Sequence record: NC_031010.1
Length of the DNA: 64,000 nucleotides
Reading direction: 5' to 3' (one strand)
Shown here: one piece after another, positions 1 through 64,000 of the stretch
Layout: each line of letters begins with the position of its first letter
Numbering within the stretch: position 1 is the first letter of the stretch
Program-made: the position numbers and the translations under genes
The notes under the pieces: model-generated
What the model was told of the DNA's origin: nothing
Seen by the model: only the letters and a program-made list of their open reading frames with translations
The model's database searches: none

Positions 1-2
1 AC

Positions 3-824
3 GATAAACCCTCGAAAGAGATGTTGTTAGAGGCCATCAACGTTCAGAACGGGACCTCGTTAACGTGGAATCAGATTGCTGCGGGTTTCCCGGAGAAAAT
101 CAGTACCCCGTTAGCGCCCCGCGATACCCGTGTCTTAATCTACGGGTTGAACGGTGGTGGGTACAAGGGCAACGTCACCATTGAATACAACCGCATTGAC
201 TTTGCGGTGCTGTTCCGTAATGTGATTCCGGTTGTCGTCACGAACCCTGTTGCGAAGCTCTCTGACCTGCTGCCTTTCTTAAATAAGAAATACGGCTTGT
301 CATTAACCGCGGATGATATCGTTGACCAGTCTGTGGCGGATTTAGGCGAGAGCTGGATTCTGCCGGTGCAGATAAAGTCGGGTAACCTTGCATGGCAAAC
401 CGATTTCAATCTGCGCTTTGCGAAGTTCTTCCCGAACCTGAAAGACGTTGTGACCGACGTGGACTTGACTGCCATCGTTGCGCCATTTGAAGCCGGGCTT
501 AAGCCCCATGCGGAATACGTGGCCTACGGCTATGACTACACCGAGATTGCCAGTACCTTTAATAATGATTGGACAACCAATCGGGTGCTGACACAAGCGG
601 ATGTGGATGTGCTGAATGGCGTGGTGCCGTTGAAGTTTGCGTTGGTAACGGGTGCGAATGCACAGGCGGGTCAAATCGCCTTAGCCGGGGCCCGGTTAGC
701 AGGTTCAGTGGGGATTACGCCCAACGACCGTTACGACCAAGGTTACTCGCGGGCGTTCTTGATTACCTTGGCCGCCGACAGTAACTACACCGGTCAGTTA
801 ATCCTCCACTACACACCGAAGTAG
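3..824 (+). CDS. Virion structural protein, phiKZ-like tail/baseplate paralogue family; 5'-truncated by the window edge
   Basis: The frame is open to the window edge (DKPSKE precedes the track's Met, compare YAKPSNE in 4439..5266). It has the family motifs YNRIDF and LNKKYGLSLTADDI and the C-terminal GQLILHY. Confidence 0.75.
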   Translation, partial: DKPSKEMLLEAINVQNGTSLTWNQIAAGFPEKISTPLAPRDTRVLIYGLNGGGYKGNVTIEYNRIDFAVLFRNVIPVVVTNPVAKLSDLLPFLNKKYGLSLTADDIVDQSVADLGESWILPVQIKSGNLAWQTDFNLRFAKFFPNLKDVVTDVDLTAIVAPFEAGLKPHAEYVAYGYDYTEIASTFNNDWTTNRVLTQADVDVLNGVVPLKFALVTGANAQAGQIALAGARLAGSVGITPNDRYDQGYSRAFLITLAADSNYTGQLILHYTPK

Positions 825-832
825 GAACTATT

Positions 833-1678
833 ATGCCACTGTTAGCGACCGCTGAAGAGATTATCTTAGCCGAGCTGAACACCGAGAACCACCTCGACTT
901 AAAAGTCGCTGACGTGCTTTACGGTGAGCCTCAGATTCCGACTTCGGCTGAGGACTTGGCACTCGCCAACGGGCACAACTCGATGGTGCGTATCCAAGCG
1001 CTCGCCACTGCCAATGCGGTGGGTGCCACCACGGTGTTTTACGACCGTGTAGACTTTGGGGTCATGTTCACCGACCTTGATGGACTACAGCCGTTGCGTG
1101 TCCCTGCTCGTCTGGACAGTGTCTTTACTTCTCACGATATCGTGAGTTTGATTAACCAGTATTACGGACTGCGTCTACGGCCCACCGATGTGGAGATGAC
1201 CTACATCGACCGCACGAACTGGACGGTACAGCTCACGGCTGCCAATAACTCCTTAGGGTGGATTGGTACGCAAGAGGTACAGCTCCTGCCGGGTGATGCG
1301 TTGTTACCGGGTAACTTCGATGCTAAAGAAGTGGAACCGTTTTCGTATCCGTATTTCAACACCAGAGTCGGTCAGGGGGCGGTCTACTCCTATCCTTGGC
1401 GTTTTGATGATTACGCAGCGGAGTTTAAAGCCGGGGGACTCAACATCACCCAAGCGCGACTCGCTGCTATTCTGAAAACGGTGACTGGCGACAGTTGGTT
1501 AGTCTACCGCAGCCCGATAAACTACAACCTCAAAGAGGCCACGGTGGTTTATAACGGAAAGAACAGCGCAGACTTACCGACCAATCCGTCAGTTGATAAC
1601 GTCTTGGTTATCGAACTGTCTTTGTATTGCCTCAACCTTGGCGGACGTTTGTATCTCCACTACAACGACCCTGACTAA
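833..1678 (+). CDS. Virion structural protein, same paralogue family
   Basis: Motifs FYDRVDF, INQYYGLRL, GWIG and C-terminal GRLYLHYN; SD AGGA. Confidence 0.75.
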   Translation: MPLLATAEEIILAELNTENHLDLKVADVLYGEPQIPTSAEDLALANGHNSMVRIQALATANAVGATTVFYDRVDFGVMFTDLDGLQPLRVPARLDSVFTSHDIVSLINQYYGLRLRPTDVEMTYIDRTNWTVQLTAANNSLGWIGTQEVQLLPGDALLPGNFDAKEVEPFSYPYFNTRVGQGAVYSYPWRFDDYAAEFKAGGLNITQARLAAILKTVTGDSWLVYRSPINYNLKEATVVYNGKNSADLPTNPSVDNVLVIELSLYCLNLGGRLYLHYNDPD

Positions 1679-1698
1679 TCCCGATAAAGGAAGTTAGA

Positions 1699-2625
1699 AT
1701 GAAACCTTTAAACAAAACCTCCGACCTCTTGGTTCTGGACTTCATTAACGAAAAGAACGTCGATGCGGATTTGGAACTCTCCAAAGTGCTGCTGGGTACC
1801 CCAGTGGTTAACGACGGTGATGACGCGGATACCCGTAACACCAAAATGGTGGTAACGGCGCGTAAGAATTCCGGTCTGGTCGGCACACAGGGCGTAACCT
1901 ATTCCCGTCTGGCTGGTGAAGCGCTGTTCCGCAACGTCACCGCGTACATCGATGTGAAAACACCGAAGACCACCGCTGACCTGCTGGATAAGCTGAATGC
2001 CCAATACGGCCTGAAGCTGACCGTGGACGACATCGTGCCAGCGAACATCCCGGACAACACCAACCCACCGGTGACTGACCCGGATGCACCAGACCCAGCA
2101 CCGGTTGATCACACCCTGACCTTCAAAGATGACTGCTACGCGTTCCTTGGCACCATCCCACTGAAAATCGGTGCGAAGCCACAGGTCGGTGAGCGTCTGT
2201 CTCTGGTTATCACCCAAACCCAGCTCGACGGTCTGCAGTATCCGGATGACAAGTCCGATACCAAAGGTCAGGCGTACATCTACTCGTACGGTGTCGACGC
2301 TACCCCAATTGCAGCCTTCCTGAAAGCGCAAGCGGTGGCGACACTGGCTGATGACTCTGCGTTCGCGACCGAGCTGAACAAAGTGGTGCCTGAGCTGTGG
2401 GTTGATAAAGACACCGCAGAAGACTACAACCTGCACAGTGCCTCGGTAACCTACAACGGCCCAACCGTTAACCAAGTGCCTGATCCAAACAGCACCACCG
2501 GTGGTACCATCGATGAGCCGGTCGAAGGTGCGAACACGGACTTCAACAGCATCCTGAAACTGGAACTGTCTGATAGCCTGTGCTCTAACTTCCAAGGTGA
2601 GCTGTTCCTGCACTATAACGCCTAA
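1699..2625 (+). CDS. Virion structural protein, same family, with Pro/Asp-rich insertions
   Basis: Motifs RNTKM, TYSRL, LNAQYGLKLTVDDI and GELFLHYN; insert PDNTNPPVTDPDAPDPAPVD; strong codon bias. Confidence 0.75.
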   Translation: MKPLNKTSDLLVLDFINEKNVDADLELSKVLLGTPVVNDGDDADTRNTKMVVTARKNSGLVGTQGVTYSRLAGEALFRNVTAYIDVKTPKTTADLLDKLNAQYGLKLTVDDIVPANIPDNTNPPVTDPDAPDPAPVDHTLTFKDDCYAFLGTIPLKIGAKPQVGERLSLVITQTQLDGLQYPDDKSDTKGQAYIYSYGVDATPIAAFLKAQAVATLADDSAFATELNKVVPELWVDKDTAEDYNLHSASVTYNGPTVNQVPDPNSTTGGTIDEPVEGANTDFNSILKLELSDSLCSNFQGELFLHYNA

Positions 2626-2635
2626 TAGGTGTCTG

Positions 2636-2678
2636 ACTAGGGGGAGGGATTCCTCCTCCTAGTTTACCCTTCTTTTTT
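2636..2678 (+). terminator. Intrinsic terminator
   Basis: Stem ACTAGGGGGAGG, loop GATT, stem CCTCCTCCTAGT, followed by a T-rich tract. Confidence 0.75.
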
Positions 2679-2699
2679 AGACCTGCCGAGGAGGCTATT

Positions 2700-3536
2700 A
2701 TGGCGTTATATAGTCTGTCTCAGCGACAGTATTTGTACAACGCGATTAACGCGGAGAGTCCCGGCGCGATTGCAGCGATGGGGCTGGACAATGCCTTGAT
2801 TGGCACACCGAAGGCGATTCCAGCAACGGCCAGTGGTGCCAATACCGAGATTACCGTACGCGGTCGTCAAGGTCGTGGCTACGTCGGGGCACAAACCTTC
2901 CGCTATAAACGCCTGTCGCTGAACGACTTGTTCAAAAACATGACTCCGACGATCAACGCACCCGATGCGTACGGTTCCCTGTACACCGATGCGAAGAAAC
3001 TCGCGTTCGCACAGAACCTCAATGGTCGTTACGGGCTGAATCTGGTGAAGGAAGACATTCCTGACCAGTACGTGTATTTGAACGTCAGCAACACCTTACA
3101 GGTAAAAGCAACCTGTATCCAGTACACCGGCTCGATTACGTTCATGTCCATCAAAGGCAAGAACAACCTCGAGGATTTGGTGGTTAACGACATTCTGGAT
3201 GAACTGCACCACCCGTCCGATGTCAGTCTTGGGAAACTGTCAGCACCCTTACTCAGCTACGGTCACGACTTTACCAATGAACCGCAGGTGATGATGAACA
3301 TGACCAACGGTCGACTTGACGTTGGGGTGAACGACACCTCGGGGGCCACGGCGAATCTGATGGCGGTGCTGGTGAATCACGGACTGCCGGCGTTTGACAC
3401 CACCGGGGCATCCATCAAGCGTATGTTACCGACCGCGGATAAGCGGGGTAACACGATGTACGATAACCTGCTGGTGATAACCGGCGTGAATGACATCCAT
3501 GTTGACGGCGACTGGCTGCTGCATTACAACAATTAG
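2700..3536 (+). CDS. Virion structural protein, same family
   Basis: Motifs ANTEI, FRYKRLSL, LNGRYGLNL and GDWLLHYNN; SD GAGGAGG. Confidence 0.75.
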   Translation: MALYSLSQRQYLYNAINAESPGAIAAMGLDNALIGTPKAIPATASGANTEITVRGRQGRGYVGAQTFRYKRLSLNDLFKNMTPTINAPDAYGSLYTDAKKLAFAQNLNGRYGLNLVKEDIPDQYVYLNVSNTLQVKATCIQYTGSITFMSIKGKNNLEDLVVNDILDELHHPSDVSLGKLSAPLLSYGHDFTNEPQVMMNMTNGRLDVGVNDTSGATANLMAVLVNHGLPAFDTTGASIKRMLPTADKRGNTMYDNLLVITGVNDIHVDGDWLLHYNN

Positions 3537-3547
3537 GAATAACGCGA

Positions 3548-4435
3548 ATGGCAATCTATCAAGATTCAGCGACGGTGCTATTGGCAGCAATCAACAGCGC
3601 CAACTCGCTCACCATCAAAGCCACGGACTTTGTCTACAGTGCCCCGAAAGATATTCGTGGAACGGATAAAGGCGACAGTACGGGCAAAAACACCCAGATT
3701 AAAATCACCGCGGACGGTGTGGCTGGGTCAGCATGGTCTGGTAAGAAAAGTGTCTGCTATAACCGCCTGCGGATTGAAGACATCGCGGTGCTGTTGGGTA
3801 ACACCTTAGCCATTGGGCCGAGCAACGACACCCTGTTTGCCGCCTTGGTGGGTTTAAACCAGCGCTACGGGTTTGTGTTTGCACAGTCAGATTTGGTCGA
3901 TGCACAAATCGAGTGGAACTCGGAGAAGACCAGCGGGAAAGTGCTGGTAAGGGCGAACGCATCTTCCATCGGCTGGATTGGTCAATACCAGTTCAACGTG
4001 GTGAAAGGTGATGAGACCTTGGTGTCCTCGGTAACGACGACGGTACTGACCGGTCTGAAGTACCCGAACGGCCAGATGGGCTCCGAGTCGGTTACGGCGA
4101 CGATGGCTCAAGTCTACTCTTACCCGTTCAACTTCTCAGCGTATCGCGACCAGTTGTTAGCCTTCCAGAAAGGCGTGTTGACCGGTACACCGCTGACCGA
4201 CATGACCAACATCCTGAAAGCCATCACAGGCAACCCATGGGTGGCAACCAGCGCTTCCGCTTGGGGTCTGGCTGGGGCAGAAGTGCTCAGCACCGGTCTG
4301 AACGATGCGGTTACTCTGCCGACCAACAGCAAGTACAAATACGTGCTGGCGCTCAAACTCCCTGCCACGACGACGAACATTGCCGGTACGATGTATCTGC
4401 AGTTCAACGACGTGGACGACCCGAACGAGGTGTAA
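3548..4435 (+). CDS. Virion structural protein, same family
   Basis: Motifs KNTQI, CYNRLRI, LNQRYGF, GWIG and GTMYLQFN. Confidence 0.75.
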   Translation: MAIYQDSATVLLAAINSANSLTIKATDFVYSAPKDIRGTDKGDSTGKNTQIKITADGVAGSAWSGKKSVCYNRLRIEDIAVLLGNTLAIGPSNDTLFAALVGLNQRYGFVFAQSDLVDAQIEWNSEKTSGKVLVRANASSIGWIGQYQFNVVKGDETLVSSVTTTVLTGLKYPNGQMGSESVTATMAQVYSYPFNFSAYRDQLLAFQKGVLTGTPLTDMTNILKAITGNPWVATSASAWGLAGAEVLSTGLNDAVTLPTNSKYKYVLALKLPATTTNIAGTMYLQFNDVDDPNEV

Positions 4436-4438
4436 TCA

Positions 4439-5266
4439 ATGCTCAACTACGCGAAACCGTCGAACGAACTGGTGTTCGACCTTATTAACCGCGACAACCC
4501 GGGGCTGCCGATTAAGGCATCCGTCGATAACTGCATTGTTGAGAAACTCACCACGGTCACCGCTAACGCTGCGAACAACTTCCGTAACACGAAGGCGCGT
4601 CTGCGGGGTGTGCAGGGGTCTGGGTTCCGTGACCAAATCACCGTGTACTACGACCGTGTTGATATCGGTCGGCTGTTACCGTGGTCGAACTCCACCTACG
4701 CCCAGTTTGTTACCTTCACGGCACCGAACATCCACAACGCCCTGTCGGTTATCTTCGACATGTACGGCATTAACTTCGGTACCATGGACTTGGTTAACAA
4801 CAGCATGGGTGGGGTGTCAACGCCGAGTTACAACGCCAACGTTTACTTCCAGACGTTGCCTAACTCCCCGGCGTATATCGGCACCGTGCTGATGCGTTTC
4901 AGTCGCGGTTTACCGGTGTTGGATACCTCGGTAACAGTGGAGGTGATTCCTGCGCTGTCACAACCGGTTGACCCCGCGTTGAATAAGAAGTGCGTGGATA
5001 TGCTGACGTACGGTATCGACTTCACAGCGTATAAAAACCTGTTGACGGTCGATTCCTCAGGTCTGCCACAGTGGGGTGGCTTACGTGCCATTCTGGACTC
5101 ACTGGGTATCCCGGCGTACAGTGCGCCGGTGTCCAGTAACTTGGTGCAGGATGTCCCGACCAGCAGTGCGCAGTTTGCCAACAAGGACTACGACCGTGTG
5201 GTCATCCAAACCGGCATTGACGAAGCCGGTATAAAGGGTAACGCCTACTATCACTACAATAGTTAA
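4439..5266 (+). CDS. Virion structural protein, same family
   Basis: Motifs INRDNPGLP, RNTKA, YYDRVDI and GNAYYHYN. Confidence 0.75.
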   Translation: MLNYAKPSNELVFDLINRDNPGLPIKASVDNCIVEKLTTVTANAANNFRNTKARLRGVQGSGFRDQITVYYDRVDIGRLLPWSNSTYAQFVTFTAPNIHNALSVIFDMYGINFGTMDLVNNSMGGVSTPSYNANVYFQTLPNSPAYIGTVLMRFSRGLPVLDTSVTVEVIPALSQPVDPALNKKCVDMLTYGIDFTAYKNLLTVDSSGLPQWGGLRAILDSLGIPAYSAPVSSNLVQDVPTSSAQFANKDYDRVVIQTGIDEAGIKGNAYYHYNS

Positions 5267-5269
5267 CAC

Positions 5270-5296
5270 AAGGCCCTTCGGGGCCTTTTCTTTTTT
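5270..5296 (+). terminator. Intrinsic terminator
   Basis: AAGGCCC-TTCG-GGGCCTT followed by TTCTTTTTT. Confidence 0.9.
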
Positions 5297-5316
5297 GATG
5301 GCGGGTAGGAGCCGAT

Positions 5317-6729
5317 ATGCAATTCTATTCGAAGGCAGCATTGCAGCTGGTCTACGATCAGGTGAATCGGGATAACCCCGGGTTGCCGGCAGTGCTGTCC
5401 CCCGATAACGCTGCTATCACGACCGGTCCAACTGCAGTGAGCGTTGGTCAGTTCGGACGTAACACCCGGGCGACGTTCACTGCGAAACCCGGAACAGGTG
5501 TGCAAGGTAATGCGGTTTTGTATTACGACCGTATTGACCTGACATCCATGTTTCCGTTTAACCCCGTGGTGTATTTAAAGTCCAGCATCACCACCGTGAA
5601 AGCCGCACTTCCGTACCTCAACGATGCGCTGGGCATCACCTTATCCGAGTCGGACATCGTCGGGCCAGATACAGCCATCACGCCCCCCAATGCTACAGTG
5701 CGTTCGCTGACACTGACCGTCACTGCGACGTCTCCGGCGTTTTTGGGTAAGCTTACGTTCAGCTACCAGATTAAGTCCTCGGGCTTTTATCCGAACTCGG
5801 GACCGGGACCCAAGAACCTGTTGCAGGGTAATACCGCAATGGGGTATTTCGGGACGGTGGATGCAAAGGACTTGTTCACGCACGCAGAACTGTCCGCGTT
5901 GGCCTTCTTAAAAGGCACGAAGCCGGTGCTGTTGGGCGACACCGAGGGCTGGTATAAGTTTTACTACAATGGCAAGATTATCTACTTGCCGATTACACCC
6001 CTCGGCAATACGGTGTCGTGGAACACGTTGTACAGTGAAGGACTGGTGTACGGCACAGACGACAACGGCAAGTACCCGGCAGCAACGCCTGTCAACCAGA
6101 GTCGGATAGTGACCCGTGATTCGGCGAGCGGCGGTCGGTCTTATTTCCGTATTCGCCTGCCGTCGGTAGGGGTTGACCCGATGCCGGCCGGTACGCCGCC
6201 TGATAGCAATATCAGCGGCAGTGAGCTGCAGATGTTTAACTATCTGCGTAACGGCACATGGGCATCACTGACCGGTTCGTGGTGGACGCAGTGGATGATT
6301 ACCCAAAACACGGTTAGCACCGCGGTTGCGAATTCCAAAATTGTGACACTGTCGATCCAAAGCTGGACACAGGTACCGAAAACGGACACCTCTACCGGTT
6401 GGTATTGGTTCCCGGTGTTGGAGTTGGTTGATAAGTCCAATACGCTACTGGGTCTGGAGAGTGTGTTTGGAAAAATGGATAGCACGCTAACACCAATCGT
6501 GTTTGACATTCAGAACAGTCTGCAGGTGCAGCCGTTAGTTCCGGGCATTCCGAAGACCATCGATTTCCTCCCAATCACGTTTGATGTCGACCAGTCCTTG
6601 GCAGTGAAACCGTTGAACCCGGGCGCACCAAAAACCATTGACTTCCGACCCATTCCGTTCAAGACCGAAATTTACTCGCCAAGCAAAATTGACCTTGGGT
6701 CAACCAGCGGCGAACTTGACGATTTCTAA
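5317..6729 (+). CDS. Putative tail fibre/baseplate protein, cassette 1 subunit A
   Basis: N-terminal family domain (NRDNPGLP, RNT, YYDRIDL), a GPGP..G...GYFG.V domain, C-terminal ~30-aa tandem repeats and the end motif KIDLGSTSGELDDF. Confidence 0.65.
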   Translation: MQFYSKAALQLVYDQVNRDNPGLPAVLSPDNAAITTGPTAVSVGQFGRNTRATFTAKPGTGVQGNAVLYYDRIDLTSMFPFNPVVYLKSSITTVKAALPYLNDALGITLSESDIVGPDTAITPPNATVRSLTLTVTATSPAFLGKLTFSYQIKSSGFYPNSGPGPKNLLQGNTAMGYFGTVDAKDLFTHAELSALAFLKGTKPVLLGDTEGWYKFYYNGKIIYLPITPLGNTVSWNTLYSEGLVYGTDDNGKYPAATPVNQSRIVTRDSASGGRSYFRIRLPSVGVDPMPAGTPPDSNISGSELQMFNYLRNGTWASLTGSWWTQWMITQNTVSTAVANSKIVTLSIQSWTQVPKTDTSTGWYWFPVLELVDKSNTLLGLESVFGKMDSTLTPIVFDIQNSLQVQPLVPGIPKTIDFLPITFDVDQSLAVKPLNPGAPKTIDFRPIPFKTEIYSPSKIDLGSTSGELDDF

Positions 6730-6744
6730 TAGAGGCGTAACCGC

Positions 6745-7746
6745 ATGTCATTTACATTGCGCTGGAGCAATCCCAACACCATCGCGACGGTGGTTAACAT
6801 CTATCGCGACACCAAGGACATCTCAGTAGCCGCCCTTCCTGCGCCACTGGCCACACTGAGTAATAATGAAACGTCGTACCGTGATAACACGGTCGTTGCA
6901 GGACAGACGTATTACTATTTGATGACGGTAACGGCCAACGGTAAAACCGTGGCGACGGCCAGTCAGAAGTACACCGTGGCAGTACGTCGGGGCATCGGTC
7001 CCAACACGCTTATCACCGGTGATGACCGCTTAGGCTACTACGGGGTGGTGCCACCAGAAGAGCAGTGGTATGGCAATCAATTACCCGCAGGGTTTTTGGC
7101 CGCGTTTCCCACAGCCTTTGCAGCAACCGATCGTATCCCACTGTTGAAGTTTACCCGCAATGGTAAAATCTTCTACACGCTGGCCAGCTACTACGCCGGG
7201 TGGGCAACGTGGGCAACGCTGTATCAAAACGGCTTGGTGTACGGCACAGGGGATAACGGACCGGCCAACGGTTACGGTACCCTTCCGCCAACGTTGCAAG
7301 ATGCGAAAATCATCTCACAGAACGACACCTACCGGATGCGTCTACCGCGTGGTCTCTCCTCGGCGTCTGCCTCGCCTGTCTTCGCTTTTAACGACGCGTA
7401 CAAAGACAAAACGCATGATGAGACTGACCTCATCACGTTCAACGAGTTCAATGACTTGTTGTACCCGCTGGTGATTGATGTGCCGAACAAGCAGCGCGTG
7501 CCGAACGTAATGCAAGCGCAGAGCGGGACACTCGGCTCCCCGGGCAATGCCTCGGGACAAGCGTTTCTCGGCGGGGGGACTATTTGCATGGAGCACGACA
7601 GCGCACAAGACCGTGTGTTGCACCGTGGGCTTTATACCAATGCTGCTCCCACTGTCGTTTCGAATCTGCAAGCAATGCAGCGCATCACTTACGTGTCCCC
7701 GACTCAACAGGGTCGTTATATCCCCCTCTTTGAATTGGTAGAATAA
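6745..7746 (+). CDS. Putative virion fibre protein, cassette 1 subunit B
   Basis: FN3-like N-terminus (LRW..IYR..D...G.TYYY) plus a GIGP..G..LGYYG.V domain; ends FELVE. Confidence 0.65.
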   Translation: MSFTLRWSNPNTIATVVNIYRDTKDISVAALPAPLATLSNNETSYRDNTVVAGQTYYYLMTVTANGKTVATASQKYTVAVRRGIGPNTLITGDDRLGYYGVVPPEEQWYGNQLPAGFLAAFPTAFAATDRIPLLKFTRNGKIFYTLASYYAGWATWATLYQNGLVYGTGDNGPANGYGTLPPTLQDAKIISQNDTYRMRLPRGLSSASASPVFAFNDAYKDKTHDETDLITFNEFNDLLYPLVIDVPNKQRVPNVMQAQSGTLGSPGNASGQAFLGGGTICMEHDSAQDRVLHRGLYTNAAPTVVSNLQAMQRITYVSPTQQGRYIPLFELVE

Positions 7747-7755
7747 GGAGCAGTC

Positions 7756-8697
7756 ATGACCATTCGTTTAAGCTGGCCTTCACAGGCAAGCAAGGCATTG
7801 ACGTCCATTGAAATCTACCGCAAGGTGGGGCACAGTGCGACGCTTGACATCAACAACCCGGGCACCCCGACCGCAACGGTTGCCGGAGACGCGACTCAGT
7901 ACGTAGAGGACGTGGCGAACCTTACCGAAAAAACCGTCTACACGTATTGGATTGCGGCGGTAAAAGGCACCGAGCGGTTGTTCAGTGCGCCGATTGTTCA
8001 AGGTTTCTTCTTGGATACCGGTCCCGGTCCGCAGAAGCTGTTAATGGGTGACTGGTATGCAGGCTACTTTGGGGTTGTCTCAAACCAAGAACTCGCTGCT
8101 CGTGAGGACATCATCGGGGCTGGGGGCGGATTAACGGCTGCACAAGCAGCCCAGTACAAGTACGCCCAGAACTACTGGTACAAGTTCGTCTATAAAGGAC
8201 GGATTGTGTATTACCCAAATGTTCGAACCGGGTATGCTGCGTACGCAGACACGTATAACGCAGGCATGGCGTACGGCATCGACGGTGTGGGACCTATCAT
8301 TCCTACGGGTGCGAATCCCACTGCTGGGGTTCCACAAACCGCGATGTTCACCAAAAACGGATATAAGTATCGCGTCCGGTTGCCGTATGGTTTGGATTAC
8401 AGTGTTAGTGTTGCTTCAACGGACTATGACAACGGCGAGTTTCGTAATACCTTTGCACGTTTGTTTGCGACCAACAACAACTACACGGACCCGAAAGACC
8501 AAGGGAAGTTTGCCTCACTCCCGGTCCTGTCGAGCGGCACGACAACTACGGAGCTTGGGACGACGGCATTGGTGCCCTTGTACACCAACGCAAACGCCTT
8601 GTACAACTACGGCTATAACCCACCGGCTATCACCTACGCGGGCATAGGCGGTCAGACATTCAGCATGTTCTTTGTCCTTGAGTTGGTCTTACCATAA
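7756..8697 (+). CDS. Putative virion fibre protein, cassette 1 subunit C
   Basis: FN3-like N-terminus (LSWPSQ..IEIYR) plus GPGP..G.WYAGYFGVV; ends LELVLP. Confidence 0.65.
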   Translation: MTIRLSWPSQASKALTSIEIYRKVGHSATLDINNPGTPTATVAGDATQYVEDVANLTEKTVYTYWIAAVKGTERLFSAPIVQGFFLDTGPGPQKLLMGDWYAGYFGVVSNQELAAREDIIGAGGGLTAAQAAQYKYAQNYWYKFVYKGRIVYYPNVRTGYAAYADTYNAGMAYGIDGVGPIIPTGANPTAGVPQTAMFTKNGYKYRVRLPYGLDYSVSVASTDYDNGEFRNTFARLFATNNNYTDPKDQGKFASLPVLSSGTTTTELGTTALVPLYTNANALYNYGYNPPAITYAGIGGQTFSMFFVLELVLP

Positions 8698-8708
8698 TGG
8701 AGTGAATC

Positions 8709-10121
8709 ATGGGGTTTTATAATGGAACCGCGATGGAGTTACTCTGCCAACAGGTCATCCGTGACAATCCCAGTATGGCGGGGAGGCTTACTCCTGACGC
8801 TGTCACCGTCAATGGGACAGCGGTCGCTCGTAATGCCAATGGGCGCAATACCCAAATCACGTTTGTTGGTATCCCGGGGAAAGGATTCCACGGAGAGTTA
8901 ACGCTGTCTTACGATCGTATTAACTTGACAACGTTTACCGGCGGGTTGTACGTGCCGGTAGAAATTGCGGCATCGGCGGTCACGTACGCCGATGCCTTAC
9001 CGCAACTTAATGAGTTGCTCGGCTTGAACCTCAGTCGCGACGATTTGGCTACACCAGATGCTGTGTTCACCGGTGGGATATTCCCAGTCAATATCACCAT
9101 AGCCGTGAAGTCGGGGTCGTTCTGTTACACGGGCGCGCTGCGACTGACGTGGCAACGGCAACCGTCTATGTACTATCCTGAATCTGGACCCGGACCAACG
9201 GGGTTGCGTGTAGGGGATGAACAAGCCGGTTATTTTGGTGTCGTTCCTGCGGCAGAAATGTTTACCGCGCAAGCGCTTGTCAACGCGATTATGGCCGGTA
9301 CCGGCGTTGACGTCACCGTGACTGCCACCGCGCGCGACTGGATGAAGTTCTTCTTCCGCGGTAAAGTGCTGTTCATTCCGAAAATGAACATGCCCGGCAC
9401 CTCATGGGATAACTACTATAAGGCCGGGTCAGCGTACGGCAGTGACGACCCTAACGGTCCACTTTATCCGGGCACCGATAAGGTGGTGGTGGAGCAGAAC
9501 AAAATCATCTCGAATGTGGTGAAAGGTAAAGCACACTACTTCCACCACCGACTGCCACGTGGCTCGACTTCAATTCTGCAAGCCGTTTCACTGACCGGGG
9601 AAGATTACGGTCTGGTTGCGAAAGTGTTGGGTGGCGAATGGGGCCAAGAGACCGGGACGAATATCGGCGGGAATACTTATTTTATCTCGCAGCACATTTA
9701 CAACCTCAGTCAACCTGAATATTGTTCAATATTCAGCATGGACGGAAAGTATTTCAATGCCGGGGTGGCAAAGGCGAACACTTACAACTACGTACCGGTG
9801 CTGGAGTATGTCAATCCGAACGATGTCCTGCTGCCGTTGACGGATATCACCGGAAGGTACAACATGGTGGTGAAACCCGCGACCGTTGAGTCTGTGCCGT
9901 TGACTAGCGAGTTGGTTCCGATTGTGCCGTTAGCCCCAATGACGACCAAGCTGACCAGCGCACCAACAACCGTCAGTAACGAAGACCGTCTGTTGCCAAT
10001 CGCGCCGCTGTACGTCTCAACGCTCCACTTAACCCCAGCCCCTGTTACCGTCACGCTGCGTAAACCGGGTACCAAAACAGCGCTTAACGATACCAACGGT
10101 GTCCTTGGCGACTTTAAATAA
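8709..10121 (+). CDS. Putative tail fibre/baseplate protein, cassette 2 subunit A
   Basis: Paralogue of 5317..6729 with the same 470-aa length: YPESGPGP, GYFGVV and end motif KTALNDTNGVLGDFK. Confidence 0.65.
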   Translation: MGFYNGTAMELLCQQVIRDNPSMAGRLTPDAVTVNGTAVARNANGRNTQITFVGIPGKGFHGELTLSYDRINLTTFTGGLYVPVEIAASAVTYADALPQLNELLGLNLSRDDLATPDAVFTGGIFPVNITIAVKSGSFCYTGALRLTWQRQPSMYYPESGPGPTGLRVGDEQAGYFGVVPAAEMFTAQALVNAIMAGTGVDVTVTATARDWMKFFFRGKVLFIPKMNMPGTSWDNYYKAGSAYGSDDPNGPLYPGTDKVVVEQNKIISNVVKGKAHYFHHRLPRGSTSILQAVSLTGEDYGLVAKVLGGEWGQETGTNIGGNTYFISQHIYNLSQPEYCSIFSMDGKYFNAGVAKANTYNYVPVLEYVNPNDVLLPLTDITGRYNMVVKPATVESVPLTSELVPIVPLAPMTTKLTSAPTTVSNEDRLLPIAPLYVSTLHLTPAPVTVTLRKPGTKTALNDTNGVLGDFK

Positions 10122-10140
10122 TGAAGAGGAGAAGGGCGCT

Positions 10141-11130
10141 ATGGCTTTTACCTTGCGCTGGCGTAACGACAACACCAAACCGGTTGTCGTGCGCATTTAT
10201 CGCAGCACCACGGTTATCGACCCCACCAAGCTACCGGCCGCGCTGGCGACCCTCAGTAACGGGGAAACCGAGTGGACGGATACCACCGCGTTCTACGGGG
10301 TGACGTACTATTACTTTACCACCGTGACTAACCCCACTACCGGCAAAACCGTGAACGGGGTTAACACGCCCTACACCAACGAACAGCGGCGTGGGGTGGG
10401 ACCCAACACCTTGCAGTTTGGCACTGACATGTTGGGCTTCTACGGTGACGTGGTTTACGATGATCAGTTCCCACTGGGAGGTTTCCAGCAGAAGGTGCAG
10501 GATTTACTCCTCTCGGTGTCATCAACGTTTACTGCTGCTTACCGTTTCCCGGTCAGCAAATACGCCCGCAATGGAAAGATTCTCTATATTCCAAGCTCGC
10601 CGATTAGTTCTGGGTTGAGTTGGGCGGCGCTGTACGCCGCAGGAATGGTATACGGTACCGACGATGCCGGACCGGAGAACGGCCGTGGTAGTTTGACGGC
10701 AGCAGTACAAGATGCGTCATGTGTGTGGAAAGGGGATAAATACCGCATTCGTCTGATGCGGGGCTTGTCCGAATCTCCAAACACGCCGGCTTTTGCGTTC
10801 GATGCTAAGTACAACGGGGTGACGCACGACGCATCCGACCTGACGGGCTTTAATGAGTTCAATGACCTCTTTTATAGCACGCAGTATTTCTTCCCGGCCA
10901 AACGCCGCACCGACGGTTATCGTTTTGCTGCCCCGTTCACTACCACCAACAGTAACTACGCTGACGGGTATTTGACAATGGAGCACGACACAGCGTCGAA
11001 TAACATACTGACGCGCGGTACCATTACGTCGCCGATGTCGGCAGACTTACTGACCACCATTCGTTACCGCGGTCACGGCAGTGTTGTGACGGCGTGGGTG
11101 CCGGTCTTTGAATTAGTGGAGGACTACTAA
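10141..11130 (+). CDS. Putative virion fibre protein, cassette 2 subunit B
   Basis: Start reassigned to ATG 10141 (SD GAGGAG). MAFTLRW parallels MSFTLRW of 6745; shared FNEFNDL.Y, MEHD and FELVE. Confidence 0.65.
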   Translation: MAFTLRWRNDNTKPVVVRIYRSTTVIDPTKLPAALATLSNGETEWTDTTAFYGVTYYYFTTVTNPTTGKTVNGVNTPYTNEQRRGVGPNTLQFGTDMLGFYGDVVYDDQFPLGGFQQKVQDLLLSVSSTFTAAYRFPVSKYARNGKILYIPSSPISSGLSWAALYAAGMVYGTDDAGPENGRGSLTAAVQDASCVWKGDKYRIRLMRGLSESPNTPAFAFDAKYNGVTHDASDLTGFNEFNDLFYSTQYFFPAKRRTDGYRFAAPFTTTNSNYADGYLTMEHDTASNNILTRGTITSPMSADLLTTIRYRGHGSVVTAWVPVFELVEDY

Positions 11131-12029
11131 TGGGTATCAAACTGCAGTGGCCCTCACAGTCTGCCAAAGGCGTGAGTGGTCTTGAAATCTATCGCGGGAC
11201 GGGCAGCACCTCTACGTTAAATCGGAACAGTCTCCCTGCGCCGCTGACAACGCTTGCTGCAGATGCGACCTCATTTGAGGACACTACGGTTGTGGAGAAA
11301 ACCATCTACAACTACTGGGTGTGTTCCGTGAAGAACGGTGAGCGGGTGTTTACAAATCCCATTCAACGGGGTTATTATCTGGATACGGGTCCGGGGCCGA
11401 CGGAGTTGAAGTACGGGAACTGGGATGCGGGTTACTTTGGCACCGTTGCCGTCAGTGACCTGTTTACCTTTCAGGAAATGAACTCCCAACTGGGGATTTC
11501 TCTGTTCCAATACACGCCGGATTTCTATCACAAGTTTATCTTTAAAGGGCGCATTCTGTTCTACCCAAACATTCGGGTAATGGTTCAGACGTGGAGCAAT
11601 ATCTACTTAGCGGGCTTAGCATGGGGCAGCAATGCGGTCGCCTACATTAAACCCAACGGCCCGGCAGACACCCCACAAGGTCGTACCGTCAGCAAGAATG
11701 GTCGAGCGTATAACGTCCGCTTGCCGTTCAGTGCGGAATACAGTGTGACCGGTGGTCCTACCCTCAGCCAAGATGCAATTGCCAACTTGGGAGAGTGGCG
11801 AAACACGATGGAGCGGTTATTCCTCGTTCCTGGGACGATGTCGCGCTGGGGCAGTGCACCGCCGGATGTCCCGAGTAATACCTCGAGTCTCCAAACGACG
11901 ATGTTTGCACAAGCCTACGGCACGGCTAACATCTGGGTGGAACTTGGGGGTGCGCCGCAGGCCATTACCACAAACACCCAAAACCAAGCGATGTCCACTA
12001 TGCTGGTATTGGAATTGGTCTTACCGTAA
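11130..12029 (+). CDS. Putative virion fibre protein, cassette 2 subunit C
   Basis: Paralogue of 7756..8697: WPSQS, LDTGPGP, AGYFG, KGRI.FYPN and LELVLP. Confidence 0.65.
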   Translation: MGIKLQWPSQSAKGVSGLEIYRGTGSTSTLNRNSLPAPLTTLAADATSFEDTTVVEKTIYNYWVCSVKNGERVFTNPIQRGYYLDTGPGPTELKYGNWDAGYFGTVAVSDLFTFQEMNSQLGISLFQYTPDFYHKFIFKGRILFYPNIRVMVQTWSNIYLAGLAWGSNAVAYIKPNGPADTPQGRTVSKNGRAYNVRLPFSAEYSVTGGPTLSQDAIANLGEWRNTMERLFLVPGTMSRWGSAPPDVPSNTSSLQTTMFAQAYGTANIWVELGGAPQAITTNTQNQAMSTMLVLELVLP

Positions 12030-12031
12030 CA

Positions 12032-12084
12032 CAAATAAAAAGAACTACTCTCCCCAAAGGGAGAGTAGCCTTTATTTCTTTTTT
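12032..12084. terminator. Bidirectional terminator
   Basis: An A-tract, then CTACTCTCCC-CAAA-GGGAGAGTAG, then a T-tract, between convergent genes. Confidence 0.85.
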
Positions 12085-12173
12085 CCACCACCGAGCAGAC
12101 CGCCGACTGCGCCGACGACCGTCCCAACAGCAGAACCAACCCCACCCACGATGGCTGTGATGGGATCAGTCAC
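12072..12173 (-). CDS. 33-aa glycine-zipper-like peptide
   Basis: From GTG 12173: MTDPITAIVGGVGSAVGTVVGAVGGLLGGGKKK. It fills the gap between the upstream gene's stop and the terminator; the SD is weak. Confidence 0.45.
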   Translation of the reverse strand: MTDPITAIVGGVGSAVGTVVGAVGGLLGGGKKK

Positions 12174-12177
12174 GGGC

Positions 12178-12687
12178 TTAGTTGAACCCGTTGAGTTCTC
12201 CGTTGGTGCCGGAGAGGTCGGTTTTGGCTTTGCTAATCGTCCACACCACAGCTTCACCGGGGAGAAATTTGGCGTGACCGGCGTTGATAGCCACGGTCAC
12301 GTCCGTTTTGGTTGCGTCTTCTGCGTTAGCATTAGAGGTGATGGTGATGTCAGACAGTGCCAGTGCATCGTCCGCGTGGTCTTGCTGGAGCATGGTGTTG
12401 AAATGCGCGAGCACTTCTTCATCCGTATCCCAGTTGGTCATTGAATCCTCAACCGGCATGTCGCCTTTGGCGTACGCCAGACGGTTGTAGGTCAGTTCTT
12501 TTGACCCAGCGAAGTTGGTGCTTGAACCTTTGGCTGTGATAGTCAGCTTGGTGTTCTTCGCATCTTCTTCAGCGGCTGCAACAACGGCAGCAAAGTCAAC
12601 ATCAGCCACGGTCAGTGGCGTCGGGAGGCTCGGGTTCGCTGCGTTAAACAGCTCAACCAACTGCTCCTGTGGGGTTTTAGTAGCCAT
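12178..12687 (-). CDS. Short virion protein of the same paralogue family
   Basis: Start reassigned to ATG 12687 (SD AAGGGA). Motifs FNAANPSLP, KNTKL, TYNRL and end KTDLSGTNGELNGFN; acidic. Confidence 0.7.
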   Translation of the reverse strand: MATKTPQEQLVELFNAANPSLPTPLTVADVDFAAVVAAAEEDAKNTKLTITAKGSSTNFAGSKELTYNRLAYAKGDMPVEDSMTNWDTDEEVLAHFNTMLQQDHADDALALSDITITSNANAEDATKTDVTVAINAGHAKFLPGEAVVWTISKAKTDLSGTNGELNGFN

Positions 12688-12718
12688 CTCTCTTCCCTTT
12701 ATAAAGTTGACAACGGTT

Positions 12719-12771
12719 GTCATAAAAAAGCCCAGTGGGTCAAAATAACGCAAGGCCCACTATAGTATGAC
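12719..12771. promoter_or_regulatory. Candidate divergent late promoters (TATGAC on each strand)
   Basis: TATGAC at 12719-12724 (-) and 12766-12771 (+), upstream of both divergent genes. TATG is the established phiKZ late-promoter core. Confidence 0.45.
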
Positions 12772-12823
12772 CCGTATTTCCCGGGCAAAAAATAATCGAA
12801 AAGCTCACACAGAGGACAGTCTC

Positions 12824-13360
12824 ATGTTACGTTTTATTGCTGCATTTTTCGTTGCAATGTTGTTAGGGGGTTGCGCACTTACCACAACCAATGGCCAGTT
12901 CTCGACGGCACCTGTCGCCCCAACGGACTTTGTAACGTACACCTGCACCGGTGCACAGGAGACCTTTGTCAACTGGCGACCTGATGTGGCACAAGTTAAA
13001 CTTTACCCGGTTGCCGTGACTGTTATCGACAACGGCAGCAATTGGGTAGCCACCTTCCCCGGTGGGAAAGTGGAATCGCCTCAGCTCTATAAAGATTTGC
13101 TCGGCAAAGTGGACGGCAGTGTTGACCTGTTACAAGGTACACGCTACTACCGCTTGAACACGACCCCGCCCACCTACTCGTACTCCACGGTTGACATGAG
13201 TGGGAACGGTTCGGGAGCCACCTTCTTTCGCTGTCAGGTAGGTACCGGTGACGCTGCTACTGCTGCTGCAACCCCTGCTTCTTCTCTTACTCCATCTGAT
13301 GCTGCGCAAGCACCCGCATCTGCCCCTGCGGCTGTCGTAGCCCCGGTGGCGAACAAATAA
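12824..13360 (+). CDS. Lipoprotein with Ala/Pro-rich C-terminus
   Basis: Start reassigned to ATG 12824 (SD AGAGGA); signal peptide with lipobox LLGG-C17. Confidence 0.75.
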   Translation: MLRFIAAFFVAMLLGGCALTTTNGQFSTAPVAPTDFVTYTCTGAQETFVNWRPDVAQVKLYPVAVTVIDNGSNWVATFPGGKVESPQLYKDLLGKVDGSVDLLQGTRYYRLNTTPPTYSYSTVDMSGNGSGATFFRCQVGTGDAATAAATPASSLTPSDAAQAPASAPAAVVAPVANK

Positions 13361-13407
13361 AAGCAGTACCCCACTCCAATGAGTGGGGTACCTTTCTTTT
13401 TTTATTT
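13358..13407. terminator. Bidirectional terminator
   Basis: GTACCCCACTC-CAAT-GAGTGGGGTAC flanked by A- and T-tracts. Confidence 0.85.
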
Positions 13408-13459
13408 GCACACAGAACGCCCTGTAAGCCATTCTAAGCGCTTTGCCGTAATAACCGTA

Positions 13460-14146
13460 CTACGCGACCGATTCCAAGTTAGCGTTCTCGAGAGCGATGC
13501 CTGGGTCGGTTAAGAAGGCACGTTTGATGTTACGGTACTTCACGTTGGTAGCTTCACCGGATTCTAACGCGTGGCGTTCACCGATCGGCACTGCCGGCTC
13601 AATGTACGGACGAAAGAACAGGTAGTTACGGGCGTACTCCACGGTAGACTCTTTGAACTCGGTGTAGTGGCAATCGGAGTTGTCATCGTTGTACGCTGAC
13701 TGGCCGAAGAGGTGCACGGCATCGTAGAACGACGCTGCAATCGCCTCGCCCACACCGGTGGCTTGCATGGTGCGCAAGAACATCAAGTCCGCAAAGTCTT
13801 TATCCACGGCCCCACTTAACCGTCCTGCTGGGGTGTCCGGGTAGGTGGCTACCGACGGGCACTTCTGGTACAGGAGGTCGTGCAGACATGCCGCCACCGC
13901 CCACGGGCCATTGGGTTTCAACACCGACTGAAGCATATCCGGGATACTCGCCATATCGGTGACAAACCCACGGGGTACTGTGATGTAGAACAGGTCATCA
14001 GGCAGCACACCCGTGAGCGACACCATACGGTCTAGCCCCGGGGCATTACGGTAGATTGTGCGTAGCGTAAACGGGTAGTGGAAATCCTGCGTCAGGATAA
14101 ACCATTTCCCCTCCAACACTTTATAAGTGAAATCCATCGGGCTCAT
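13460..14146 (-). CDS. DUF1353-family protein
   Basis: VPRGFVTDMASIP, AACLHDLLY, ADLMFLRTM and FYDAVHLFG match the family pattern. Confidence 0.8.
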   Translation of the reverse strand: MSPMDFTYKVLEGKWFILTQDFHYPFTLRTIYRNAPGLDRMVSLTGVLPDDLFYITVPRGFVTDMASIPDMLQSVLKPNGPWAVAACLHDLLYQKCPSVATYPDTPAGRLSGAVDKDFADLMFLRTMQATGVGEAIAASFYDAVHLFGQSAYNDDNSDCHYTEFKESTVEYARNYLFFRPYIEPAVPIGERHALESGEATNVKYRNIKRAFLTDPGIALENANLESVA

Positions 14147-14256
14147 TCTTCCACCTTGCCGAACAGGCGACTAATGAACAACACCAAAGCGACTGCGCCC
14201 AATCCTTGTTGAACTACCGCAGGTTTTTCTTGTACAGCTGCTTCGGTCTTTCGCAT
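14143..14256 (-). CDS. 37-aa hydrophobic peptide not in the ORF track
   Basis: MRKTEAAVQEKPAVVQQGLGAVALVLFISRLFGKVEE; SD GGGGG; ATGA overlap with the DUF1353 start. Confidence 0.6.
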   Translation of the reverse strand: MRKTEAAVQEKPAVVQQGLGAVALVLFISRLFGKVEE

Positions 14257-14264
14257 GTTTCCCC

Positions 14265-14849
14265 CTAGCCAAATAAGGCCTTCGCGTAAGTACGCATTTC
14301 ACCCCAGATGCGACCCAACCAACCGTAGGTGAAGGTCTCGTTCGCTTTACGCTTCTCAGAGATATCCACGTAGTGGTAGGTCTGCATCCCGGTCAAACCA
14401 ACCAGCAGGTAATTCATGCCCTCTGCACCGCGTTTTGCGAAGAACGCTTTCAGTGCAGTCAGGGTCTTCGTTCCCATGCCTTTGTCAACCACGAGATCAG
14501 CGTAATGGGTCTCTTGGTTGTTCAGCACGTTCAGAAGACGTTGCAGAGATTCCACAGCGTTTGCACGACCGGCATTGATAGCATAGTCGAACAGACGGTC
14601 AGCCAGAAGCGGATTGAGGGCGAGGATATCATCCAGATAAAGCTTGTTCCACCAAAGTTTAACATAGATGTCTAACGCCGTTGACTGTGGCATCGAGACC
14701 ATGGGACCGGTGTAGCCATAATCCAGTGCCGTTGCTTTTGTGATGCCCCAGATGGTTTCACCACCGAGGTCGTTCTTGTTGTTGACATACCCCGCCTCGA
14801 TATTCACTTTGGCGCGGATGATGCCTTCTCGACTGAAACGGTCTGCCAT
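14265..14849 (-). CDS. Glycoside hydrolase family 108 lysozyme with peptidoglycan-binding domain (endolysin candidate)
   Basis: EAGYVNNKNDLGGETIWGIT (GH108 catalytic motif), LFDYAINAG, DKGMGTKTL and NETFTYGWL. Confidence 0.9.
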   Translation of the reverse strand: MADRFSREGIIRAKVNIEAGYVNNKNDLGGETIWGITKATALDYGYTGPMVSMPQSTALDIYVKLWWNKLYLDDILALNPLLADRLFDYAINAGRANAVESLQRLLNVLNNQETHYADLVVDKGMGTKTLTALKAFFAKRGAEGMNYLLVGLTGMQTYHYVDISEKRKANETFTYGWLGRIWGEMRTYAKALFG

Positions 14850-14891
14850 TACTCTTTCCTCTTTCTCTTTGTGATTCGCACTGCGCGAAAG

Positions 14892-14897
14892 GTCATA
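14892..14897 (-). promoter_or_regulatory. Candidate late promoter TATGAC for the lysozyme operon
   Basis: The motif lies 43 nt upstream of the GH108 start, just after a terminator. Confidence 0.4.
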
Positions 14898-14907
14898 ACA
14901 AACCGCA

Positions 14908-14941
14908 AATAAAAAGAAGAAAGGGTGCCCCGAAGGGCACC
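14908..14941 (-). terminator. Intrinsic terminator closing the fibre/radical SAM operon
   Basis: Minus strand GGTGCCC-TTCG-GGGCACC followed by CTTTCTTCTTTTTATTT. Confidence 0.9.
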
Positions 14942-14945
14942 ACTG

Positions 14946-15587
14946 TTATTCTACCGACGGATTAAACTCCGCCGCGTCGAGTGAGGCGTAATCCCCCTGC
15001 TCCGCAAATGCACGGATACGGGTTTTGTACGCGGTCAACTGAACGTGCAGCTGTGCGTTACGTGCGACAATCAGAGAGTACAGCATCTCAGTGTCTTTCG
15101 CTTCCCACTCTTCCAGCGCTTGGTTATCGGCAGTCACCCAATACTCCGGCACGGTGTTCGTTTGCACGAAGCCGGCCAGTGTGGTCAGGGTCTCACCTGC
15201 GGTCTGGAACATGTGGTCTTTGTACGCAATGTCAGCCGTGACCGCTTCACCGTACGCTGCATTAGTGGCCTGGAGTTTCTTGGCCAGCAGGGTATAGCAA
15301 TACGCTTTGGTCGACTGCAACTCTTTGAGGTAATCCTTCACCTGAATCCCCAGCACGTCTTTGATAAACGCTTTGGTTTGGCGTAGGGTGTAGTTGGCTT
15401 CGAACTGGGTCTGACCCTGCTCTTGCAACTGACGCAGTGCATCTTTCTCACTGAGTCCCTCTAAGAGTGCGTAGTGTAACCGCTTGGCCAGCGTAACTTC
15501 ACCGTTGGGGTCAAAGAACAACCCCGTGCGGTCAATCTGGCCATCGCCGTTTTCAAACCGAGCTTTTATCTCGTCAGCACTAAGCAT
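14946..15587 (-). CDS. Protein with C-terminal DUF4376-like (fibre-associated) domain
   Basis: IAYKDHMFQT...YWVTADNQAL...LIVARNAQLHVQLTAYKTRI...LDAAEF resembles the W.xADN pattern of DUF4376 proteins found beside phage fibre genes. Confidence 0.55.
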   Translation of the reverse strand: MLSADEIKARFENGDGQIDRTGLFFDPNGEVTLAKRLHYALLEGLSEKDALRQLQEQGQTQFEANYTLRQTKAFIKDVLGIQVKDYLKELQSTKAYCYTLLAKKLQATNAAYGEAVTADIAYKDHMFQTAGETLTTLAGFVQTNTVPEYWVTADNQALEEWEAKDTEMLYSLIVARNAQLHVQLTAYKTRIRAFAEQGDYASLDAAEFNPSVE

Positions 15588-16114
15588 TCTTTCTCTCCCA
15601 CGAATCCAACTTTGGTCAACATGTCATAGGACATGATTTCAAAGTCGATACGAAGATCCAGACGGTACTGCAAGTTCGGCAGTGGCTGGTCATTTTCTTG
15701 GAACGCCTGCATGAACATCATGTCATCGAAGTAATGACACGCGCTCTCTGGGTTACGCACCATCCAGACCGGGACATCCGGGAAGGACAGACACAGTGCC
15801 ACCAGAGAATCACCGCCACGATCGATGGTGCCGGTGCGCAGGATGTTTACCTTTGAAGCAGGGGCCGCCAGAATACGCGCTTCGAAACCCGGGTTACGCT
15901 TTTCGATTTCTGCTAACGAGTCGTGGCCGTTCTCCACGCACTGAATCGGCAGGACAACGTTAAGAGCAAAACGGTTAATCAAACGCAGCCAGTGATCGTT
16001 GAAATCATCGGCAGGCACGATAGCGTGAATGTTAAACAGCTTATAATGCTGTAAGAACGCTTCGATTTTGCGACTATCGTACTTCGTAAAATTCTGGAGA
16101 AGCAGGCTTTTCAT
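15566..16114 (-). CDS. Hypothetical accessory protein of the radical SAM cluster
   Basis: A 182-aa ORF overlapping both neighbours, suggesting translational coupling. Confidence 0.6.
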   Translation of the reverse strand: MKSLLLQNFTKYDSRKIEAFLQHYKLFNIHAIVPADDFNDHWLRLINRFALNVVLPIQCVENGHDSLAEIEKRNPGFEARILAAPASKVNILRTGTIDRGGDSLVALCLSFPDVPVWMVRNPESACHYFDDMMFMQAFQENDQPLPNLQYRLDLRIDFEIMSYDMLTKVGFVGEKECLVLTR

Positions 16115-17471
16115 TCTTGAATTGTTCCTTGCGGTCAGTTTGTTCCACAGCCATGGTCATCTCACGGATGGCGGTGACGTGTAAAGGCTGTTCTGCAGCT
16201 TCGCGGGTGAGTTTCTCTTCAACAGCAAAGTTGCGCTTCTGTTGGCACTGGTAACAGTTACAAACAGACTTGTCGTACTGCGATTCGTACGACCCGAAAC
16301 GTTGTTTCCACCACTGCGCCACTAAGAGCTTCGCGGTAGTCCAACCACACTGGCGACGTTCGCCGTGATACTCTTTACGAGCGTCTTCTTCACCGTCGCC
16401 GTTTTCATACGCTGCCGCCACACACGAGGCACACAGGTGCTTCGCTGGGCAACCGATGCACTGGTCAGGATACGACTTCCACTGTTCCTGAACTTCGGCC
16501 AGCAGTTTCCCGCCGTCGGTGTTAACGATTTGCTGACCTTCGAGTTTACCGATGGCCTGACGGGTGGTCACGGTAGACATGAAGCGGTTACACCCGAAGA
16601 TGTTCCGGTCAAAGCCCAGACAGGTCATGTACACCGTGGTACCGCAGTGAGGACGCAGACGTTGTGGGTCGTAGCGTACCGAGTCATCATGGATGAGCTT
16701 CTCACGCCAGTCCGGGTTCCACAGCTGGTCAACATCCAGACCGTCTGGCAGCACGTGACCGATTTCAGAGTTCTGGTCTAAGTGCAGACCCTTCTCAATG
16801 AAATACTCCGCTACTTCGATAAACTGGTTGGCAATCTCGAGTGCCATCTGGCGCGGTAACACGTCTTCGAAGACCACGTTACCGTACAGACGACCGCCCC
16901 CGGTCACATCAATCAGCGACTTCATCCCAGCACCGTACTGCATCAGCGTTTCTTTCGTGAAGGTGGCTTTGACCCCAATCTCACGAACGCCAATTTCTTG
17001 CAGAAGCTTATAACCGGCGACCGCTGCTTGGTAAGACCCTTGACGGGACGTGGTGAAGATACGGTACTTATCGTGGGTCTCAGGCAGACCATCGATAGAG
17101 ACACCGATCGACAGGTAATCTTTCCAACGGTTCAGAATCTCCAGCGCCAGCGGTTTGTCAAACAACGTCCCGTTGGTGGAGATAGAGAACACGTAAGGCA
17201 GGTTGTGCTTTTTGCACAGCTCTTCTGCGGTTTCGAAGGCCGCTTTCAGCAGCTTCGGCTGCATGAAGGGTTCGCCACCGATGATATCAATGATGATACC
17301 GTCGATACCTTGGTTCTTCGAGAAGAAGCGATGTTTATCGCGATTAAAGCAGGCGTGAATAAAATCAACGACATCAGCGACTTTGTTATTACGCGGATAC
17401 TTACGCTCGTAGCAATACTCACAGTCGAGGTTGCACGATAGGTTGGTGACTATCTGGTAGGTTGCATCCAT
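16074..17471 (-). CDS. Radical SAM/SPASM peptide maturase (CXXX-repeat target type)
   Basis: CNLDCEYC (CX3CX2C), GGEP, ISTNGT, VSIDG; SPASM cysteines HCG...GCNRF and CIGCPAKHLCASC...QCGW; extra C-terminal CNCYQC. Confidence 0.92.
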   Translation of the reverse strand: MDATYQIVTNLSCNLDCEYCYERKYPRNNKVADVVDFIHACFNRDKHRFFSKNQGIDGIIIDIIGGEPFMQPKLLKAAFETAEELCKKHNLPYVFSISTNGTLFDKPLALEILNRWKDYLSIGVSIDGLPETHDKYRIFTTSRQGSYQAAVAGYKLLQEIGVREIGVKATFTKETLMQYGAGMKSLIDVTGGGRLYGNVVFEDVLPRQMALEIANQFIEVAEYFIEKGLHLDQNSEIGHVLPDGLDVDQLWNPDWREKLIHDDSVRYDPQRLRPHCGTTVYMTCLGFDRNIFGCNRFMSTVTTRQAIGKLEGQQIVNTDGGKLLAEVQEQWKSYPDQCIGCPAKHLCASCVAAAYENGDGEEDARKEYHGERRQCGWTTAKLLVAQWWKQRFGSYESQYDKSVCNCYQCQQKRNFAVEEKLTREAAEQPLHVTAIREMTMAVEQTDRKEQFKNEKPASPEFYEVR

Positions 17472-17483
17472 CCCTATCTCCCC

Positions 17484-18368
17484 TTATTTTTTAATTGGAT
17501 TAAGCCAGTTCATGATGTAACGGTAGCCGTGCTCACCGATGGCCAGTGCAATCTTGTTGCAGCCACGGTCCACGACCATCTCAACGTTCTCAGGAACTTG
17601 CAGGTCGCCATTCGGTTGACTGACGATAATTTCACTACAGGCATTACACGCATCTTCTTCGAAGAACTTCTCGAGTTTGATGATGGTGTCACGCTTGTTA
17701 ATGCGGTTGAGCTTACGCATGTTGTCTTGCAGACGCTCAAAGCCGTACACGAAGTTTAACACGTGGTCAGGCGACAGCACTTTCTTCATCTGGTTATCGA
17801 ACAGGTAGTTCATGCCGAGGAAACCAAGATGGTGAATGGCGTCTTGCATTTTCATCATGCCTTCGTGCCAGCGCATGTCCCCGATCTTCTCACGGGTTAA
17901 CACTGACCAGAGGATAACGTTGTCCAGCTGGGCGATGACTTCAAACGCTTCGGTATCACCGGAACGAGCAAAGTCCATTAAACCACGGGCATCATCTTCG
18001 TAACCGTCGATGGAGACCACAACACGATGGAAGGTTTTCAAAAACTCGACTTGCTCTAAACGTAACTTACGTCCGTTTGTGAAAAGATAGTGCACGGCAG
18101 AAGGACGTTCTACGCGCATCATCTCGACCGACTCAACGAGTTTACGGTAAGACAGTAACGGCTCACCCCCCGTCCAGATGATCTCTTCCACACCGGGATT
18201 CTTTTTCAGTAACTCCATCATTGCCTCTTCATGGGTTTTACGAGACACGTCCCCTTTGACCATGTGAATCTCACCCGCACAAAACGAACAATTGAGGTTA
18301 CACTTCGACGTCAATGCTACGTTAATGGTCTTTGCAGGTGAGTAAACATCTTTACTTAACGTTCTCAT
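17484..18368 (-). CDS. Second radical SAM protein with a short Cys-containing C-terminus
   Basis: CNLNCSFC, TGGEP, FTNG, VSIDG; C-terminal ACNAC...PNGDL...GCN. Confidence 0.88.
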   Translation of the reverse strand: MRTLSKDVYSPAKTINVALTSKCNLNCSFCAGEIHMVKGDVSRKTHEEAMMELLKKNPGVEEIIWTGGEPLLSYRKLVESVEMMRVERPSAVHYLFTNGRKLRLEQVEFLKTFHRVVVSIDGYEDDARGLMDFARSGDTEAFEVIAQLDNVILWSVLTREKIGDMRWHEGMMKMQDAIHHLGFLGMNYLFDNQMKKVLSPDHVLNFVYGFERLQDNMRKLNRINKRDTIIKLEKFFEEDACNACSEIIVSQPNGDLQVPENVEMVVDRGCNKIALAIGEHGYRYIMNWLNPIKK

Positions 18369-19278
18369 CCGTCATTCCGTACAGGCGACGTTGGAAAGAG
18401 AACAGTGGGTCGGTGTCTCGTACATCTTCACCCGCCTTCAACAGACGTGGTGAGCGATACGCATCGTACAGTGCGTTAAGAACGGATTGACGCTCACCCA
18501 TGCGGATAAGGTCGTCCAGTTCAACCGGGGACGAAATAAACGGTTCCAGCGCAGCCTGTTGTTCTTCGGTGAACTCTTTCAGCTGTGACTGGAGCAGGAA
18601 GCGAATCAGTTTGCGATCATCCGCCGTGGAGTTCGGGACAGCGCCAAACTCAGTCTGACAGAGATAGGCCATCCACGGTTTACGGATGCGGAGTGTTTGC
18701 GCATGCGGGTCTGCGATGTAGACCCACTCTTGCTTCTCTGCATCCCATGCAAACTTATAACTAAACGCGAGTAAGTCTGCCAAGCAGTCGATATTCGCGG
18801 CTTCAAGGCCAGAGAACGGGTGATACATTTCACGGTCTTTCTCCACGCTTCCAGTGCCGGCTTCCACCAGTTTGAATAAGTGGGACCAGCTTCCGCAGTA
18901 ATCGCTGCTGTAGCTACGCACGCACACCGGACGCATGCCGAGTTCTTTAAAGGACTCGAACATCAGTTCCAGTGGTGCACTATAGTTCAGTACCGAATCT
19001 GTGAAAAAATACTTGTCGTTGACAAGCTTCCCGGTAAAACCAGAACCGCCTAAGGCGAACTGAATGGATTTCACGTTCAGCTTGCCCACCGTGGCCGCAT
19101 CAATCACGGTGTACTCTTTTTTCGTAAAGTTGCGACCGCGAAGCTTAGGCCATTCAAACTGATCCATGGCAATCAGCCGCAGCTCGTCGTTGATGTGTGC
19201 GTTAACACTGTCCGGTGACGAGATGTGAATTGGGTAATTCATGCTCGTGCGGTACGCAAGATGATCGTTACTCTTCAT
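18352..19278 (-). CDS. Hypothetical accessory protein of the radical SAM cluster
   Basis: A 308-aa ORF with SD AGGGG, lying between the precursors and the radical SAM genes and overlapping the latter. Confidence 0.7.
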   Translation of the reverse strand: MKSNDHLAYRTSMNYPIHISSPDSVNAHINDELRLIAMDQFEWPKLRGRNFTKKEYTVIDAATVGKLNVKSIQFALGGSGFTGKLVNDKYFFTDSVLNYSAPLELMFESFKELGMRPVCVRSYSSDYCGSWSHLFKLVEAGTGSVEKDREMYHPFSGLEAANIDCLADLLAFSYKFAWDAEKQEWVYIADPHAQTLRIRKPWMAYLCQTEFGAVPNSTADDRKLIRFLLQSQLKEFTEEQQAALEPFISSPVELDDLIRMGERQSVLNALYDAYRSPRLLKAGEDVRDTDPLFSFQRRLYGMTDENVK

Positions 19279-19290
19279 TAGGTTCCCCTG

Positions 19291-19500
19291 TTAACTCGGG
19301 AAGGAGACTGATTTCGCACCGCCTGAGCTACTCCAGCTACAGGTTCCGCCGCAGTTGTACGCGCCAGCACGAATCCCACCCAAGTTGTTGGTGTTGTTAC
19401 ACGTTCCACGGTTGGCGATATAATCAACCGCCTGTCCCGTGGTAATATAGCGTTCGATGCTCGCCACGCGGTTACCGATGTCTTTCAAGCTTACTGCCAT
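19291..19500 (-). CDS. Short Cys-containing precursor-like peptide P3
   Basis: MAVSLK leader, NTNNLGG box and CGGTCSW core motif; SD AGGAG. Confidence 0.8.
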   Translation of the reverse strand: MAVSLKDIGNRVASIERYITTGQAVDYIANRGTCNNTNNLGGIRAGAYNCGGTCSWSSSGGAKSVSFPS

Positions 19501-19509
19501 AGCCTACTC

Positions 19510-19938
19510 CTACGGTCCAGAACAGCCTGCTCCACAACTCCCGCCACAGCCACTACCGCAACTTCCCGAGCACCCGCCAGAACATTTGCCTGAACAGTTA
19601 CCCGAGCATGTGCCAGAACAACCGCCGGAGCAGCCGCCGCCACAGTTACCGCCACAGCTGCCACTACAACCACCGGTGCAGCTAGATGAACAGTTGCCCG
19701 AACAGGATGACGAACACCCAGACGAGCAGTTACCCGTACAGCCACCGGAACAGCCGTTACCACACGTCCAGCTACAAGAGCCGTTACAGTGCAGTGCCGC
19801 TGGGGTGAAGCCGTTGAGTAAATCAGCATTATTAGTAGTGCGTCCACCGATGTAGTTTTGCACGCCTGCTTCAGTTTTTAGTGCGGTGTTCTCAATATTG
19901 ACAACACGGTCACGCACCGATTTTAATGAAATCGCCAT
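19510..19938 (-). CDS. CXXX-repeat precursor-like peptide P2
   Basis: A 50-aa leader (MAISLK...NADLLNG) plus 23 perfect CXXX units rich in Gly/Ser, ending CSGP; SD AGGAG. Confidence 0.9.
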   Translation of the reverse strand: MAISLKSVRDRVVNIENTALKTEAGVQNYIGGRTTNNADLLNGFTPAALHCNGSCSWTCGNGCSGGCTGNCSSGCSSSCSGNCSSSCTGGCSGSCGGNCGGGCSGGCSGTCSGNCSGKCSGGCSGSCGSGCGGSCGAGCSGP

Positions 19939-19946
19939 TTCCGCTC

Positions 19947-20336
19947 CTAAGGGCTGCTACAACCAGCACTGCAGTTACTGCTACAGGTGCCAGAGCAACC
20001 GCTAGAGCAGCTGCTGCCACATGAACCTGAACAGCCGCTTGAACAGCCACCAGAACACGAGGATGAGCAACCTCCCCCGCAACCACCAGAACACGAGCCC
20101 GAACAGTTACCTGTACACACGCCGCTACAGCTTCCTGAGCAGCTCGAGCAACCGTGACTACAACCTGACGAACACGTCCAACTGCACGACCCGTTACAAC
20201 GGGCCCACGTATCAGGTTGGCCTGCCAATAGATTCGCATTGTGAACTTTGCTGTTCACCTGCCCCTCTACGGACGCGCCGGTTGCTGCTTGGACTCGGTC
20301 AAGACGGGCACTTAGTTCTTTAAGTGATATCGCCAT
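19947..20336 (-). CDS. CXXX-repeat precursor-like peptide P1
   Basis: A 46-aa leader (MAISLK...NANLLAG) plus 21 Cys (20 CXXX units and one CXX), ending CSSP; SD AAGGGAAGG. Confidence 0.9.
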   Translation of the reverse strand: MAISLKELSARLDRVQAATGASVEGQVNSKVHNANLLAGQPDTWARCNGSCSWTCSSGCSHGCSSCSGSCSGVCTGNCSGSCSGGCGGGCSSSCSGGCSSGCSGSCGSSCSSGCSGTCSSNCSAGCSSP

Positions 20337-20356
20337 TACCTTCCCTTTTTAATAAG

Positions 20357-20390
20357 ACACGGGCACTCGCCATATAGACGAGGCCCGTGT
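20357..20390 (-). promoter_or_regulatory. Inverted repeat with TATG in the loop, upstream of P1
   Basis: ACACGGGC/GCCCGTGT and CTCG/CGAG stems; the minus-strand loop reads TCTATATGG. Confidence 0.45.
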
Positions 20391-20399
20391 GTAATTATA

Positions 20400-21605
20400 T
20401 TAACGTGAACCGGCATCAGCCTGTACATCGTCACGTGTGGTCAAGTTGGCGTTGACGTGCACGTTTGCCTGAACCACGCCGCCATACTGCTTGTGCAGGT
20501 ACTGGGTGTGTGGATCGGCTGCAGACAGGTGGTTAGCGAGCGTCTGGTTAACACTGGCGATGTTGCCCTCGGTCGTGGTGACACGACGGGTCAGTGCGGT
20601 CAGGTCAACACGCAGCTGGTCAATCTGCTGCTGTGCGTCACCGGCTCCGGACTTGAGGTCATCAATCTGGTCTTGCAACCCAACGGCCGTTTGCTTCAAC
20701 TCATTCACGGTTTTCTGTAACGTCAATACCAGTGAATTGAGGTTGGCCACAATCAACGTCATCTTCTGGTAGTTTTGGTCTACCGTGTTCAGTTGGTCGT
20801 TGAAGGTGGTCAGCGAACTGACGATGGCATCAATGCGCCCACCCAGTGCCGTATCAGCAGCCTTAAGGTCGCCAATCTGGACGAGGGTTGCATCGATAGC
20901 TGCCTGCACGCCGGCAATCAACGCACGGATTTCGGTTGCGGTCAAACCATCAATATCGTGGATATCAAGGTTGTGCACGTTACCCGTGGCATTGATGTGG
21001 GCATTCAGCGCGTCCAAGAAGTTATTCTTGATATCGCCGATGATGTCTTTGATTTTCTCAAGCTGAACGGCATCGCCTGAACCAATCGCATCCAGAATAC
21101 CCGAGAGCAGGGTAATGACGTATTCAAAACCAAAGATATCGCCAACGTCTTTAAACGCCGGGGCACCCGGTAGCGTATCCGGGAAATCGATTAAGTCGGC
21201 AAAGTTCACCTTCTTATTATCAATGCCCAGAATCGCAATCGCATTTTCAATCGCAGTCACGTTCGCAGACATTGGCCCACCGACAACCTGAGCGGTCACG
21301 ATGATGTCTGTTGGGATGCTGCTGTTGGTCACTACAACTGCCATCACGACTTCTTTGTTGCCCGAGAGCTTCATGTAGGCCGGATGAGCGAAAATCAGTT
21401 CGTAGTCGGTACCACGTTTATACGGCGTGGTGGGCGAGTTCGTGGCACGCAGTTTAAAACTGTCTGCGTAAAACGGACCTGCCGGAAAAGCAAAAGACCG
21501 GTTAACTTTACCGGAACCCAAGACCACGGGGATACTTACCGCGTTCGATGTCAGAGTTCCTTTAAGGTCAAGCGGATACTGGAAAATAATATCACTCATC
21601 TCCAA
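20400..21605 (-). CDS. Virion fibre-like protein with long coiled coil
   Basis: Shared N-terminal PFY...G.DY domain, HINATGNVH, a long heptad region and C-terminal HLSAADPHTQY (phage fibre motif). The start may be ATG 21599. Confidence 0.7.
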   Translation of the reverse strand: MEMSDIIFQYPLDLKGTLTSNAVSIPVVLGSGKVNRSFAFPAGPFYADSFKLRATNSPTTPYKRGTDYELIFAHPAYMKLSGNKEVVMAVVVTNSSIPTDIIVTAQVVGGPMSANVTAIENAIAILGIDNKKVNFADLIDFPDTLPGAPAFKDVGDIFGFEYVITLLSGILDAIGSGDAVQLEKIKDIIGDIKNNFLDALNAHINATGNVHNLDIHDIDGLTATEIRALIAGVQAAIDATLVQIGDLKAADTALGGRIDAIVSSLTTFNDQLNTVDQNYQKMTLIVANLNSLVLTLQKTVNELKQTAVGLQDQIDDLKSGAGDAQQQIDQLRVDLTALTRRVTTTEGNIASVNQTLANHLSAADPHTQYLHKQYGGVVQANVHVNANLTTRDDVQADAGSR

Positions 21606-21643
21606 GCTCCCTTACGAGAGGGCATCCCTGCCCTCACCAGTGG

Positions 21644-24600
21644 TTAAGACGACAAATTACTCGTTGGGATTAACATAAGATTGATGGTTACCTCACCCAG
21701 CGTGACCATCTTTCCGTCAGGCCCGAAGAACTTCGAGGCGACAACGACTTCCCGGTTCGACCCATTCGCCCGCTCCAAGAACGGCGGACAATAGCTGATT
21801 TCCGGAGCCACCACACTCACTACCCCTGTGGTGTTTGCCACCGGAACATAGACATGGGAGACGGTCTCCAACACGTTGAGGTTACCGGACTGCGTACCCT
21901 GGTCTGAGGTGAATGCCACCACCGATGTCCCGCTCGAGCGAATTAACTCGCGCTCGGTCGTCCCGTTCCAATCGTAGGCAATAAAGGCAATGTGGCAGAT
22001 GGTGCCACCGGCGGTACCTGCCTGAATGACTTCGATCCCAACCGTGTGCTGCCCGTTAGACACCGGGAAGTCCTGGGTGGCGAGCGCGTTTGACCCGTTC
22101 GAGGTAATGCCGGATGCCACACGCACGCCATCAATGTAGACGTGACACATGTCATCCACCGCAAACTTAAGTCGCAGCGTGCCCCCGGTGGTGGTCACTT
22201 TGAACTTGGTCGCATACGTACCGTAGCCCGGAATCGTCCGTGGGTTGATGTCAATCCAGATAAGCCCCAACGCATTTGCATCCGGGTTCTCCGCTGCTGT
22301 CACGGCCACTGCACGGGCAGGAGCCCAGAACAGCTCAGGCAACACTGCCCCGGAATACCACGGCTGGGAAGCCGGGACATAACGGTTAATCAGCGGACGA
22401 GACAACAATGATCCCACCGCCAGTGACAGTGCGGACTGACCCACGTACCCATCACCCGAGGTCGCAATCGGTAACGGTTCCAGCAGACCGAGCGGTGACT
22501 CTGCCCGTTCACGCACCACGTTCGAGCCGTGGCTGTACGCAACCCCCTCATGCTCCTCTAACTGACGTACCGCCCCCAGACGTTTCACCGGGGTAATGTT
22601 CTCCTCGATGATACGGCTGCTGTCGGTCTTGACGTAACCCACGTAAAGCAGGTTACTGCTGTCAGGGTAACGTTCGGTACTGACCCGGTACCGCGCCTTC
22701 GTGGTGCCTTCGTCTGGGTAGACTTCAGCGTGGAAATAGAAGGTCTGGTTTCGGTAGTCACTGAACGCCGACGAGAAGTCAATGCTGTACTGGTCGAGCA
22801 CGTACTCTTTCGAGTTAATGAACAGTCGCTCTGACTCGGTCAGGTAAAGAATCCACCCTTCCGCCGTCTTCACGCCCGCCAACACCACCGGTTGCGCATT
22901 CGCCGGGGAACCAAACGGACTGGCCATGAAGTCCGCAATCGGATACGCGTCGCCTGAGGAGAACACCGGGTCCAGTTTGAAATACGAATTCACCATCGCA
23001 TTCAAATCTTTCACCCACACCCACGTGTTTGGGCTGTACGTTGGTCGGTCAAGCCCCAGTGCCCCGGTGGAGCTGGTCCACTGGTTACCGGTCAGGGTCA
23101 ACACCGCACGGAAGTTCAATGCACCCCCATTCCCGACTTGGGCGATACGCAGCACGGACGGCAGATAGAGCACAAACTTCTGCCCATCGTTGGACACGAG
23201 TTGCGGCTGACCAAAGCGGCGGTCTTTTCCACCAAAGCTGAAATCCAATCCGACGTTGGCGATGTTCAAGTCAAGGTCGTTCTGGAACGTCAACAGTTGG
23301 AGGGTGCTGGAGCTAAACGCGAGAATCCCGTTGGAAACCGACGGGTACATCACAAAGTAGTAATGGTCGATTTTATTCACACCGTCTACAAAGCGTTGTG
23401 CCGTGGCCTGTCCCAAGAAGAGCTGCTGCGGTGTCCCAATCGCAAAGCCCCACAGTGCGACATACAGTTTCCCGATTTGGTCAGCGGCCATCAGTCGCTC
23501 GGATGCGTAGCCGTTCGCTGCACCCGCTGGGGCGTTAGCCAACATGATACTGCGGACTTTCGCCCACTCGGTATCGTTCAGCGTCAGTTTGTCGGCGGTA
23601 AAGTTCGGGTTCCCGGTCACGTTCTTGTACTGCACCGTTTCAGGCTTAGTAAAGAAGCACCCGTTCAGCGTGCCTTTATCTGCCGCATTCACTTTCACCA
23701 TCGCCAGCTGGGACATCGCAGCGTAGGTTGCCGTGGTGATAACACGCCGGTTGTTGGTTGGACCAAAGCCCCCGTAACCCGGTACGTCGTAATCCGTGTC
23801 GGTTGAATACAACACCTCAACGCACAACGCATCCTTGGTACCGGTGAGCCAGATGGCTTTAGAGTCCCCACCGAAGAACAGCGGGTAGGCCATGCCAGAG
23901 GCGTACACAGACCCACGTCCTTGGTCGAGTTTGGTGGTGTTACCCACAACCGCACCTGTCGTCACATCGGCTGACAACGAGTCGTAATGGTCACCCCCGC
24001 CCGGAACACCCATCGTGACTATCTGCACCGGGACATCACTGTCATTACCAACCGAAAGCACAGCGACCTTGTCATCGTGGTGTGCCACAAAGGCACGCTG
24101 GTTGGCTTGGGTCCCTGTCCACTTCAGTGGGTAGTTCGTGGTCAACAAATCCACGCCGGTTTTGTACTTCGCACCGGTATCCAGTAACTGCAGTGGGAAG
24201 ATTTCCGGGTGCTCCAGTGTCACCGTCAGGGTATCGAAGTCGAGCGTGAATGTCGTGTACCAGTTCTTGAAGCTCAATGACTCGGTTGCTTTCGCCAGCC
24301 AAATCGTTGGCGTCATTGCCACCCGTAACACTTCATCCTCTTGCCCCAACACCCGGTTACACGTTGGCCCGTGCACCAGATTGCGCCCTACCGTGAAGGT
24401 ACTGAGTGCGGCTGGGCTGATGTACGCTACCCGGTCGGTCTCGGTGTTGGCGGTGTCGTACCCCCCTTCGGCACGGAGCAGTAACCACGAACCTGCCACG
24501 CCCTTCATCCCGTTCAAGGTTTCAAGGGTAAAGGCCACGTCTTGTGCGCCGATGCTATTGAGTGAAACCGACGCCAAGGCCACACGGTAACTGTCGTTCG

Positions 24601-26731
24601 CCAGTCGGGTGCGCAGCAGATACACTTTACTGCCGTAGACCACGAGGTCATCCGTTTCCCCGGCGGGCACCATTGCCGCATTACTGCCTGCCACATCCAT
24701 GATGGTCGGGAACGTCACTCGCACCACATTCAGGTGGCGATTGTGGTCGGCTGTCCCGGCGAGGTCAACGAGGTAATACGCCCCGTCGCTGCCTAAACAG
24801 ATAAGGGCATCCTGCCCCGGCACCACCACTGCACTGAGTGTCACCCCCGGGTACTTGGTGGTCATCCCGGCTGGCTGATAGCGCTGTGAAGTTTGTTGGA
24901 CGTTGCTGAGCGTGTTGTCGTCGTTAAAGGTACCGTAAGCGTAATAGATGTGGCGATCAGTCAGACCGTCCGTTCCGTTACGCAGAATATACAACCGGTC
25001 CCCTTCAAAACGCATCGCCCCGTAGAACTGGCTGTTGTTCTTGCCATACCCTTCGTAGTTACCCTGTGCCGGGATAGGCAGGAACCCGAGGTTGCCGTAC
25101 GACGCCCCAATAACCGCCCACGTTGGAATCAGACCGTTGGCTTTGCTTTCCAAATCCGCCAAAGTCTTCTCAAAGAGATACCCCTGTTTAGCCGTCACCA
25201 CACGGTCTGTGCTGGCATCGATAATATCCCAGAGTAACACCAAGCCGGCTGCCGAAGAGCTGGCGTAGGGTACGTTGGTCACGTCTGCGAGGGTATGGGT
25301 GTGGTTGGTCAGGGATTTGTTGGCCACGGCGGCGGTTAACGCTTTGGTTACCGGCTTATCAAGCGGTGCGGTGTTCTGCATCTTCTCGACACCGACGTCC
25401 GCAGGCGTCAGGGTTAAGGTCTGGTCTGCATCAAAACCTTTGCCGTTGACGGTGTAAGTGTCATCGACGTAGTTCCCCAGCAAATCCCGCATCGCGGTAA
25501 TACCCGCCTGTGAAATTGCATAACCGTCACTGAGTGAGGTACGGTTGGACGTGACCTTGATCAGACCCCGCACCCCCACTGAGGCTTCGGGCAGGTTCGC
25601 TTCCAGACGGAACGGGGCGTAGGACTTGCCTGACCCGTAGACCTTCACGGTTTCCGTAGAGGACATGTACGCGTTAGCTGCTTTGAGTTTCACCTCGTGC
25701 AGGTACATCTCCACCATGTCGGGTGTAATCAAATACACCCCGTTGAAGACCGGAGCCAATGCATCAGGGCCCGAGTGCACCATTAAGGTGTTCAGCCCCG
25801 CTGACATCTCCACCGCCACACCCGGGTTCGTGTTCGCACTGTCTGCGGTGAACCGTAAAGTCTTTTTGGTGGAGACCAACACGTTCGGCCCTTTGAAGGT
25901 GATAACGTGGTCGTTGTTGGCGGTGGTGTACGTCAGGACATTGTTGTTGAGAACACGCAAGCGACCGAACACGTCATTAAACGCGGTGTCGTTACGCATC
26001 AGCAAATCAACGTGCTTTTGCTGCAAACCGGTTGTGGCCATCAGGGTCACGAGCTGGTCAATGGTGCGACCAAATGCCCGGGTGGCGTCCACGGCTTTAT
26101 CCGTGACCTTCAAGGCCCCGATGTCATCCGCAGTGTACGAATGCCCGTGGGACTTCAGCAGGTGGTGCTGATACATCCCATCGTCGAACACTTTCTTGCC
26201 GGTTTGATAGATGAGCTCAGTGACTTCACTGTACGCGGCATCCATGTCCCCTGCCCGCTTAATCAGGCCCAAACGAATGTCATTTAACGCGGAGACAATC
26301 TCATCGCGGGCAATGGCTTCGTCCAAGTCCTGTGGCGGGTCGATAGCTGGAATGGTCGGCGCATAGCGCATCAACGCAGACCAGTCTTCGTTACGGGGGT
26401 CTTTCAGGTCACTGCTGACCAGCCATTTGCCAATCTCGCTCTGCGGTACGCGGTAATCACGCCCCACAGCGTAGATGCTGTATTTGATGGCATCGTGGTT
26501 CAGCAGCATTATCCCGCCAAACACCGCGGCTTGGAATGCCTCAGCGGCTTCTTTGTAATAGTAGCCGAGGTAATAGTCCATGCCCTCGATAAGCGGGACA
26601 TCATTTAAATCGGTGATAACCAGCCCGGTGCGGTAGAAAGGGCCTTCCGGCGGAATAACCGTATTGAAACGGTTTGGGAACGTCGAGACTTTCAACGTGC
26701 CTTCAAACTGGGCCGGGGTTTCCGTCGCCAT
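21644..26731 (-). CDS. Long tail fibre protein (1695 aa)
   Basis: N-terminal GPFY...GMDY; fibre repeats PEASVGVRGLI and PYASSSAAGLV; TPADVGV..NTAPLDKPV; C-terminal lectin/PA14-like segment AVDDMCHVYIDG...GQHTVGIEV. Confidence 0.8.
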   Translation of the reverse strand: MATETPAQFEGTLKVSTFPNRFNTVIPPEGPFYRTGLVITDLNDVPLIEGMDYYLGYYYKEAAEAFQAAVFGGIMLLNHDAIKYSIYAVGRDYRVPQSEIGKWLVSSDLKDPRNEDWSALMRYAPTIPAIDPPQDLDEAIARDEIVSALNDIRLGLIKRAGDMDAAYSEVTELIYQTGKKVFDDGMYQHHLLKSHGHSYTADDIGALKVTDKAVDATRAFGRTIDQLVTLMATTGLQQKHVDLLMRNDTAFNDVFGRLRVLNNNVLTYTTANNDHVITFKGPNVLVSTKKTLRFTADSANTNPGVAVEMSAGLNTLMVHSGPDALAPVFNGVYLITPDMVEMYLHEVKLKAANAYMSSTETVKVYGSGKSYAPFRLEANLPEASVGVRGLIKVTSNRTSLSDGYAISQAGITAMRDLLGNYVDDTYTVNGKGFDADQTLTLTPADVGVEKMQNTAPLDKPVTKALTAAVANKSLTNHTHTLADVTNVPYASSSAAGLVLLWDIIDASTDRVVTAKQGYLFEKTLADLESKANGLIPTWAVIGASYGNLGFLPIPAQGNYEGYGKNNSQFYGAMRFEGDRLYILRNGTDGLTDRHIYYAYGTFNDDNTLSNVQQTSQRYQPAGMTTKYPGVTLSAVVVPGQDALICLGSDGAYYLVDLAGTADHNRHLNVVRVTFPTIMDVAGSNAAMVPAGETDDLVVYGSKVYLLRTRLANDSYRVALASVSLNSIGAQDVAFTLETLNGMKGVAGSWLLLRAEGGYDTANTETDRVAYISPAALSTFTVGRNLVHGPTCNRVLGQEDEVLRVAMTPTIWLAKATESLSFKNWYTTFTLDFDTLTVTLEHPEIFPLQLLDTGAKYKTGVDLLTTNYPLKWTGTQANQRAFVAHHDDKVAVLSVGNDSDVPVQIVTMGVPGGGDHYDSLSADVTTGAVVGNTTKLDQGRGSVYASGMAYPLFFGGDSKAIWLTGTKDALCVEVLYSTDTDYDVPGYGGFGPTNNRRVITTATYAAMSQLAMVKVNAADKGTLNGCFFTKPETVQYKNVTGNPNFTADKLTLNDTEWAKVRSIMLANAPAGAANGYASERLMAADQIGKLYVALWGFAIGTPQQLFLGQATAQRFVDGVNKIDHYYFVMYPSVSNGILAFSSSTLQLLTFQNDLDLNIANVGLDFSFGGKDRRFGQPQLVSNDGQKFVLYLPSVLRIAQVGNGGALNFRAVLTLTGNQWTSSTGALGLDRPTYSPNTWVWVKDLNAMVNSYFKLDPVFSSGDAYPIADFMASPFGSPANAQPVVLAGVKTAEGWILYLTESERLFINSKEYVLDQYSIDFSSAFSDYRNQTFYFHAEVYPDEGTTKARYRVSTERYPDSSNLLYVGYVKTDSSRIIEENITPVKRLGAVRQLEEHEGVAYSHGSNVVRERAESPLGLLEPLPIATSGDGYVGQSALSLAVGSLLSRPLINRYVPASQPWYSGAVLPELFWAPARAVAVTAAENPDANALGLIWIDINPRTIPGYGTYATKFKVTTTGGTLRLKFAVDDMCHVYIDGVRVASGITSNGSNALATQDFPVSNGQHTVGIEVIQAGTAGGTICHIAFIAYDWNGTTERELIRSSGTSVVAFTSDQGTQSGNLNVLETVSHVYVPVANTTGVVSVVAPEISYCPPFLERANGSNREVVVASKFFGPDGKMVTLGEVTINLMLIPTSNLSS

Positions 26732-26763
26732 GTGTAAACTCCCACTTCTTAAAGAAAACGGAA

Positions 26764-26809
26764 GCCGTCCCCCGAGAGGGACGGCGCTTACGGACGGGTT
26801 GTCCGTAAG
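26764..26809 (-). terminator. Tandem hairpins between fibre genes; the second on the minus strand is terminator-like
   Basis: CTTACGGAC/GTCCGTAAG and GCCGTCCC/GGGACGGC, the latter followed on the minus strand by TTCCGTTTTCTTT. Confidence 0.6.
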
Positions 26810-26818
26810 GACTTCCCG

Positions 26819-29800
26819 TTAGTTCCAAACACCGAGGTCGGTGCTGACCCCTTCTTCTGTTCGCATGATACCCGTGACCCAGTCCCACATTGCGGTGGTC
26901 AGGTTAAACGGATGGTATTTGCACAGGAAGAGGGTTGGGGCAGTGTCTTCCATCACCACAACCGCAGCATCGTCATTAAAGTCGATGGTGCCCACAGTCT
27001 GTGCCCCGCTCTTAAAGATAAGTGTGGACTCTAAGAAGAACGGGCTGGCAATGGCCAGTGGGACAAACTCAATGTACAACAAATCACCGGCAAAGCCTGT
27101 GACCGTTGGCGTCAAACGACTGCTTGCCACGGCCCCGTTCTGCGGGCTGTTGTTGTGCACCGATTTCCCATTGACATAACTGCGGAAGTTGTAATTGGCG
27201 TTTACCGTCCAATCCAGCGCATCGAAGTCCGCGGGGGCTTCCACGACCAAGGCAAAGCGTCGGCTGTACGCAGCACCCCGATACGGGTTGGCTGTGCTTG
27301 ACCAGACTTTCGCCCGGGTAATCTCGGCACCCACACGTTGCTTCGACAGGATACGATCCGGATGTGCTACCAACGGACTGTACTTACTGCGGGACGGCAT
27401 AACCGCATTACCGGCAGTGGACAGTCCGATAAACTCCGTTGCCCCCGACAGCGCTGCCCAGTTTGCAGGTATCCCACCACTGAGTAACTTCTGAACCACT
27501 CCACGACCATTCCCCTGTACCGCGTAATCGTTGGCACGGGTGTAGGCTTCAAAGAGGCTACGGAAGTAACTGTAGTTGTGGTAATCGGCAGACGGGTAGA
27601 TACCGGCATGCAGGATATGTTGACTTGTGGAGGCCAGCTCCTTACGGTTAAAGCCCACAAAGCCATTCATGCAATCCCGAACATCAAACGGCAGTTCGTA
27701 CGTCACTTTGCGAATAATCGGTGTTGACCGGTTGTCCTCAAACCGCACCAGTTCCACACGCAAGGTGTTGGTCTTCGGTACGTAGCGGTAACGCACGATA
27801 TAACGCGACGCTCCTGTCTCCTTGACTTCCTCACCCCAAACACTCGGGTCAGTTGCCTCCACCAAACTCATGTCGTACGGGTGCACATCGAACGGCGTAA
27901 CCGCCGGTGCTGCACGGTTAGCACTGTTGGCAGCGTTTACGGGCAACTCCGGCATGTACCCGTATTCGGCCTCATTGGTGAACACGTTGATGTGGAAGAA
28001 TTTGTGCTGACCGTTACGCGCTTTCTGTGCAAAGGTCAACCACAAGTCCAACTGGGTGTTACCCAGCACACGACGAATCGGAATATACAGCGCCAGTGAG
28101 CCCTCGTACGTGAGCAGGTTGTTCTCATACGGGTTCGCCGGGGTCATCCACTGCTGCGGACCACTGTACCGGGTATCCATCCACATCGTCAGGGGGCCGG
28201 TACCGTCAACCGTCGGTTTGAGTGTGAGCACACTCGCTGCGAGGTTTGCTGTACCCGCCACACCCGCCACAATGTAGTCAGGTTTGTCGGAGGCAATGGG
28301 CAGACGTTTCATCCCCGGGTTATCCGAGAGATACCAGTCACTCGACTCAGGGACATGTGCCGGAATCAGATTCTGGTGCGTACCCATCTCTTGGAACTGA
28401 CCAAAGTCTGCCACCGTGTCAAACTCAACCGTTGTCGTGGTCATTCCTGCCGGACCACAATCCACATACCCGACGTAGGTCTGGGTAATGCTGATGTCGT
28501 TGGAGGCAATCGGTTCAGCACGACCAAACAGTGAATTGGTGCTCATGTTGAGATACACAAAGTGGCGATTGTTACGCGGGTTGATAAACTCGCTTAACTG
28601 GGCCAGCTTCGTATCAGGCGATGATGCCACGATAGGATAGTTGTTATCCCAAATCTCAAATGCCAATGCTGCCGGTTTGGTGCTGTCGTTGCAATCCGCC
28701 CGTAAGGCGACCGTGTGCACCGGGGATGCCGTATCCACATCAAATACCCCGTCAACCGTCGGCGCACCGGAAGTCACGAGGGTACCGTTGATGTAAACAC
28801 TGATGTTTCCCCCGGCCGAGGCGATCACCCTCAGACGGCCTGAGGAGCACGCTACGCGCTCTTTAGCCAGAACTGAGATAATGGACAGATCGCCCTGCTG
28901 CGCGGCAGTGAGGCCGATTGTGCGTGCGTATAAAGGAAGTGTGGTGACACTGGAGGTTAAGGCCAACTGCGTATTGTGCAGAACACCTTTTGCCCAGTTA
29001 CGCTCGATGACATTCGTCGGCTGGTACCAGTTGAACATCGGGGTGGTTTCCAAGTTCACCGACCCGGTTACCCGTCCTTCTTTTCGCCCACCGTTGGCCA
29101 TGTAGAAGTATTTCAAGTCCTGCACTGACAACGCCAGCTTGGAACTCGCTACCGACCATGTTGCCCCACCAATCACCGCATAGTCCGTCACGGCTTTGGG
29201 GTTGGCCCCTTTGAGGTTCTCTGCGACGGCTGCCAATTGCAGTTGCAGTTGATACAACACATTGGGTGCCACACCCCGACCGTCTGCCAACGAGGCTTCG
29301 GTTGGGGCAATACGAATCACCCCAAGGTCGGCTTCAGTAGCATTCGGGATATTGAGGGAGGCCCACGCATGTTTGTGGCCTTTGTCAGACTTGCCCGCGA
29401 GTGCGGTTTGCAAATCACCTGACAACGGTTTGTCCACATCCGCCGTGTTATCCGCATCCCCTAACCCGATGTCCGCTTTATTGAGGACACGGGCACCGTC
29501 GTCCATGGCCACCGAGTTCAGGCGGGTCGCTTTCGGGACGAACTGCCCAAGCGTCGTGTCGTACGCAGCCACCGCACCCGGTGTCACCGCTTGCCCAACA
29601 ACCACATCGCTCTTCGCCGTCACCAGCGTCACCGCGCCGTCGGTTGTGGTCGTTGCATCAGGCAGGGTGACATTCCATTTCACGGGGTCAGCTTTAGAGC
29701 CTTTACCCGTGGGAGTCAGGCCTTGCGTTTCAGACTGGACATACAGCTTGGAGTCGTCCGGGTCAGTCCCGCCCCCGTCATCCTCGGCTTGGTAGTCCAT

Positions 29801-30853
29801 CAGCGTAGTGGTGGTAAGTAACGTTACCCCGTTCACCGAGAGCTTATCCATGCCAAGTGCATTGCCTGAAGACTCGATACGCATGACGTTCGAACCCGCC
29901 ACCCATTCGAAATACGCCACATCACCTTTATAGCCTGCCCGCAGTGCAATCCCGCCCGACGTGGTCAGGTCAAAGCCGGTGTCCGTAAAGAGCACGCTGG
30001 ACGCCCCGTTCTTGGATTTAAAGAGTGGACGGTTGGCCTGTACCAACTGCACAAACGTGCCTTGGATATCTTTAAACGCCCACGTCTCGATATACTTGTC
30101 GATATCGGACTGCTGCAAACCCAGTGCCCGAATCTCTGCGGTTAAGGCCCGCAGGGTTTTTCCGTAGGCGAGGAAGGTATCCGCCGCTTTCAGGGAAATC
30201 GGGTGTGCGCCCATTTGGGTGACATTGGTTCCGTGGGGGTTTTTAGCATTGACGTGTGACGGGTAATCGAAGGCTTCAATCTCTGTGTGCAGACTTTCGA
30301 CGGTGACTTTCAGCTGGTCAAGTTTGGCTTTGATTTGATCGTTGGCCGAACCGGCATCGAGTTCCACGTCATGAATCGCAGACGCCACGTACTTCTTGTT
30401 CAGCAGGTCATGCCACGAGGTGGCTGCCGGCATCACGGGATACAAAGAAGGGCGGTTGTCCACATTCAGCCAGCGTGCACTGGTTGGGTTGTTCAAATAC
30501 TTCACTAACGTGTCGAAGGATTCCAACAGTCCGTCGTAAAATGTCCCGCCCAAGTGCTGACCGGTGAAAATCAGTGAGCCCTTGATGGCCGGGTTAATCA
30601 CGTTAACCCCGCAGAACACCGGACTGGCCACTGAGTCGTCCAGCTCTGTCAGCTGATAAGCCAACTCGTAATCGACGCCCTTAGTCAGAGGGTTAGAGGC
30701 AGTTGCCTGCCTCACGGAAAACCCAGACTGGAAGAACGGACGGTGCTGGAGTACCAGCACACGTTCCGAGGCGATGTCCGATTCGAGAATACGCTCCTCA
30801 GTAAACTGATTGGTCTTGGCGGTGCCTTTCCAATCGTAAGGAATCGCACTCAT
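26819..30853 (-). CDS. Long tail fibre protein (1344 aa)
   Basis: N-terminal PFF...GVDY, HVNAKNPHG, PDATTTTDGAVTL, KADIGLGDADNTADVDKPLS and PNATEADLGVI. Confidence 0.8.
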   Translation of the reverse strand: MSAIPYDWKGTAKTNQFTEERILESDIASERVLVLQHRPFFQSGFSVRQATASNPLTKGVDYELAYQLTELDDSVASPVFCGVNVINPAIKGSLIFTGQHLGGTFYDGLLESFDTLVKYLNNPTSARWLNVDNRPSLYPVMPAATSWHDLLNKKYVASAIHDVELDAGSANDQIKAKLDQLKVTVESLHTEIEAFDYPSHVNAKNPHGTNVTQMGAHPISLKAADTFLAYGKTLRALTAEIRALGLQQSDIDKYIETWAFKDIQGTFVQLVQANRPLFKSKNGASSVLFTDTGFDLTTSGGIALRAGYKGDVAYFEWVAGSNVMRIESSGNALGMDKLSVNGVTLLTTTTLMDYQAEDDGGGTDPDDSKLYVQSETQGLTPTGKGSKADPVKWNVTLPDATTTTDGAVTLVTAKSDVVVGQAVTPGAVAAYDTTLGQFVPKATRLNSVAMDDGARVLNKADIGLGDADNTADVDKPLSGDLQTALAGKSDKGHKHAWASLNIPNATEADLGVIRIAPTEASLADGRGVAPNVLYQLQLQLAAVAENLKGANPKAVTDYAVIGGATWSVASSKLALSVQDLKYFYMANGGRKEGRVTGSVNLETTPMFNWYQPTNVIERNWAKGVLHNTQLALTSSVTTLPLYARTIGLTAAQQGDLSIISVLAKERVACSSGRLRVIASAGGNISVYINGTLVTSGAPTVDGVFDVDTASPVHTVALRADCNDSTKPAALAFEIWDNNYPIVASSPDTKLAQLSEFINPRNNRHFVYLNMSTNSLFGRAEPIASNDISITQTYVGYVDCGPAGMTTTTVEFDTVADFGQFQEMGTHQNLIPAHVPESSDWYLSDNPGMKRLPIASDKPDYIVAGVAGTANLAASVLTLKPTVDGTGPLTMWMDTRYSGPQQWMTPANPYENNLLTYEGSLALYIPIRRVLGNTQLDLWLTFAQKARNGQHKFFHINVFTNEAEYGYMPELPVNAANSANRAAPAVTPFDVHPYDMSLVEATDPSVWGEEVKETGASRYIVRYRYVPKTNTLRVELVRFEDNRSTPIIRKVTYELPFDVRDCMNGFVGFNRKELASTSQHILHAGIYPSADYHNYSYFRSLFEAYTRANDYAVQGNGRGVVQKLLSGGIPANWAALSGATEFIGLSTAGNAVMPSRSKYSPLVAHPDRILSKQRVGAEITRAKVWSSTANPYRGAAYSRRFALVVEAPADFDALDWTVNANYNFRSYVNGKSVHNNSPQNGAVASSRLTPTVTGFAGDLLYIEFVPLAIASPFFLESTLIFKSGAQTVGTIDFNDDAAVVVMEDTAPTLFLCKYHPFNLTTAMWDWVTGIMRTEEGVSTDLGVWN

Positions 30854-30863
30854 TTAGTTCTCC

Positions 30864-33800
30864 TTAATCACGAAGCACCACGCCGGTGTATCGTTTATTC
30901 ACTTTGTCGGTGTAAAGGATGAGGTCAGCCGTGGAGATGAAGCGCGGAATGCCACTGTAGTGCTTATCGGTGTTTGCTTGCACAATCGCCGTACGCAGTT
31001 GGGTGTCAGTCATCGCCAGCATCTCGGTGGTCAGCACGCCTTCAATGTACCGTGCACGTTCCAGACCCGAGAAGTTTTCTACAAAAGAAACGAGGGTGTT
31101 GTAAACGTTGTTGTCCGACATTGCAGCCGGGGCGTCAACGCGACAACGGAACAGGCCACTAAAGCTCCCACCAACGCCGTAGTGACGTTTTAGGTTAACA
31201 TTGGTAGCTTCGGCTAAGGTAATGCCTGCGGCGCTGAGACGGCTGTTCAGGTCGATTGTCTGCGTACCCATGGTCAGGACGCCGGTGGCGAGGTTTAAGG
31301 TCACCACCACACTCGACGGTAACGACACCGTAAAGCGCAACGTCGCCGCATCCGCAAACACCGCGACCGAGGCAGCCAGACTGGCCCATGTGTTCGCATT
31401 GTTCACCGGATAGTCAGAGGCCCCAATGATAATCTGCTTGGGACTGCCGTAGTTAATGGCAAACCCTAAGTGACACAGATTACCGTTCACATCCGAGATG
31501 TAGTTCGAGCGACTCACCAACACCGAGAACCGGTTAAAGTTTCCGAGACTGTCGGTGTAGCCCAATCCCATGACCTCGAACAGGGTGTCATCGTTTCCGG
31601 TGACATCGGTTGGGATAAACGTGATGGCCATATCCTGCATCGCGTAGTACGGCGTAATACACTGCATGATAAGGTGGTCAGCAGCATTCACACCGCCTGC
31701 ACTGAACACCAGACCCTCGTAGGCGGCGTTTAACGCGCCCCAACGCACGTTCTCACGGCTACGCCATCCATTCACACCCCGAGCACGCCAGTCTGCGTCA
31801 CGACGCAGTGAGCCCTTCATTCCGCCTACCCACTCTTCACCTTTGTTGTTAAAGGTAAAGCCGAACTCTGCCTGTGTCATGGCCCGGTGACTGTGGTCGT
31901 TTTTCGACGCCGCATGTTCTACCAGTTCACGGAACTCACCCAACCGTGTTACATTACTGATGGTTGAATCCGACACACTGCTGTCGTCCGTGGTAAAGCT
32001 GCCAATTTCCGTCAGCGTTGCCGACTCAGGAAGCTTGGTCAAACTCACCCGGTACAGCCCGGCGTTGTTCACAACGTCCACGTACACAAAGAACGTTTTG
32101 TTGCTGGGTGAAGACGTCAGCTGAGTCAGGTTAAAACTCCCCAGTGGAACGTCATAACGCAAGCGCACGAAATAGGTGTTGGCTTTGATGCTCACCATCC
32201 AGCCCGAGGCGGTTAACGCATTCGGAATGGCGGTTGCACCCGGGGCACCGTAACGGATGATGTCAATCACGGCACCGGAGTCAACACTGCCTGCGGTGGT
32301 GGCCAGGGCGTCGGTACGACTCACTAACGGGGTCACGGCACCGGCATCGAGTGCCGCTGTGGCATCATCAATCAGCTTAGCGGTTTTCACCAACCCTTTG
32401 ACCTTGTCCGTACCCGCCACAATACCGAGCTGTGCCGGTGTGTGGGTATGGGTCGTGTCAGCGTACTTATCCAACTCCGTCTGCTGCGCGGTGGAGACCG
32501 GCAACAGTGTATCCGGGGTGTTGGACACGGCACTCAGGTTAAAGGTGAGCTTGTCGATGGTCACAGACGAGGAGAGCGCCATACCGTTGATATTGGCTTT
32601 GGCCAACAACAGCTTACCGGTGAACAGGGCATCGAGCTTACTGAGCAGTGCCGGGGTCGCCAGTAGGTCATCGCTGGTTCCAAAGTCCACGGTCAGTTTA
32701 CGCAAGGCCGAGGTATCCCGATTCACGTTGCTCGGTGCTTGCCACTGCACCTTAAACGGCACGGTTTGAATCCCGTTACCGTTAATGGTAAAGGTCGCGG
32801 TATTCTCGCCGTAGAACAGCCCATCCCCGCTGCCTGTGACGCCCGGCAGATACGGAATCACGGTGGTTGGGTCAAGCAGAGGCTTACCTTTCCACTGCAG
32901 CTTACGGCTGTCGCTGTACAGCACCAGTTCATTGGTACCCGCTTTCGCCGAGGCGTTCTGGGTGGTCACATGCCGTTGGAAGGTTTTTGACAGAAGACGA
33001 ATCATCTTGTCATCGACGGTCCCAATGGTTTCCACGCCGGCCGTTTCATTGGCGGCTGACGTTGATGTGATTTGACCCAAGCCCGGCTGCAGGGTGAATG
33101 CCCCCGGCACCGGGGTGTTATTCCCGATACGCTGAATGCGGTTGTTCAGATCCGTTGCTTTCGGTAACAGGTTATTGATGTACACGGCCAGTGCCGCTTG
33201 TGTGCGACCAAACGCCAAGGCCGAGTCAAAGGCAATGTCGTTTAACGGCAGTGCACCAATTGAACCCGGGGTATCCTCGTGCGGGTCGTTCGTGTCCCCC
33301 ACGTGGTCGTGTGCTGGCGCACCCCGGTACAGTTCGTTGACAATCTCGGCGTAGTCTTTCAGTAATGCTAAGACCGGCGCGTTGTCATCTGCGCTATACC
33401 CGTATCCCGGGAAGTCATTAAACGAGAACGTGTCATTAACGCCGACATCGAACTGCAAACGCATGTCGGTTGTGCGGTCGCTGAGCTTCGTGCGAACATT
33501 AAACAGTGTCCATTCTGCAGAAACCGACGCCGGCGGGTTTTGAATATCCACCGTGTAGTTAAGGACGGTTTGTCCTTCCTGCGTCACAACCACCGACACC
33601 GTGTCGTGCGTCTTGCTGTTAATGACCGTAACCGTAAAGGGCTTATTAAAGATGGCCAAGCCTTTTCCGGCGGCAGCGATAGGGTAATAGGCGTACGTGT
33701 TGTCACCAGCGTAGAGTGCCAGCTTCAAATCACCGTCCATGTACCGCAGATGCAGTCCCGCAAAACCCCCACCCCAATAGTTTCGCAAATACATCGCAAA

Positions 33801-34526
33801 AATAGGTGGCGTTACTTGGCTATACAACGACTTCAGATTGAAATTGACAATCAGTCGGTAGTCACCCATCCCGTTTGAATTATACCCAGTAATGGTATAA
33901 AACGGCCCGGTGGGTTTCTTCTTAACCAAATAACTGAGGTCGTTCTGGTAAACCACTTCGCCACGACTGAAAAAACCTTCGTGGTTGGTTGTGGGTACAG
34001 ACGAGGTGGTGTAGGGGTCAGGCAGGGCGGGCTTTTCGGCAATCTTCTTACCGATGGCCGCGATAGCCTGCATCAGTTCTAACTCACCTTGCCAGTTGGC
34101 TTTGTCGAATTGGATATCGACCGGTGGGAAATAGACTTCCCCAATCACTTCTTCCCACTGACAGTTAACCGGGTACTTGTCGGCGTTTGCCTGACGTTCC
34201 GCTGCGATTTGTGCTGGGGTGGCGATGCCACTACCGACGGCATGGTAGTCCACGGCAAAGTTATTGACGTAATCTTCGTTGGTTATCCAGATGCTGGCAT
34301 GGATGTTTCTGCCGGTACGTTGGATGCCGGTCATGAAGCGATGCCCAAACACGTAGTCACGACCGAATTTCAGTGTTTTACCGTTAGAGGTAACCACGAC
34401 AGAGCCGGTGTAAAAAGGGGCGTTTGCAGGAATGAGCACTCGGTACTTCGAACCGATAGGCGTTACCGCCTCTTGGGGAATGAGATTCCCGCTTTCTTTC
34501 TGATGTGGGTCAAAGACGACTGCCAT
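30864..34526 (-). CDS. Long tail fibre protein (1220 aa)
   Basis: N-terminal APFY...GRDY, HVGDTNDPH, DSALAFG, SNTPDTLLPVS and THTHT..GTDKVKGLV. Confidence 0.8.
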   Translation of the reverse strand: MAVVFDPHQKESGNLIPQEAVTPIGSKYRVLIPANAPFYTGSVVVTSNGKTLKFGRDYVFGHRFMTGIQRTGRNIHASIWITNEDYVNNFAVDYHAVGSGIATPAQIAAERQANADKYPVNCQWEEVIGEVYFPPVDIQFDKANWQGELELMQAIAAIGKKIAEKPALPDPYTTSSVPTTNHEGFFSRGEVVYQNDLSYLVKKKPTGPFYTITGYNSNGMGDYRLIVNFNLKSLYSQVTPPIFAMYLRNYWGGGFAGLHLRYMDGDLKLALYAGDNTYAYYPIAAAGKGLAIFNKPFTVTVINSKTHDTVSVVVTQEGQTVLNYTVDIQNPPASVSAEWTLFNVRTKLSDRTTDMRLQFDVGVNDTFSFNDFPGYGYSADDNAPVLALLKDYAEIVNELYRGAPAHDHVGDTNDPHEDTPGSIGALPLNDIAFDSALAFGRTQAALAVYINNLLPKATDLNNRIQRIGNNTPVPGAFTLQPGLGQITSTSAANETAGVETIGTVDDKMIRLLSKTFQRHVTTQNASAKAGTNELVLYSDSRKLQWKGKPLLDPTTVIPYLPGVTGSGDGLFYGENTATFTINGNGIQTVPFKVQWQAPSNVNRDTSALRKLTVDFGTSDDLLATPALLSKLDALFTGKLLLAKANINGMALSSSVTIDKLTFNLSAVSNTPDTLLPVSTAQQTELDKYADTTHTHTPAQLGIVAGTDKVKGLVKTAKLIDDATAALDAGAVTPLVSRTDALATTAGSVDSGAVIDIIRYGAPGATAIPNALTASGWMVSIKANTYFVRLRYDVPLGSFNLTQLTSSPSNKTFFVYVDVVNNAGLYRVSLTKLPESATLTEIGSFTTDDSSVSDSTISNVTRLGEFRELVEHAASKNDHSHRAMTQAEFGFTFNNKGEEWVGGMKGSLRRDADWRARGVNGWRSRENVRWGALNAAYEGLVFSAGGVNAADHLIMQCITPYYAMQDMAITFIPTDVTGNDDTLFEVMGLGYTDSLGNFNRFSVLVSRSNYISDVNGNLCHLGFAINYGSPKQIIIGASDYPVNNANTWASLAASVAVFADAATLRFTVSLPSSVVVTLNLATGVLTMGTQTIDLNSRLSAAGITLAEATNVNLKRHYGVGGSFSGLFRCRVDAPAAMSDNNVYNTLVSFVENFSGLERARYIEGVLTTEMLAMTDTQLRTAIVQANTDKHYSGIPRFISTADLILYTDKVNKRYTGVVLRD

Positions 34527-34545
34527 TATACACTCCTCTTATCAC

Positions 34546-34573
34546 AAGGTCGTCGAGTTCATACTATGACCTT
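34546..34573. promoter_or_regulatory. Back-to-back divergent late promoter candidates inside an inverted repeat
   Basis: TTCATACTATGAC gives TATGAA (-) and TATGAC (+); the flanks are AAGGTC/GACCTT. Confidence 0.5.
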
Positions 34574-34594
34574 TACCCTTAGAGGAATTCGCCT

Positions 34595-35851
34595 GTGGCC
34601 GCTGTATATCAAGTGCAGGCTGACCGTGCGTACGGCTTTAATCGTTCTACCCGCAGATGGGAAGCCGTCGACGTTTCACGCCCGCTCAATCAACTGGTGA
34701 GCGACTACCAAACCTTCGAAGTGGGTCTGGAGTCATTAGATCGCCAATACACGTTCTTCAGTCAGTACCATCTGGCTGCATTACAAAACCGAACTGACAC
34801 CCTGCAAGACTGGTTGAACGAACAAGCCGGTGTTGCCATCCCGACGTTGAAAGAGGGCTACCCGGTTCTCGAGTATAACTTCGCGCATTACCAATCCTTG
34901 TTCTGTGACTTCCAGCCACAACCGCACCTGTGTCCACCGGGCTATCACTTCACGCAGGACTTTGCGTTAGAAGATGCCACCGACGTGGTGTTGGAGTTGC
35001 CGGACAAATACAAAGACCAGTATCGTCACAACGTGCTGTTTAATGTGGCGGGACAATGGGTCTCGCACCAGAACGACAGTGTGGGGGTAAGACTCAACGG
35101 AGCCGGACGGATTGTGCAGAAATGCCACGAACCGGGCATGGGCTGTTTGGTATTAAACGATGTGGGGGAGTTGCGTACCTATCCACTGAGTGGCTTAACG
35201 GTCACGCGATTGGATGAGACCCGCGACTTCTACAGTCGACTGATGGTGTCGCTGCCAGAAGACCTGACGGGGAAAACGGTGGCGTACGTTATCGGGGGGA
35301 TTTTGCATTGGCTGCCTGCGTCCATGTACTTCAGCCAAAAGGCGGTGATGTTATCACTCTCGAACCTGAGCGTGTTAAAGCTGATACATGAAACCCGGGA
35401 GTATTACCACTGGGATGATATCGGTGTGGATGACTTGTCGGTGCCGAGCTCGACCTACCGCATCCTGAACTCCTCAACCCTGCAGGCGTTACTCAAACAC
35501 GAGTCCTCCTTTATGGTGGTGATTGACACCCCGTATCTGGAGATTGATGAAGTGGCCCTTAACTTGGCCAGTTCTTACGGCCGGTTCCATTTACGTGACC
35601 CGAATGACATTGACAGTAAACTTCCGCTGGGAATGATTGTCAACGATTTCGGTAAGTGCGTCAATTACTGGCCAACGTGGGAAGAGGGGGAGTGGACTTT
35701 CCACACCCAAGAGCTTGACCGTCCGAATCTGGTGGCGACCCATGCCCGTTGGAAGCAGCAGTCTGTGGTGAACGATGCCCAGCCGATTGCAACTGACCGT
35801 GCGTGGCGAGACACCCAAGTCTGGATGCGTCGACTCAAGGCACGCAAATAA
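34595..35851 (+). CDS. Probable virion structural protein
   Basis: A 418-aa ORF with a GTG start and SD AGAGGA, divergent from the fibre operon behind a TATG motif. The function is inferred from context only. Confidence 0.5.
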   Translation: MAAVYQVQADRAYGFNRSTRRWEAVDVSRPLNQLVSDYQTFEVGLESLDRQYTFFSQYHLAALQNRTDTLQDWLNEQAGVAIPTLKEGYPVLEYNFAHYQSLFCDFQPQPHLCPPGYHFTQDFALEDATDVVLELPDKYKDQYRHNVLFNVAGQWVSHQNDSVGVRLNGAGRIVQKCHEPGMGCLVLNDVGELRTYPLSGLTVTRLDETRDFYSRLMVSLPEDLTGKTVAYVIGGILHWLPASMYFSQKAVMLSLSNLSVLKLIHETREYYHWDDIGVDDLSVPSSTYRILNSSTLQALLKHESSFMVVIDTPYLEIDEVALNLASSYGRFHLRDPNDIDSKLPLGMIVNDFGKCVNYWPTWEEGEWTFHTQELDRPNLVATHARWKQQSVVNDAQPIATDRAWRDTQVWMRRLKARK

Positions 35852-35885
35852 AAGAAAAAGCGCTCCACCCCTCGGAGGGTGGAGC
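35849..35885. terminator. Terminator-like hairpin
   Basis: GCTCCACCC/GGGTGGAGC with an A-tract on the left, giving a U-tract on the minus strand. Confidence 0.65.
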
Positions 35886-36008
35886 TGTCCAATGGACAAA
35901 GTCGATACTCGTAACTGAACGCGTGTTATAGGGGGTAGGTCTAATTGGCGTCATCCAATGCAACTCATATCCCCACATAAAGACTCAAGTGTACGTAATT
36001 TTTGAGAC

Positions 36009-36052
36009 AAACAAAAGAAGGGTACCCCACTCCCGAAGGAGTGGGGACCTTT
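36009..36052 (-). terminator. Intrinsic terminator
   Basis: CCCCACTCC-CGAA-GGAGTGGGG (UUCG loop on the minus strand) with a T-tract. Confidence 0.85.
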
Positions 36053-36055
36053 TAC

Positions 36056-36616
36056 TTATTTGGTATCTTGCTCTGAATCCAGTGTAGTCTCTGGGGCTGC
36101 ACCGGTATTCTGCTGTGGAGCAGTACCTTTTTCAACGTCGGCATCCTGCGCAGCCGGATCAGGCTCTACAGCATGATGCTCGGTTTTCCCCGCAGTTGGA
36201 TCGGCACCCGTTGACGCTTGGTTAGCACGAGCGATGTCAGACTTGGCATTTGGGTCAATGTTGTCATTGCCCGGGAACACGGTCTGCGCGGTGTCACGTT
36301 CAACTAACGCTTCGCCACGGTTAACGTTTTCCATGCCCGCCACTTCTTCGCGTCGTAACGCGATAGCTGCGGCTGCGTCTTCCTTTGTCGCGTGTTCGTA
36401 CTTTTTGGCACGGTCACGACGATACAGGATGGCTTCGCCAGCGATACGGTCTTTGCCGGTGTAACCGACAATTGCGTACGCCTCAGCGCCGTTGTCTTCT
36501 GCCTGTTTCGCAAGCAGGTTCTCAACGCCGTCTGGGCTATCCGCTGCAGCCTGAACACGGTGGTACTCTTTCCACTCGTCCAGTTTAACGTCATCAGGTG
36601 ATTTGAATACTTCCAT
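36056..36616 (-). CDS. DUF1471-like N-terminal domain plus acidic disordered tail
   Basis: VQAAADSPDGVENLLAKQAEDNGAEAYAIVGYTGKDRIAGEAILYR aligns by eye with the neighbouring DUF1471 protein. Confidence 0.5.
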   Translation of the reverse strand: MEVFKSPDDVKLDEWKEYHRVQAAADSPDGVENLLAKQAEDNGAEAYAIVGYTGKDRIAGEAILYRRDRAKKYEHATKEDAAAAIALRREEVAGMENVNRGEALVERDTAQTVFPGNDNIDPNAKSDIARANQASTGADPTAGKTEHHAVEPDPAAQDADVEKGTAPQQNTGAAPETTLDSEQDTK

Positions 36617-36680
36617 TTCGTCCTCCAGAACGTTTAGTTGAAAAACAACTTTCCCCGCCCAAAACGAGCGGGGTTAAGTT

Positions 36681-36902
36681 TTACTCAGATACAGCGTCTG
36701 AGTGTTTGTAGATGATGGCAGAACCGTGCTGCTTGTTGTTGCCGCCAGCAGAGATGACTTTGAAAGCGTCAGCACCTTTTTCTTCGGCCTTGCGAGACAG
36801 GGCTTCAGTAACTTCATCCAGCGTGCTTAAGCCAGAAACAGACACGTGGCCGATTTCTTCGTATTCTGCTGGAATGGTCTCAGATGATTGAAACTCTTTC
36901 AT
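36681..36902 (-). CDS. DUF1471 (BhsA/YdgH/McbA family) protein without signal peptide
   Basis: IGHVSVSGLSTLDEVTEALSRKAEEKGADAFKVISAGGNNKQHGSAIIYK; start ATG 36902 with SD GGAG. Confidence 0.85.
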   Translation of the reverse strand: MKEFQSSETIPAEYEEIGHVSVSGLSTLDEVTEALSRKAEEKGADAFKVISAGGNNKQHGSAIIYKHSDAVSE

Positions 36903-36973
36903 TTTACTCTCCATTATTGGTTGAGCTACAGTGGGTAGCTAACATATCCTACATACAAATGCTCAGACCCTGT

Positions 36974-37010
36974 AAAAAAGAAGAGTCCCTACCCCGTAAG
37001 AGGTAGGGAC
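36974..37010 (-). terminator. Intrinsic terminator
   Basis: GTCCCTACC/GGTAGGGAC followed on the minus strand by TCTTCTTTTTT. Confidence 0.8.
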
Positions 37011-37129
37011 GCCTGCAATCTTTTTTTGCTGAAAAAAGTGGCTTTGCAAGCGACGGGTTGTGTGTAGTGCTACAAGTGTAGCCATCGACAGTATCGTCAC
37101 AATACAGAGACCATCTGTATTTTTGTAGT

Positions 37130-37288
37130 CTATTTAACCATCGGCATTTCGCACGCACGAATCTGTCGCATAAGCTGCCAGTAACGTGTTGGGTTCTTTA
37201 ATGCAATTTCAATACCCCGACGGGTACGGTGTGGCAGTTGCTTACACAACTTATCGACACGGGCCTTGTGTAGCGCCTTGGCGTCCAT
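37130..37288 (-). CDS. 52-aa basic hypothetical protein not in the ORF track
   Basis: MDAKALHKARVDKLCKQLPHRTRRGIEIALKNPTRYWQLMRQIRACEMPMVK; SD GGAG. Confidence 0.55.
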   Translation of the reverse strand: MDAKALHKARVDKLCKQLPHRTRRGIEIALKNPTRYWQLMRQIRACEMPMVK

Positions 37289-37305
37289 GAGCTGTTCTCC
37301 AGAGG

Positions 37306-38232
37306 TTAATGTGGTAGTCCGACATCATTACCGTCGCCCTGCTCTTTGTGCGAGTGTTTCGAGAACGTAATGTTTGCGATGATGGCTTCGCTGACCGTAA
37401 ACGTACCAACACCGGTACCTTTGCCGCCGTACTTGAAGTCTTCGGTGACTTCGAGTGGGCCTTTGAACATCGACTTCGCAGATGTGGTGAGCCAGTCTTT
37501 GGTGGTCCACTGCATCGAGGCGGATGCATTACTCACGCGTTTCTCGCACTTCTCACTGATGAGCTTGGTTTCGAGGTAAATCGCTTTTTTAGAGAAGATG
37601 AAGACCTCCTCTTTATTGGCATTCACCTTGGACAGCATGGCGTTCTCAAACCCCACATCGTCCTCAATGGAATTAATCCAATACTTGTTACCTTTGTGGT
37701 CCTGACATACCCATGTGCCGTCACGTGTATTAAACTGGTGCATAAAGGCGGCTTTCTCGCCATTCACCATACAGGTGCGCAGGGTAATGTGGCCTTCTTT
37801 GGGCGACACGTTCAGCATGTACGCATTCGAGAAGTCGTCCGCCATTTGGTTGGCAGGGTCTGCCGCCCACGCGTAGATGACGTTCTCCAGTCGCTTCACG
37901 TTCGAGATGTTAAAGTCCATCCAGAAGTACATGTCGGTATCACCCAACTGGAATAGCATGACCGAGTCTTCTTTACAGACATCGGGCGAGGTCACGCGGT
38001 TGGTGTTCCATTTCCACCACCGAGCACGAATGCTGTTGCCCCCTTTGATTTTCAGGTTGTCCTGTGACCCGTTACTGATATGAGTAAATTCATCCTCCGA
38101 CGTTTCTGCGTCGACGTTGGTCGGATCGACAAAGTTCACCTCAATGGCGATAGCGTCGATATAATCGGTACCTTGAGGCTTGTCTTTCGCCACAATACCG
38201 ATTGAGTAAAACTTCACCTGTGAGTTGATCAT
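37306..38232 (-). CDS. Baseplate central spike (gpV/gp138-like puncturing protein)
   Basis: C-terminal beta-rich region ending FSKHSHKEQGDGNDVGLPH, with the HxH metal-binding tip typical of contractile-tail spikes. Confidence 0.7.
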   Translation of the reverse strand: MINSQVKFYSIGIVAKDKPQGTDYIDAIAIEVNFVDPTNVDAETSEDEFTHISNGSQDNLKIKGGNSIRARWWKWNTNRVTSPDVCKEDSVMLFQLGDTDMYFWMDFNISNVKRLENVIYAWAADPANQMADDFSNAYMLNVSPKEGHITLRTCMVNGEKAAFMHQFNTRDGTWVCQDHKGNKYWINSIEDDVGFENAMLSKVNANKEEVFIFSKKAIYLETKLISEKCEKRVSNASASMQWTTKDWLTTSAKSMFKGPLEVTEDFKYGGKGTGVGTFTVSEAIIANITFSKHSHKEQGDGNDVGLPH

Positions 38233-38240
38233 GTCGGTCT

Positions 38241-38260
38241 CCTGTTATCATACAAACAGG
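38241..38260 (-). promoter_or_regulatory. TATGA late-promoter candidate inside an inverted repeat
   Basis: Minus strand CCTGTTT-GTATGAT-AACAGG directly upstream of the spike gene. Confidence 0.4.
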
Positions 38261-38412
38261 TACCTCAGTTTTTACAGATAAGCGATCTATTGTGTCTGAA
38301 ATAGAACACACGGGGGTAGGGGGACTATGTGATACCCTTTGACAGGAGCGGAGTCTGAGGGACGAAGACGACTTCCTTTATCTTGGGTTTGGGTTTAACG
38401 AGGAGAACAAAC

Positions 38413-38829
38413 GTGGAAGCGGTGTTACGAGGTATTCGACACAAAGACCCGATCGAGATGCTCGAGGGGTTTGTCAAAGAGGTGTTGCCGGCAGTCTTAC
38501 CCGAATGGGTAGTGGGCAATATTGAAACCTACATTCAAGGGAAGTTGCTCTACCCCTACACGCACATGATGATGTGGGAAACGCAAGCGCCGTTAAGGAC
38601 GGTCGCCGGGCCGTTACTGGACGCTGTGGAGTTGGAGATTGCCCGCACGGGGATGTTGGTCTACGGCATGAACTGTCGGGGGATGGCACAGGTGCGCTTG
38701 GCCGACCACCCGCAGTTTACGTACGCGGTGCGGGTTGAGCTTGCGGTGATTATCCAGCCGCTAGGCCACCCACCGAAACACCCGCTGCGGATACAGGCGG
38801 TGGTCTCGTTACGTCAACCCTTAAAATAA
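38413..38829 (+). CDS. Hypothetical protein
   Basis: GTG start 7 nt after SD AGGAG. Confidence 0.6.
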   Translation: MEAVLRGIRHKDPIEMLEGFVKEVLPAVLPEWVVGNIETYIQGKLLYPYTHMMMWETQAPLRTVAGPLLDAVELEIARTGMLVYGMNCRGMAQVRLADHPQFTYAVRVELAVIIQPLGHPPKHPLRIQAVVSLRQPLK

Positions 38830-38832
38830 TAC

Positions 38833-38852
38833 AGATAGATATCATCTTTGTG
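38833..38852 (+). promoter_or_regulatory. Conserved intergenic motif, likely early promoter (copy 1)
   Basis: AGATAGATATCAT-CTTT-GTG. Confidence 0.6.
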
Positions 38853-38920
38853 CACTAACGTTTCCTAAACCCCTCACAATGAGTTGGGTTGGAGGTTAGT
38901 TGCTCTAAAAGGATACTACC

Positions 38921-39577
38921 ATGGCTTTTTACGATGAAGACCCATCTGAACGCAGCTCCTCTCTTGCCCGTGACTACCCTGTTTCGGAGTTCTTCCCGTC
39001 GATGGAGAGTAACTGGGAGAAAGCCTCGCGCTGTCTCCAACCGATTTTACCCCGTTGGATTCAGAGTTTGATGTACGGGAAAGTGCTTTCACGCAACAGC
39101 ATCAAACTCATCCACCAGTACGAAGAACTCGCCGAGGTGCAAAAGTTTGTGTCGCACCAGTTGCACAGTAATCTACAACGTGCGCTCAATGACGGATCAC
39201 TGGTTAGTGTCTCGGCGGCGTACTGCAAAGTCGAGATTAATGGCATCGTGTCGTTTGGGGCGATGATCAATATCAGCCAAATCAATAATCCTGATAAGCC
39301 ACGGCTGTACCGCACCTTTGAAGGGTTCGTGAACTTCCAAAACCGTACCCAGTGGGATATCGGTGAAGTGCCAGACCCGAATGACCGCACCATCAACGAC
39401 CCCGCGTGGCTTATCCCGTCGAATCGCACCCGACAGGTTGGTCATCCTGAGTTTCCAATCAGAATGCGCCTTGACATGATGGGACAGTATTGCGTGGAGA
39501 ACGGCTGGACAGCGTACCGGGTATTAGGCCAACAGTTATTATTAACAGTTGAGCTGGTTATTAAGAAAGGGCAGTAA
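38921..39577 (+). CDS. Hypothetical protein
   Basis: 218-aa ORF with SD AAGGA. Confidence 0.7.
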   Translation: MAFYDEDPSERSSSLARDYPVSEFFPSMESNWEKASRCLQPILPRWIQSLMYGKVLSRNSIKLIHQYEELAEVQKFVSHQLHSNLQRALNDGSLVSVSAAYCKVEINGIVSFGAMINISQINNPDKPRLYRTFEGFVNFQNRTQWDIGEVPDPNDRTINDPAWLIPSNRTRQVGHPEFPIRMRLDMMGQYCVENGWTAYRVLGQQLLLTVELVIKKGQ

Positions 39578-39587
39578 CATTCAGTAC

Positions 39588-39612
39588 AAGAGGGTCTCGG
39601 CCCTCTTTTTTT
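39588..39612 (+). terminator. Intrinsic terminator
   Basis: AAGAGGGT-CTCG-GCCCTCTT followed by a T-run. Confidence 0.8.
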
Positions 39613-39632
39613 CTTACCTCTAAGGAGTAATC

Positions 39633-40184
39633 ATGCTGTTACGTCGCTATAAAAAAATTGAAGAATTCAAAGCAGACTTTCCAAAGCAGTTAGCGCAGTT
39701 AGATTTTTCCAGCATTGAAGACAACATCATCAAAAGCGGTGGACGCCTGGCCGTGGCCATCGACGGTGACGCCATCGTGTCTATCTTTGCCGAAGTGCAC
39801 CCCAACCCGATTGTGACGGTGCTGACCTGTGTGGCGAACTTTGCCCCGGTCATCGCCCAAGACCTGTTTAATGACTATCGCCTTGAGCACAAGCTCGGCT
39901 TTTTGCTGGTTGATGTCCCGACGTGGTTAAACGTCGACGGTTCCGACCCGCTGTCTGTGATTTGTCGCAGCCCCCGCTCGACGCTGGGTACCCCGCTCGA
40001 ACAGTTTCAGGTGAAAGACCAAGATAACCTGCGCAAGCGTCTGCGCCACATTCGCAACAGTAACCAACCCTACGACTACCAAATCCAAATCATGGGTTGG
40101 TCAGCCGAGGAGGTCGAGCGTGGCCGTGCGCACCTGTCTGCGCTGTCTTATGAGCCCGTACGGCATCAGTACGCGATTAACTAA
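39633..40184 (+). CDS. Hypothetical protein
   Basis: 183-aa ORF with SD AAGGAG. Confidence 0.75.
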   Translation: MLLRRYKKIEEFKADFPKQLAQLDFSSIEDNIIKSGGRLAVAIDGDAIVSIFAEVHPNPIVTVLTCVANFAPVIAQDLFNDYRLEHKLGFLLVDVPTWLNVDGSDPLSVICRSPRSTLGTPLEQFQVKDQDNLRKRLRHIRNSNQPYDYQIQIMGWSAEEVERGRAHLSALSYEPVRHQYAIN

Positions 40185-40195
40185 GAGGCAAACCA

Positions 40196-40732
40196 ATGAA
40201 GGTCACCGCATTTCTGGCAGTTCCCGGTAAATCTGATTCCCTGCCGGAACTCACGCCCAGTTACACACTGGTAAAAGACGCCACTGCACTCAAGGCATCT
40301 ATTGACCGCCAGCGCGGCGAGTCAAGTGACCCGTACACGCTGATTGAAACCGAAGTGAACATCAACCGTTTCTTCGTCAACGATCGCAAAGGCATTTACG
40401 TCAAGCTGCAGCAGATTGAAGATTTGATGGGCCGTGATTTCGCCATCACTTTCGCTGTACGCAACGAACACGAAGTGCAAAAGACCCCGCACTACAAAAA
40501 GATTCGCGAACTCAATCCGGGTGTGAATCTGCGTAGCCTGCTGAAAGACACCCTGCCGGTGCTGCCAGACGTTGACCTGTTACCGGGCACCGTGTTTGGC
40601 AACAAGCAGATTGTCGAGCGCCTGATTAAAGAAGGCTACGACGGTGCCAGCCTGCTGGGTAGCGACGGTATCCCGCAATACTTTGTCTTCAGTGCTGAAC
40701 AGCTGAAGGTCAAACGTACCAGCACCGTCTAA
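40196..40732 (+). CDS. Hypothetical protein, weak resemblance to ART-PolyVal-like domains
   Basis: C-terminal EGYDG.....QYFVFSAEQLK. The CDS is solid; the function is weak. Confidence 0.55.
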   Translation: MKVTAFLAVPGKSDSLPELTPSYTLVKDATALKASIDRQRGESSDPYTLIETEVNINRFFVNDRKGIYVKLQQIEDLMGRDFAITFAVRNEHEVQKTPHYKKIRELNPGVNLRSLLKDTLPVLPDVDLLPGTVFGNKQIVERLIKEGYDGASLLGSDGIPQYFVFSAEQLKVKRTSTV

Positions 40733-40739
40733 AGAGTAA

Positions 40740-40776
40740 AGGTTACACCTTCGGGTGTAACCTACCTTTATTTTTT
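40740..40776 (+). terminator. Intrinsic terminator
   Basis: AGGTTACACC-TTCG-GGTGTAACCT then ACCTTTATTTTTT. Confidence 0.9.
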
Positions 40777-40823
40777 ACGTCTCATTTTTTTCTTTTGGGG
40801 TATGTGCGAACGGAAATGATTTC

Positions 40824-40843
40824 AGATAGATATTATTTTCGTG
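40824..40843 (+). promoter_or_regulatory. Likely early promoter (copy 2)
   Basis: AGATAGATATTAT-TTTC-GTG. Confidence 0.6.
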
Positions 40844-40904
40844 GAGTTGTGCTTTACTCCTTTCATCCTAACCTTAACCCGTCGCTATCGACAGGACCTC
40901 CCAC

Positions 40905-42479
40905 ATGGCCTTTGGTTCCGTGTGCCTGCTTCGAATCCGACACCCAGAGCATTACCGCATGAACAGCCAACAGAAATTCCAAACCATCGTCGAGCGTGAA
41001 CTTGCCAACTTAAAAGGTAAGTTTCAAAAGAGTTCTGAACTGGCAGTGGCGCTGCACGAAGCCGTTGTGGCAGCCGCAAAGAAAGAAACTGATCTTTCTG
41101 TTATCCGGCTTTCAATTCACTCGCCCGACCTGAAGAACAATGTAACCGATATCAATGCCGATTTGCGACTGTGTCTTAGTTTAGCCAACGGGGAAGAATT
41201 AACCGCTTACATTGCCACCGAAGCATGGTTAAACGCCCTTCCACTTGAGTGGAGTTTCCAAGGCATTCTTCCAGGGCAGGTGACGACTACCATTGGCACG
41301 CTTCTCGTAAACATTGATGGGGCAAACAGTCTCGAAGAGGCGGCGCTAGTCGTTGCGCAAACTGCCGCCAAAGAATTCCCGGGCTATGTCATCTACCACA
41401 CAATGGACAGTGACGGGATGTGGGTGGTCTATTTCCTTGAAAGAAAAACCACTAAAGTAGCGATTGTCGGTTCGTGGGCGTTAGCGGATTTCTTCCCGCG
41501 TTTAGCCACACAATCTACACAGTCTGCCATTAAGGTCACGGTCGACAGTATCCTGAACATGTTAACTCCACCACAAGAGCTGCAGGGGTTGGGTGGGATA
41601 CAACGTTCGCCTGAGAACCTTTTCATCGCAGTCAAAACCTACCTGCGAAACTTGCGGGACTATTACCGTGTGGCGTTCCCGTTCACCTACCAAGTGCTGT
41701 GGGCAACCTCCACCGATAGCCTAGCGAAGCCGGTGTTGGAATTGATTGGCAGTGCTGAGCTGTCACTGGTTGCTGAAACAGATGCCATCATTAGCATCAT
41801 CGAGCGTAGGATTGGTGATGATGCGGAACTGCGCGAGAAGTTCTTGGCGCATGTACGCAACCCCATGCATATCGCAACCCACATCATGGTCCGTATTACC
41901 GTTGACGTAGGGGTTACCAAAACGTGGTTCAGTCCGATTGCGGGCATGGTTCGAGCCTCGGGGTCTTATGATGTCAACACCAATAACCCACACCTGCCTT
42001 TGTGGGTCGTAGCGTCGTTCCGTGAGGTCATGACACCGCCACCTCGGCCGCGTAACCCACGCAATGCACTGGAAGACCATGTTCATGACTTGGTTGAAAG
42101 GTTGGGTCAGGAGTTTGGTAAAGGGTCTGTCTTTGTCCCGCGCCTGAAGGCCAACATTGCGACACTGTGGGGTTCAGTCGTTGAGAACCACGCGAAGCCG
42201 CAGTTAGGTTTCCAAGCGCCGTACCGCATGGTGCGCACCATCGTTGCGGATTTTGCTCAGTGGCTCGACTACCACGGCAAAGATCTGATGATGTCTGATG
42301 ACGACTTCTCCATGCATGTTGTGCCAGCGCAGTTCGCAATTGAAGTTATCTTCACCGACCACAGGACAGGCCGTACCGAAACCGTGTTGTTCACCTATGC
42401 GGATTTAGACGGGCAGATTAAAGCGGGTCTGGATTGGCACCCTGAAGCGCCATCCTTCTTCATCCCCCGCGAGTTCTAA
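40905..42479 (+). CDS. Hypothetical protein (about 520 aa)
   Basis: Long ORF between a promoter motif and a terminator; start 40905 or 40959. Confidence 0.75.
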   Translation: MAFGSVCLLRIRHPEHYRMNSQQKFQTIVERELANLKGKFQKSSELAVALHEAVVAAAKKETDLSVIRLSIHSPDLKNNVTDINADLRLCLSLANGEELTAYIATEAWLNALPLEWSFQGILPGQVTTTIGTLLVNIDGANSLEEAALVVAQTAAKEFPGYVIYHTMDSDGMWVVYFLERKTTKVAIVGSWALADFFPRLATQSTQSAIKVTVDSILNMLTPPQELQGLGGIQRSPENLFIAVKTYLRNLRDYYRVAFPFTYQVLWATSTDSLAKPVLELIGSAELSLVAETDAIISIIERRIGDDAELREKFLAHVRNPMHIATHIMVRITVDVGVTKTWFSPIAGMVRASGSYDVNTNNPHLPLWVVASFREVMTPPPRPRNPRNALEDHVHDLVERLGQEFGKGSVFVPRLKANIATLWGSVVENHAKPQLGFQAPYRMVRTIVADFAQWLDYHGKDLMMSDDDFSMHVVPAQFAIEVIFTDHRTGRTETVLFTYADLDGQIKAGLDWHPEAPSFFIPREF

Positions 42480-42488
42480 TATCGACAC

Positions 42489-42513
42489 GGGCAACCTTCG
42501 GGTTGCCCTTTTT
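42489..42513 (+). terminator. Intrinsic terminator
   Basis: GGGCAACC-TTCG-GGTTGCCC-TTTTT. Confidence 0.9.
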
Positions 42514-42531
42514 CATGGCAAGGAGTAATCA

Positions 42532-42777
42532 ATGGAACTGGTTTATACCGATAAGAATCACGAAGTCATCGATAGCTATCGGGTGATTTCTTGTAGCAAG
42601 AATCTGGGCGACGTGGAAACTGTGGTCATCACGTCAGCGGGAAAAGTTGCACTGTTGTTAAGCAACGGACTCTCACAGCCGAACCTTTCGGACTTTAGCC
42701 TGCATCTGGCTCACTCAGACAAAGACCGCATCAACCGCCGTGTGAACGTCGTGGATAACCACGTACAGCCACACTAA
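42532..42777 (+). CDS. Hypothetical protein
   Basis: 81-aa ORF with SD AAGGAG. Confidence 0.7.
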   Translation: MELVYTDKNHEVIDSYRVISCSKNLGDVETVVITSAGKVALLLSNGLSQPNLSDFSLHLAHSDKDRINRRVNVVDNHVQPH

Positions 42778-42784
42778 CCTTACC

Positions 42785-42807
42785 GGAGACAGATGTCTCC
42801 TCTTTTT
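42785..42807 (+). terminator. Small terminator-like hairpin
   Basis: GGAGAC-AGAT-GTCTCC-TCTTTTT. Confidence 0.55.
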
Positions 42808-42820
42808 GGGATTACAAGCA

Positions 42821-43186
42821 ATGCGCAAAGCAGTTCTTTTGGCGTTCCTGTTGGTCGCCACTACCACCGCCGTTTCAGCCCCGAGTGTGTTACCGGCCGT
42901 GTTTAAACCCACCGAAGACTCTATGCCGGTTGACCCGGATGAAGTCGTTGTCGAGCTGGCCAGTAAAAGTGAATGGACGGTCTATCGTCTTGCCACGGTC
43001 ACCAACCGCTGTACGGGTCTGGTACTGGCGAACACACGTACCCACTATTTTCAACGCTTACGGGATATCTCCTGTGACGATGGTGTGACCTCTGCGCACA
43101 TCATCCCACTGCGTCAGAATGGGGTGTACGCGGTGGACTTCTACAACGAGTCAGAGCTTATCGGGCGCTTAACCGTTAAGCGTTAA
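42821..43186 (+). CDS. Secreted small protein (2 Cys)
   Basis: Signal peptide MRKAVLLAFLLVATTTAVSA. Confidence 0.65.
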   Translation: MRKAVLLAFLLVATTTAVSAPSVLPAVFKPTEDSMPVDPDEVVVELASKSEWTVYRLATVTNRCTGLVLANTRTHYFQRLRDISCDDGVTSAHIIPLRQNGVYAVDFYNESELIGRLTVKR

Positions 43187-43256
43187 ATTTACGTGTTCAC
43201 CTCATCCTTTATAGGGTGGGGATTCCTTTATTTATTTTCCTATAAGGAAAGTCAAA

Positions 43257-43652
43257 ATGAAACGAGTCTTTATCGCCCTAGCGCTCTTCATGAGTGCATT
43301 CGCTGCCCAAGCATTGACATTGGAAGTGCCCGATGTTGTAAAGGATGGGGACGCTCCTAAATCTAACGCGCAGTTCTGGTGTAATACAAAGACCACCGCC
43401 ACCGGCCAGTGTGAAACTGTGCAGGTTGACCAAACCTTTACTTACATCTTAGTTCACCAACCCGGTACGGAACAGTGCCAAGCCGGCCGTTGGAGCTATA
43501 TCAACATTGATACCTCAACAGGCTATCGGGTTCACACCAAAACCAACACCTGTCGGGGTAACATCCACGCGAAGCTCTTTACCGTGGATGGCAAAATGGC
43601 GGTTGTCTTCTTAGACGACACCACCCCTGTTGAAATCGTTTACATTAAATAA
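43257..43652 (+). CDS. Secreted 4-Cys protein, paralogue 1
   Basis: Signal peptide ending AQA; motif HQPGTEQCQAG. Confidence 0.8.
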   Translation: MKRVFIALALFMSAFAAQALTLEVPDVVKDGDAPKSNAQFWCNTKTTATGQCETVQVDQTFTYILVHQPGTEQCQAGRWSYINIDTSTGYRVHTKTNTCRGNIHAKLFTVDGKMAVVFLDDTTPVEIVYIK

Positions 43653-43670
43653 TCTTTTTAGGAGAAGTCC

Positions 43671-44069
43671 ATGTTTCGTGCCATTCTGATTGTTATTGGT
43701 TTTATCGTTGCTGCGGCTAACATCTCGGTTGTACGTGCTGCCCCCTCGTTTGACGGTGTATTGATTAAGCCCTACAAATACCAGCCAGCGGGCTTTGACA
43801 AATGCTCCAGCAATCCACTTGTGGCGAACAGTTGCCGGGAAACCGAGAAGATGGAACAGTTCACTATCCTGCATCAGCCGGGCGGTGAAACCTGTCCTGC
43901 GGGCTACTTCTATTTACTCGACGACAAACAGCAAGCCGCGTCAGCCCTGCCCACCGAGGAATGCGACCCCTCAGTTGTACTCAATTTTGTGAAGAACCCC
44001 ACGAATAATCAGGTCTTCATTGTCATGTCACTGCACGGAGAGCCAGTGTCGAAGTTCACGATACAATAA
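43671..44069 (+). CDS. Secreted 4-Cys protein, paralogue 2
   Basis: Signal peptide ending VRA; motif HQPGGETCPAG. Confidence 0.8.
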   Translation: MFRAILIVIGFIVAAANISVVRAAPSFDGVLIKPYKYQPAGFDKCSSNPLVANSCRETEKMEQFTILHQPGGETCPAGYFYLLDDKQQAASALPTEECDPSVVLNFVKNPTNNQVFIVMSLHGEPVSKFTIQ

Positions 44070-44081
44070 AAGGTAGGTCGC

Positions 44082-44489
44082 ATGTTCAGATTGTTTGCTT
44101 TGCTTGGGATATTAATTGCGGGGGTCGCACACGCAGAATTCGATGGGGAGCAAATTCCCCATTACCGTGTGAACAACGGCACCCCGATGAAACGCTGCAC
44201 GGTGGAAGCATTCAAAGATGGACGCTGCTTCGAGGTTGCCGAACAGGGCAACCTCGTTATTCTGGCGTTCGAGCTTGGGCCCTGTAAACTCAAACGACCA
44301 GAAGACTACGGGTATGTCTTGTTGAATACCCGCTCTAAACTGGTCACCCCGTTGAACATCACTGGCGAGCACTGTGGCGAAATGCCGGTGCCACGTTTTA
44401 GTGTGTCGACGGATAACGAAGGTGAGACCCAACCGGTTATTTCATTTTTTGCCAATAACCAACAGATTCAAACCTTCTACTTGAACTGA
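44082..44489 (+). CDS. Secreted 4-Cys protein, paralogue 3
   Basis: Signal peptide ending AHA; same Cys spacing. Confidence 0.75.
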   Translation: MFRLFALLGILIAGVAHAEFDGEQIPHYRVNNGTPMKRCTVEAFKDGRCFEVAEQGNLVILAFELGPCKLKRPEDYGYVLLNTRSKLVTPLNITGEHCGEMPVPRFSVSTDNEGETQPVISFFANNQQIQTFYLN

Positions 44490-44498
44490 GGGTAGTCT

Positions 44499-44879
44499 AT
44501 GTCTCAGAGTGAACTGGCAGCGTATGCCGAATCGTATCGAAGCGATAACAACGACGGAAGCGAATTCTTCTTTCCCGCTCATGAAGGGCATTGGGAGGAA
44601 CGGGTTTTACACCCATCCGACTTTTCTGATTTGTGGTCAACTTCGGCTGAAGCCAGAGAGTATCTGGAAGCCGAAATCCGCATGCGAGTGAAAGATGAAC
44701 TGCCCCACGCTGATTTTGTAGATATGTTACGCCACGGGGTTAAGTGTGCGGTAATTGCCACCTGCATCAATGGCCGGTATCGACTCTGGGATGGACACCA
44801 CCGAGTAGCCACGGCTATTATCCGAAACGAACCCATCACCGCCGTGGTGGGTTACCGTTGTCTATCCCAAGTAATTTGA
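44499..44879 (+). CDS. ParB/sulfiredoxin-like domain protein
   Basis: YRLWDGHHRVATA matches the ParB-N DGHHR motif. Confidence 0.7.
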   Translation: MSQSELAAYAESYRSDNNDGSEFFFPAHEGHWEERVLHPSDFSDLWSTSAEAREYLEAEIRMRVKDELPHADFVDMLRHGVKCAVIATCINGRYRLWDGHHRVATAIIRNEPITAVVGYRCLSQVI

Positions 44880-44898
44880 GATAGATATTACCTTGGTG
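44879..44898 (+). promoter_or_regulatory. Likely early promoter (copy 3)
   Basis: AGATAGATATTAC-CTTG-GTG. Confidence 0.6.
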
Positions 44899-44934
44899 AG
44901 AGAACACATCACTCTCTCACATTGGTAGTCTGTT

Positions 44935-44981
44935 GGCCCTGTAGTTCAACCCCCAGAGTTTTTGGCTACAGGGCCCTTTTT
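44935..44981 (+). terminator. Hairpin with U-tract in a 5' leader
   Basis: GGCCCTGTAG/CTACAGGGCC then CTTTTT. Confidence 0.55.
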
Positions 44982-45018
44982 AACTTAATCGACTTTTGTT
45001 ACACCCTAGGAGCCTATC

Positions 45019-45528
45019 ATGTTAGAAGTTAAAAATATCCACGATCATGCGAAGTATTTCGTTAATCTGATGACAGCGTTTAATGTTGACGGCGATGCCC
45101 TGCGCAGTATGGTATCAACGACTACCAAAGTGCTGGAACTGCAGCAAATGATGCACCGGAATGAGAACGTCGGGGTTATCGCGCAAGCTGCTACGAAAAT
45201 CAGCCTGACGTGGTTCAACCATGCGTTCCGTCATCCCCTCTTTAACAAACACACGCAGAACTTCTTCTACGTGAAGCGTCAGCTCCATGCACTCGACATC
45301 GAGTTGCAGGACACCTCACGCAACTACCCGCACGACGCCACCACGCGCTACATGGTCATTGCTGACCCGACTGCCGGCGGGATGGAGATTCTGGATCTGG
45401 AATCCGGTGAGCGTCTCCCGGCGGTTGCGGCCTTTACCACCAACGGTGCACTGTCTTCGGGCAAGGCCACCATTAACCACAAAGAGGAGCGCGTCTGGAA
45501 CAGTTCTCCAGATGCTCGCTTCCTCTAA
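45019..45528 (+). CDS. Hypothetical protein
   Basis: 169-aa ORF with SD AGGAG. Confidence 0.75.
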   Translation: MLEVKNIHDHAKYFVNLMTAFNVDGDALRSMVSTTTKVLELQQMMHRNENVGVIAQAATKISLTWFNHAFRHPLFNKHTQNFFYVKRQLHALDIELQDTSRNYPHDATTRYMVIADPTAGGMEILDLESGERLPAVAAFTTNGALSSGKATINHKEERVWNSSPDARFL

Positions 45529-45532
45529 CAGC

Positions 45533-45558
45533 GGCCCCTGCGGGGGCCCTTTCTTTTT
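45533..45558 (+). terminator. Intrinsic terminator
   Basis: GGCCCC-TGCG-GGGGCC then CTTTCTTTTT. Confidence 0.8.
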
Positions 45559-45576
45559 GTTTGATGAGAAGAGAAC

Positions 45577-46125
45577 ATGACCGACATCAAATTGATTGCC
45601 ATGCTGGAAACGCTGACCAGCCTTAAAACCAACAGCTACATGAAAGTCCGTGTCGAGATTTCCGAAGACGAGTACAAAACGCTGGTGAAGAATGCTTTCA
45701 TCAAAGCCTACCTCGACAAAACCTTCCCCGAACAGATCAAAGTGCTGGACGAGTGGGTCGCCACCCCTACGAACCTGCGGGATGCCAGCAAGAAGCCGTT
45801 CTGGCCACGTGCGATGACAGGCCGTATGCCACAGCGGGTTGTCTGGTTCTACAAAGACGGTGACCGCCTGAAAGGGAAAATCATCGGCTGGGATGCACCC
45901 GATGCGGATATCGATATTTGCCCAGTGGGTGAGTGTCAGCAGCCTACCTTCGTGGGTGCACTGTATCCGTACAACAATCCATCGACCGGGTACCTGACAC
46001 CGGTGTTTGTGGATGGCGTGGTGCCGCCGTATTATCACGAGCTGGCTATCTGGCAGACCGAGCAAGGCTTAAACGTCATGCGCTCGTCTGATGGCTACAC
46101 GTGGGGCGATATGTTAGAAGCGTAG
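45577..46125 (+). CDS. Hypothetical protein
   Basis: 182-aa ORF with coding-like codon use. Confidence 0.7.
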   Translation: MTDIKLIAMLETLTSLKTNSYMKVRVEISEDEYKTLVKNAFIKAYLDKTFPEQIKVLDEWVATPTNLRDASKKPFWPRAMTGRMPQRVVWFYKDGDRLKGKIIGWDAPDADIDICPVGECQQPTFVGALYPYNNPSTGYLTPVFVDGVVPPYYHELAIWQTEQGLNVMRSSDGYTWGDMLEA

Positions 46126-46133
46126 CGGTGCAG

Positions 46134-46171
46134 CGGGAATCCTTCGGGATTCCCGTGGTACTAATTTTTTT
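46134..46171 (+). terminator. Terminator-like hairpin
   Basis: CGGGAATCC-TTCG-GGATTCCCG with a T-run 10 nt later. Confidence 0.7.
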
Positions 46172-46227
46172 ACAGCAAGGGTCTAGGATATGGTAGATGT
46201 TTTGTTTCCTTTTTGGAACTCTTGCAA

Positions 46228-48741
46228 ATGTTAAAAGTCGAACGCATTATTCTCAAAGGTTTCACCGGCATGGGCTTGCACGATATTGTCAAGTTCGACT
46301 TCACGGTGACCACCCCTGTGACCATTATTCTCGGTGGTAATGGCTCAGGAAAAAGCAGTCTCCTTTCCGTATACCTTCCTTTATGTCCCGCAAAAACTGA
46401 TCTCTCTGATGGGGGTGAGTACACAAACTTTTCTCTTGTTGGTATCCAACGTTTTAAATTCCATGTCCGCCGTAAAGGCAGCAGTCTGATTTGTTGTATC
46501 GATAACCTCACCACCGGTGAGAACGTGGTCACTGACGTTAATCCGAAAGTGTATAACACCCACGTAGAATCCATGACCGGTCTTACCAAAGAAATCAAAG
46601 AACTTATTAACGGTGAGATCCAACTGACGCGCGCGAATACACCGCTGCGTAAAACGTGGTTCAGTAAAATGTCCACCTCGGACTTGGCCCACGCCTTGGG
46701 CTTTTATACCCGCCTGCGCAAACATTACAATGCGCTCGGTAACCAGATTGATTACGTCAGTGGCAAAATCTCGGACTCCCGTGTTCGCGTCATCGAAGAC
46801 CAAGAGGCCCGTGAACGGTTAGAAAGTCGCATGGAAGAGATGCAGCAGGAAATCTCGCAACTCAACCGTGTGCTGGAAAAGCGCCCACCCACTGACCGTG
46901 CGATGACCCCCGCTGCGTTAAAAGAGCAGATGGAGAAGATGCGCAAAATCACCGACATGATTCTTGACGCAGACACCGTCATTCCGACGCAAGAAATGAT
47001 TGATGAAGAACAGCGTCTGCTGTTGGAAGCCCGCGAATGGGTCGCCTCCTCAGAAGCCACGCTCAAGGCGTATAACCGTGAACTGTCACAGTTAACCGAT
47101 GAGCAAAACCGTCAGTCTTATTTGATGCGTAACCACAGTGGCCTGCAGACCACCATTGCCAGACTGGATGGCGAGTTGACGACCCTGAAAACGGTGCGTC
47201 GGGTCTTCAGTGATTTGTTCGATGCCCAACGTTTCGTGGTACCGGTGTTAGTAGATGCGGAAAGTCATGCCACTGAATTCACAACGACCCTGACTCGCCT
47301 GATTGACCGACTGCAGACCAACCGCCGTCTCAAGGAGATGGAAGAGGAATTGCAGCAGTACGACGTCAAGTGTTCGTACCAGAACGAAAAGATTGGACGC
47401 TGTGAGAATGTGTTGCGTAACTTGCAACACGATTTAAAGCATTACCACGATACCAGTGAAGTGGATTGCCCGCAGTGCCAGTTTCATTTCCGTCCGGGTG
47501 TGACCCGCAGTCTGGAAGCGTTAACCGGTGAGTACAACCAGAACGAGACGTATCTGGCCCAGCTCAAAACGGACATGGACACGTTGATGCGTGACCGGGG
47601 TGAGATAGAGGAGGAGGTGTCGAATCTGCGCAGCATTCGTGGCATCATCATGACCTACTCCCGTGACCCGGTGCTGTCTATCCTCTTCAAGCGTCTGCAG
47701 GAAGAGGAGGCGTTTACCACCAACCGTTCCCGCTTCGGTAGTTTGGTGATGGCGTTCTTTGATGAGCTGCGTGAAGCCCAGCATTATCTGCGCTTGGTGG
47801 AGCAGCTGGATAAGGCCAATCGGGAGTGGCAGGAAGCGGCCATGACGGTCGGGAATGTCGATACGGTGTTGCCTGAGAAGATCCGTCGTTTAGAGGAACA
47901 AATCAACGCCACCACACAGGCGCTCTCAGAGCACCGTCAGTACGCGCAAGAGAAAAACCAGAGTGTGAGTCGACTGAGTGTGTTAAACACCTCTGTAGCG
48001 GCGTTTGAGGCGTTCTACGCGGACTTCCAGCGCAGTTTGGTTGTTGCCCGCAACACAACGATTGTCGAGCACCTCAATCAAGCCCGTGAAAGCAAACTGG
48101 ATGCTTACGCCACGGCTCGCGACCGTTATCGTCAAATGACCAACGAGTTAGACCAGTTGGCCACCATGGAAAAAGATTTGGCTGCCCTGCAAGCCGAACG
48201 CCATGAGGCAAGGCAGATGATAACGGCGTGGTCACCGGAGCAAGGTGTCCTGCGCAAGTATTACTACAAAGCCATCGTGCGTATCACCGAGATGATGAAC
48301 CACTATGTTGACTTGGTCTGGTCGTACCCAATGCGGGTCATGCCCTGCGACATGTCCGATGGTGAGTTGGATTATTTATTCCCCTTTAAGCTCAAAGACA
48401 AGGAAGAGCTGGCACCCGATGTCTGTAAAGGATCGAAAGCCCAAAAGGCAATGTTTGACTTGGCATACCGCTTAACGAGTTACAAGGGACTGGGTTTACA
48501 GAATTTCCCCTTGTTATTAGATGAGCCTTCTGAGGGCATGGATGAAGCCCACCGTCACCGTTTGGTTGATTTTATTAAACGGTTATCTTCCAGCGGTGAG
48601 TTTTCTCAGTTGATCGTTGTATCGCACGATTCGGATGTGCATTCCAAACTGAACGAGGCCTCGTATTGCGTGGTCGAACCAGAAGGCGTGACGTTGCCGG
48701 ACGTGTATAATGAACATGTCAAGATTCAATACGCGGAATAA
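46228..48741 (+). CDS. sbcC: SbcC/Rad50-like SMC ATPase
   Basis: Walker A GGNGSGKSS, long coiled coils, zinc hook CPQC, Walker B LLLDEP and H-loop VVSHD. Confidence 0.88.
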   Translation: MLKVERIILKGFTGMGLHDIVKFDFTVTTPVTIILGGNGSGKSSLLSVYLPLCPAKTDLSDGGEYTNFSLVGIQRFKFHVRRKGSSLICCIDNLTTGENVVTDVNPKVYNTHVESMTGLTKEIKELINGEIQLTRANTPLRKTWFSKMSTSDLAHALGFYTRLRKHYNALGNQIDYVSGKISDSRVRVIEDQEARERLESRMEEMQQEISQLNRVLEKRPPTDRAMTPAALKEQMEKMRKITDMILDADTVIPTQEMIDEEQRLLLEAREWVASSEATLKAYNRELSQLTDEQNRQSYLMRNHSGLQTTIARLDGELTTLKTVRRVFSDLFDAQRFVVPVLVDAESHATEFTTTLTRLIDRLQTNRRLKEMEEELQQYDVKCSYQNEKIGRCENVLRNLQHDLKHYHDTSEVDCPQCQFHFRPGVTRSLEALTGEYNQNETYLAQLKTDMDTLMRDRGEIEEEVSNLRSIRGIIMTYSRDPVLSILFKRLQEEEAFTTNRSRFGSLVMAFFDELREAQHYLRLVEQLDKANREWQEAAMTVGNVDTVLPEKIRRLEEQINATTQALSEHRQYAQEKNQSVSRLSVLNTSVAAFEAFYADFQRSLVVARNTTIVEHLNQARESKLDAYATARDRYRQMTNELDQLATMEKDLAALQAERHEARQMITAWSPEQGVLRKYYYKAIVRITEMMNHYVDLVWSYPMRVMPCDMSDGELDYLFPFKLKDKEELAPDVCKGSKAQKAMFDLAYRLTSYKGLGLQNFPLLLDEPSEGMDEAHRHRLVDFIKRLSSSGEFSQLIVVSHDSDVHSKLNEASYCVVEPEGVTLPDVYNEHVKIQYAE

Positions 48742-48744
48742 TTA

Positions 48745-48924
48745 ATGCGCACTTTACTCACAGCAATCATTTGGGTTTTTGGTTTCCTCATCGCAATGGG
48801 TTCGATTATCGCCCTTGCCGTGGCGTCGTTTTTGTATTACATCGTGCCAATGGTCTTTGTCATTCCCGGTCGCGTCATCGGCTGGACTGAACAGGGTGTG
48901 GAGCCATGCCTAAAGAAACGTTAA
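48745..48924 (+). CDS. 59-aa membrane protein not in the ORF track
   Basis: MRTLLTAIIWVFGFLIAMGSIIALAVASFLYYIVPMVFVIPG...; long hydrophobic stretch. Confidence 0.55.
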   Translation: MRTLLTAIIWVFGFLIAMGSIIALAVASFLYYIVPMVFVIPGRVIGWTEQGVEPCLKKR

Positions 48925-49292
48925 GTAAACTACACGACGTTGCCATTCCGCTGTACGGCATTAACTTATTGGTAGCGGTCTGTCCTGACGCTGCCCGTGA
49001 GTTTGACCCGTACATGGACTTGCACCCAGATTGTTCGGCTGAGGTGTACGTGTTTCATCACGGTGAACGCCGTCATGCGTATATCGGTGTGGTGTTTGAA
49101 AACGTGAATGCTGCGGATGCGAATACCGTGGCGCACGAAGCAGTTCATGCGGCGTGGCGAACGTTGGAGTGGGTTGGGATTAAGGCTACGGTTGACAACC
49201 AAGAAGCGCTTGCGTATCTGGTGGGATGGGTGGCTCAGGAAATAACTGATTTTGTAGCGCCTCATCGTAAGGCAAAAAGGAAGAAGAAATGA
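48906..49292 (+). CDS. Small HExxH (zincin-like) protein
   Basis: VAHEAVHAA...QEALAYLVGW. Confidence 0.65.
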   Translation: MPKETLSKLHDVAIPLYGINLLVAVCPDAAREFDPYMDLHPDCSAEVYVFHHGERRHAYIGVVFENVNAADANTVAHEAVHAAWRTLEWVGIKATVDNQEALAYLVGWVAQEITDFVAPHRKAKRKKK

Positions 49293-49396
49293 TTACTGGA
49301 CTCGTGTTATCGGGAGTATGTCTGTGGATTATCGCCAAGGCATTCGGTTATATCCTCCGGGATGTAAAACGCAAGGAGGCCTTTCGTGAAGGGTGA
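49289..49396 (+). CDS. 35-aa single-TM peptide
   Basis: MITGLVLSGVCLWIIAKAFGYILRDVKRKEAFREG; ATGA overlap with the previous gene. Confidence 0.55.
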   Translation: MITGLVLSGVCLWIIAKAFGYILRDVKRKEAFREG

Positions 49397-49526
49397 CTTG
49401 TGGTTTAGTGTTCTCACCAAAGGTGAGATGGTAGTAGGCGGCCTGATGGCCGTGGTGTTTGGTTTGGCCGTGTTACTTGATCAATATAAACGGAGAAAGC
49501 GTCATGGAAGAGATGACCATTTTTAG
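49386..49526 (+). CDS. 46-aa single-TM peptide
   Basis: GTG start after SD AAGGAGG; MVVGGLMAVVFGLAVLL followed by KRRKR. Confidence 0.6.
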   Translation: MKGDLWFSVLTKGEMVVGGLMAVVFGLAVLLDQYKRRKRHGRDDHF

Positions 49527-49809
49527 AGTAATCTGCAACAGCATCTGTTTGTTTGCGTTGTTTGGCGAACTGGCGCTGTTGACATTGGTGCGCGCTCGTT
49601 GTAATTGGGTTTGCCCCTGTACAGCGGAACTGCGACCGGTTGCTTGGCTGATTGTGATTGACACCTTTGGCTTCACAGTCGGTATGGTCTACGCCAACTT
49701 GAGTGTCATGATACCGTTGACGTTGTTTGTCAGTACGTTATACATGGGACGCACAATCTGGCGTTGGGAAAAGAATGTTGATACAAAACGCGGATCTTCC
49801 TTATGCTAA
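49504..49809 (+). CDS. Small multi-TM membrane protein
   Basis: Start reassigned to ATG 49504 (SD GGAG); three hydrophobic segments. Confidence 0.65.
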   Translation: MEEMTIFRVICNSICLFALFGELALLTLVRARCNWVCPCTAELRPVAWLIVIDTFGFTVGMVYANLSVMIPLTLFVSTLYMGRTIWRWEKNVDTKRGSSLC

Positions 49810-49910
49810 AATTTATCGTGTGGTGTGGTAAGATGGTAATCTACGTTGGCGCAGCCAGCGTAGCCACTGTTTTCGGTGCTGTCTTAGCACTCACGCAAGG
49901 CTGGTTCTAA
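49803..49910 (+). CDS. 35-aa hydrophobic peptide
   Basis: MLKFIVWCGKMVIYVGAASVATVFGAVLALTQGWF. Confidence 0.5.
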   Translation: MLKFIVWCGKMVIYVGAASVATVFGAVLALTQGWF

Positions 49911-49927
49911 TTTCAGAGGAGTAAGGT

Positions 49928-50119
49928 GTGGACAAATCTGAAGGACAATTGATACGACGGGTTGGCGGTGCGGTTATGCCGGATGGATGTCGAACGACGG
50001 CATTCGATGTCGAGCAGCAACCAAAGGAGAACCCCGAACGAATGCGGGGCGATGGGCGAAGGGAACTTCGCAGTACGCGGTCTGGGTTTACCTACCCGGT
50101 GGCGAGGCAACGTGGCTGA
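49928..50119 (+). CDS. Hypothetical protein
   Basis: GTG start after SD GAGGAG. Confidence 0.45.
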   Translation: MDKSEGQLIRRVGGAVMPDGCRTTAFDVEQQPKENPERMRGDGRRELRSTRSGFTYPVARQRG

Positions 50120-50330
50120 CGAACCGTTAGATGAACGTGAAGTGGTAGTGGTGGGCATGGGTTACATCGGTTTGGTTGGTTCCAGGCTGCGACCCGACCC
50201 TGCCAGCGGGTTTCCTTTTGCACAGGAAGCTGAGGTCATGGGTACCCGCAAACTAGCACGCTACGAATCCGGTGAAGACTGGAGAGGGACTCAGCGACGC
50301 CATCAGGCGAACCGTAAGTATCGGAGGTAA
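50112..50330 (+). CDS. Hypothetical 72-aa protein
   Basis: A GTG start overlapping the previous stop; contains VVVVGMGYIGL. Confidence 0.4.
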   Translation: MADEPLDEREVVVVGMGYIGLVGSRLRPDPASGFPFAQEAEVMGTRKLARYESGEDWRGTQRRHQANRKYRR

Positions 50331-50347
50331 ATCTGGAACTTTCGGAT

Positions 50348-50803
50348 TTGGGTGTAGAATACGTGGCGGACGAGCAAGCGCTAGCTCAAGCAGATCACAA
50401 TACACTCTTAGCTATGTATCAGCACTTTCTGGAAGAACACGGCAGAATGGTGCAGGGTACAGACGTAGTAAAACCAAGTGTGCATGCGCTGCTGGATAAC
50501 GACATGTGCCTTGTTACTGCCCGATGGAAGGGCGGCTTAATCGGTTTTGTGACGTTCGGTATAACGGAAACACGCAATATAGCGTTGCACGTTGTCTATA
50601 CGTTACGCGAACGACGAAGGCGGGGCGTTGCGTCTGCATTGTTGGATGAAATACGCAGACAGCATCCGGAAAAAAGAATGGTAGCGGAAGTCTACCAGCG
50701 TAACCAACCTGCTTTACGTTTGTTCACGAAACATTATTTTACTTTCGTATTCTGTACTGGCTGGGCTAGTGCAGTTCGAGAAATAGGAAATCCGTATCCA
50801 TGA
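50348..50803 (+). CDS. GNAT-family acetyltransferase
   Basis: LIGFV, VYTLRERRRRGVASALL (motif A) and NQPALRLF (motif B); start uncertain. Confidence 0.8.
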   Translation: MGVEYVADEQALAQADHNTLLAMYQHFLEEHGRMVQGTDVVKPSVHALLDNDMCLVTARWKGGLIGFVTFGITETRNIALHVVYTLRERRRRGVASALLDEIRRQHPEKRMVAEVYQRNQPALRLFTKHYFTFVFCTGWASAVREIGNPYP

Positions 50804-51282
50804 CCACCGTTACAATTTTGGCAGACATTCATTCGTTATCTGATTCACAGCAAAAGCAGTTGTTGGCATTGCATTATAAATTTCTTAACTATCAGCGAAT
50901 GGTTTTGAAAGTCGACCATGTTGTACCAAATGTAACGCTGGCGGCCATCGCTGCAGGCAACCAGTGTGCAGTTGCATTTGACGATAACCAGACCGTTATC
51001 GGTTATTGCTTCTTCCGTTCGAATGCTGTCCAGATAGGCCTGCGTTGCCTGTTTGTCTCTGAGGCACATCGTCGTAAGTATGTAATGACTGCTATCCTTT
51101 CTGCCGTGTCAGAAAGTTCGAACCACGAGTCTATTTCAGCCACTGTCTTCAAAGACAACTACCTTGGTGTGCAGATGTTCAAAGCACTGGGGTTTGTTGA
51201 TGAAGAACGCAACGGATGGCTTGACTTTAACCTGAAAGTCAAAGCAGGCATTACTCATCCTAATGTCCTGCAGTCTGCCTAA
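50800..51282 (+). CDS. GNAT-family acetyltransferase with degenerate motif A
   Basis: VIGYC, LFVSEAHRRKYVMTAIL and DNYLGVQMFKALGF; ATGA overlap. Confidence 0.75.
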   Translation: MTTVTILADIHSLSDSQQKQLLALHYKFLNYQRMVLKVDHVVPNVTLAAIAAGNQCAVAFDDNQTVIGYCFFRSNAVQIGLRCLFVSEAHRRKYVMTAILSAVSESSNHESISATVFKDNYLGVQMFKALGFVDEERNGWLDFNLKVKAGITHPNVLQSA

Positions 51283-51295
51283 GTAACACTACCTC

Positions 51296-51365
51296 GCTTC
51301 CCTTACGTATTGAGCCTATTACTCTGAGAGTAAATTCGCTCTTTTTACGTAGGGGAAGCTTTTTA
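51296..51365 (+). other. Long nested hairpin with U-tract
   Basis: 14-bp outer stem GCTTCCCTTACGTA/TACGTAGGGGAAGC, inner stems GAGC/GCTC and TTACTC/GAGTAA, then TTTTT. Confidence 0.6.
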
Positions 51366-51380
51366 TGTTAAAACGCCAAA

Positions 51381-51770
51381 TTGCTGTCAACACAAAATCC
51401 TCCGGCATCAATACGGATCTGTGTTGGAATGAATACCAGCGCGCTGCGCCATTCTTACAGGAGTTTCTCAATGGAGTTAAGTCAAAACGAGCGGATGTTG
51501 GACGGGTCGAAAGGGCACCCCTGCTCGCTGGTCCTGAGTTGGCAGCCGCCTGAGCCCGTGAGTCGTCGTAATGTTCTGGTTTCTTTTTTTGCCCAGAACG
51601 GAAATACCTTTTGTAACGTGGGTACTATCGGCCACGTTGATTGGGGGATGTCGCCTTTAACGGCTGCTGTACTTTATAATCTCCCCGCTGCCCGTCACAA
51701 ACTAAAAAGAGGTCGCGACTGGCTGATGCCTGATCACGTCCCCTATTACACACAAGCCCCAGTTTTTTAA
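51381..51770 (+). CDS. Hypothetical protein (start uncertain)
   Basis: Fills the gap; the true start may be an internal ATG. Confidence 0.4.
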   Translation: MLSTQNPPASIRICVGMNTSALRHSYRSFSMELSQNERMLDGSKGHPCSLVLSWQPPEPVSRRNVLVSFFAQNGNTFCNVGTIGHVDWGMSPLTAAVLYNLPAARHKLKRGRDWLMPDHVPYYTQAPVF

Positions 51771-51782
51771 GTAGGTAGCCGT

Positions 51783-52169
51783 ATGGATTGGCCCATTTAC
51801 CACGTCTTTGGAACATCGCAATTGGATGACTCTGATTACGCTGTGTTACTGAATCAATTGGCACGTATTGAGTCTACGCGTCTTTACATTGGCAACAGTG
51901 TCGAGACGCCGCTTTCTCGTTTAGTCGGTTCAGACTTTCGGTTGTTCGATGCAGAACACCTGAGGGAGTCTTGGATAAACACAGCACTGTGGCGTGAAGC
52001 ATACATGCTACAGTGGGCAAAAGTGGATATCGAGAAAGTATGGGATTCCTTCGTGGATGACCGCCAGAAAGCCCAAGTCATGCACGTGATTGAACTCATG
52101 AATCGCAAGACGGTTCGGCATGAGGGCTTGGACGCCGTTTTTGCGAGTTGGCAAAAAAGGAATAAATAG
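51783..52169 (+). CDS. Hypothetical protein
   Basis: 128-aa ORF with SD AGGT. Confidence 0.65.
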   Translation: MDWPIYHVFGTSQLDDSDYAVLLNQLARIESTRLYIGNSVETPLSRLVGSDFRLFDAEHLRESWINTALWREAYMLQWAKVDIEKVWDSFVDDRQKAQVMHVIELMNRKTVRHEGLDAVFASWQKRNK

Positions 52170-52426
52170 TGGTAGACGAGAAAGGGGATTGGCTGGAACG
52201 ATTGTTGCGGCCTTTCCATTCGAAGAAACCCGAGGAGAGAAAAGAACCGGAATTGGCATACACTGCCATGGCGGCCCTTGAGTTGGATATCGAGCGGTCG
52301 ATGGCGGATGAAGGCTATACGCAGGCGTTTGTGCGGGTGAGTACCAACACAACCACGATGCGCTTTACGGGGGACGGCAGACGCTCCCCCATCACGGTAA
52401 CTATCAAAGTAGAGGAGGGGCCATGA
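52169..52426 (+). CDS. Hypothetical protein
   Basis: Coupled to both neighbours. Confidence 0.55.
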   Translation: MVDEKGDWLERLLRPFHSKKPEERKEPELAYTAMAALELDIERSMADEGYTQAFVRVSTNTTTMRFTGDGRRSPITVTIKVEEGP

Positions 52427-52668
52427 AGATTCTGAGTATGAAACCGATACCGGATACCTCCGGTATTGTTGAGTTGTTGAATGACGATGGCACGTTGTTT
52501 GGACTGGCTTTTGAACCTGAACCACGCCACCGTGAGATGATGGCTGCATGGATGACACCGAACACGACGCCTAGCGGCCCGTTGCAGTGGGGACAGTGGA
52601 CGACGTACAACTCGCCTCTCACGGCAAAAATGGCACAGGTCACGTTGGCGGGGTTGCAACATGGATAA
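52423..52668 (+). CDS. Hypothetical protein
   Basis: SD GAGGAGG; ATGA overlap. Confidence 0.65.
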   Translation: MKILSMKPIPDTSGIVELLNDDGTLFGLAFEPEPRHREMMAAWMTPNTTPSGPLQWGQWTTYNSPLTAKMAQVTLAGLQHG

Positions 52669-52753
52669 CGAACAGCGAAAACACCTCAAGGTGATCGTTG
52701 CTCGCTATGCCAATCGCCTTCTCAAGCAAATGAAAGAGAAAGAGAAAAACTAA
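52661..52753 (+). CDS. 30-aa basic peptide
   Basis: MDNEQRKHLKVIVARYANRLLKQMKEKEKN fills the gap before the macrodomain gene. Confidence 0.45.
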   Translation: MDNEQRKHLKVIVARYANRLLKQMKEKEKN

Positions 52754-52754
52754 T

Positions 52755-53246
52755 ATGTTAACATTGCACGATGAACTGACCATACGTCAGAATCTGTTTA
52801 ATGCGCCTCAGCGCTATAAGGTTGTGACGGTCAATTGTGTCGGAGCAATGGGCAAAGGCATCGCTCTCGAATGCCGTGAACGCTACACACAGCTCTACCA
52901 TGATTACCGTGCGCGTTGTCGCGCGGGTGAAATCGTCGTTGGTGAACTGACGGTTTATCAAGACGAAAACGTTATACTCTTCCCGACGAAAGTCCATTTT
53001 AAAGACCCCACACAGGTGTCTTATGTAACTCCTGCTTTGCATCGCCTAGCAGAACTTGCAGAACGGCTCGAGGGTGGCATCGCACTGCCGCCTCTGGGCA
53101 TGGCAAATGGTTGGCTTAAGTATTATCAGCGGGTGGAGGTTTGGAAAGGCTTACAGAACATTATTGCACCACTTGACGCGACCGTGGACATGTACTTACC
53201 GACATGGCTACTGGAAGAAGCACAGCAAATATTCAGTGAAAAATAA
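52755..53246 (+). CDS. Macrodomain protein, DarG-like ADP-ribose hydrolase
   Basis: NLF, TVNCVGAMGKGIA, LFPTK.HF and IALPPLGMANG.L are the DarG-type macrodomain motifs. Confidence 0.85.
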   Translation: MLTLHDELTIRQNLFNAPQRYKVVTVNCVGAMGKGIALECRERYTQLYHDYRARCRAGEIVVGELTVYQDENVILFPTKVHFKDPTQVSYVTPALHRLAELAERLEGGIALPPLGMANGWLKYYQRVEVWKGLQNIIAPLDATVDMYLPTWLLEEAQQIFSEK

Positions 53247-53358
53247 TTGAGACATATTTTATCAGCTTGAACTATCACAGAGGAGTGAATTGGCTGACCG
53301 CGCCGTTACGAATCGTTCGAAACGGAAAAGAAATACATCCTTTCGGAGAACCCATCCA

Positions 53359-54066
53359 ATGCTTAAGTTTCTAACCCTTTCCCTGTTAAGCTTAGTTGCC
53401 TTTACCGCACAAGCTTCTTATCAGGCAGAATACCAGGACCACTTGCAAGACCGTTTCGAAAAAGTACAGCCACTCATCTTAGAAGTGGCCCGTCAGCAGA
53501 ATGTTGACCCGGTGTTACTCACCACCGCAATGTATAAAGAGTCGCGCTTTGACGTCAAAGCCAAGAACCCCAAAAGTACCGCCCGGGGTGGCATGCAAAT
53601 GCTCAAGGGTACTGCGAAGGCCATGATTAGCAAACACGGCAAGGAGTTAGGCATTGCGCACGGCGCGAACCTAAACAATCCCCGTGTGGCGTTGAAACTC
53701 TCAGCGGCCTACCTTAAAGACATTGAACAAGAAATGAACGGTCGTCTTAAACGACCAGTGTCGAACAGCGAGATTTACCTCGGCTATAAGTTTGGTCCCG
53801 GTACCGCCGCTTCACTGATTAAATCCGGTAAACACCGCAAACGCAACGGCACCATTGCACAGTTCCGACGTGCAGCTGCTTTCTACGCAGACCTTACTCC
53901 AGCAGCCCCGAAGAAAAAGGCTGGGAAGTCCGTGCGGTTGGCTTTTGCGAAGACAAAGGATAACGACCTGAAAGAACTCCAAGGGGTCTGGACATCGCTC
54001 TACGGCAACGCTGTAACGAAACCGAACCCCGACACTGTACTGGCATCAAACCGCAATCTCTTTTAA
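53359..54066 (+). CDS. Exported soluble lytic transglycosylase (SLT/GH23)
   Basis: Start reassigned to ATG 53359 with signal peptide MLKFLTLSLLSLVAFTAQA; KESRF (catalytic Glu), STARGGMQML and YLGYKFGPG. Confidence 0.85.
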   Translation: MLKFLTLSLLSLVAFTAQASYQAEYQDHLQDRFEKVQPLILEVARQQNVDPVLLTTAMYKESRFDVKAKNPKSTARGGMQMLKGTAKAMISKHGKELGIAHGANLNNPRVALKLSAAYLKDIEQEMNGRLKRPVSNSEIYLGYKFGPGTAASLIKSGKHRKRNGTIAQFRRAAAFYADLTPAAPKKKAGKSVRLAFAKTKDNDLKELQGVWTSLYGNAVTKPNPDTVLASNRNLF

Positions 54067-54077
54067 TAAGGATCAAT

Positions 54078-54599
54078 ATGAACATCGTAGAACAACCGTG
54101 GTATCCTAAGCTGGTTCTCGCTGCCCAAGAAACGGCACGCGACGTTTACCAATTGGTGAAGGGCAGTGTATCCGCAGAAGACTCAGAGCAGTTTGATGAG
54201 AACTTCGCAGAGCTGCATGATTTCTTTGATGCGTTCCCAAGCGCCTTTGGGGATGACGAAGAAGAGATGATCGAGTTCGACTGGAATGCGAACTTAGCAC
54301 TGCTGTGGATCTGCGGTCTGCGTCCCGTGGTCGAAGACACCGAAGCGGGCCATGTCCTGCTGTGGTTGCCCAAGGCGGGCTACGATAAAGAACTCATCTT
54401 CCGTCAAGCGTACATGCTGGCCACCGTTGAACTGCAAAAGCTGTTCTTCGATGCAAGCGAATACGCGCAGCGCAGCTTCCTGACCATTCTGGAAAAGCTG
54501 GCCCGTACCCATCGTCTGTGGCGTTCGGAAGAAGCAGCCGACCATCAGTTCGTGCTGGAATACGAAGTCATTCCCAACCAGCCGCTGATTGCGGAGTAA
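54078..54599 (+). CDS. Hypothetical acidic protein
   Basis: 173-aa ORF with SD AAGGA. Confidence 0.75.
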   Translation: MNIVEQPWYPKLVLAAQETARDVYQLVKGSVSAEDSEQFDENFAELHDFFDAFPSAFGDDEEEMIEFDWNANLALLWICGLRPVVEDTEAGHVLLWLPKAGYDKELIFRQAYMLATVELQKLFFDASEYAQRSFLTILEKLARTHRLWRSEEAADHQFVLEYEVIPNQPLIAE

Positions 54600-54605
54600 T
54601 CTCTA

Positions 54606-54639
54606 CCCGGTGGACTTCGGTCTGCCGGGCTTTTATTTT
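54606..54639 (+). terminator. Intrinsic terminator
   Basis: CCCGGTGGAC-TTCG-GTCTGCCGGG then CTTTTATTTT. Confidence 0.8.
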
Positions 54640-54651
54640 AAGGAGCGCCTA

Positions 54652-54963
54652 ATGCAGGCTTTCTTATCATTCATCTCCGGTCGTGTTTGGTTGTGGTTAA
54701 ACCGCAACGAGTATTGGATGATTCCGCTTCTACGCAAAGCAGAGCACCCAATTCCTGAGAAGTCAGTGTGGCTTGTGTATTTCACGCTGTGGATTCTTTT
54801 CGTCACCTTGCCGTTCCTCATTGTAGGATGGCTCTTTACACTAACACCCATCGCCGAGATATGTCGGATGGCCCTGTACACAGTCTGGCTGATTTTGATG
54901 GTACCTGTCAGTCGCGCTGTGTTCGACCCGTTTACAGTCTGGCGTCGCACCAGGATTAAGTAA
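54652..54963 (+). CDS. Membrane protein
   Basis: Start reassigned (SD AAGGAG); two TM segments. Confidence 0.7.
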   Translation: MQAFLSFISGRVWLWLNRNEYWMIPLLRKAEHPIPEKSVWLVYFTLWILFVTLPFLIVGWLFTLTPIAEICRMALYTVWLILMVPVSRAVFDPFTVWRRTRIK

Positions 54964-55230
54964 ATGAAAACCCCCACCACGTTAGAACGCGCGGTCGCCC
55001 GTGATTTGTTTCTCGCACTGGCATGTGTACTTGGGCAGTTGGCGTATACGTCAATTGCAGTATTGGTACTGTACCATTACACGAAAGTGGATCTTGATGA
55101 TTTGCTAGCGTGGTGGTTTACCTATTTAGGTATTGGTCTTCCTTTAATCACAGCTTACGTGGTTGACTATGTCACCACACTCGAAGAACGCTCCCACTAC
55201 GGTCGTCGTCTGGGAGACATTAAGCAGTAA
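54964..55230 (+). CDS. Membrane protein
   Basis: Two hydrophobic segments. Confidence 0.65.
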   Translation: MKTPTTLERAVARDLFLALACVLGQLAYTSIAVLVLYHYTKVDLDDLLAWWFTYLGIGLPLITAYVVDYVTTLEERSHYGRRLGDIKQ

Positions 55231-55260
55231 ACCCTCATCTACCTTTAAGGATACATTATC

Positions 55261-56181
55261 ATGTCTTTACCTTTAGTCGTTATCGAGCAACTGGCCCGTA
55301 CCCTGCGTAACCGCGAAACCACCATCGCCCTGCAAGCCATGAACGCCTATACCCGTATCGCACGTCGTGCGCTGCTGGCCGTGGGTCAGTTCACTGCCGT
55401 CGATGCCATGGAAGTCTACACCAGCCGTGTCCATGACGTGCTGCCGCTGCCGTTTGCTGAGCACACCTTCTCTGATGACCACTCGTACGTCAAGTTCGAT
55501 GCGCACCATCTGGTACCCAACGACGGTGAGCGCACCGGTCCGGTTGAGTGGATGATTGTTGCCCGTGGTGACCTCGGCGTGAGCTATGTGCTGGCTGCGC
55601 AAGACCCGCATCTTTTCAATCCGGGTGAGCTGGTTGCGCCAATCGACTTGGCGGCGTACGAACGTGAAACCCCAGTCAAGTACAACAACCTGATTCTGGC
55701 GTCTAACGTTGCCATCTACATCGTTGATAGCTGGGCAGATGCCGCAGTGATTCTGAACGGCCTGTTCAACCCGGTCGGTAACGAATCGTTCACCATTGAC
55801 GTTACGGTGGATATTGCGCCAAAAGAACCAGAGCAGTCCACCGCCGAACTGACGCTGCCGGGCACGCATGTGCATCCAAACGGCGTCTCTATTCTGGGTG
55901 GCGTGCAGAAGAGCAGCGGTGTGACGATTGATCTGCCAGAAGACTTCACCGCAGAGCAACGTGGTCTGGTAATCGAATACGTTGAATCGCTGGCGGCTAA
56001 AACTTCTGCCCCGGCCGATGAGAAAGACGCCGCACTCGATGAACTGGTTAACCGCCTGTACACCCTGTATGGTGCGGACTTCCGTAAACTGCTGGGCCGT
56101 ATCGACGGTAACGTGTCGGATATCAAAATCCGCAAAGCGTTCAAAGACTACTTCATTGCGAAGTGGAACCTGAACAAATAA
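55261..56181 (+). CDS. Hypothetical protein
   Basis: 306-aa ORF with SD AAGGA and strong codon bias. Confidence 0.8.
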   Translation: MSLPLVVIEQLARTLRNRETTIALQAMNAYTRIARRALLAVGQFTAVDAMEVYTSRVHDVLPLPFAEHTFSDDHSYVKFDAHHLVPNDGERTGPVEWMIVARGDLGVSYVLAAQDPHLFNPGELVAPIDLAAYERETPVKYNNLILASNVAIYIVDSWADAAVILNGLFNPVGNESFTIDVTVDIAPKEPEQSTAELTLPGTHVHPNGVSILGGVQKSSGVTIDLPEDFTAEQRGLVIEYVESLAAKTSAPADEKDAALDELVNRLYTLYGADFRKLLGRIDGNVSDIKIRKAFKDYFIAKWNLNK

Positions 56182-56232
56182 AATAAAGGTGACCCACTCC
56201 TTCGGGAGTGGGCACTGCCTTTCTTATTTTTT
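56181..56232. terminator. Bidirectional terminator
   Basis: CCCACTCC-TTCG-GGAGTGGG with flanking A- and T-tracts between convergent genes. Confidence 0.85.
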
Positions 56233-56859
56233 TGCCTCGGGAGCGTTCTCGGCATTCGCAGCAACAATCGCCATCAGGCTATCATTGAGCTTTTGCAGTT
56301 CGGCATTACGGGACAAGGCATTCTCCAGTTGCTCAGACAGCGGAATGGTTTCGCGAATCCGGGCTTTGCGTTCAGCTTCCATACGTACGTGGTCTTCATC
56401 ACTGATAACCCCCTCGTACGCAAGCGTGGTCACACTGGCGGTGACTTGCACACCCAATCCCTTTGCCAACACAGCCACAGCATCGGCATTCATCGCATTG
56501 ATATCCACGTAGTCCGGTACCGGACCACAATCCCACACCAACACATTCCTTACGTAACTGACCCCGGCAGCACCGGGGTAGGTTTCGATGTAGGTATCGG
56601 GGATAAACACCAACTGTCCGTCATTGGACTTAAAGGTGATTATCGAGGCCCCGACTTTGGCATCTTCCAAGTAATCGCTGTTGCTGATTCCCAGCGGGGC
56701 GTAATACTTGGCGTACGGGTCTTCGTTACGGCGCACCACGTCAGCGAAGTTCGAGATGGCATCCACCCGGAACATCACATCTTGCGGTAAACTAAACGGG
56801 GTGTTGACTTTAAAGATACCCTCGGTGTTTACCGGGGGCGTCAAGGGTATACGCGCCAT
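56224..56859 (-). CDS. Hypothetical, possibly virion protein
   Basis: SD GGAGG; C-terminal coiled coil; operonic with the upstream gene. Confidence 0.6.
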   Translation of the reverse strand: MARIPLTPPVNTEGIFKVNTPFSLPQDVMFRVDAISNFADVVRRNEDPYAKYYAPLGISNSDYLEDAKVGASIITFKSNDGQLVFIPDTYIETYPGAAGVSYVRNVLVWDCGPVPDYVDINAMNADAVAVLAKGLGVQVTASVTTLAYEGVISDEDHVRMEAERKARIRETIPLSEQLENALSRNAELQKLNDSLMAIVAANAENAPEAKK

Positions 56860-56869
56860 TTAGCCTCCC

Positions 56870-58252
56870 TTAGCTATTGGTGGGTGCAGCAGGTGTACCC
56901 CACACCGCTTTGCGGGCGACGATACGATACTCCACGTTCTGGTATTCGAATACAAAGAAGTAGAGTGCCGGGTCCGTGTCGTCCACGAGTTTCACCACAT
57001 CCAACGGCGTGTCGTACGGGTGGTATTCTTCGGCCGCAACCAGCGCTTGGAAGAACAGCTTCAGCCACTCCGTTGTGTTCTTCGACACACGAGCAATATC
57101 TGCGTTCTGGGTAGAGATAAGTGCGTAGTCAGGGATGACCTTGTTTAAGGTATCCTTGTCAATCGCATTCTCTGGCCCCGCAATCACTGCACACGACAAT
57201 GACTTATAAATGCTCGGGAAGAATTGCACATCGGTTGTCGGTTTCGGCAACTCGTTGGAATTTTTTTGTGCGACGGTTTGTGCGCCCCACTCACCAAACG
57301 CTGTAACAGCATCCGCAAGAAAATCATATGGGAGGATGGGCGAATACAATGCCGCAATGTCTTCTTCGTTGGGCACTCCTCGGATGGCCCAACCCGGCAC
57401 GAACGTGAACTTGGTCGTGGTGAAGATTTCTGGAAACACTTTCACCCAATCCGACACTGGGTAGTCAGAGTTCTCGAGGATGTACTCTCGCAGTGCCTCT
57501 TTTTGCTTGGTCGGATTTAGCCCCGCACGACCATAGATGAGTAGGGAGATGGGGACCAACAACGTTGCATCGTAGTCCTCACGATCGTGCCATGTATAAT
57601 TATGGGTCACCAGTGCGGTGTACGGGTAGCCGGCCGCACGGGCATTGATGGCATTATGATGGTCGGGTAAGTTAAACGCCTCCATCGCTTTCGCCACCGC
57701 AGATTTGACACCCATGAACACATCCACCGGTGAGATGGGCATTTGGGGATAAATCTCACAACCGGTGTAGTTCTGACTGAAGTCGGCATCGTCGAACCAA
57801 ACGATAATGGTGTTATCCACATCGCTTGGGTCTTCCACCCCCGACGCCGTGACTTCTAATTTCCAGCTGACCCAACGCGGGAACCAGTTCGAACCCGAGG
57901 CAATCATGGAACCCGATTGAACATCGCCAATCGTGGTACTGAATTGACCTAGCAGGAGACGCTGGAATTCAACTTCATCATTTTTGAAGTTACCATTAAT
58001 GGACTGGGTGTAAATCCATTGACTCAAAGTTAAGATGTGGTCTGAAAAGACCGAAGGAACAGTGATCGTTGTTTTGTCACGCTTCGATGTGAAGGAAACC
58101 AACTCCACCTGAAGGCCTGCTTTGGTGAAGTATTGTTTGCTGCGCGCGAAGGAATGTGACAGTTCTGACAGCTCGCCCACGACCGCTGTCTGACCGGGTT
58201 CGTTGTTAATTAGCGCCCCGATTTGGATAAAGCCTTGTATATCTAAACTCAT
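56870..58252 (-). CDS. Probable virion structural protein
   Basis: 460-aa ORF. The function is inferred from size, orientation and composition only. Confidence 0.5.
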   Translation of the reverse strand: MSLDIQGFIQIGALINNEPGQTAVVGELSELSHSFARSKQYFTKAGLQVELVSFTSKRDKTTITVPSVFSDHILTLSQWIYTQSINGNFKNDEVEFQRLLLGQFSTTIGDVQSGSMIASGSNWFPRWVSWKLEVTASGVEDPSDVDNTIIVWFDDADFSQNYTGCEIYPQMPISPVDVFMGVKSAVAKAMEAFNLPDHHNAINARAAGYPYTALVTHNYTWHDREDYDATLLVPISLLIYGRAGLNPTKQKEALREYILENSDYPVSDWVKVFPEIFTTTKFTFVPGWAIRGVPNEEDIAALYSPILPYDFLADAVTAFGEWGAQTVAQKNSNELPKPTTDVQFFPSIYKSLSCAVIAGPENAIDKDTLNKVIPDYALISTQNADIARVSKNTTEWLKLFFQALVAAEEYHPYDTPLDVVKLVDDTDPALYFFVFEYQNVEYRIVARKAVWGTPAAPTNS

Positions 58253-58276
58253 TATAAAAATACCTCGAGGTGAGCA

Positions 58277-58777
58277 ATGTTAGCATCACTGTTAAAATTA
58301 CTTCCAATCTTGCAGTTGCTGATGGAAGTCTTTCGGCCGGGTGACGGTGAGAAGGTTACCCGCACAGCAAAAATTACTTCACTTGCAATGACGTTAATCT
58401 TGGTCTATTCCGGCTTCGTCTCGTACCTGTACTTCCAGCAGTATCATTTACTGGTGCAGGTGCGCGAGCACGATCGCTATATGGCGACCGGATACGACGA
58501 GAAAAAAGGCCTGGCTGACAAGCAGGCCGATGACATAAGAGACCTGTACAGGCAACTGTTTGTCTGCTTGGGCAAGGAGCCATATGATAGTTCGAAGAGT
58601 GCACCTGTAACGATGTCTACCATGCCCCCACCTCCGGTGGTTGCGCCCGAAGTGCCGGTTCACTCAGACCCGGCACCCGTAAAGAAGCGCGAAGCAGCCA
58701 AACGCCCCGTTGGGGTGGCTGAGACCAACATGTTTCGTCAATCCATAATCGACCATCTCAATGGGGAAATAAAATGA
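58277..58777 (+). CDS. Inner-membrane-anchored protein, candidate i-spanin
   Basis: TM segment ITSLAMTLILVYSGFVSYLYF, a helical periplasmic part with one Cys and a Pro-rich linker. Confidence 0.45.
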   Translation: MLASLLKLLPILQLLMEVFRPGDGEKVTRTAKITSLAMTLILVYSGFVSYLYFQQYHLLVQVREHDRYMATGYDEKKGLADKQADDIRDLYRQLFVCLGKEPYDSSKSAPVTMSTMPPPPVVAPEVPVHSDPAPVKKREAAKRPVGVAETNMFRQSIIDHLNGEIK

Positions 58778-59244
58778 AACCTTTCTGTCTGGGGGCACTC
58801 CTGCTGCTGTTGGCAGGCTGTGTCCCTCACGACAAAGGTACCCCGCCGCAACCGCAGCGGGCTTGGCCGACGAGGCAGCTAGACAGCCCACCAGTGGCCG
58901 CGAAATATCCTTTGGGTAACGACGATCAGAAAGCGTTTGAGACATATGTTATCGACGTGAACATCTATGCGTATTATGTCTACACGTACGCACGTAACCT
59001 TAACGAATATGTCGCCGCGCGTGGTTGGCATCCACCTCGGGTCGCACCTTTGTGTGAAGAGTTTGAAACACCGGACCTCCATCCGATTCCAGACCGCATT
59101 ACGCTTGACCGTAACTCACGAACCCCGGAGCAGATTAGTCAGGACATCGCTAATCAGTTTCGTCAGATTCTTGAGAACTACCGGGCAGACCGTAAGGCGT
59201 TTCGGCATAACTTCTCACAGCACGAGCAGACTTGTTTAAACTAA
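58774..59244 (+). CDS. Lipoprotein, candidate o-spanin
   Basis: Lipobox LLAG-C, Pro-rich N-terminus and ATGA overlap with the previous gene. Confidence 0.5.
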   Translation: MKPFCLGALLLLLAGCVPHDKGTPPQPQRAWPTRQLDSPPVAAKYPLGNDDQKAFETYVIDVNIYAYYVYTYARNLNEYVAARGWHPPRVAPLCEEFETPDLHPIPDRITLDRNSRTPEQISQDIANQFRQILENYRADRKAFRHNFSQHEQTCLN

Positions 59245-59248
59245 GCGT

Positions 59249-59290
59249 ATCCTCCACCTCCTTCGGGCGGTGGAGGGTATCTTTTATTTT
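59249..59290 (+). terminator. Intrinsic terminator
   Basis: CCTCCACCTCC-TTCG-GGCGGTGGAGG then CTTTTATTTT. Confidence 0.8.
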
Positions 59291-59334
59291 ACATCATCAA
59301 CATTTCTAATGTATATCCAATGGAGCGCAAAATA

Positions 59335-60033
59335 ATGCAAAACGTAGTTATCCCCTCAATTGTAGTAGGCACAGACGTTGAAACCAAGTCGTTACGACCG
59401 GATGCGTATATCCTGAGTATTGGCTTGGCGGCGTTCGATATCGCAACCCTGCGCCTAATTGGGGCGTCGTATCAGGCCATCGATCCTAACGACGCAGACG
59501 CCGATCGTGTCTTCCATACTGACCCTGCGACTATCGGTTGGTGGGAAGGTAAAGATAATCCGGACTATGCTCCGTCTGAAGCCGCTCGTAAAGAAGCGTT
59601 CTCAGGCACCACGAACATCAAAGATGCACTTTGGACGGCTAAGAAGTTCCTCGACGATTTGGGGAATAAGCCGATCGTATTGGCTATGCGTGGCCCAGAC
59701 TTTGATTCACCAATTTTGATGAACGCCTTCGCCCAGTGCGATGTGCCGCCGGGTAAGTTCCGTAAGTTTTCTATGCTGGACTCTGACCGTACCACAGAAC
59801 GTCTGGCACATGCGTTTGGTCTGCAACCGGATATGGAAGCAGAAGCCCACAACTGGACACGCGGCAAAGACTTCGTCCTGCACCACTCAGGTTTCGATGC
59901 TGCTAAAGAAGGGTATCTGACGGCACGTTTCTATCACCTTGCGCTGGTTGCGCGTACGCATGGTTTCCCGCGCATGCTGGAAGCTCACGAGCAAATGCGT
60001 ACCGGTGAGTACATCCCGACGATGTTCCTGTAA
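59335..60033 (+). CDS. DEDDh 3'-5' exonuclease (Rv2179c-like)
   Basis: TDVET...ILSIG, GPDFD and HHSGFDA; SD GGAG. Confidence 0.85.
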   Translation: MQNVVIPSIVVGTDVETKSLRPDAYILSIGLAAFDIATLRLIGASYQAIDPNDADADRVFHTDPATIGWWEGKDNPDYAPSEAARKEAFSGTTNIKDALWTAKKFLDDLGNKPIVLAMRGPDFDSPILMNAFAQCDVPPGKFRKFSMLDSDRTTERLAHAFGLQPDMEAEAHNWTRGKDFVLHHSGFDAAKEGYLTARFYHLALVARTHGFPRMLEAHEQMRTGEYIPTMFL

Positions 60034-60043
60034 GAGAGGATTA

Positions 60044-61564
60044 ATGAAAGAGTACGACGTCGCCGTGCTATACACGGACGGGAGTCACACCACTGCCCCC
60101 TTAGGTTCGGGGGCGGGTATTCATGGCTACCTGTACAATAAAGCTGATTTTAAATCAGAACGTGGCTATTTCGCCGACGGGGTACCGGAGGCGATTACGC
60201 CAGAAGAGTACCAAATCATTCCGCAGGCGGAGAAATTGCCTGCTATGCCTGAGGGCTTAGTCGAATGGGTTAACTGTACGATTCCTGTACCCAAAGAACA
60301 ATTCTCGGATGTCGGTGAACTGGTGGCCTTTATCTCGGCCTTTGATGGCGCACCGTTTAAGGCAAAGAAATACGTTATTCACGTGGATGCGACCTACGTC
60401 CTGAACTCCTTCAATAAGTGGCTGGAAGGTTGGGCCAGTCGGGGTTGGTTACGGGCTGACGGGACACCGGTTGCGAACCTCAAACTGATGCAGCGTATCT
60501 GGGAGCTCAAACAGGGCTTCAAGAAAGACGGCATCTCCGTTAAGGTCGTGAAGATTAAAGGACACTCTGACCGCTACGGCAACGACCAAGCGGATAAGAT
60601 GGCCCGTCTCGGCTCGACTATGACGGCAACGTTTGAGAATGTGGAGTATCGCCCATTCTGGACAACCGAAGAGATGCCTGCGAAGGAGGAGAAAGAGCAG
60701 GCGGTCGACGTCGGTATCAATCTCTCTTTACTGCCGGCTATCAACACGCAGAAGTTCCACTACGTGCAGGTGAATGAACCTCACCCGATGTGCACCGTGA
60801 ATGGCGAGCAGTGGTATTATCTGTCCTCGGGCAACCATGCCAAAGACAAAGACGACATCGTGCTGCTTGGGAAGATGATTCCCGATGCGATGTTCTCGGT
60901 GACGTTTGCCAAGAAACCGTGGGAGAATCTTTACTTCCTCGCCAATGCCCATGCCAACACCGCGTGGCAGGACACCCCGGCACTGAAGCGGTTTGACCCG
61001 ATTGCGATTATCACCGGTGATTTCCTGAAGCGTAAGAAGTTTCAGGAGGCGTGCAAAGAAGGAATACCGATTGAACGCATGACCTTCTCAGAAGACCGCA
61101 ACGTGTGGTTCTTTGAGGACTTGGCCATCAGTCGTATTCTGCGTCCTGCGCTGCTGTCGTACCGGGCGATTGGTTTTCGTGACGAGCTGGCCCAGATGCT
61201 GAAGTCGGTTATGCAAAAGGAAGCGCACATCGTTTTAAACGACATCACCGATCTTCTCTTTGATGAGAAAGGGAAACCGTCCAAAGAGGTCTACCGTAAC
61301 GTTGATAAGTCGTTTGAGATTCAGGCGAAGATTCCCTTCAACGACACGCAAACCATTCCCATCATCCTGACGCGAGGTATTGACCTACCGCAACGTACTG
61401 ACATTAACCGCATCAAAGAACCCACTGGTCGCTTCTACGTGGCTTGCTGGCGTCCTGAGGAGCGTTACGTGCGTTATGCAGTGATTTATCTCGGGGAAGA
61501 GTATAACGGGTTATGGATAGCCTACTACGCTGCAAACCGCATCCTGCCGACTGACATTAAGTGA
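60044..61564 (+). CDS. rnhA: Ribonuclease HI with long C-terminal extension
   Basis: Start reassigned (SD AGAGGA); YTDGS, GELVAF, VDATYV, W..RGW..ADG.PVAN and KGHS...GNDQADKMA. Confidence 0.88.
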   Translation: MKEYDVAVLYTDGSHTTAPLGSGAGIHGYLYNKADFKSERGYFADGVPEAITPEEYQIIPQAEKLPAMPEGLVEWVNCTIPVPKEQFSDVGELVAFISAFDGAPFKAKKYVIHVDATYVLNSFNKWLEGWASRGWLRADGTPVANLKLMQRIWELKQGFKKDGISVKVVKIKGHSDRYGNDQADKMARLGSTMTATFENVEYRPFWTTEEMPAKEEKEQAVDVGINLSLLPAINTQKFHYVQVNEPHPMCTVNGEQWYYLSSGNHAKDKDDIVLLGKMIPDAMFSVTFAKKPWENLYFLANAHANTAWQDTPALKRFDPIAIITGDFLKRKKFQEACKEGIPIERMTFSEDRNVWFFEDLAISRILRPALLSYRAIGFRDELAQMLKSVMQKEAHIVLNDITDLLFDEKGKPSKEVYRNVDKSFEIQAKIPFNDTQTIPIILTRGIDLPQRTDINRIKEPTGRFYVACWRPEERYVRYAVIYLGEEYNGLWIAYYAANRILPTDIK

Positions 61565-61571
61565 GGTCTTT

Positions 61572-62309
61572 ATGCTGCGTGTTTTTAGTCACGTATTGAC
61601 GCTACACAGCGACAAGTTAGTTGAAGCCTTGGCCGAGTATTACGCGCTGGCGTTTTACCGCTACGGCAAAGCCATGAAGCTTACCCCAACGGAGCAGAAG
61701 GCGATTGAGGAAACCACCACTGCGGCGGCGCGGTGGATGGTAGCCAACGTCCTGCTGGAAGGGATAGCGCTGGCAAACGCCCGGACGCAGCTCTCGCCGT
61801 CATTGAAAAGCTTCGATGTTTATGGTGACGCGATGGCTGATTACTTCACCGACCCCGCGTTAGAGAACCACCTGTCGCCGAGTGTGACCGTGGGTGAGTT
61901 CTTTGCCCGCATCGTTTCTACCCGACCCCTCTCGGCGTTGCTGGAAGGGGCGATGAAATGGTTCGTCGATCAGTTCATGGACGAGGTGTATAACCTGCTG
62001 GGGAAAGACTCCTTCTCGATTGATAAGTACACGGGTATCTACATGACCCGCGACATGCTTATCAAGCAGATGGAAAACCACAAGGTTATCCTGCCGTTCA
62101 TTGAGCCGTTGGAGTGGACGTTCATTGCCATCGTCAAATGTGAAGATGCGCATGAAGCAGTGCTGGGTCTCGACCACGCGTTTGTCGTGCAGGGCGATGC
62201 GTTTATCCTGCCGGAAACTTTCCCCACCATGATTGCCCCCGTGCCGGGTGAGGATGTCGAAGTCTACGAGCTTCTGCCCCGTATCGTTGAGGAGCTGAAA
62301 AAGCTTTAA
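61572..62309 (+). CDS. Hypothetical protein
   Basis: 245-aa ORF with SD GAGG. Confidence 0.75.
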   Translation: MLRVFSHVLTLHSDKLVEALAEYYALAFYRYGKAMKLTPTEQKAIEETTTAAARWMVANVLLEGIALANARTQLSPSLKSFDVYGDAMADYFTDPALENHLSPSVTVGEFFARIVSTRPLSALLEGAMKWFVDQFMDEVYNLLGKDSFSIDKYTGIYMTRDMLIKQMENHKVILPFIEPLEWTFIAIVKCEDAHEAVLGLDHAFVVQGDAFILPETFPTMIAPVPGEDVEVYELLPRIVEELKKL

Positions 62310-62328
62310 GATAGATATTATCTCCGTG
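62309..62328 (+). promoter_or_regulatory. Likely early promoter (copy 4)
   Basis: AGATAGATATTAT-CTCC-GTG. Confidence 0.6.
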
Positions 62329-62349
62329 GTAAATCGTTAGGAGTCATTT

Positions 62350-63069
62350 ATGTTACGTGTGGTTATGCCCGAACTCTTTCAGTTTACAACGCCTACCGCG
62401 ACGAAGCTGTTTGAGAAGATATGGGATCGCTACTGCCCGGAGAAGCTTGCTACTCGACCTGAACTGTGGGTACGCCGAGATGAGTTCTATCTGGGCGCTT
62501 TCCCACTGTTCGTTAAAACGTTTGCAGTGGCCATTACCGGGATGTTGGATGCGGTCAACCTTGGTCGTGATTTTGACATTCACGAGTTGGAATTTAGCTA
62601 CGAGGATATTTATAACGATTATCAGCATGAGGAATTCGACGGTGAGATGGAAGGGGAAGTGTTACTCTTCATGAACTTCGTCGAAGGTGTGATGGGTGAG
62701 AAGGACAAGTTCTTAAACGAGCTGGCGGATAAACTGACAGGGGCGTATCAGAACCTGTTGGCACTGCGCAAGCAACACGACATCGTTGGCTTTTGGCTGG
62801 ATGTCTATTCGATGGACATGCGCATCTGGGAAGACAACCCGTCGGTGTTCGCTATTCAGAACGGGGACTTTGAACCGCAGTGGCATGACCGTTACACCAC
62901 CGGTCCGGGCAGTATGTTCTACGAGCTTTCAAAAGACGACGGTATGGAGTTCTACCTGTGGATGGATTGCATCGTGGCCGAGTCGCCACGCATCACGATT
63001 CCCGAAGGCGAGCCGGTAACGTTGTGTCATTTAACCCATGAGGCCATTGCCTTTATGGAACCCGTCTAA
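62350..63069 (+). CDS. Hypothetical acidic protein
   Basis: 239-aa ORF with SD AGGAG. Confidence 0.75.
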   Translation: MLRVVMPELFQFTTPTATKLFEKIWDRYCPEKLATRPELWVRRDEFYLGAFPLFVKTFAVAITGMLDAVNLGRDFDIHELEFSYEDIYNDYQHEEFDGEMEGEVLLFMNFVEGVMGEKDKFLNELADKLTGAYQNLLALRKQHDIVGFWLDVYSMDMRIWEDNPSVFAIQNGDFEPQWHDRYTTGPGSMFYELSKDDGMEFYLWMDCIVAESPRITIPEGEPVTLCHLTHEAIAFMEPV

Positions 63070-63091
63070 AATAAATCGTAAGGAGTAATAC

Positions 63092-63472
63092 ATGAAACTG
63101 AATGACCTGATTGCAACGATGATCAAAACCAGTCGGAAGAACACCACTGCTGAAGGGGGGTTGATTCTCCTCACGGTTGACCAGAATGCCGAGCCGCTAG
63201 TACGCCTTCAGTTACCGGATGCGCTGGTCGCGGAACCCAACGATCGTGGTCTGCTGCGTACCCTGCGTGAGGACAGTGTGCGTGACCGCACCGATTGGCC
63301 GCGTGTTGTGGTGTGGTGCCATAACCCGCACATCTCCCTTGGTAATGAAGCTGACATTGTGCTTCACGTCTGGAAAGATGGCGACGATGTCAAAGTCCGC
63401 TGCGAGAAGTTCCGCAGCCTGATGGAGCGTCCAAGCGATGTGTGGACACTCGGGGAAGAAGCTACGGCGTAA
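63092..63472 (+). CDS. Hypothetical protein
   Basis: SD AAGGAG. Confidence 0.75.
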   Translation: MKLNDLIATMIKTSRKNTTAEGGLILLTVDQNAEPLVRLQLPDALVAEPNDRGLLRTLREDSVRDRTDWPRVVVWCHNPHISLGNEADIVLHVWKDGDDVKVRCEKFRSLMERPSDVWTLGEEATA

Positions 63473-63484
63473 CCCGACTGAGGA

Positions 63485-63931
63485 GTGGTGATGTTAACCG
63501 TTCAAAGCGAAACACTGATGAACGTGGATAGGCTCGTCCTCCGTAAGTACGATAAAATAATCGCCACCGAGCCCCTTAACTGGACCCGTGTGGCGGTTAA
63601 ATATTTTTTAATGCGTACGGTACTGGGCGATCGGGATATTGCAGGTGAGGAGTTGGTGGCAGCAGTCCGAGAAACCAAAGCCTGCTGGGTGGAAGCCGGC
63701 CTACCTGATATCAGTTGGTTTCGGGTAAACCAGTTCTTGCTTTATCTCGAGCAGTTCTCGCAGCATCCCATCCACGCACTTAACCACGAGCTGCAACGTA
63801 TGCTCGAACAGAATTACGTTGAGATACAATACAGTGCCCACAATCTGGTCTTCAATCAGTATCAGGTTGTTCGCGCAACTGACTTGTTGATGTCCCATGC
63901 ATTATTGGAGCCTTTCAATGCAGCAAGTTAA
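63485..63931 (+). CDS. Hypothetical protein
   Basis: SD GAGGAG; GTG or ATG start. Confidence 0.7.
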   Translation: MVMLTVQSETLMNVDRLVLRKYDKIIATEPLNWTRVAVKYFLMRTVLGDRDIAGEELVAAVRETKACWVEAGLPDISWFRVNQFLLYLEQFSQHPIHALNHELQRMLEQNYVEIQYSAHNLVFNQYQVVRATDLLMSHALLEPFNAAS

Positions 63932-64000
63932 GATGCACATCCTCATGTCGTTGGAATCTTATCTCAAAGGTCTGTCGTTTCATGAGGAGGCCGTGAAAAC

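Follow-up and report, generated by a model that had tools for sequence, protein, structure and literature searches.

Cysteine-repeat proteins and two radical SAM enzymes encoded in the fibre gene block of Erwinia phage vB_EamM_Kwan: a candidate maturation system for cross-linked fibre proteins

The window analyzed in this work is a stretch of 64,000 nucleotides from record NC_031010.1, corresponding to Erwinia phage vB_EamM_Kwan. A preliminary description had pointed out eight tightly coupled minus-strand genes closed by a UUCG terminator, and all the ORFs as well as the hairpin with its U-rich tail were found at the positions claimed (Table 1). The ORFs are packed in the order P1, P2, P3, g308, rSAM1, rSAM2, g182 and g213, with intergenic distances of 8-12 nt and overlaps of 17, 41 and 22 nt at three junctions, and a Shine-Dalgarno sequence precedes each of P1, P2 and P3. 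The terminator is strong, with the stem GGUGCCC-UUCG-GGGCACC (14941-14908). Neither peptidase nor exporter genes were revealed within the cluster by NCBIfam, Pfam and PHROG profile searches. The g401 protein is coiled-coil rich and orthologous to SPN3US gp167, which is listed in the virion mass spectrometry of that phage; its gene is syntenic across all jumbo loci, adjoins the module in the locus L010 too, and its product may be a partner for the P proteins. Through the gp168 orthologue found upstream, the module can be assigned to the fibre block. SPN3US gp168-170 are baseplate/tail-fibre candidates that are missing from tailless particles (PMC5694885, PMC5105663).

Table 1. Genes and features of the radical SAM module and its upstream neighbours in the Kwan window.
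Feature	Coordinates	Strand	Description
P1	19947..20336	-	129 aa, ORF and sequence
P2	19510..19938	-	142 aa, P1 paralogue
P3	19291..19500	-	69 aa, short paralogue
g308	18352..19278	-	308 aa, accessory
rSAM1	17484..18368	-	294 aa, radical SAM
rSAM2	16074..17471	-	465 aa, radical SAM, SPASM-type C-terminal cysteines
g182	15566..16114	-	182 aa, accessory
g213	14946..15587	-	213 aa, accessory, orthologue of SPN3US gp161
Intrinsic terminator	14908..14941	-	7-bp GC-rich stem, UUCG loop, U-rich tail; operon end
g401	20400..21605	-	Virion structural protein directly upstream of the module; phrog_2163, RefSeq annotation
Baseplate/tail-fibre candidate	21644..26731	-	1695 aa, orthologue of SPN3US gp168

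P1 is composed of an N-terminal part of about 46 residues (MAISLKELSARLDRV...), the motif CNGSCSWTC and a tail formed mostly by C-[ST]-G-x repeats. It contains 21 cysteines, with 19 of the 20 spacings being i+4, and in P2 (23 cysteines) every spacing is exactly i+4. P3 shows the same N-terminal layout and a CGGTCSW motif without the repeat tail; the three Cys-rich precursors described previously are thus two, since P3 has three cysteines and only the junction motif. Ser or Thr is found at position +1 in 75% of the Cys repeats, and Asp plus Glu constitute 0.4% of the residues between cysteines. When 57 distinct P proteins were aligned, three orthologous groups were obtained, each kept across genera, and the junction motif C-x-G-x-C-S-W-x-C was invariant, Trp included. 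Phrog_6085 was the sole match of P1, P2 and P3 (E 7e-28, 5e-35 and 7e-25, respectively) in the PHROG search, with no recognisable fibre domain. P1 and P2 also exceeded the TIGR04114 cut-off of 20 (23.7 and 24.4 bits), and P3 gave no match to this family in the NCBIfam profile search.

The coding frame was examined through codon-position changes with respect to phage pEa_SNUABM_11, which is 82% identical. In the Cys-rich frame, third-codon-position changes were 72 of 100 in P1, 75 of 103 in P2 and 23 of 38 in P3, with synonymous to non-synonymous ratios of 58:20, 68:13 and 16:11, and non-synonymous changes predominated in all other frames over these genes. The Cys-rich frame is the frame under selection. 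RefSeq gp184 at P1 is a wrong-frame call and gp183 at P2 is an ORF on the opposite strand, and because of this mis-annotation P1-P3 are absent from any proteomics search database.

Both enzymes matched PF04055 (55.3 bits for rSAM1 and 46.7 bits for rSAM2). In rSAM1 the CxxxCxxC motif corresponds to C23, C27 and C30, and the conserved C-terminal motif C241-x2-C244...C270 (alignment columns) is probably an auxiliary, Twitch-like cluster. Its best NCBIfam matches were weak (PapB, 49 bits against a cut-off of 340, and HxsC), and the closest PDB entry by sequence was SkfB (6efn, E 8e-6), with YydG also matching. The rSAM2 protein begins right at CxxxCxxC, lacking an N-terminal peptide-recognition domain, and its cysteines C19, C23 and C26 and eight C-terminal ones were invariant (alignment A2). 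These SPASM-type cysteines and the PF04055 match sustain the earlier radical SAM-SPASM assignment, although PF13186 was not reported for rSAM2 in the Pfam search. The best NCBIfam match of rSAM2 was TIGR04115 (113 bits, cut-off 350), followed by PapB (107 bits, cut-off 340), and scores of 65.8 bits for TIGR03906 (QhpD) and 55 bits for anaerobic sulfatase maturase were also obtained; CteB (5wgg, E 1e-9) was the closest PDB entry by sequence, and 4k37, an anaerobic sulfatase maturase, matched too. TIGR04114 and TIGR04115 are, as had been correctly stated, the CXXX-repeat radical SAM target and maturase families of NCBIfam, defined by comparative genomics, and no characterised product of them was found in the literature. 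The expected relation to both families was confirmed for P1 and P2 and for the top rank of TIGR04115, but with its score below the cut-off rSAM2 is ruled out as a member and represents a sister group.

Homologues of g308 (phrog_8030) were found in L009, L010, L011, L013, L015 and L167; this gene is a system-specific marker that accompanies rSAM1 and rSAM2 in classes i and ii. Its AF2 model (pLDDT 86.6, pTM 0.82) had no fold matches in PDB or BFVD except its own orthologue. The g182 protein (phrog_7988), orthologous to SPN3US gp162, is present in the jumbo class and L010, and the fold search with its AF2 model (pLDDT 87.4) yielded only weak partial beta/alpha-barrel matches (E about 3e-3), QueE among them. 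The g213 protein (phrog_8169) is 33% identical to SPN3US gp161 (E 8e-36). It had been considered DUF4376-like; the Kwan protein gave no Pfam match to DUF4376 at E<=0.1, whereas the SPN3US orthologue does match PF14301 (36.9 bits, cut-off 25). SPN3US gp161-165, including gp162, are absent from the virion mass spectrometry, which fits the expectation for enzymes and helpers.

The complete system had been regarded as unusual in a jumbo phage, but it is a standard module of the whole SPN3US-like group, fixed across about 62 records (62 with g308 and 76 with rSAM2) and invariably located after the baseplate/fibre genes; in Kwan and all SPN3US-like phages the genes before it are those of the giant fibre candidates and of the virion protein g401. 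A same-strand Cys-repeat ORF was present within 3 kb in 44 of the 48 loci with an rSAM2-like gene, and three of the other four loci end at a contig end; the radical SAM homologues are therefore usually accompanied by Cys-rich ORFs. In agreement with the preliminary description, the literature search found no characterised product, nor any fibres reported to need radical SAM enzymes, and as far as searched the system is undescribed.

In P2-like and lambda-like contigs tail-fibre proteins carry the P domain as a C-terminal fusion, and g308, rSAM1 and rSAM2 come next; in a T7-like contig the Cys-tail protein is separate and located after the tail-fibre gene. The L009 locus contains the P2-type baseplate genes GpU, gpW, gpJ and gpI, a gene for a 236-aa protein, rSAM1, a g308-like gene and rSAM2; residues 1-72 of the 236-aa protein match tail-fibre PHROGs 4209/3100 and residues 66-176 match phrog_6085. 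In L013, genes for a tail protein and a tail fibre precede that of a 401-aa protein, which shows tail-fibre/minor-tail PHROG matches and a P-domain tail; rSAM1, g308, rSAM2, sheath and tape measure come after it. In L015, central tail fibre J is followed by a 247-aa Cys-tail protein, g308, rSAM1, rSAM2 and endolysin, and in L167/L168 a T7-type tail fibre (judged by eye) is followed by a 206-aa Cys-tail protein, rSAM, a g308-like gene, rSAM and T7-type packaging genes. L014 encodes a 568-aa virion-type protein with a Cys tail of P type, and in L009, L013 and L014 the P domain takes the place of the distal fibre part. The L040 enzyme is a true TIGR04115 member (385.8 bits, cut-off 350), with baseplate/tail-fibre genes on one side of it and three TIGR04114 proteins on the other. 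More distant radical SAM loci encode (CTCNCNY)n repeats immediately before the Peptidase_S74 intramolecular chaperone, a tail-fibre hallmark.

The TIGR04114/TIGR04115 pairs resemble the Kwan system in the tandem repeats with one Cys per four residues, in the adjacent radical SAM/SPASM enzyme that lacks an N-terminal recognition domain and, in L040, also in the location within a phage tail-fibre module. However, L040 lacks the extra rSAM1 and g308, and its targets carry N-terminal repeats and a different conserved C-terminal domain, whereas the Kwan targets consist of N-terminal handle, CxGxCSWxC junction and C-terminal Cys tail. The freyrasin enzyme PapB, of SPASM type, forms one thioether per repeat at the six CXXXD motifs of PapA (PMC12373016). 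These tandem C-x3 repeats are shared, and PapB ranks second among the families matched by rSAM2 and first among those matched by rSAM1, but it joins Cys to Asp (Glu is also accepted), residues scarce between the Kwan cysteines, and Kwan differs in its 21-23 repeats, two enzymes, phage fibre setting and low scores (107/49 bits against 340). With CteB/SCIFF and SkfB, in which only the radical SAM core aligns and, for rSAM2, the N-terminal recognition domain has no counterpart, the likeness includes the auxiliary-cluster cysteines conserved in Kwan. The SPASM enzyme QhpD introduces Cys thioether cross-links in QhpC, a subunit kept within a larger assembly, and this is a precedent for a cross-linked assembly part instead of a released peptide, although the similarity is weak and QhpC is periplasmic, enzymatic, non-repeat and non-viral, with Cys linked to Asp/Glu. 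The Peptidase_S74 fibres are comparable through the distant loci, and the Gly-rich tips of T4-type gp38 adhesins are a precedent for small-residue-rich repeats at a fibre tip, but the Kwan P proteins have neither an S74 nor a detectable fibre domain.

The reading that we favour, with a probability of roughly 0.55, is that P1-P3 are small fibre-associated proteins and not free-peptide precursors, and that the module is their dedicated maturation system. A cross-linked piece of the virion fibres is a likelier product than a free peptide, because in relatives from four further phage types the Cys tail is fused to tail-fibre proteins. The radical SAM enzymes probably cross-link the P proteins, and the staples are probably thioether bridges, a pairing supported by the fact that the closest solved structures, CteB for rSAM2 and SkfB for rSAM1, are thioether-forming peptide maturases. 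The RiPP-like character proposed initially is thus retained for the chemistry, with radical SAM/SPASM-type enzymes beside Cys-repeat substrates, and a free peptide becomes less likely. Several facts count against the fibre reading: tail-fibre and lysis neighbourhoods are common sites for cargo genes too, a conserved N-terminal region with a variable repeat core is typical of RiPP precursors, and no fibre domain was recognised in the Kwan P proteins themselves. The near absence of the PapB-type acceptors Asp/Glu counts against the proposed chemistry.

It is unlikely, though worth weighing, that P1-P3 are leader-core precursors whose leader is cut by a host or other protease, the Cys-repeat peptides being freed at lysis, where they would serve as antibacterial, anti-competitor or signalling molecules. 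The several paralogous precursors and the relation of the enzymes to the RiPP maturases PapB, CteB and SkfB agree with this proposal, an exporter is unnecessary for a lytic phage, and no P protein has been reported in virions, although their sequences were missing from the search database. However, the P domain, including the supposed leader (phrog_6085 positions 10-50), is internal or C-terminal in the tail-fibre or virion fusions, the module lies in the fibre block across jumbo, P2-like, lambda-like, T7-like and true-TIGR04115 contigs, and the cluster has no peptidase. In addition, the cores would span 80-90 residues and contain 21-23 Cys, far above the size of the known sacti- and ranthipeptides, and three paralogue types, each orthologous across genera, agree more with a constant group of structural proteins than with a weapon that diversifies.

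Somewhat less probable still is another outcome on the same substrates, without thioethers or with the Cys serving above all to bind metal or Fe-S along the fibre, comparable to the His-bound iron ions of the T4 long-fibre tip. As alternative chemistries, Cys could be oxidised to formylglycine, the reaction of anaerobic sulfatase maturases, an epimerisation of the YydG kind could take place, or Cys and Trp could be linked within the CSW motif. The matches of rSAM2 to anaerobic sulfatase maturase and of rSAM1 to YydG, the missing acidic acceptors, the invariant junction Trp and a Cys/Gly/Ser composition like that of metal-binding proteins point in this direction, but the best family matches (TIGR04115, PapB and CteB) are thioether-forming maturases of Cys-repeat peptides, sulfatase-type motifs (C-x-P/A-x-R) were not found in the P tails, and the rigid i+4 periodicity, with Ser/Thr mostly occupying +1, resembles a repeated enzyme recognition unit. 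That the Cys-rich ORFs are chance frames in G+C-rich low-complexity DNA, the deposited frames and strands being the real ones, is extremely improbable and was rejected by the codon-position and synonymous-change test: this DNA has several open frames and RefSeq picked others, but third-position bias and synonymous excess are confined to the Cys-rich frame, the three ORFs keep their lengths and motifs across genera, with a ribosome-binding site each and the phrog_6085 and TIGR04114 matches, and the wrong-frame call SPN3US gp166 was undetected by virion mass spectrometry.

If P1-P3 are fibre proteins, they would be made late, along with the baseplate/fibre genes. Their N-terminal 48 residues or so, with a predicted short helix, an 'N-N-x-x-L-x-G' element and the invariant junction, may be a handle for enzyme recognition, possibly via g308, a role that is only a guess because the g308 fold is unrecognisable; this part would probably be retained in the mature protein for oligomerisation or attachment. 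The two enzymes could divide the labour, with rSAM1 working on the junction motif, the only Cys motif kept by P3, or adding a second type of link, and g182 and g213 may be jumbo-class-specific helpers outside the virion. Using a 5'-deoxyadenosyl radical and auxiliary Fe-S clusters, rSAM2 would bond each Cys sulfur to carbon in a neighbouring residue, with Ser, Thr, Gly or Asn as putative acceptors in the C-[S/T]-G-x repeats, and the result would be about 20 consecutive small thioether rings forming a rigid rod protected from reduction and proteolysis.

The eight open reading frames of the operon were found on the minus strand of Erwinia phage vB_EamM_Kwan exactly where the preliminary description had placed them, and the UUCG terminator proposed downstream was borne out by a GC-rich stem followed by a U-rich tail (window positions correspond to record positions minus 124,000). 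Neighboring ORFs of the operon are 8-12 nt apart or overlap by 17-41 nt, and each of the candidate substrate genes P1, P2 and P3 is preceded by its own Shine-Dalgarno sequence. The Cys-repeat proteins P1 and P2 and a radical SAM/SPASM-type enzyme are encoded in one operon, about 2 kb apart. The window matches Kwan (246 kb, Wellingtonvirus) at 100% identity, phage Wellington at 98.7% and phage pEa_SNUABM_11 at 82%.

Positions and gene order of the features discussed, in the window and in comparison loci
Sequence	Feature	Position	Strand	Content
Window	P1	19947-20336	(-)	ORF
Window	P2	19510-19938	(-)	ORF
Window	P3	19291-19500	(-)	ORF
Window	g308	18352-19278	(-)	ORF
Window	rSAM1	17484-18368	(-)	ORF
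Window	rSAM2	16074-17471	(-)	ORF
Window	g182	15566-16114	(-)	ORF
Window	g213	14946-15587	(-)	ORF
Window	Terminator	14941-14908	(-)	7-bp GC-rich hairpin, UUCG loop, U-rich tail; closes the operon
Window	Endolysin	14265-14849		
Window	Tail assembly chaperone	13460-14146		Annotated
Window	g401	20400-21605		
Window	Giant fiber candidate	21644-26731		Downstream of g401 on the + strand
Window	Giant fiber candidate	26819-30853		Downstream of g401 on the + strand
Window	RefSeq gp184	19910-20239	(-)	
Window	RefSeq gp183	19478-19855	(+)	
L003	SPN3US gp166	6910-7245	(-)	
L009	P2-like myovirus			GpU, gpW, gpJ, gpI, 236-aa protein, rSAM1, g308-like, rSAM2
L013	P2-like			Tail protein, tail fiber, 206-aa protein, 401-aa protein, rSAM1, g308, rSAM2, sheath, tape measure
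L015	Lambda-like			Central tail fiber J, 247-aa Cys-tail protein, g308, rSAM1, rSAM2, endolysin
L011, L016, L017	Classed lambda-like			Core genes only: 255-aa Cys-tail protein, g308, rSAM1, rSAM2
L167	T7-like contig	3-5499		Binned with a Cloacibacillus MAG
L168	T7-like contig	5117-10517		Binned with a Cloacibacillus MAG
L020	Extra rSAM1 paralogue	2560-3471		
L033	Extra rSAM1 paralogue	2561-3472		
L040	rSAM	5767-7152		
L040	TIGR04114 protein	7153-7860		
L040	TIGR04114 protein	10612-11286		
L040	TIGR04114 protein	12035-12619		
L073	S74-type Cys-repeat protein	7185-7883		
L077	S74-type Cys-repeat protein	7189-8115		
L084	S74-type Cys-repeat protein	7218-9275		
L085	S74-type Cys-repeat protein	7219-9783		

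The region covering P1-P3 is open in several frames. In the RefSeq record of Kwan only P3 (gp182) is correctly called, gp184 being a wrong-frame ORF over P1 and gp183 an opposite-strand ORF over P2. No P2 is annotated in the pEa_SNUABM_11 record, the sole call over the P region in the related Salmonella jumbo phage SPN3US, where P1-P3 lie between genes 165 and 167, is the wrong-frame gp166, and similar wrong-frame or opposite-strand calls over P1 and P2 are present in the records of CR5, Caitlin, Huxley and phiEaH2. Proteomics databases that draw on these records consequently lack P1-P3. The frame was assessed by a codon-by-codon comparison of Kwan with pEa_SNUABM_11. In the Cys-rich frame, third positions accounted for 72 of the 100 differences in P1, 75 of 103 in P2 and 23 of 38 in P3, and synonymous changes exceeded non-synonymous ones (58:20, 68:13 and 16:11, respectively); in all other frames non-synonymous changes were dominant. 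Selection therefore acts on the Cys-rich frame, and an annotation artefact, in which the Cys-rich ORFs would not be real genes, was excluded by this comparison. The same three ORFs, with equal lengths and motifs, are found in SPN3US, CR5, Caitlin, Huxley and phiEaH2.

P1 and P2 contain 21 and 23 cysteines, with i+4 spacing in 19 of 20 and 22 of 22 intervals, and both passed the curated cut-off (20 bits) of the TIGR04114 model, with 23.7 and 24.4 bits, respectively. The preliminary description had named the TIGR04114/TIGR04115 families correctly, and its claim of three Cys-rich precursors holds for P1 and P2, but not for P3, which has only 3 cysteines and gave no match to TIGR04114. An alignment of 57 distinct proteins resolved three orthologous groups (P1, P2 and P3), each kept across genera, that share a collinear N-terminal segment of about 48 residues and a near-invariant junction, G-x7-C-x-G-x-C-S-W-x-C, soon after which P3 ends. 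Lys and Arg are present in the N-terminal parts, so that tryptic peptides would be expected from them. Among 44 distinct tails of the family, cysteines are spaced i+4 in 718 of 888 intervals and i+3 in 140, the intervening residues being Ser (36%), Gly (33%), Thr (14%), Ala (5%) and Asn (5%), with Asp and Glu together at 0.4%. The tails repeat the unit C-[S/T]-G-x, with Ser/Thr at +1 in 75% and Gly at +2 in 56% of cases.

Both enzymes carry the CxxxCxxC motif and passed the PF04055 gathering threshold of 29.5 bits (rSAM1, 294 aa, 55.3 bits; rSAM2, 465 aa, 46.7 bits). The best NCBIfam match of rSAM2 was TIGR04115 (113 bits, profile positions 7-341 of 359), followed by PapB (NF047865, 107.3 bits), both below the cut-offs of 350 and 340 bits, so TIGR04115 is its closest family without formal membership; rSAM1 reached 49.2 bits on the PapB model, also below 340. 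In an alignment with distant homologues, the invariant cysteines of rSAM2 comprise C19, C23 and C26 of the CxxxCxxC motif and a SPASM-type C-terminal set (C265, C273, C283, C325, C328, C334, C337 and C357). The pair of a radical SAM enzyme and a radical SAM-SPASM enzyme was supported by PF04055 in both proteins and by these cysteines, although PF13186 was not reported for rSAM2 in the Pfam search. The closest solved structure to rSAM2 is CteB, the SCIFF thioether maturase; rSAM2 begins right at the radical SAM motif and consequently lacks an N-terminal peptide-recognition domain. In rSAM1 a conserved C241-x2-C244...C270 set would fit a single auxiliary cluster, and among solved structures SkfB and YydG come closest.

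Three accessory genes complete the operon. The AF2 model of g308 is confident (pLDDT 86.6), and a fold search against PDB and BFVD returned only its own orthologue; a role as RiPP-recognition element or chaperone is thus unsupported, given no informative fold match in either database. The g182 model (pLDDT 87.4) shows a weak, partial beta/alpha-barrel likeness, one of the weak matches being QueE, a radical SAM enzyme, and our guess from the model is that g182 may be a degenerate radical SAM-like core devoid of cluster cysteines. The DUF4376-like label given to g213 found no Pfam match for the Kwan protein at E<=0.1, but its SPN3US orthologue gp161 (33% identity, E 8e-36) scored 36.9 bits on PF14301, above the 25-bit cut-off, and the orthologue in L169 also belongs to PF14301.

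Searches by tblastn detected rSAM2 in 76 and g308 in 62 phage records, every one of them from an SPN3US-like jumbo phage of Erwinia, Salmonella, Cronobacter, Escherichia or Proteus. According to the HMM table, the order g401, P1, P2, P3, g308, rSAM1, rSAM2, g182, g213 was found in every SPN3US-like locus examined, g401 being a virion structural protein gene. The module is consequently a fixed part of this group and is not specific to Kwan. Two metagenomic SPN3US-like contigs (L020 and L033) carry an extra rSAM1 paralogue between P1 and P2. A same-strand Cys-repeat ORF lies within 3 kb of the rSAM2-like gene in 44 of 48 loci, three of the four exceptions being at a contig edge. The possibility that the rSAM homologues usually occur without Cys-rich ORFs was tested and found not to apply, and the pairing of Cys-repeat protein and radical SAM enzyme is real and conserved. 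Among 185,579 species-representative genomes, neither a bacterial twin nor a bacterial origin of the Kwan-type module was found. The best bacterial or archaeal relative shares 29% identity with the rSAM2 of L009, which heads the query alignment, and resembles a TIGR04115-type prophage; the other relatives were generic SPASM enzymes with no Cys-repeat neighbors.

Relatives outside this group were reached through distant rSAM2 homologues (35-45% identity) and an IMG/VR scan with the rSAM2 alignment. While Kwan P1-P3 match phrog_6085 only, tail-fiber, minor-tail or virion PHROG domains are seen in the relatives L009, L013 and L014. In the 236-aa protein of L009, residues 1-72 match tail-fiber PHROGs, residues 66-176 match phrog_6085 and the C-terminus is a long Cys-repeat tail starting CANGCSWTC. 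The 401-aa protein of L013 combines tail-fiber/minor-tail PHROG matches with a P-domain tail, the same Cys tail is found on a 568-aa virion-type protein in L014, and the 247-aa protein of L015 ends in ...YYRCSGC[ST]WTC... plus Cys repeats. A Pfam search of the fused proteins of L009, L011, L013 and L014 gave nothing useful, the domains having been found with PHROGs. In L167 and L168 the order is collagen-repeat protein, which by eye reads as a T7-type tail fiber, 206-aa Cys-tail protein, rSAM, g308-like and a second rSAM, followed by a lytic transglycosylase, an M15 endolysin and T7-type packaging genes. The module of L010, with P1-, P2- and P3-like genes in a changed module order, adjoins S74-type fibers and a g401 homologue. 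These fusions imply that the P domain, including part of the presumed leader, is an internal or C-terminal module of fiber proteins in several independent architectures.

The module lies within a tail-fiber/baseplate block in Kwan, SPN3US, L009, L013, L015, L040 and L167. In Kwan, the coiled-coil-rich C-terminal half of the 401-aa protein g401 follows an N-terminal domain (phrog_2163) shared with the two giant fiber candidates. An endolysin, a small ORF and a protein annotated as tail assembly chaperone (span 13460-14849) stand just beyond the operon terminator, so that the fiber module runs on into lysis and chaperone genes.

The TIGR04115 family itself is represented in L040, a 46-kb viral contig, by a radical SAM gene (385.8 bits, above the cut-off of 350) located immediately behind the genes for baseplate hub, baseplate V, wedge and tail fiber and directly followed by three genes for TIGR04114 proteins. 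Unlike the P proteins, these targets carry N-terminal Cys repeats and a conserved C-terminal domain of about 110 aa. In the more distant loci L058-L086, (C[TL]CNCNY)n repeats, including (CTCNCNY)n, immediately precede a Peptidase_S74 chaperone, an intramolecular chaperone that is a hallmark of tail fibers. These proteins form a separate phage family of Cys-repeat proteins that share an ER.RRG motif, with as many as four paralogues in tandem and three or four rSAM genes upstream of them.

Mass spectrometry of SPN3US virions detected gp160 and gp167-170 (gp167 being the g401 orthologue), gp161-166 being absent, in a search whose annotation lacked P1-P3 and which therefore says nothing on them. 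The absence of gp161-165 is consistent with enzymes or helpers. The SPN3US amber-mutant tables list no mutation in genes 161-166, in a screen that was not saturating and says nothing on essentiality.

Taken together, the fiber context in five phage kinds, the fusions, the fixed P1/P2/P3 set and the lack of peptidase or exporter argue that P1-P3 and their relatives are probably a structural fiber product. We assign a probability of about 50% to the reading that thioether-stapled Cys-repeat fibers form an unrecognized class of modified virion proteins, extending over jumbo myoviruses, P2-like myoviruses, lambda-like siphoviruses, T7-like podoviruses and Firmicutes-type (pro)phages, and that TIGR04114/TIGR04115 serve fiber maturation, not natural-product pathways. 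A free RiPP, from which the leader is removed and the core released, is unlikely, because no peptidase or transporter family match was obtained for any of the eight operon proteins in NCBIfam, Pfam or PHROGs and the leader is internal to larger fiber proteins in relatives; such a free peptide would be a poly-cyclic RiPP of unusual size, made by phages and conserved throughout one group of lytic jumbo phages. That the cysteines undergo some other modification or bind metal was considered quite improbable. Lanthipeptide or thiazole/oxazole chemistry was ruled out, as the cluster contains no dehydratase, cyclase or YcaO.

In the stapled-fiber reading, the P tails would bear Cys thioether bridges like those made by the nearest characterized enzyme relatives, and one thioether per repeat would be the most economical chemistry, by analogy with PapB, which installs one bridge per repeat in the six CXXXD motifs of PapA (PMC12373016). 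In PapB substrates the acceptor is an acidic residue at the fourth position beyond each Cys (CXXXD/E), whereas the P tails have Cys at i+4. With Asp and Glu so rare between cysteines, the acceptor chemistry must differ from that of PapB, and judging from tail composition the acceptor would be Ser, Thr, Gly or Asn. Speculatively, rSAM1 could target the junction motif and rSAM2 the repeats, g308 could be a recognition partner, and P1, P2 and P3 might assemble into a hetero-oligomer by way of their N-terminal helices.

Literature searches found no description of this system and no link of radical SAM/SPASM enzymes to tail fibers, and radical SAM, RiPP, cysteine and thioether are all absent from a 2026 jumbo-phage review. 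SPASM maturases with Cys-repeat targets are already known in enzymology, but a radical-SAM-matured fiber would be new to phage biology and, to our knowledge, the first case of a phage building its virion with radical SAM chemistry. Whether fiber part or free peptide, the tails would point to an acceptor chemistry unlike that of PapB. If the P proteins are cross-linked fiber parts, the uncharacterized predicted RiPP families TIGR04114/TIGR04115 would gain a biological role and overlooked genes would be added to model phages, including the genetic model SPN3US, the public annotation of which omits or miscalls P1-P3. About 20 thioether rings in succession would make a rod-like protein material of a new kind, resistant to reduction and proteases, with a bearing on adsorption and on fiber survival in harsh environments.

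Follow-up and report, generated by a model that had tools for sequence, protein, structure and literature searches.

Are the short cysteine-rich proteins encoded beside two radical SAM (rSAM) enzymes in Erwinia phage vB_EamM_Kwan precursors of a released peptide, or are they parts of the tail fibre apparatus among whose genes they lie? The window, which is the whole 64,000 nucleotide stretch of DNA that was analysed, matches positions 124001–188000 of NC_031010.1 with 100% identity; Kwan is an SPN3US-like jumbo phage, and all coordinates below are those of the window. On the minus strand, four fibre-type genes are followed by P1, P2, and P3, then by gp181, gp180, gp179, gp178, and gp177, and finally by a strong terminator. 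An earlier interpretation, the sequence-only reading, had placed the fibre genes ahead of the cluster on the same strand, and the array of ORFs agrees with this.

The first of the fibre-type genes, gp188 (30864–34526), is an ORF annotated as a virion structural protein, encoding a 1220 aa paralogue of the fibre or baseplate periphery that is homologous to SPN3US gp170. It is followed by gp187 (26819–30853; 1344 aa; SPN3US gp169 homologue), a fibre paralogue recognised by its ORF, its annotation, and its paralogy to gp186, and by gp186 (21644–26731; 1695 aa; SPN3US gp168 homologue), identified as a fibre paralogue through gp187. The last, gp185 (20400–21605), encodes a 401 aa coiled-coil virion protein matching phrog_2163 (E 1e-101) and homologous to SPN3US gp167. 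All four had been described as paralogous. This holds for gp186 and gp187, which are clear paralogues (E 1e-26 over approximately 540 N-terminal residues), but the remaining similarities are weak (5e-5 and 5e-4) or absent, with gp188 only weakly paralogous to gp187.

SPN3US gp168–170 are a published paralogue family of baseplate or fibre candidates that are present in virions, gp168 being a tail protein that has been compared with phiKZ gp131 (PMC5105663, PMC5694885); the four upstream genes of Kwan are members of this family or similar to it. Outside the head, gp167 is an abundant protein of the SPN3US virion. The virion proteome of SPN3US lists gp167–173, while gp161–165 were not detected. 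The presence of gp167–170 in the particle and the failure to detect gp161–165 is the division that would be expected of fibres on the one hand and of enzymes and chaperones on the other. As had been claimed, gp185 carries an H-x4-DPH-x-QY motif near its end, approximately 33 residues before the C-terminus.

The three genes that follow are P1 (19947–20336; 129 aa), P2 (19510–19938; 142 aa), and P3 (19291–19500; 69 aa). P1 has an N-terminal segment of approximately 46 aa and a CXXX repeat with 21 cysteines, and P2 a segment of approximately 50 aa and a repeat with 23. P3 has the same N-terminal segment, followed by a junction motif alone, with no repeat and no match to TIGR04114. With 23.7 and 24.4 bits, P1 and P2 both exceed the 20 bits that TIGR04114 requires. 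The GenBank annotation of P1 and P2 is wrong, but they are real genes in the called frame and under strong purifying selection. Relative to phage pEa_SNUABM_11, the differences by codon position are 17/11/72 in P1 and 13/10/72 in P2, with 58 synonymous against 20 non-synonymous codon changes in the former and 66 against 10 in the latter. The repeat stretch of 80–90 residues has a cysteine at every fourth, sometimes every third, position among serine, glycine, and threonine. In the P1 and P2 types of the SPN3US-like phages, the spacing between cysteines is 4 in 203 of 239 intervals and 3 in 33. The cysteine count of the repeat proteins is steady at 20–23 across related phages, and the P1 orthologues in five other phages have 21 each.

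Among PHROGs, P1, P2, and P3 match only phrog_6085 (E 5e-35 for P2 and 7e-25 for P3), a family of unknown function, and no tail-fibre family, whereas relatives carrying the same module do match tail-fibre PHROGs (1e-6 to 1e-55). The N-terminal or "leader" family has just 17 representatives among 1.8 billion proteins, and the junction motif follows every one of them. This motif has the form L-x-G and then C-x-G-x-C-S-W-x-C, shortened to C-x-G-x-C-S-W in P3. A metagenomic P3-type relative on an SPN3US-like contig has an additional C-terminal domain of approximately 145 aa. The AlphaFold2 (AF2) model of P2, made from an alignment of 24 sequences, has a pLDDT of 48 and is confident only for N-terminal helices at residues 5–19 and 23–29; it therefore says nothing about the cysteine region. 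A 12-residue beta-solenoid for the repeat is purely speculative, and no argument here rests on it.

The larger of the two enzymes, gp179 (16074–17471; 465 aa), is of the radical SAM/SPASM type and belongs to the lineage of the CXXX-repeat, PapB, and CteB maturases. Its best family match is TIGR04115 (113 bits, E 2e-32, profile positions 7–341 of 359), well below the cutoff of 350; the PapB family is matched with 107 bits over profile positions 12–319 of 330, against a cutoff of 340. The best match among solved structures is CteB (5wgg; E 9.5e-10). An alignment of 13 relatives shows the CxxxCxxC motif with invariant C13, C17, and C20, together with seven invariant C-terminal cysteines from C276 to C375. 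The Pfam match is to PF04055, and no separate SPASM match is listed. gp179 lacks an N-terminal recognition domain, its rSAM core beginning at residue 12, which aligns with residue 106 of CteB. The chemistry of the Cys repeat is inferred from this homology to be thioether formation. Kwan-type cores are devoid of Asp and Glu, the acceptor residues of PapB-type enzymes, and for this reason the acceptor and even the type of reaction are undecided.

The second enzyme, gp180 (17484–18368; 294 aa), matches PF04055 (E 1e-14) and has no recognisable SPASM domain; among solved structures, SkfB and YydG come closest to it. Its neighbour gp181 (18352–19278; 308 aa; phrog_8030) is specific to this clade, being represented by no more than 15 clusters among 5.8 billion proteins and occurring only in the 12 loci that have two rSAM enzymes. 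The AF2 model of gp181 has a pLDDT of 82.7, yet Foldseek gives no PDB match at E<0.001 and only its own orthologue in BFVD, and phmmer finds no match among PDB sequences. A conserved ORF of approximately 108 aa in genuine TIGR04115 loci, which has no Pfam match, was considered as a relative of gp181 and rejected (hhalign probability 0.5%). The junction motif is at the start of the core in 10 of the 12 loci with two rSAM enzymes; in loci with one, the pattern is seen in 10 out of 68, inside the repeat only and never at the core start. The product of gp178 (15566–16114; 182 aa; phrog_7988) is of unknown function, found at 6 loci and confined to SPN3US-like phages and one further locus, L009.

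The module is kept in 62 phage records. The order of fibre genes, gp185, three Cys-repeat genes, gp181, two rSAM genes, gp178, and gp177 is the same in five genera, Kwan and four others, with the genes downstream rearranged. The rSAM is 59–67% identical across the related phages. Among cultured phages the combination of Cys repeat and rSAM is restricted to the SPN3US-like branch, phiKZ itself having been left out of the search. Including more distant sequences, a gp179 relative has a Cys-repeat ORF nearby on the same strand in 80 of 83 viral loci, representing 26 sequence clusters. Of the three exceptions, two have less than 1 kb of sequence ahead of the rSAM gene before the record breaks off, and the third has a Cys-repeat ORF when a second ORF caller is used. 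This adjacency points to a pair of enzyme and substrate. The NCBIfam pair to which this repeat and enzyme are related has hundreds of viral and prophage members: IMG/VR gives 301 matches and the species-representative genomes 469, a figure in which generic rSAM enzymes are counted too.

Distant relatives of gp179, at 23–47% identity, come from unrelated phages and prophages, where they again lie in tail modules with a Cys-repeat ORF next to them. All neighbours that could be named belong to the tail, the baseplate, or the fibres: genes J and I of a P2-type baseplate (L008), Peptidase_S74 fibres (L009), a fibre gene before and the tail sheath gene after the enzymes (L015), the tape measure, Dit, and minor tail protein (L031), a baseplate wedge (L075), and tail-fibre or baseplate genes at L017, L018, L019, L032, and L065. 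L075 and L031 encode genuine TIGR04115 enzymes above the cutoff of 350 (596 and 493 bits). Tail-type neighbours are present in 6 of 10 loci from bacterial genomes; neighbours without an assignable function are seen in 4 of 10 viral and 4 of 10 bacterial loci. The idea that this is a general RiPP locus borrowed from non-phage bacteria has no support, the bacterial Cys-repeat loci being in tail modules wherever the neighbours can be named.

In several phages the Cys module is itself the C-terminal or middle part of a protein with an N-terminus of a tail-fibre family. Residues 3–314 of the L015 protein match tail-fibre PHROGs (1e-55 to 1e-30) and are followed by a Cys tail, and the L017 and L018 proteins combine fibre N-termini with phrog_6085. 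At L008, residues 4–72 match fibre N-termini and residues 66–176 match phrog_6085. In the L031 protein, an N-terminal part leads into a Cys repeat of approximately 260 aa, which is followed by a C-terminal globular part of approximately 190 aa. In the longer relatives the "leader" is an internal segment, with phrog_6085 profile positions 6–50 aligning inside the protein, and the Cys "cores" reach approximately 350 residues (346 in L100 and 243 in L069).

At the other end of the cluster, gp177 (14946–15587; 213 aa) had been called DUF4376-like. Kwan gp177 itself has no match to DUF4376 (PF14301) in Pfam at E up to 5, but the link is recovered, solely through its SPN3US orthologue gp161, which reaches 36.9 bits where 25 are required and aligns with gp177 across the DUF4376 region (33% identity, E 8e-36). 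In SPN3US, gp161 is among the proteins that were missing from the virion proteome. The role of DUF4376 proteins as chaperones of tail fibres has been studied experimentally (PMC10579305). The fibre block of Kwan is closed by a DUF4376-type gene as in the chaperone systems of Alteromonas phages V22 and A5, although these have neither radical SAM enzymes nor Cys-repeat proteins (PMC7289586, PMC10579305).

Whether the fibre genes and P1 share a transcript is less clear. No U-tract terminator was called by the terminator scan in 20336–20400, and to that extent the sequence-only reading was literally correct. The gap between gp185 and P1 does, however, contain a stable minus-strand RNA hairpin (20357–20390; dG -27.7 kcal/mol, z = -3.98) that is conserved in five related phages. 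Real U-tracts follow it in two of these, while the U-tract in Kwan is poor. Co-transcription is therefore not secure, and the argument from a missing terminator to a single transcript is weak. The minus-strand unit is closed ahead of the endolysin gene by a bidirectional hairpin resembling an intrinsic terminator (14924–14941), with 7 pairs, 6 of them G-C, and a T-rich tail on both strands. A scan for σ70 promoters was uninformative (6 sites, with 6.3 expected); phages of this type use their own polymerases.

The placement of the cluster in the tail-fibre module, as opposed to a secreted RiPP system, is supported by the synteny in five genera, by the relatives in tail modules, by the fusions to fibre proteins, by the internal "leader", and by the DUF4376 chaperones. 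The genes, their synteny, the link between enzyme and Cys repeat, and the fusions are observed computationally, and on balance it is probable that P1, P2, and P3 are enzyme-crosslinked parts of the tail fibre or baseplate periphery and not peptides for release, with their presence in the virion and the chemistry inferred. Each would be a small structural protein whose short N-terminal segment is helical and leads to a junction motif. gp179 would cross-link the Cys repeat while the fibre is being assembled or earlier, in a cytoplasm too reducing for disulfides to form. By analogy with the nearest characterised relatives of gp179, the links would most likely be thioethers from cysteine sulfur to carbon, giving a thin, rigid rod or knot resistant to redox conditions and proteases. 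gp180 and gp181, which co-occur with the aromatic junction motif, probably act there or present the substrate, and gp177 may serve as the fibre chaperone; the division of labour between gp179, gp180, gp181, and gp178 is inferred. The finished pieces would then dock on the fibre complex. The docking partner is likewise an inference; it is possibly gp185, for which the only hint of a carrier role comes from L032, where the gene for a phrog_2163-like fibre immediately precedes the Cys-repeat gene.

There is no direct evidence of P1, P2, or P3 in any particle. They could not have appeared in the SPN3US virion proteome, as the three ORFs are absent from the annotation of that phage, and published virion proteomes in general are blind to the three Cys-repeat genes because annotations miss or mis-frame them. 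The low score of gp179 against TIGR04115 and the hairpin ahead of P1 also count against a cross-linked fibre part, as do the lack of a tail-fibre match in P1–P3 themselves, the missing Asp and Glu acceptors, the poor AF2 model of the Cys region, and the loci whose neighbours have no assignable function. It is conceivable, though unlikely, that the Cys-repeat proteins and protein ends are transient caps or clamps for fibre trimerisation or maturation that are later shed or cleaved. In fibre proteins the Cys module is mostly C-terminal, as are intramolecular chaperone domains such as Peptidase_S74, and S74 fibres adjoin the enzymes at L009. In P2-type phages a fibre-assembly gene sits between the fibre and sheath genes, the very slot that is filled by the enzymes at L015. 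Transient chaperone caps have also been published for fibres with DUF4376 chaperones (PMC10579305). Such a role fits poorly with the L031 protein, where a globular domain of approximately 190 aa follows an internal repeat, and with the P3-type protein that has a C-terminal domain. Two dedicated radical SAM enzymes would be costly for a disposable part, and the scans of the cluster revealed no protease.

The appearance of the genes themselves would suit a ranthipeptide- or sactipeptide-like product, made from leader-core precursors, freed by lysis, and acting on other cells or phages. They are short genes whose products join a conserved N-terminus to a C-terminus rich in cysteine, they lie beside rSAM/SPASM enzymes of a RiPP-maturase lineage, and the NCBIfam names are radical SAM "peptide maturase" and "target". 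As had been noted, no peptidase, exporter, or immunity family is found among the cluster proteins in Pfam, NCBIfam, or PHROGs, and P1–P3 have neither a conserved Gly-Gly nor a hydrophobic signal. The absence of an exporter can be explained, since lysis of the host by a lytic phage would free the product. A released peptide is nevertheless very unlikely given the "leader" inside long fibre proteins, the long "cores", the fusions to tail-fibre and C-terminal globular domains, and a leader family so small and so uniformly joined to the junction motif. Nameable neighbours are tail, fibre, or baseplate genes, never a peptidase or transporter among the proteins scanned. There is even less reason to see in P1–P3 a metal- or iron-sulfur-binding protein with free cysteines, with the rSAM enzymes acting elsewhere, for example on the large fibres, or sharing cluster-handling needs. 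With 25% Cys besides Ser and Gly, the composition would be suitable for binding metal, and the lack of both an acidic acceptor for a PapB-type reaction and a fold seen by AF2 also counts in favour of this reading, but the adjacency of the repeat to this rSAM lineage in nearly all viral loci speaks against it. So does the NCBIfam curation of a target-maturase pair, the target cutoff of which P1 and P2 pass.

The nearest known system to the proposed fibre part is the pair TIGR04114/PF27846 and TIGR04115, defined in NCBIfam by comparative genomics. As in Kwan, a protein with a cysteine at every fourth position is encoded beside an rSAM enzyme matching nearly the full maturase profile; the Kwan subclade adds a second rSAM enzyme, gp181, and the aromatic junction motif. 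The genuine TIGR04115 loci examined are also in phage tail modules, a context not found in the family name or in the literature searched. Full-text literature searches turned up no paper that describes the CXXX family or a phage fibre modified by a radical SAM enzyme; a cyanophage paper mentioning an rSAM maturase is unrelated. The ranthipeptide/SCIFF maturases PapB (freyrasin) and CteB (thermocellin; PDB 5wgg/5why) are of the same radical SAM lineage as gp179 and also have Cys-rich substrates. Unlike these RiPP systems, the Kwan cluster has no peptidase or exporter, the "leader" is internal in longer relatives, and the substrates are parts of fibre-type proteins that can be hundreds of residues long. 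The capsid of HK97 is held together as chainmail by autocatalytic isopeptide cross-links. The shared idea is that of covalent bonds stabilising a part of the virion that is assembled in the cytoplasm, whereas in Kwan the target would be an element of the tail fibre and the bonds would be made by dedicated radical SAM enzymes.

It may be, and this is put forward only tentatively, that the whole family of CXXX repeats and radical SAM enzymes, the two-enzyme branch of Kwan included, is no peptide natural-product system but a widespread means by which tailed phages and prophages make a new kind of fibre shaft or knot, a Cys-ladder rod stapled in the reducing cytoplasm. In that case, a RiPP-type cross-link put in by an enzyme would be known for the first time from a structural protein of a virion. 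If the proposal for Kwan is true, radical SAM peptide chemistry builds part of a virus particle, and phage structural biology would have to add a class to its post-translational modifications. It would explain how a fibre assembled in the cytoplasm can be covalently stapled without disulfides, and would give a new biological context to an NCBIfam pair now read as a RiPP system. The SPN3US-like jumbo phages would gain three structural genes that have been missed or mis-framed in their annotations.

The window corresponds to NC_031010.1 124001-188000, from Erwinia phage vB_EamM_Kwan (genus Wellingtonvirus), an SPN3US-like jumbo phage of 246 kb; bases 14946-21605 match Kwan at 100% identity. The genes for its 1220-, 1344-, 1695- and 401-aa proteins (gp188 to gp185) lie on the minus strand. 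They are followed, without a strand change, by the three Cys-repeat genes P1 (20336-19947; 129 aa), P2 (19938-19510; 142 aa) and P3 (19500-19291; 69 aa), by a 308-aa gene (gp181), by two radical SAM (rSAM) genes of 294 aa (gp180) and 465 aa (gp179), and by 182-aa and 213-aa genes (gp178 and gp177). Ahead of the endolysin gene the unit is closed by a strong hairpin (14924-14941), bidirectional in that a T-rich tail follows it on both strands. SPN3US, Huxley, EarlPhillipIV, CR5 and Asesino all keep this order, from the fibre genes through to gp177, but differ in what lies downstream, where the genes for the endolysin, a DUF1353 protein and others are shuffled. Among SPN3US-like phages, 62 records contain a gp181 homologue (40-46% identity), and across these gp179 is 59-67% identical. 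In Kwan the DUF1353 protein is annotated as a 'tail assembly chaperone' (13460-14146, minus strand) and is two genes past the cluster, while in EarlPhillipIV and CR5 its gene comes immediately after the cluster, with no change of strand.

The sequence-only reading described four paralogous fibre genes. Clear paralogy holds only between the 1695-aa and 1344-aa proteins (E 1e-26), the similarity of the remaining pairs being weak. In SPN3US the homologues of the three large proteins, gp168-170, have been published as a family of paralogous baseplate or fibre candidates present in virions, and gp168 has been likened to phiKZ gp131 (PMC5105663, PMC5694885). The 401-aa protein gp185 belongs to phrog_2163 (E 1e-101) and does contain the H-x4-DPH-x-QY motif previously reported in it; gp167, the homologue in SPN3US, is abundant in virions and is not a head protein (PMC5694885). 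The Kwan 213-aa protein, gp177, had been called DUF4376-like but has no Pfam match itself, the name being supported through SPN3US gp161, which is 33% identical (E 8e-36) and passes the DUF4376 threshold. The reported lack of a leader peptidase, exporter or immunity gene is borne out, with no cluster protein matching peptidase, transporter or immunity families. Elsewhere in the window, two strong bidirectional terminator-like hairpins of 12 pairs each (12043-12070 and 13365-13392) flank a small plus-strand gene (12767-13360). Twelve genes in a row on the plus strand (gp160-gp171; 21-12029) are annotated as (putative) virion structural proteins, many of them about 270-470 aa and resembling the paralogous head-protein family B of SPN3US.

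The GenBank annotation places an opposite-strand ORF over P2 (19478-19855, plus strand) and a wrong-frame ORF over P1 (19910-20239, minus strand). Similar misannotation is found in SPN3US, Huxley, CR5, Asesino and pEa_SNUABM_11. All three ORFs are unannotated in SPN3US (locus L002), where they lie at 12949-13341, 13352-13756 and 13772-13978; the wrong calls there include 13425-13760, and the annotated 'gp166' is in the wrong frame. In the corrected frame, P1 and P2 match TIGR04114, the Cys-Xaa-Xaa-Xaa repeat target protein, above its cutoff; P1, P2 and P3 all match phrog_6085, and each is preceded by a purine-rich ribosome-binding stretch. Between Kwan and pEa_SNUABM_11, substitutions at the three codon positions number 17/11/72 in P1 and 13/10/72 in P2, with synonymous to non-synonymous codon changes of 58:20 and 66:10. 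On this evidence the small genes are real, P1 and P2 being mis-annotated in Kwan. The SPN3US virion proteome, in which gp167-173 are present and gp161-166 absent (PMC5694885), could not have detected the products of these genes because the three true ORFs were not annotated.

Six phages of five genera each have two long types with 20-23 Cys apiece. The short P3 type was recovered by script in two of the six; SPN3US and Kwan also have P3, and the remainder show an annotated 207-210-nt CDS at this place. Cys-Cys spacing in the long types is 4 in 203 of 239 intervals and 3 in a further 33. Their cores consist of Ser (30%), Gly (26%), Cys (25%) and Thr (8%), with Asp and Glu absent. AF2 gave no usable model for the Cys region.

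The N-terminal segments of P1-P3 contain Lys and Arg. A profile built from the three segments matches only 17 representatives in 1.8 billion proteins.

Each of the 15 short representatives (50-210 aa) continues into the same aromatic junction motif, C-x-G-x-C-S-W at the core start, or is truncated just before it; the other two are very long repeat proteins and fall outside this count. In a SPN3US-like metagenomic phage (L010, 222-kb contig), a 210-aa P3-type protein (10001-10633) has about 145 additional C-terminal residues, which match no family, and is followed by a gp181 homologue. In long fibre-fused relatives the phrog_6085 alignment takes in profile positions 6-50, and the 'leader' is therefore an internal segment there. 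On the strength of these alignments, the N-terminal 'leader' of P1-P3 is probably not a leader. Repeats matching positions 5-31 of the segment profile were seen in P0109 (5212 aa; 11 repeats) and P0112 (808 aa; 5 repeats), the latter weakly matching DUF6808 and a tail needle knob family of phages.

The larger enzyme, gp179, is of the rSAM/SPASM type, with a CxxxCxxC motif and seven invariant C-terminal Cys. Its best families are TIGR04115, the maturase of the TIGR04114 proteins (113 bits; cutoff 350), and PapB (107 bits; cutoff 340), neither cutoff being met. The nearest solved structure is CteB. The rSAM core of gp179 begins at residue 12 and that of CteB only after about 100 residues; gp179 therefore lacks a built-in recognition domain. 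The shorter gp180 has SkfB and YydG as its nearest solved relatives. The gp181 family comprises only 15 clusters in 5.8 billion proteins, and its AF2 model, although confident (pLDDT 82.7), matches only its own orthologue. In several Salmonella phage SPFM records the large rSAM (annotated at 363-421 aa) matches gp179 over a short N-terminal stretch only, which could be due to assembly quality or real divergence.

An IMG/VR scan yielded 301 relatives of gp179. A same-strand Cys-repeat ORF adjoins the rSAM in 80 of the 83 loci examined (L008-L090); two of the other three end just upstream of the rSAM, and the third shows the ORF with another ORF caller. These counts include near-duplicates, there being 26 clusters at 60% identity. 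Genes like gp181 occur only in L008-L019 (n=12), a branch that includes the SPN3US-like phages. A second rSAM is present in all of these except L017, and a second rSAM-like ORF is also found in L089. The junction motif is at the core start in 10 of the 12 gp181-like loci and never in the single-rSAM loci, where 10 of 68 match the pattern solely within the repeat. The motif thus tracks the branch with gp181 and the second rSAM, which suggests, without proving it, that gp180 and gp181 act on the junction and gp179 on the repeat. In loci of genuine or near-cutoff TIGR04115 type, an ORF of about 108 aa is positioned between the Cys-repeat gene and the rSAM (L031 8568-8891, L075 8582-8905 and L032 8610-8927); it has no Pfam match and no detectable relation to gp181.

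In unrelated phages, the distant relatives of gp179 place the module among tail genes and in some cases within fibre proteins. In L008 (gp179 36% identical), P2-type baseplate genes come first, then a 236-aa ORF and, beyond it, a gp181-like gene between the small rSAM and the large one; residues 4-72 of the 236-aa ORF match tail-fibre PHROG N-termini and residues 66-176 match phrog_6085. In L009 (45% identical), Peptidase_S74 fibres precede the same module with three Cys genes. The 384-aa Cys ORF of L015 matches tail-fibre and collar-fibre PHROGs over residues 3-314 (1e-55 to 1e-30) before its Cys tail, and this locus has its gp181-like gene and two rSAMs flanked by the genes for the fibre and the tail sheath. 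Fibre N-termini with a C-terminal phrog_6085 are found in L017 (437 aa) and L018 (401 aa). In the 535-aa Cys ORF of L031 the repeat (about 260 aa) is internal, between an N-terminal part and a globular end of about 190 aa. The rSAMs of L075 (596 bits) and L031 (493 bits) pass the TIGR04115 cutoff, the former downstream of baseplate wedge genes and the latter downstream of tape measure, Dit and minor tail genes. Ten more sequence clusters were checked for the genes directly upstream: in five these are for central-fibre, tail-fibre or baseplate proteins, and in the other five they have no match or match only a PHROG of unknown function. One of these neighbours, from L032, has a match to phrog_2163 as well, as does Kwan gp185. 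For species-representative bacterial genomes, identity to gp179 is just 22-30% among the best relatives; a Cys-repeat ORF was found in 17 of the 80 loci kept, and of 10 neighbouring genes tested, 6 encode baseplate, tape-measure, minor-tail or fibre proteins.

The sequence-only reading had also joined the fibre genes and P1 in one transcript, on the grounds that no U-tract terminator lies at 20336-20400. The 63-base spacer that separates P1 from the 401-aa gene is indeed without a canonical terminator, yet it forms a stable hairpin (20357-20390, minus strand; dG -27.7 kcal/mol, z = -3.98). A hairpin is kept at the equivalent position in SPN3US, Huxley, EarlPhillipIV, CR5 and Asesino despite sequence divergence, with UAUG in the loop in all six phages, and in Huxley and Asesino a real U-tract follows the stem. 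The single-transcript argument is weak because of this stable, retained hairpin and the U-tract in two of the phages. The hairpin may serve as a terminator or processing site, or belong to a phage promoter.

The reading that we favour, and consider probable, is that P1-P3 are small proteins of the fibre apparatus with an rSAM-crosslinked Cys module, although neither their presence in the particle nor the modification is shown here. The radical SAM enzymes would crosslink the Cys module covalently in the cytoplasm, with thioethers the most plausible product. DUF4376 proteins are tail-fibre chaperones (PMC10579305); gp177 would be a chaperone of this type, and gp185 is a candidate docking partner. 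It is conceivable, if unlikely, that P1-P3 instead act as a cap only during assembly and are not kept. That they are a RiPP released through lysis is less likely again, this being the reading most damaged by the fibre fusions, the core lengths and, where neighbours can be named, the tail context. Least likely is a metal-binding protein with no connection to the rSAM enzymes.

The closest named system to the module is TIGR04114/TIGR04115. P1 and P2 meet the target model, and gp179, while below the maturase cutoff, is plainly of that lineage. The enzymology is like that of PapB and CteB, but the module departs from these in score, acceptor residues (no Asp or Glu in the cores) and leader/peptidase logic. 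Searches of the literature brought up no paper that describes the CXXX family, nor one that reports rSAM enzymes modifying phage fibres. There is a real chance, a little short of even, that the module is a general and so far undescribed way to build phage fibres.

Follow-up and report, generated by a model that had tools for sequence, protein, structure and literature searches.

A putative radical-SAM-modified cysteine ladder encoded among the tail-fibre genes of Erwinia jumbo phage vB_EamM_Kwan

Introduction

Why would a jumbo phage keep, in the midst of its tail-fibre genes, two small proteins in which every fourth residue over a stretch of approximately 80-90 residues is a cysteine, and what might the radical-SAM enzymes encoded a short distance downstream have to do with them? 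The question arises from the 64,000-nucleotide stretch of sequence record NC_031010.1 dealt with here (hereafter, the window), which comes from Erwinia phage vB_EamM_Kwan, an Erwinia jumbo phage. It can be broken down into several smaller ones: are the two ladder proteins, P1 and P2, encoded by genuine genes; what exactly is conserved in them, and in which phages and bacteria; which part of the virion, if any, would they belong to; and which chemistry would their cysteines be subject to?

Results

Reading frames of the ladder genes

The two ladder genes and a smaller paralogue follow one another on the minus strand of the window:

19947-20336, minus strand: P1, 129 aa, an N-terminal neck of 46 aa, for which a helix is predicted, followed by the ladder
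19510-19938, minus strand: P2, 142 aa, a 50-aa neck, followed by the ladder
19291-19500, minus strand: P3 (annotated as gp182), 69 aa, a third paralogue with 3 Cys and no ladder

P1 and P2 are real genes and, in our reading, late genes of a tail-fibre module. When their cysteine frames are compared with those of three relatives, dN/dS amounts to 0.04-0.08 for P1 and 0.04-0.09 for P2, with 65-78% of the differences falling at codon position 3 and no indels at all, and both starts are preceded by a Shine-Dalgarno sequence (GGGAAGG, 3-4 nt 5' of the ATG of P1; AGGAG, 6 nt 5' of the ATG of P2). The frames that the RefSeq record depicts at these positions are different ones:

19478-19855, plus strand: RefSeq gp183, an antisense frame over P2
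19910-20239, minus strand: RefSeq gp184, a different minus-strand frame, overlapping P1

Were these the frames that are expressed, the ladder would be a by-product of GC-rich period-3 sequence, an explanation that we find hardly credible. Both frames are annotated, and the one antisense to P2 is open, with an omega of 0.12-0.17, but such a low antisense value is the usual shared-wobble artefact and always exceeds that of the cysteine frame, while the omega of the gp184 frame is 1.6-9. Moreover, neither is conserved as an ORF in SPN3US or CR5, for which different wrong frames have been called, whereas the cysteine frame keeps its start, Shine-Dalgarno sequence, length and cysteine count in the relatives and matches both TIGR04114 and phrog_6085.

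The ladder genes turned out to be mis-called in all four records examined (RefSeq Kwan, SPN3US and CR5 included), and other SPN3US-like genomes may suffer from the same. Neither P1 nor P2 was found in a collection of 15 billion proteins, and, as the ladder ORFs are missing from the public protein sets, published virion proteomes could not have scored them; wrong frame calls and missing ORFs have thus left both virion proteomics and homology surveys blind to P1 and P2.

As to expression, contigs of related phages occur in seed metatranscriptomes (as Logan contigs, which are direction-less and could stem from DNA carry-over, and hence are no proof of transcription), and a promoter and terminator scan yielded fewer promoter-like sites than shuffled sequences did and nothing useful within the cassette. 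One RNA element lies in the gap that separates the stop of gp185 from the start of P1:

20350-20395, minus strand: RNA hairpin, then CUUAUU

With a dG of -26.5 kcal/mol and a z of -4.67 (0 of 200 shuffles equally stable), this hairpin may serve as a partial terminator or a stabiliser that sets how strongly the ladder genes are expressed.

Architecture of the ladder proteins

The first-pass annotation, made from the sequence letters, had described P2 as 23 uninterrupted CXXX units and P1 as 21 cysteines with a single CXX slip (CSSC), both ending in CS[GS]P and both having Gly, Ser, Asn or Thr at almost all of the other positions, and the minus-strand translations bear out every part of this description. 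In P2, 23 cysteines occupy positions 51-139 with every gap being 4, and the protein ends in CSGP; in P1, the 21 cysteines span positions 47-126, all gaps being 4 except the one of 3 at the CSSC, and the end is CSSP. The four named residues make up 57 of the 62 non-cysteine ladder positions in P1 and 65 of the 69 in P2. It was likewise right in regarding the codons as too varied for a microsatellite: cysteine is encoded by TGT 13 and TGC 8 times in P1 (17 and 6 times, respectively, in P2), the ladders draw on all six codons for Ser and all four for Gly, Tandem Repeats Finder detects a single array (12-nt x 2.8) in the ladder DNA, and the copies found by a DNA repeat search are merely 60-71% alike and spaced at multiples of 12, which excludes a microsatellite and indicates a constraint at the protein level. 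A chance origin is excluded too, the probability of 23 cysteines sharing one of four registers being about (1/4)^22.

The neck that precedes the ladder carries a predicted amphipathic helix and a fibre-type motif (N-x-x-x-L-x-G), the ladder is adjoined by an invariant start motif (C-x-G-x-C-S-W-x-C), and within the ladder itself conservation is limited to the cysteine at each fourth residue, the consensus unit being C-S-G-x. P1 and P2 pass the 20-bit cutoff of TIGR04114, the family of CXXX-repeat radical-SAM targets, with 23.7 and 24.4 bits, respectively, and phrog_6085 is matched by P1 (E 7e-28), P2 (E 5e-35) and P3 (E 7e-25). P3 has a neck of the P1/P2 type and the C-x-G-x-C-S-W start motif; its conservation without a ladder is something that the cross-linked fibre proposed in the Discussion does not explain. 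Neither P3 nor the TIGR04114 match had been part of the first-pass annotation, and the same goes for the conservation of the CSSC slip, the RefSeq frame calls and the pairing of two enzymes with an orphan protein.

The AlphaFold2 model of the P2 monomer, built from a 22-sequence alignment, reached a pLDDT of 41, with the ladder unstructured at about 35. The lack of a self-standing fold would be expected of a domain that folds around ligands, and cysteines being the only conserved residues among small and flexible ones would also suit a structural metal or Fe-S module (e.g., a column of metal ions coordinated by the cysteines of all three chains in a trimeric fibre) or something metallothionein-like, for which the radical-SAM enzymes would be irrelevant or, at best, cluster helpers; the placement of the ladder at the fibre tip in fused homologues (see below) would be in keeping with it as well. 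We nevertheless deem this unlikely. P1 and P2 have no Pfam or NCBIfam match to metallothionein or ferredoxin families, and the CXXXC spacing is uniform, whereas metallothioneins typically mix CXC, CC and CXXC.

Distribution and constancy of the ladder

P1, P2, P3, gp181, gp180 and gp179 are conserved in SPN3US-like jumbo phages, where they lie within tail-fibre genes, and the full cassette is present in every jumbo-phage locus inspected; conservation of P3 was seen in SPN3US, CR5, pEa_SNUABM_11 and a distant locus (L019). The comparison of repeat number among related phages that the first-pass annotation had suggested was run on 13 IMG/VR jumbo-phage loci, in 12 of which P1 was found (none was picked up in L014): P1 has 21 cysteines in 12/12 loci, and P2 has 20-23 in 13/13. 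Every P1 orthologue found (12 of the 13 loci) has the CSSC slip after its fifth cysteine. The ladder spans 76-80 residues, with P1 matched to P2 in each phage, except that P2 of the Kwan lineage spans 89.

The tail-fibre setting

Two genes lie upstream of the ladder genes:

20400-21605, minus strand: gp185, 401-aa virion structural protein (RefSeq), directly upstream of P1; phrog_2163, E 1e-101
21644-26731, minus strand: gp186, 1695-aa orthologue of the SPN3US tail protein gp168 (baseplate periphery and fibres), which defines the tail-fibre context; phrog_7449 and phrog_2163

The N-terminal part of gp185 is paralogous to gp186, and residues 225-390, judging by their Pfam matches, form a long coiled coil; gp185 is a candidate proximal partner of P1-P3. 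SPN3US gp168, for its part, belongs to the tail and resembles phiKZ gp131 of the baseplate periphery (PMC5105663), and the gene order around gp186 is common to Kwan and SPN3US. With gp185 and gp186 on one side, the ladder genes are flanked on the other by genes for a DUF4376 protein, an endolysin and a tail assembly chaperone, and the same placement in the tail module is seen in P2-like and other phages as well as in prophages.

On their own, P1 and P2 match phrog_6085 in the PHROG scan and no tail-fibre HMM, so that the fibre nature of the Kwan proteins rests on this context and on homologues in which ladder and fibre are fused. One of these (L018), which follows GpU/gpW/J/I in a tail module of the P2-like kind, joins a tail-fibre N-terminus (phrog_4209 and phrog_3100, E about 1e-6) to a ladder of 36 cysteines; another (L020) is a 255-aa protein with a fibre-like sequence (matching phrog_6085 only) and the ladder at its C-terminus; and a third locus (L023) encodes two fibre proteins of 861 and 504 aa, both with a terminal ladder, the shorter of which matches tail-fibre PHROGs at E 1e-25. 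At all three loci, the ladder proteins have a gene resembling gp181 and two radical-SAM enzymes as neighbours.

Phages are not the only carriers. Of the 11 bacterial loci inspected, at least 6 lie right next to tail-fibre, baseplate or tail genes, i.e., prophage genes, and gut Clostridia have the same system in prophage tail modules. The ladder proteins of an acidobacterial locus (L058) have a twin-arginine-like signal (RRQFLR) and no phage context, and bacterial ladder proteins of this type mean that the ladder is not exclusively a virion part.

Two radical-SAM enzymes

Downstream, in the same operon-like array, two radical-SAM enzymes are encoded, the larger about 2 kb from the ladder genes:

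16074-17471, minus strand: gp179, 465-aa radical-SAM/SPASM enzyme, the predicted ladder maturase
17484-18368, minus strand: gp180, 294-aa radical-SAM enzyme; Pfam Radical_SAM, 1.2e-14

C13, C17 and C20 of gp179 (CX3CX2C) and seven further cysteines are invariant among 13 diverse homologues, which is the pattern of a radical-SAM motif plus a SPASM domain. The best NCBIfam family is TIGR04115 (113 bits, the cutoff being 350; E 2e-32, profile positions 7-341 of 359), and the second-best PapB (NF047865; 107 bits, below the cutoff of 340); TIGR04463 is matched only weakly (53 bits). We treat gp179 as representing a subfamily related to TIGR04115 and not as a member, and, as it lies far under the cutoffs of both TIGR04115 and PapB, its reaction could differ from theirs. 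In the PDB, the gp179-family profile matches CteB (5WGG; E 3.5e-47, 164 bits) and anSME (2.5e-20, 76 bits), the alignment with the former spanning CteB residues 96-449. No PqqD/RRE domain was matched by Pfam in gp179, whose radical-SAM motif begins as early as residue 13.

Proximity profiling of the catalytic site (after PMC10288494) could be carried out for positions 1-4 alone, these being alignable to CteB: gp179 has Tyr for Phe112 and Ile for Phe152, and the Ser/Thr and Ser positions match. Four aligned positions are insufficient for a call between sacti- and ranthisynthase, which was dropped.

The smaller enzyme, gp180, combines a CX3CX2C motif (C23, C27, C30) with a conserved C-terminal trio (C241, C244, C270) that looks like a twitch-like domain with one auxiliary cluster. 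Its best solved relative is SkfB, a twitch-domain thioether synthase (E 8e-6), and its best NCBIfam match is PapB. Small and large radical-SAM enzymes are fused into one protein at the third of the above fusion loci (L023), in the manner of a Rosetta stone.

In all phage relatives inspected, a ladder gene adjoins the enzyme, and of the 23 bacterial proteins that are the best full-length relatives of gp179, 21 have an adjacent ladder ORF. This linkage bears on two of the alternatives. A metal or Fe-S module would leave unexplained not only the bacterial linkage but also why, in every phage lineage, the ladder comes with two radical-SAM enzymes (as a fused pair in one case) and a dedicated accessory protein, and gp179 is closest to thioether synthases. 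The other alternative, which seems to us still less probable than the metal one, is that the ladder becomes disulfide-bonded after lysis, or stays an unmodified flexible Gly/Ser-rich linker, and that the radical-SAM enzymes act on another target. The connection between enzyme and ladder is a predicted one, gp179 falls below its family cutoffs and disulfides do stabilise other Cys-rich beta-helical proteins, all of which would favour such a view, but the co-occurrence of enzyme and ladder in phages and in those 21 of 23 bacterial relatives speaks against it, the invariant start motif beside the ladder resembles a recognition site and phage assembly takes place in the reducing cytoplasm. For a mere linker, furthermore, it would be odd that the exact cysteine count is kept between phages whose gp181 proteins are about 45% identical. 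Obligatory linkage to the enzymes is, in short, what neither disulfides nor metal/Fe-S binding account for.

The accessory protein gp181 and its possible companion gp178

Two further genes belong, or may belong, to the cassette:

18352-19278, minus strand: gp181, 308-aa accessory protein, phrog_8030, a marker of the phage form of the cassette
15566-16114, minus strand: gp178, 182 aa, located after gp179, phrog_7988

The gene for gp181 always separates the ladder genes from those of the two radical-SAM enzymes. Its homologues occur in 62 phage records, a search of 1.84 billion proteins returned just 90 representatives at E<=1e-3, and the family is absent from the bacterial ladder loci. No Pfam or NCBIfam family matches it. 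The AlphaFold2 model (pLDDT 85) is beta-rich in its N-terminal half and helical in its C-terminal one, and an RRE-like fold is not seen in it; compared with the PDB, it gave no match (Foldseek E>0.3, VIA wide search Z<5), and compared with the AFDB its own family alone, the ESM Atlas scores being <=0.86 and leading to unnamed clusters. Every SPN3US-like locus has a gp178 homologue at the corresponding place, as does the distant L019 locus (E 3e-7), and gp178 is possibly a further member of the cassette.

Discussion

A proposed role for the ladder

The reading that we favour, at slightly better than even odds (roughly 55%) and on the strength of genomic comparisons, is that P1 and P2 constitute a fibre module, the ladder of which would be cross-linked by thioethers through the co-encoded radical-SAM enzymes. 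Modification would take place in the cytoplasm during infection, probably by gp179 and gp180 acting together, with gp181 and perhaps also gp178 as an accessory or scaffold in place of the missing RRE domain. The likeliest chemistry would be one bridge from a cysteine sulfur to a carbon (a thioether) per rung. Since there is no conserved acceptor side chain (the ranthipeptide acceptors Asp, Asn, Thr and Gln occur at no fixed ladder position in 25 ladder proteins), the acceptor would be the backbone alpha-carbon, as in sactionines, or a neighbouring cysteine. The product would be a poly-cyclic rod of fixed length, resistant to proteases and to reduction, which would form the distal end of a fibre; this fibre would be anchored close to the baseplate, with gp185 as the probable point of attachment. 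Enzyme-made cross-links had already been put forward in the first-pass annotation, and the part of that idea that assigns a role to the neighbouring radical-SAM enzymes gains support from homology and gene linkage; free peptides as their products, by contrast, would in our reading have to give way to parts of a tail fibre.

That P1 and P2 might instead be precursors of a released RiPP (a bacteriocin or a signal), with the N-terminal 45-50 residues as a leader to be cleaved, is about as doubtful as the metal module, if not a shade more so. Their outward appearance invites the comparison, as a conserved N-terminus followed by a Cys-rich C-terminus looks like a leader plus core, the NCBIfam family name speaks of the target of a radical-SAM “peptide maturase”, and a 47-residue leader-like N-terminus is common to CrpA and CrpB of Methanococcus voltae (PMC13692751). 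Against it stand the cassette genes, in which Pfam, NCBIfam and PHROG scans found neither a leader peptidase (or any protease domain) nor an exporter, and the missing RRE of gp179. The cassette is always within tail-fibre or baseplate genes, the ladder is elsewhere fused to tail-fibre proteins of 236-861 aa, and its length is held at 76-80 residues, known RiPP cores being far shorter.

Extending the cross-linked fibre beyond Kwan calls for more caution: that in several unrelated tailed-phage lineages the distal fibre would be a poly-thioether ladder, with about 20 bridges per chain, made by a radical-SAM pair and a fold-orphan helper, is a generalisation that we offer tentatively and at somewhat less than even odds. 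If so, this would be the first covalent structure of the RiPP type, made by radical enzymes, in a virus particle, and TIGR04114/TIGR04115, a long-orphan family, would have to be re-read as mostly a maturation system of (pro)phage tail fibres. Should the ladder be cross-linked and present on the virion, radical-SAM chemistry making a receptor-proximal part of the fibre would amount to a new structural principle in phages and provide the first biological role for a radical-SAM family defined in silico. A tractable model would then be at hand in SPN3US, for which amber-mutant genetics already exist, and with it a model question: how do a SPASM and a twitch-type enzyme, neither relying on an RRE, work together on a protein that is long and repetitive?

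Comparison with known systems

The kind of system is partly known, as TIGR04114 and TIGR04115 are curated as an in-silico prediction, on which no biochemical paper was found in our literature searches; the (pro)phage tail context of the CXXX-repeat system, as far as we could find, is apparently undescribed, those searches (subscription journals being outside their coverage) having returned nothing on CXXX ladders with radical-SAM enzymes in phage tail fibres. The likeness to this pair of families consists in a period-4 cysteine repeat above the cutoff and a radical-SAM/SPASM partner. The phage form differs in that the gp181 family and a second radical-SAM enzyme, the twitch-like one, are added, and the N-terminal domains of the ladder proteins are different, too.

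PapB and its substrate PapA (freyrasin) share with the Kwan system a SPASM enzyme and, if our reading holds, a series of short-range cysteine thioether rings on repeats. PapB, however, acts on Cys-X3-Asp motifs, whereas ladders of the Kwan type are devoid of Asp (0 in 436 CXXX units of 25 ladder proteins), and the product of PapA is a small peptide, while P1 and P2 are a predicted fibre domain. CteB, which forms thioethers in CteA (SCIFF, thermocellin; 5WGG/5WHY), is the nearest solved structure to gp179, but gp179 lacks the RRE that takes up residues 1 to about 95 of CteB, and the SCIFF substrate, a peptide, is about 45 aa long and contains six cysteines.

CrpC, a SPASM enzyme of Methanococcus voltae, installs ranthionines on the Cys-rich repeat protein CrpA (PMC13692751), and this system (TIGR04463) resembles the present one in that the substrate is a protein and not a peptide and that paralogous substrates have a common N-terminus. 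The differences lie in the 17-residue motif of CrpA with its C-X-X-Q/D, in CrpC having an RRE, and in CrpA being a cellular protein of an archaeon, outside any phage or fibre context. The pairing of radical-SAM enzymes seen in the Kwan cassette has a counterpart in thuricin CD, where one substrate is jointly processed by two radical-SAM enzymes, TrnC and TrnD (PMC12093266). The similarity to thuricin CD and SkfB is weak, though (E 8e-6), and their products are secreted antibiotics with a hairpin ring topology.

Special chemistry that hardens a part of the virion is itself not without precedent. The needle of T4 gp37, a thin rod at the distal fibre tip, has His-coordinated iron along a repetitive motif, and the HK97 capsid is an autocatalytic isopeptide chainmail; dedicated radical enzymes, to our knowledge, have not been described for any virion protein. 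The means in those two cases are metal coordination by His and autocatalytic isopeptide bonds, whereas the hardening of the Kwan fibre, as predicted from its genes, would be the work of enzymes encoded right beside it.

The Ladder Genes and Their Reading Frames

By megablast, the sequence belongs to Erwinia phage vB_EamM_Kwan (Wellingtonvirus, 246 kb, host Erwinia amylovora), a window coordinate being the genome coordinate minus 124,000. Translation of the minus-strand ORFs bears out the first-pass annotation, which had described two proteins with a cysteine at every fourth residue (a ladder of CXXX units), one (P2) with 23 Cys at an uninterrupted period of four and the other (P1) with 21 Cys and one register slip. 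The genes, and the records lying over them here and in the phages SPN3US, CR5 and pEa_SNUABM_11 (loci L003, L004 and L002), are as follows:

19947–20336, minus strand: P1, 129 aa, 21 Cys, one gap of 3, C-terminus CSSP
19510–19938, minus strand: P2, 142 aa, 23 Cys, every gap 4, C-terminus CSGP
19291–19500, minus strand: P3, 69 aa, N-terminal region and start motif in common with P1/P2, no ladder
19478–19855, plus strand: Kwan gp183 (RefSeq), wrong-frame call, frame opposite to the ladder genes
19910–20239, minus strand: Kwan gp184 (RefSeq), wrong-frame call, frame differing from the ladder ORF
L003 3925–4260: SPN3US gp166 (SPN3US_0166), wrong-frame call over the ladder gene
L004 3697–3909: CR5_157, wrong-frame call over the ladder gene
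L002 6906–7295: pEaSNUABM11_00189, wrong-frame call over the ladder gene

Gly, Ser, Asn and Thr make up more than 90% of the non-Cys ladder residues, which, together with the CSSP and CSGP ends, agrees with the composition and the CS[GS]P termini reported earlier. The earlier claim that this is no microsatellite likewise holds: codons for Cys, Ser and Gly vary, Tandem Repeats Finder returned a single 12-nt × 2.8 array, and the DNA copies found by a gap-free repeat search, spaced by multiples of 12, are just 60–71% alike. The periodicity is thus maintained at the protein level. P1 and P2 exceed the curated threshold of TIGR04114 (“Cys-rich repeat, radical-SAM target”), and a match to phrog_6085 is common to all three proteins.

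The Cys-frame genes P1 and P2 are real, and have been mis-called in the public records inspected. When Kwan was compared with three relatives (DNA identity 82.7% in the one measured, pEa_SNUABM_11), dN/dS in the Cys frame was 0.04–0.09, with 65–78% of the differences at codon position 3, and omega exceeded 1.6 in the gp184 frame; the antisense gp183-strand frame gave 0.12–0.27, in every case worse than the Cys frame and low because it shares the wobble position with it, the usual shadow. That the annotated gp183 and gp184 frames might be the true genes is, against such a substitution pattern, scarcely credible. P1 and P2 are identical in length in Kwan and the three relatives compared, and a Shine–Dalgarno sequence precedes each of P1, P2 and P3 in Kwan. 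The P1-P2-P3 triad keeps its order and frame in SPN3US, CR5 and pEa_SNUABM_11, whose ladder ORFs are likewise unannotated or supplanted by wrong-frame calls; a collection of ~15 billion predicted proteins contains P3 and neither of the exact P1 and P2 sequences.

Conservation of the Ladder

The comparison of repeat number among related phages, proposed in the first-pass annotation, was run on 13 IMG/VR jumbo-phage loci retrieved with a neighbouring gp181, and revealed 21 Cys in every P1 (found in 12 of the 13 loci screened, always with the CSSC slip after the fifth Cys) and 20–23 Cys in all 13 P2 sequences. The first-to-last-Cys span of these orthologues is 76–80 residues, and within one phage those of P1 and P2 mostly lie 0–2 residues apart even as their slip sites differ; only in the Kwan/Wellington lineage is P2 longer (span 89, i.e., 9 residues more). 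Such constancy in Cys number and span suggests a rod whose length is set, and the matched spans suggest that P1 and P2 chains lie side by side. Over 436 CXXX units, position +1 is Ser (63%), Gly (15%) or Thr (13%), position +2 Gly (58%) or Ser (20%), and position +3 Gly, Ser, Thr or Asn, leaving Cys as the sole invariant ladder residue; the start motif, C-x-G-x-C-S-W-x-C, is nearly invariant.

Metagenomes from plants, seeds, soil and food contain phage sequence ~95–99% alike to 16000–21700, as do libraries of seed metatranscriptomes; no insertions or deletions were seen in the ladder region among these variants. Two jumbo-phage loci (L016 and L017, 3975–5764) carry an additional small radical-SAM gene copy (4392–5303) between the P1 and P2 genes.

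The Cassette and Its Surroundings

Four same-strand genes, gp181, gp180, gp179 and gp178, lie downstream of the ladder genes. The 465-aa gp179 is a radical-SAM/SPASM enzyme (CX3CX2C plus seven further invariant Cys) whose top NCBIfam matches, TIGR04115 (“CXXX-repeat target family”, 113 bits) and PapB (107 bits), are both below cutoff; against solved structures, its family profile finds the thioether synthase CteB at E 3.5e-47 and the sulfatase maturase anSME at 2.5e-20, and, as the alignment begins at CteB residue 96, gp179 has no RRE (leader-binding domain). The 294-aa radical-SAM enzyme gp180, best related among solved structures to SkfB, has CX3CX2C and three C-terminal Cys, the latter consistent with a single auxiliary cluster. 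The 308-aa gp181 belongs to a rare family (90 representatives among 1.84 billion proteins; homologues in 62 SPN3US-like phage records), and structure searches with its confident predicted model (pLDDT 85) found no relatives outside that family.

Flanking the cassette are gp185/gp186 on one side and, on the other, gp177/gp178, an endolysin and a tail assembly chaperone; the SPN3US counterpart of gp177 carries DUF4376, and the SPN3US orthologue of gp186, gp168, is a tail protein resembling phiKZ gp131 of the baseplate periphery (PMC5105663). In its N-terminal part, gp185 (20400–21605, minus) is a paralogue of residues 1 to ~550 of gp186 (21644–26731, minus; 1695 aa), and both match phrog_2163; the coiled-coil end of gp185, possibly a short fibre, could be where the P1–P3 necks dock. 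The gp185 stop is separated from the start of P1 by a hairpin (20350–20395, minus; 14-bp stem, CUUAUU next; dG −26.5 kcal/mol, z −4.7), which may stabilise the mRNA or act as a leaky terminator.

Ladders in Other Phages, Prophages and Bacteria

The more distant gp181 homologues tell most: in three of these phage loci (L018, L020 and L023), the ladder sits on fibre-type proteins. L018 encodes, right after GpU/gpW/J/I in a P2-like tail module, a 236-aa protein joining a tail-fibre N-terminus to a 36-Cys ladder, and L020 a 255-aa fibre-like protein (phrog_6085 its sole match) with a C-terminal 11-Cys ladder; in both, the ladder gene is followed by genes for a small radical-SAM enzyme, for a gp181-like protein and for a SPASM enzyme. 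L023 has ladders at the ends of an 861-aa and a 504-aa protein, the latter matching tail-fibre PHROGs and the former, with no PHROG match, termed a fibre from its sequence; there, the small (twitch-like) and large (SPASM) enzymes form one 688-aa protein (7729–9795). L023 also encodes a separate 391-aa SPASM enzyme. In L019, the P1-, P2- and P3-like genes stay separate, adjoining Peptidase_S74 fibres. Judging from these sequences, the ladder is a putative module borne by tail-fibre-type proteins at their distal C-terminus, which in SPN3US-like jumbo phages would have split off into small short-necked proteins.

Scanning one genome per bacterial species with the enzyme alignment gave 23 full-length relatives (25–29% identity; Clostridia, Oscillospiraceae, Margulisiibacteriota and others), 21 of them adjoined by a ladder ORF (maximum 122 Cys in 670 aa) and none of these loci having a gp181-like gene. 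At least six of the 11 bacterial loci inspected have phage tail genes as direct neighbours (tail fibre, tail collar fibre, Prophage_tail, Baseplate_J, minor tail protein).

Giant ladder proteins (500–670 aa, 79–122 Cys) adjoin a radical-SAM/SPASM gene in L027, L029, L030, L031 and L032 (Margulisiibacteriota/Candidatus Termititenax). In a Clostridium prophage (L033, 9260–12769), the gene after the ladder/radical-SAM pair encodes a 1169-aa protein combining Mtd_N (major tropism determinant), lamin-tail and purple-acid-phosphatase-like metallophosphatase domains. Two ladder proteins of an Acidobacteriaceae MAG (L058, 6809–7935) bear a twin-arginine-like RRQFLR and a hydrophobic stretch, not the phage-type N-terminus, which suggests exported, non-virion versions; given such signal peptides, the ladder is not exclusively a phage part.

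Likely Chemistry and Relation to Known Systems

Because a thioether-synthase-like SPASM enzyme invariably accompanies the ladder, an enzyme–substrate relation is the best explanation; phages always have a second radical-SAM enzyme as well (fused with the first in one case). A metal or Fe-S column would leave this linkage unexplained and is unlikely, if not negligibly so, and a disulfide-only or unmodified linker, which fails on the same point, is very unlikely. That the ladder proteins are a released RiPP is quite unlikely, there being no protease, exporter or RRE, with the genes located in a tail module and the ladder fused to fibres elsewhere.

Enzyme homology favours thioether formation as the most likely reaction; since the ladder has no conserved acceptor side chain and each X position is often Gly, the bridges would be to alpha-carbons (sactionine-type) or from Cys to Cys. 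We found no description of the ladder’s tail-fibre setting across phage lineages and prophages, of the phage-specific set of gp179, gp180 and gp181, or of the wrong-frame calls over ladder genes in the public records inspected. That CXXX ladders pair with a radical-SAM maturase is itself already known and curated, purely in silico; a 2026 precedent has a SPASM enzyme installing ranthionines on a Cys-repeat protein (PMC13692751), and some sactisynthases resemble ranthisynthases (PMC10288494).
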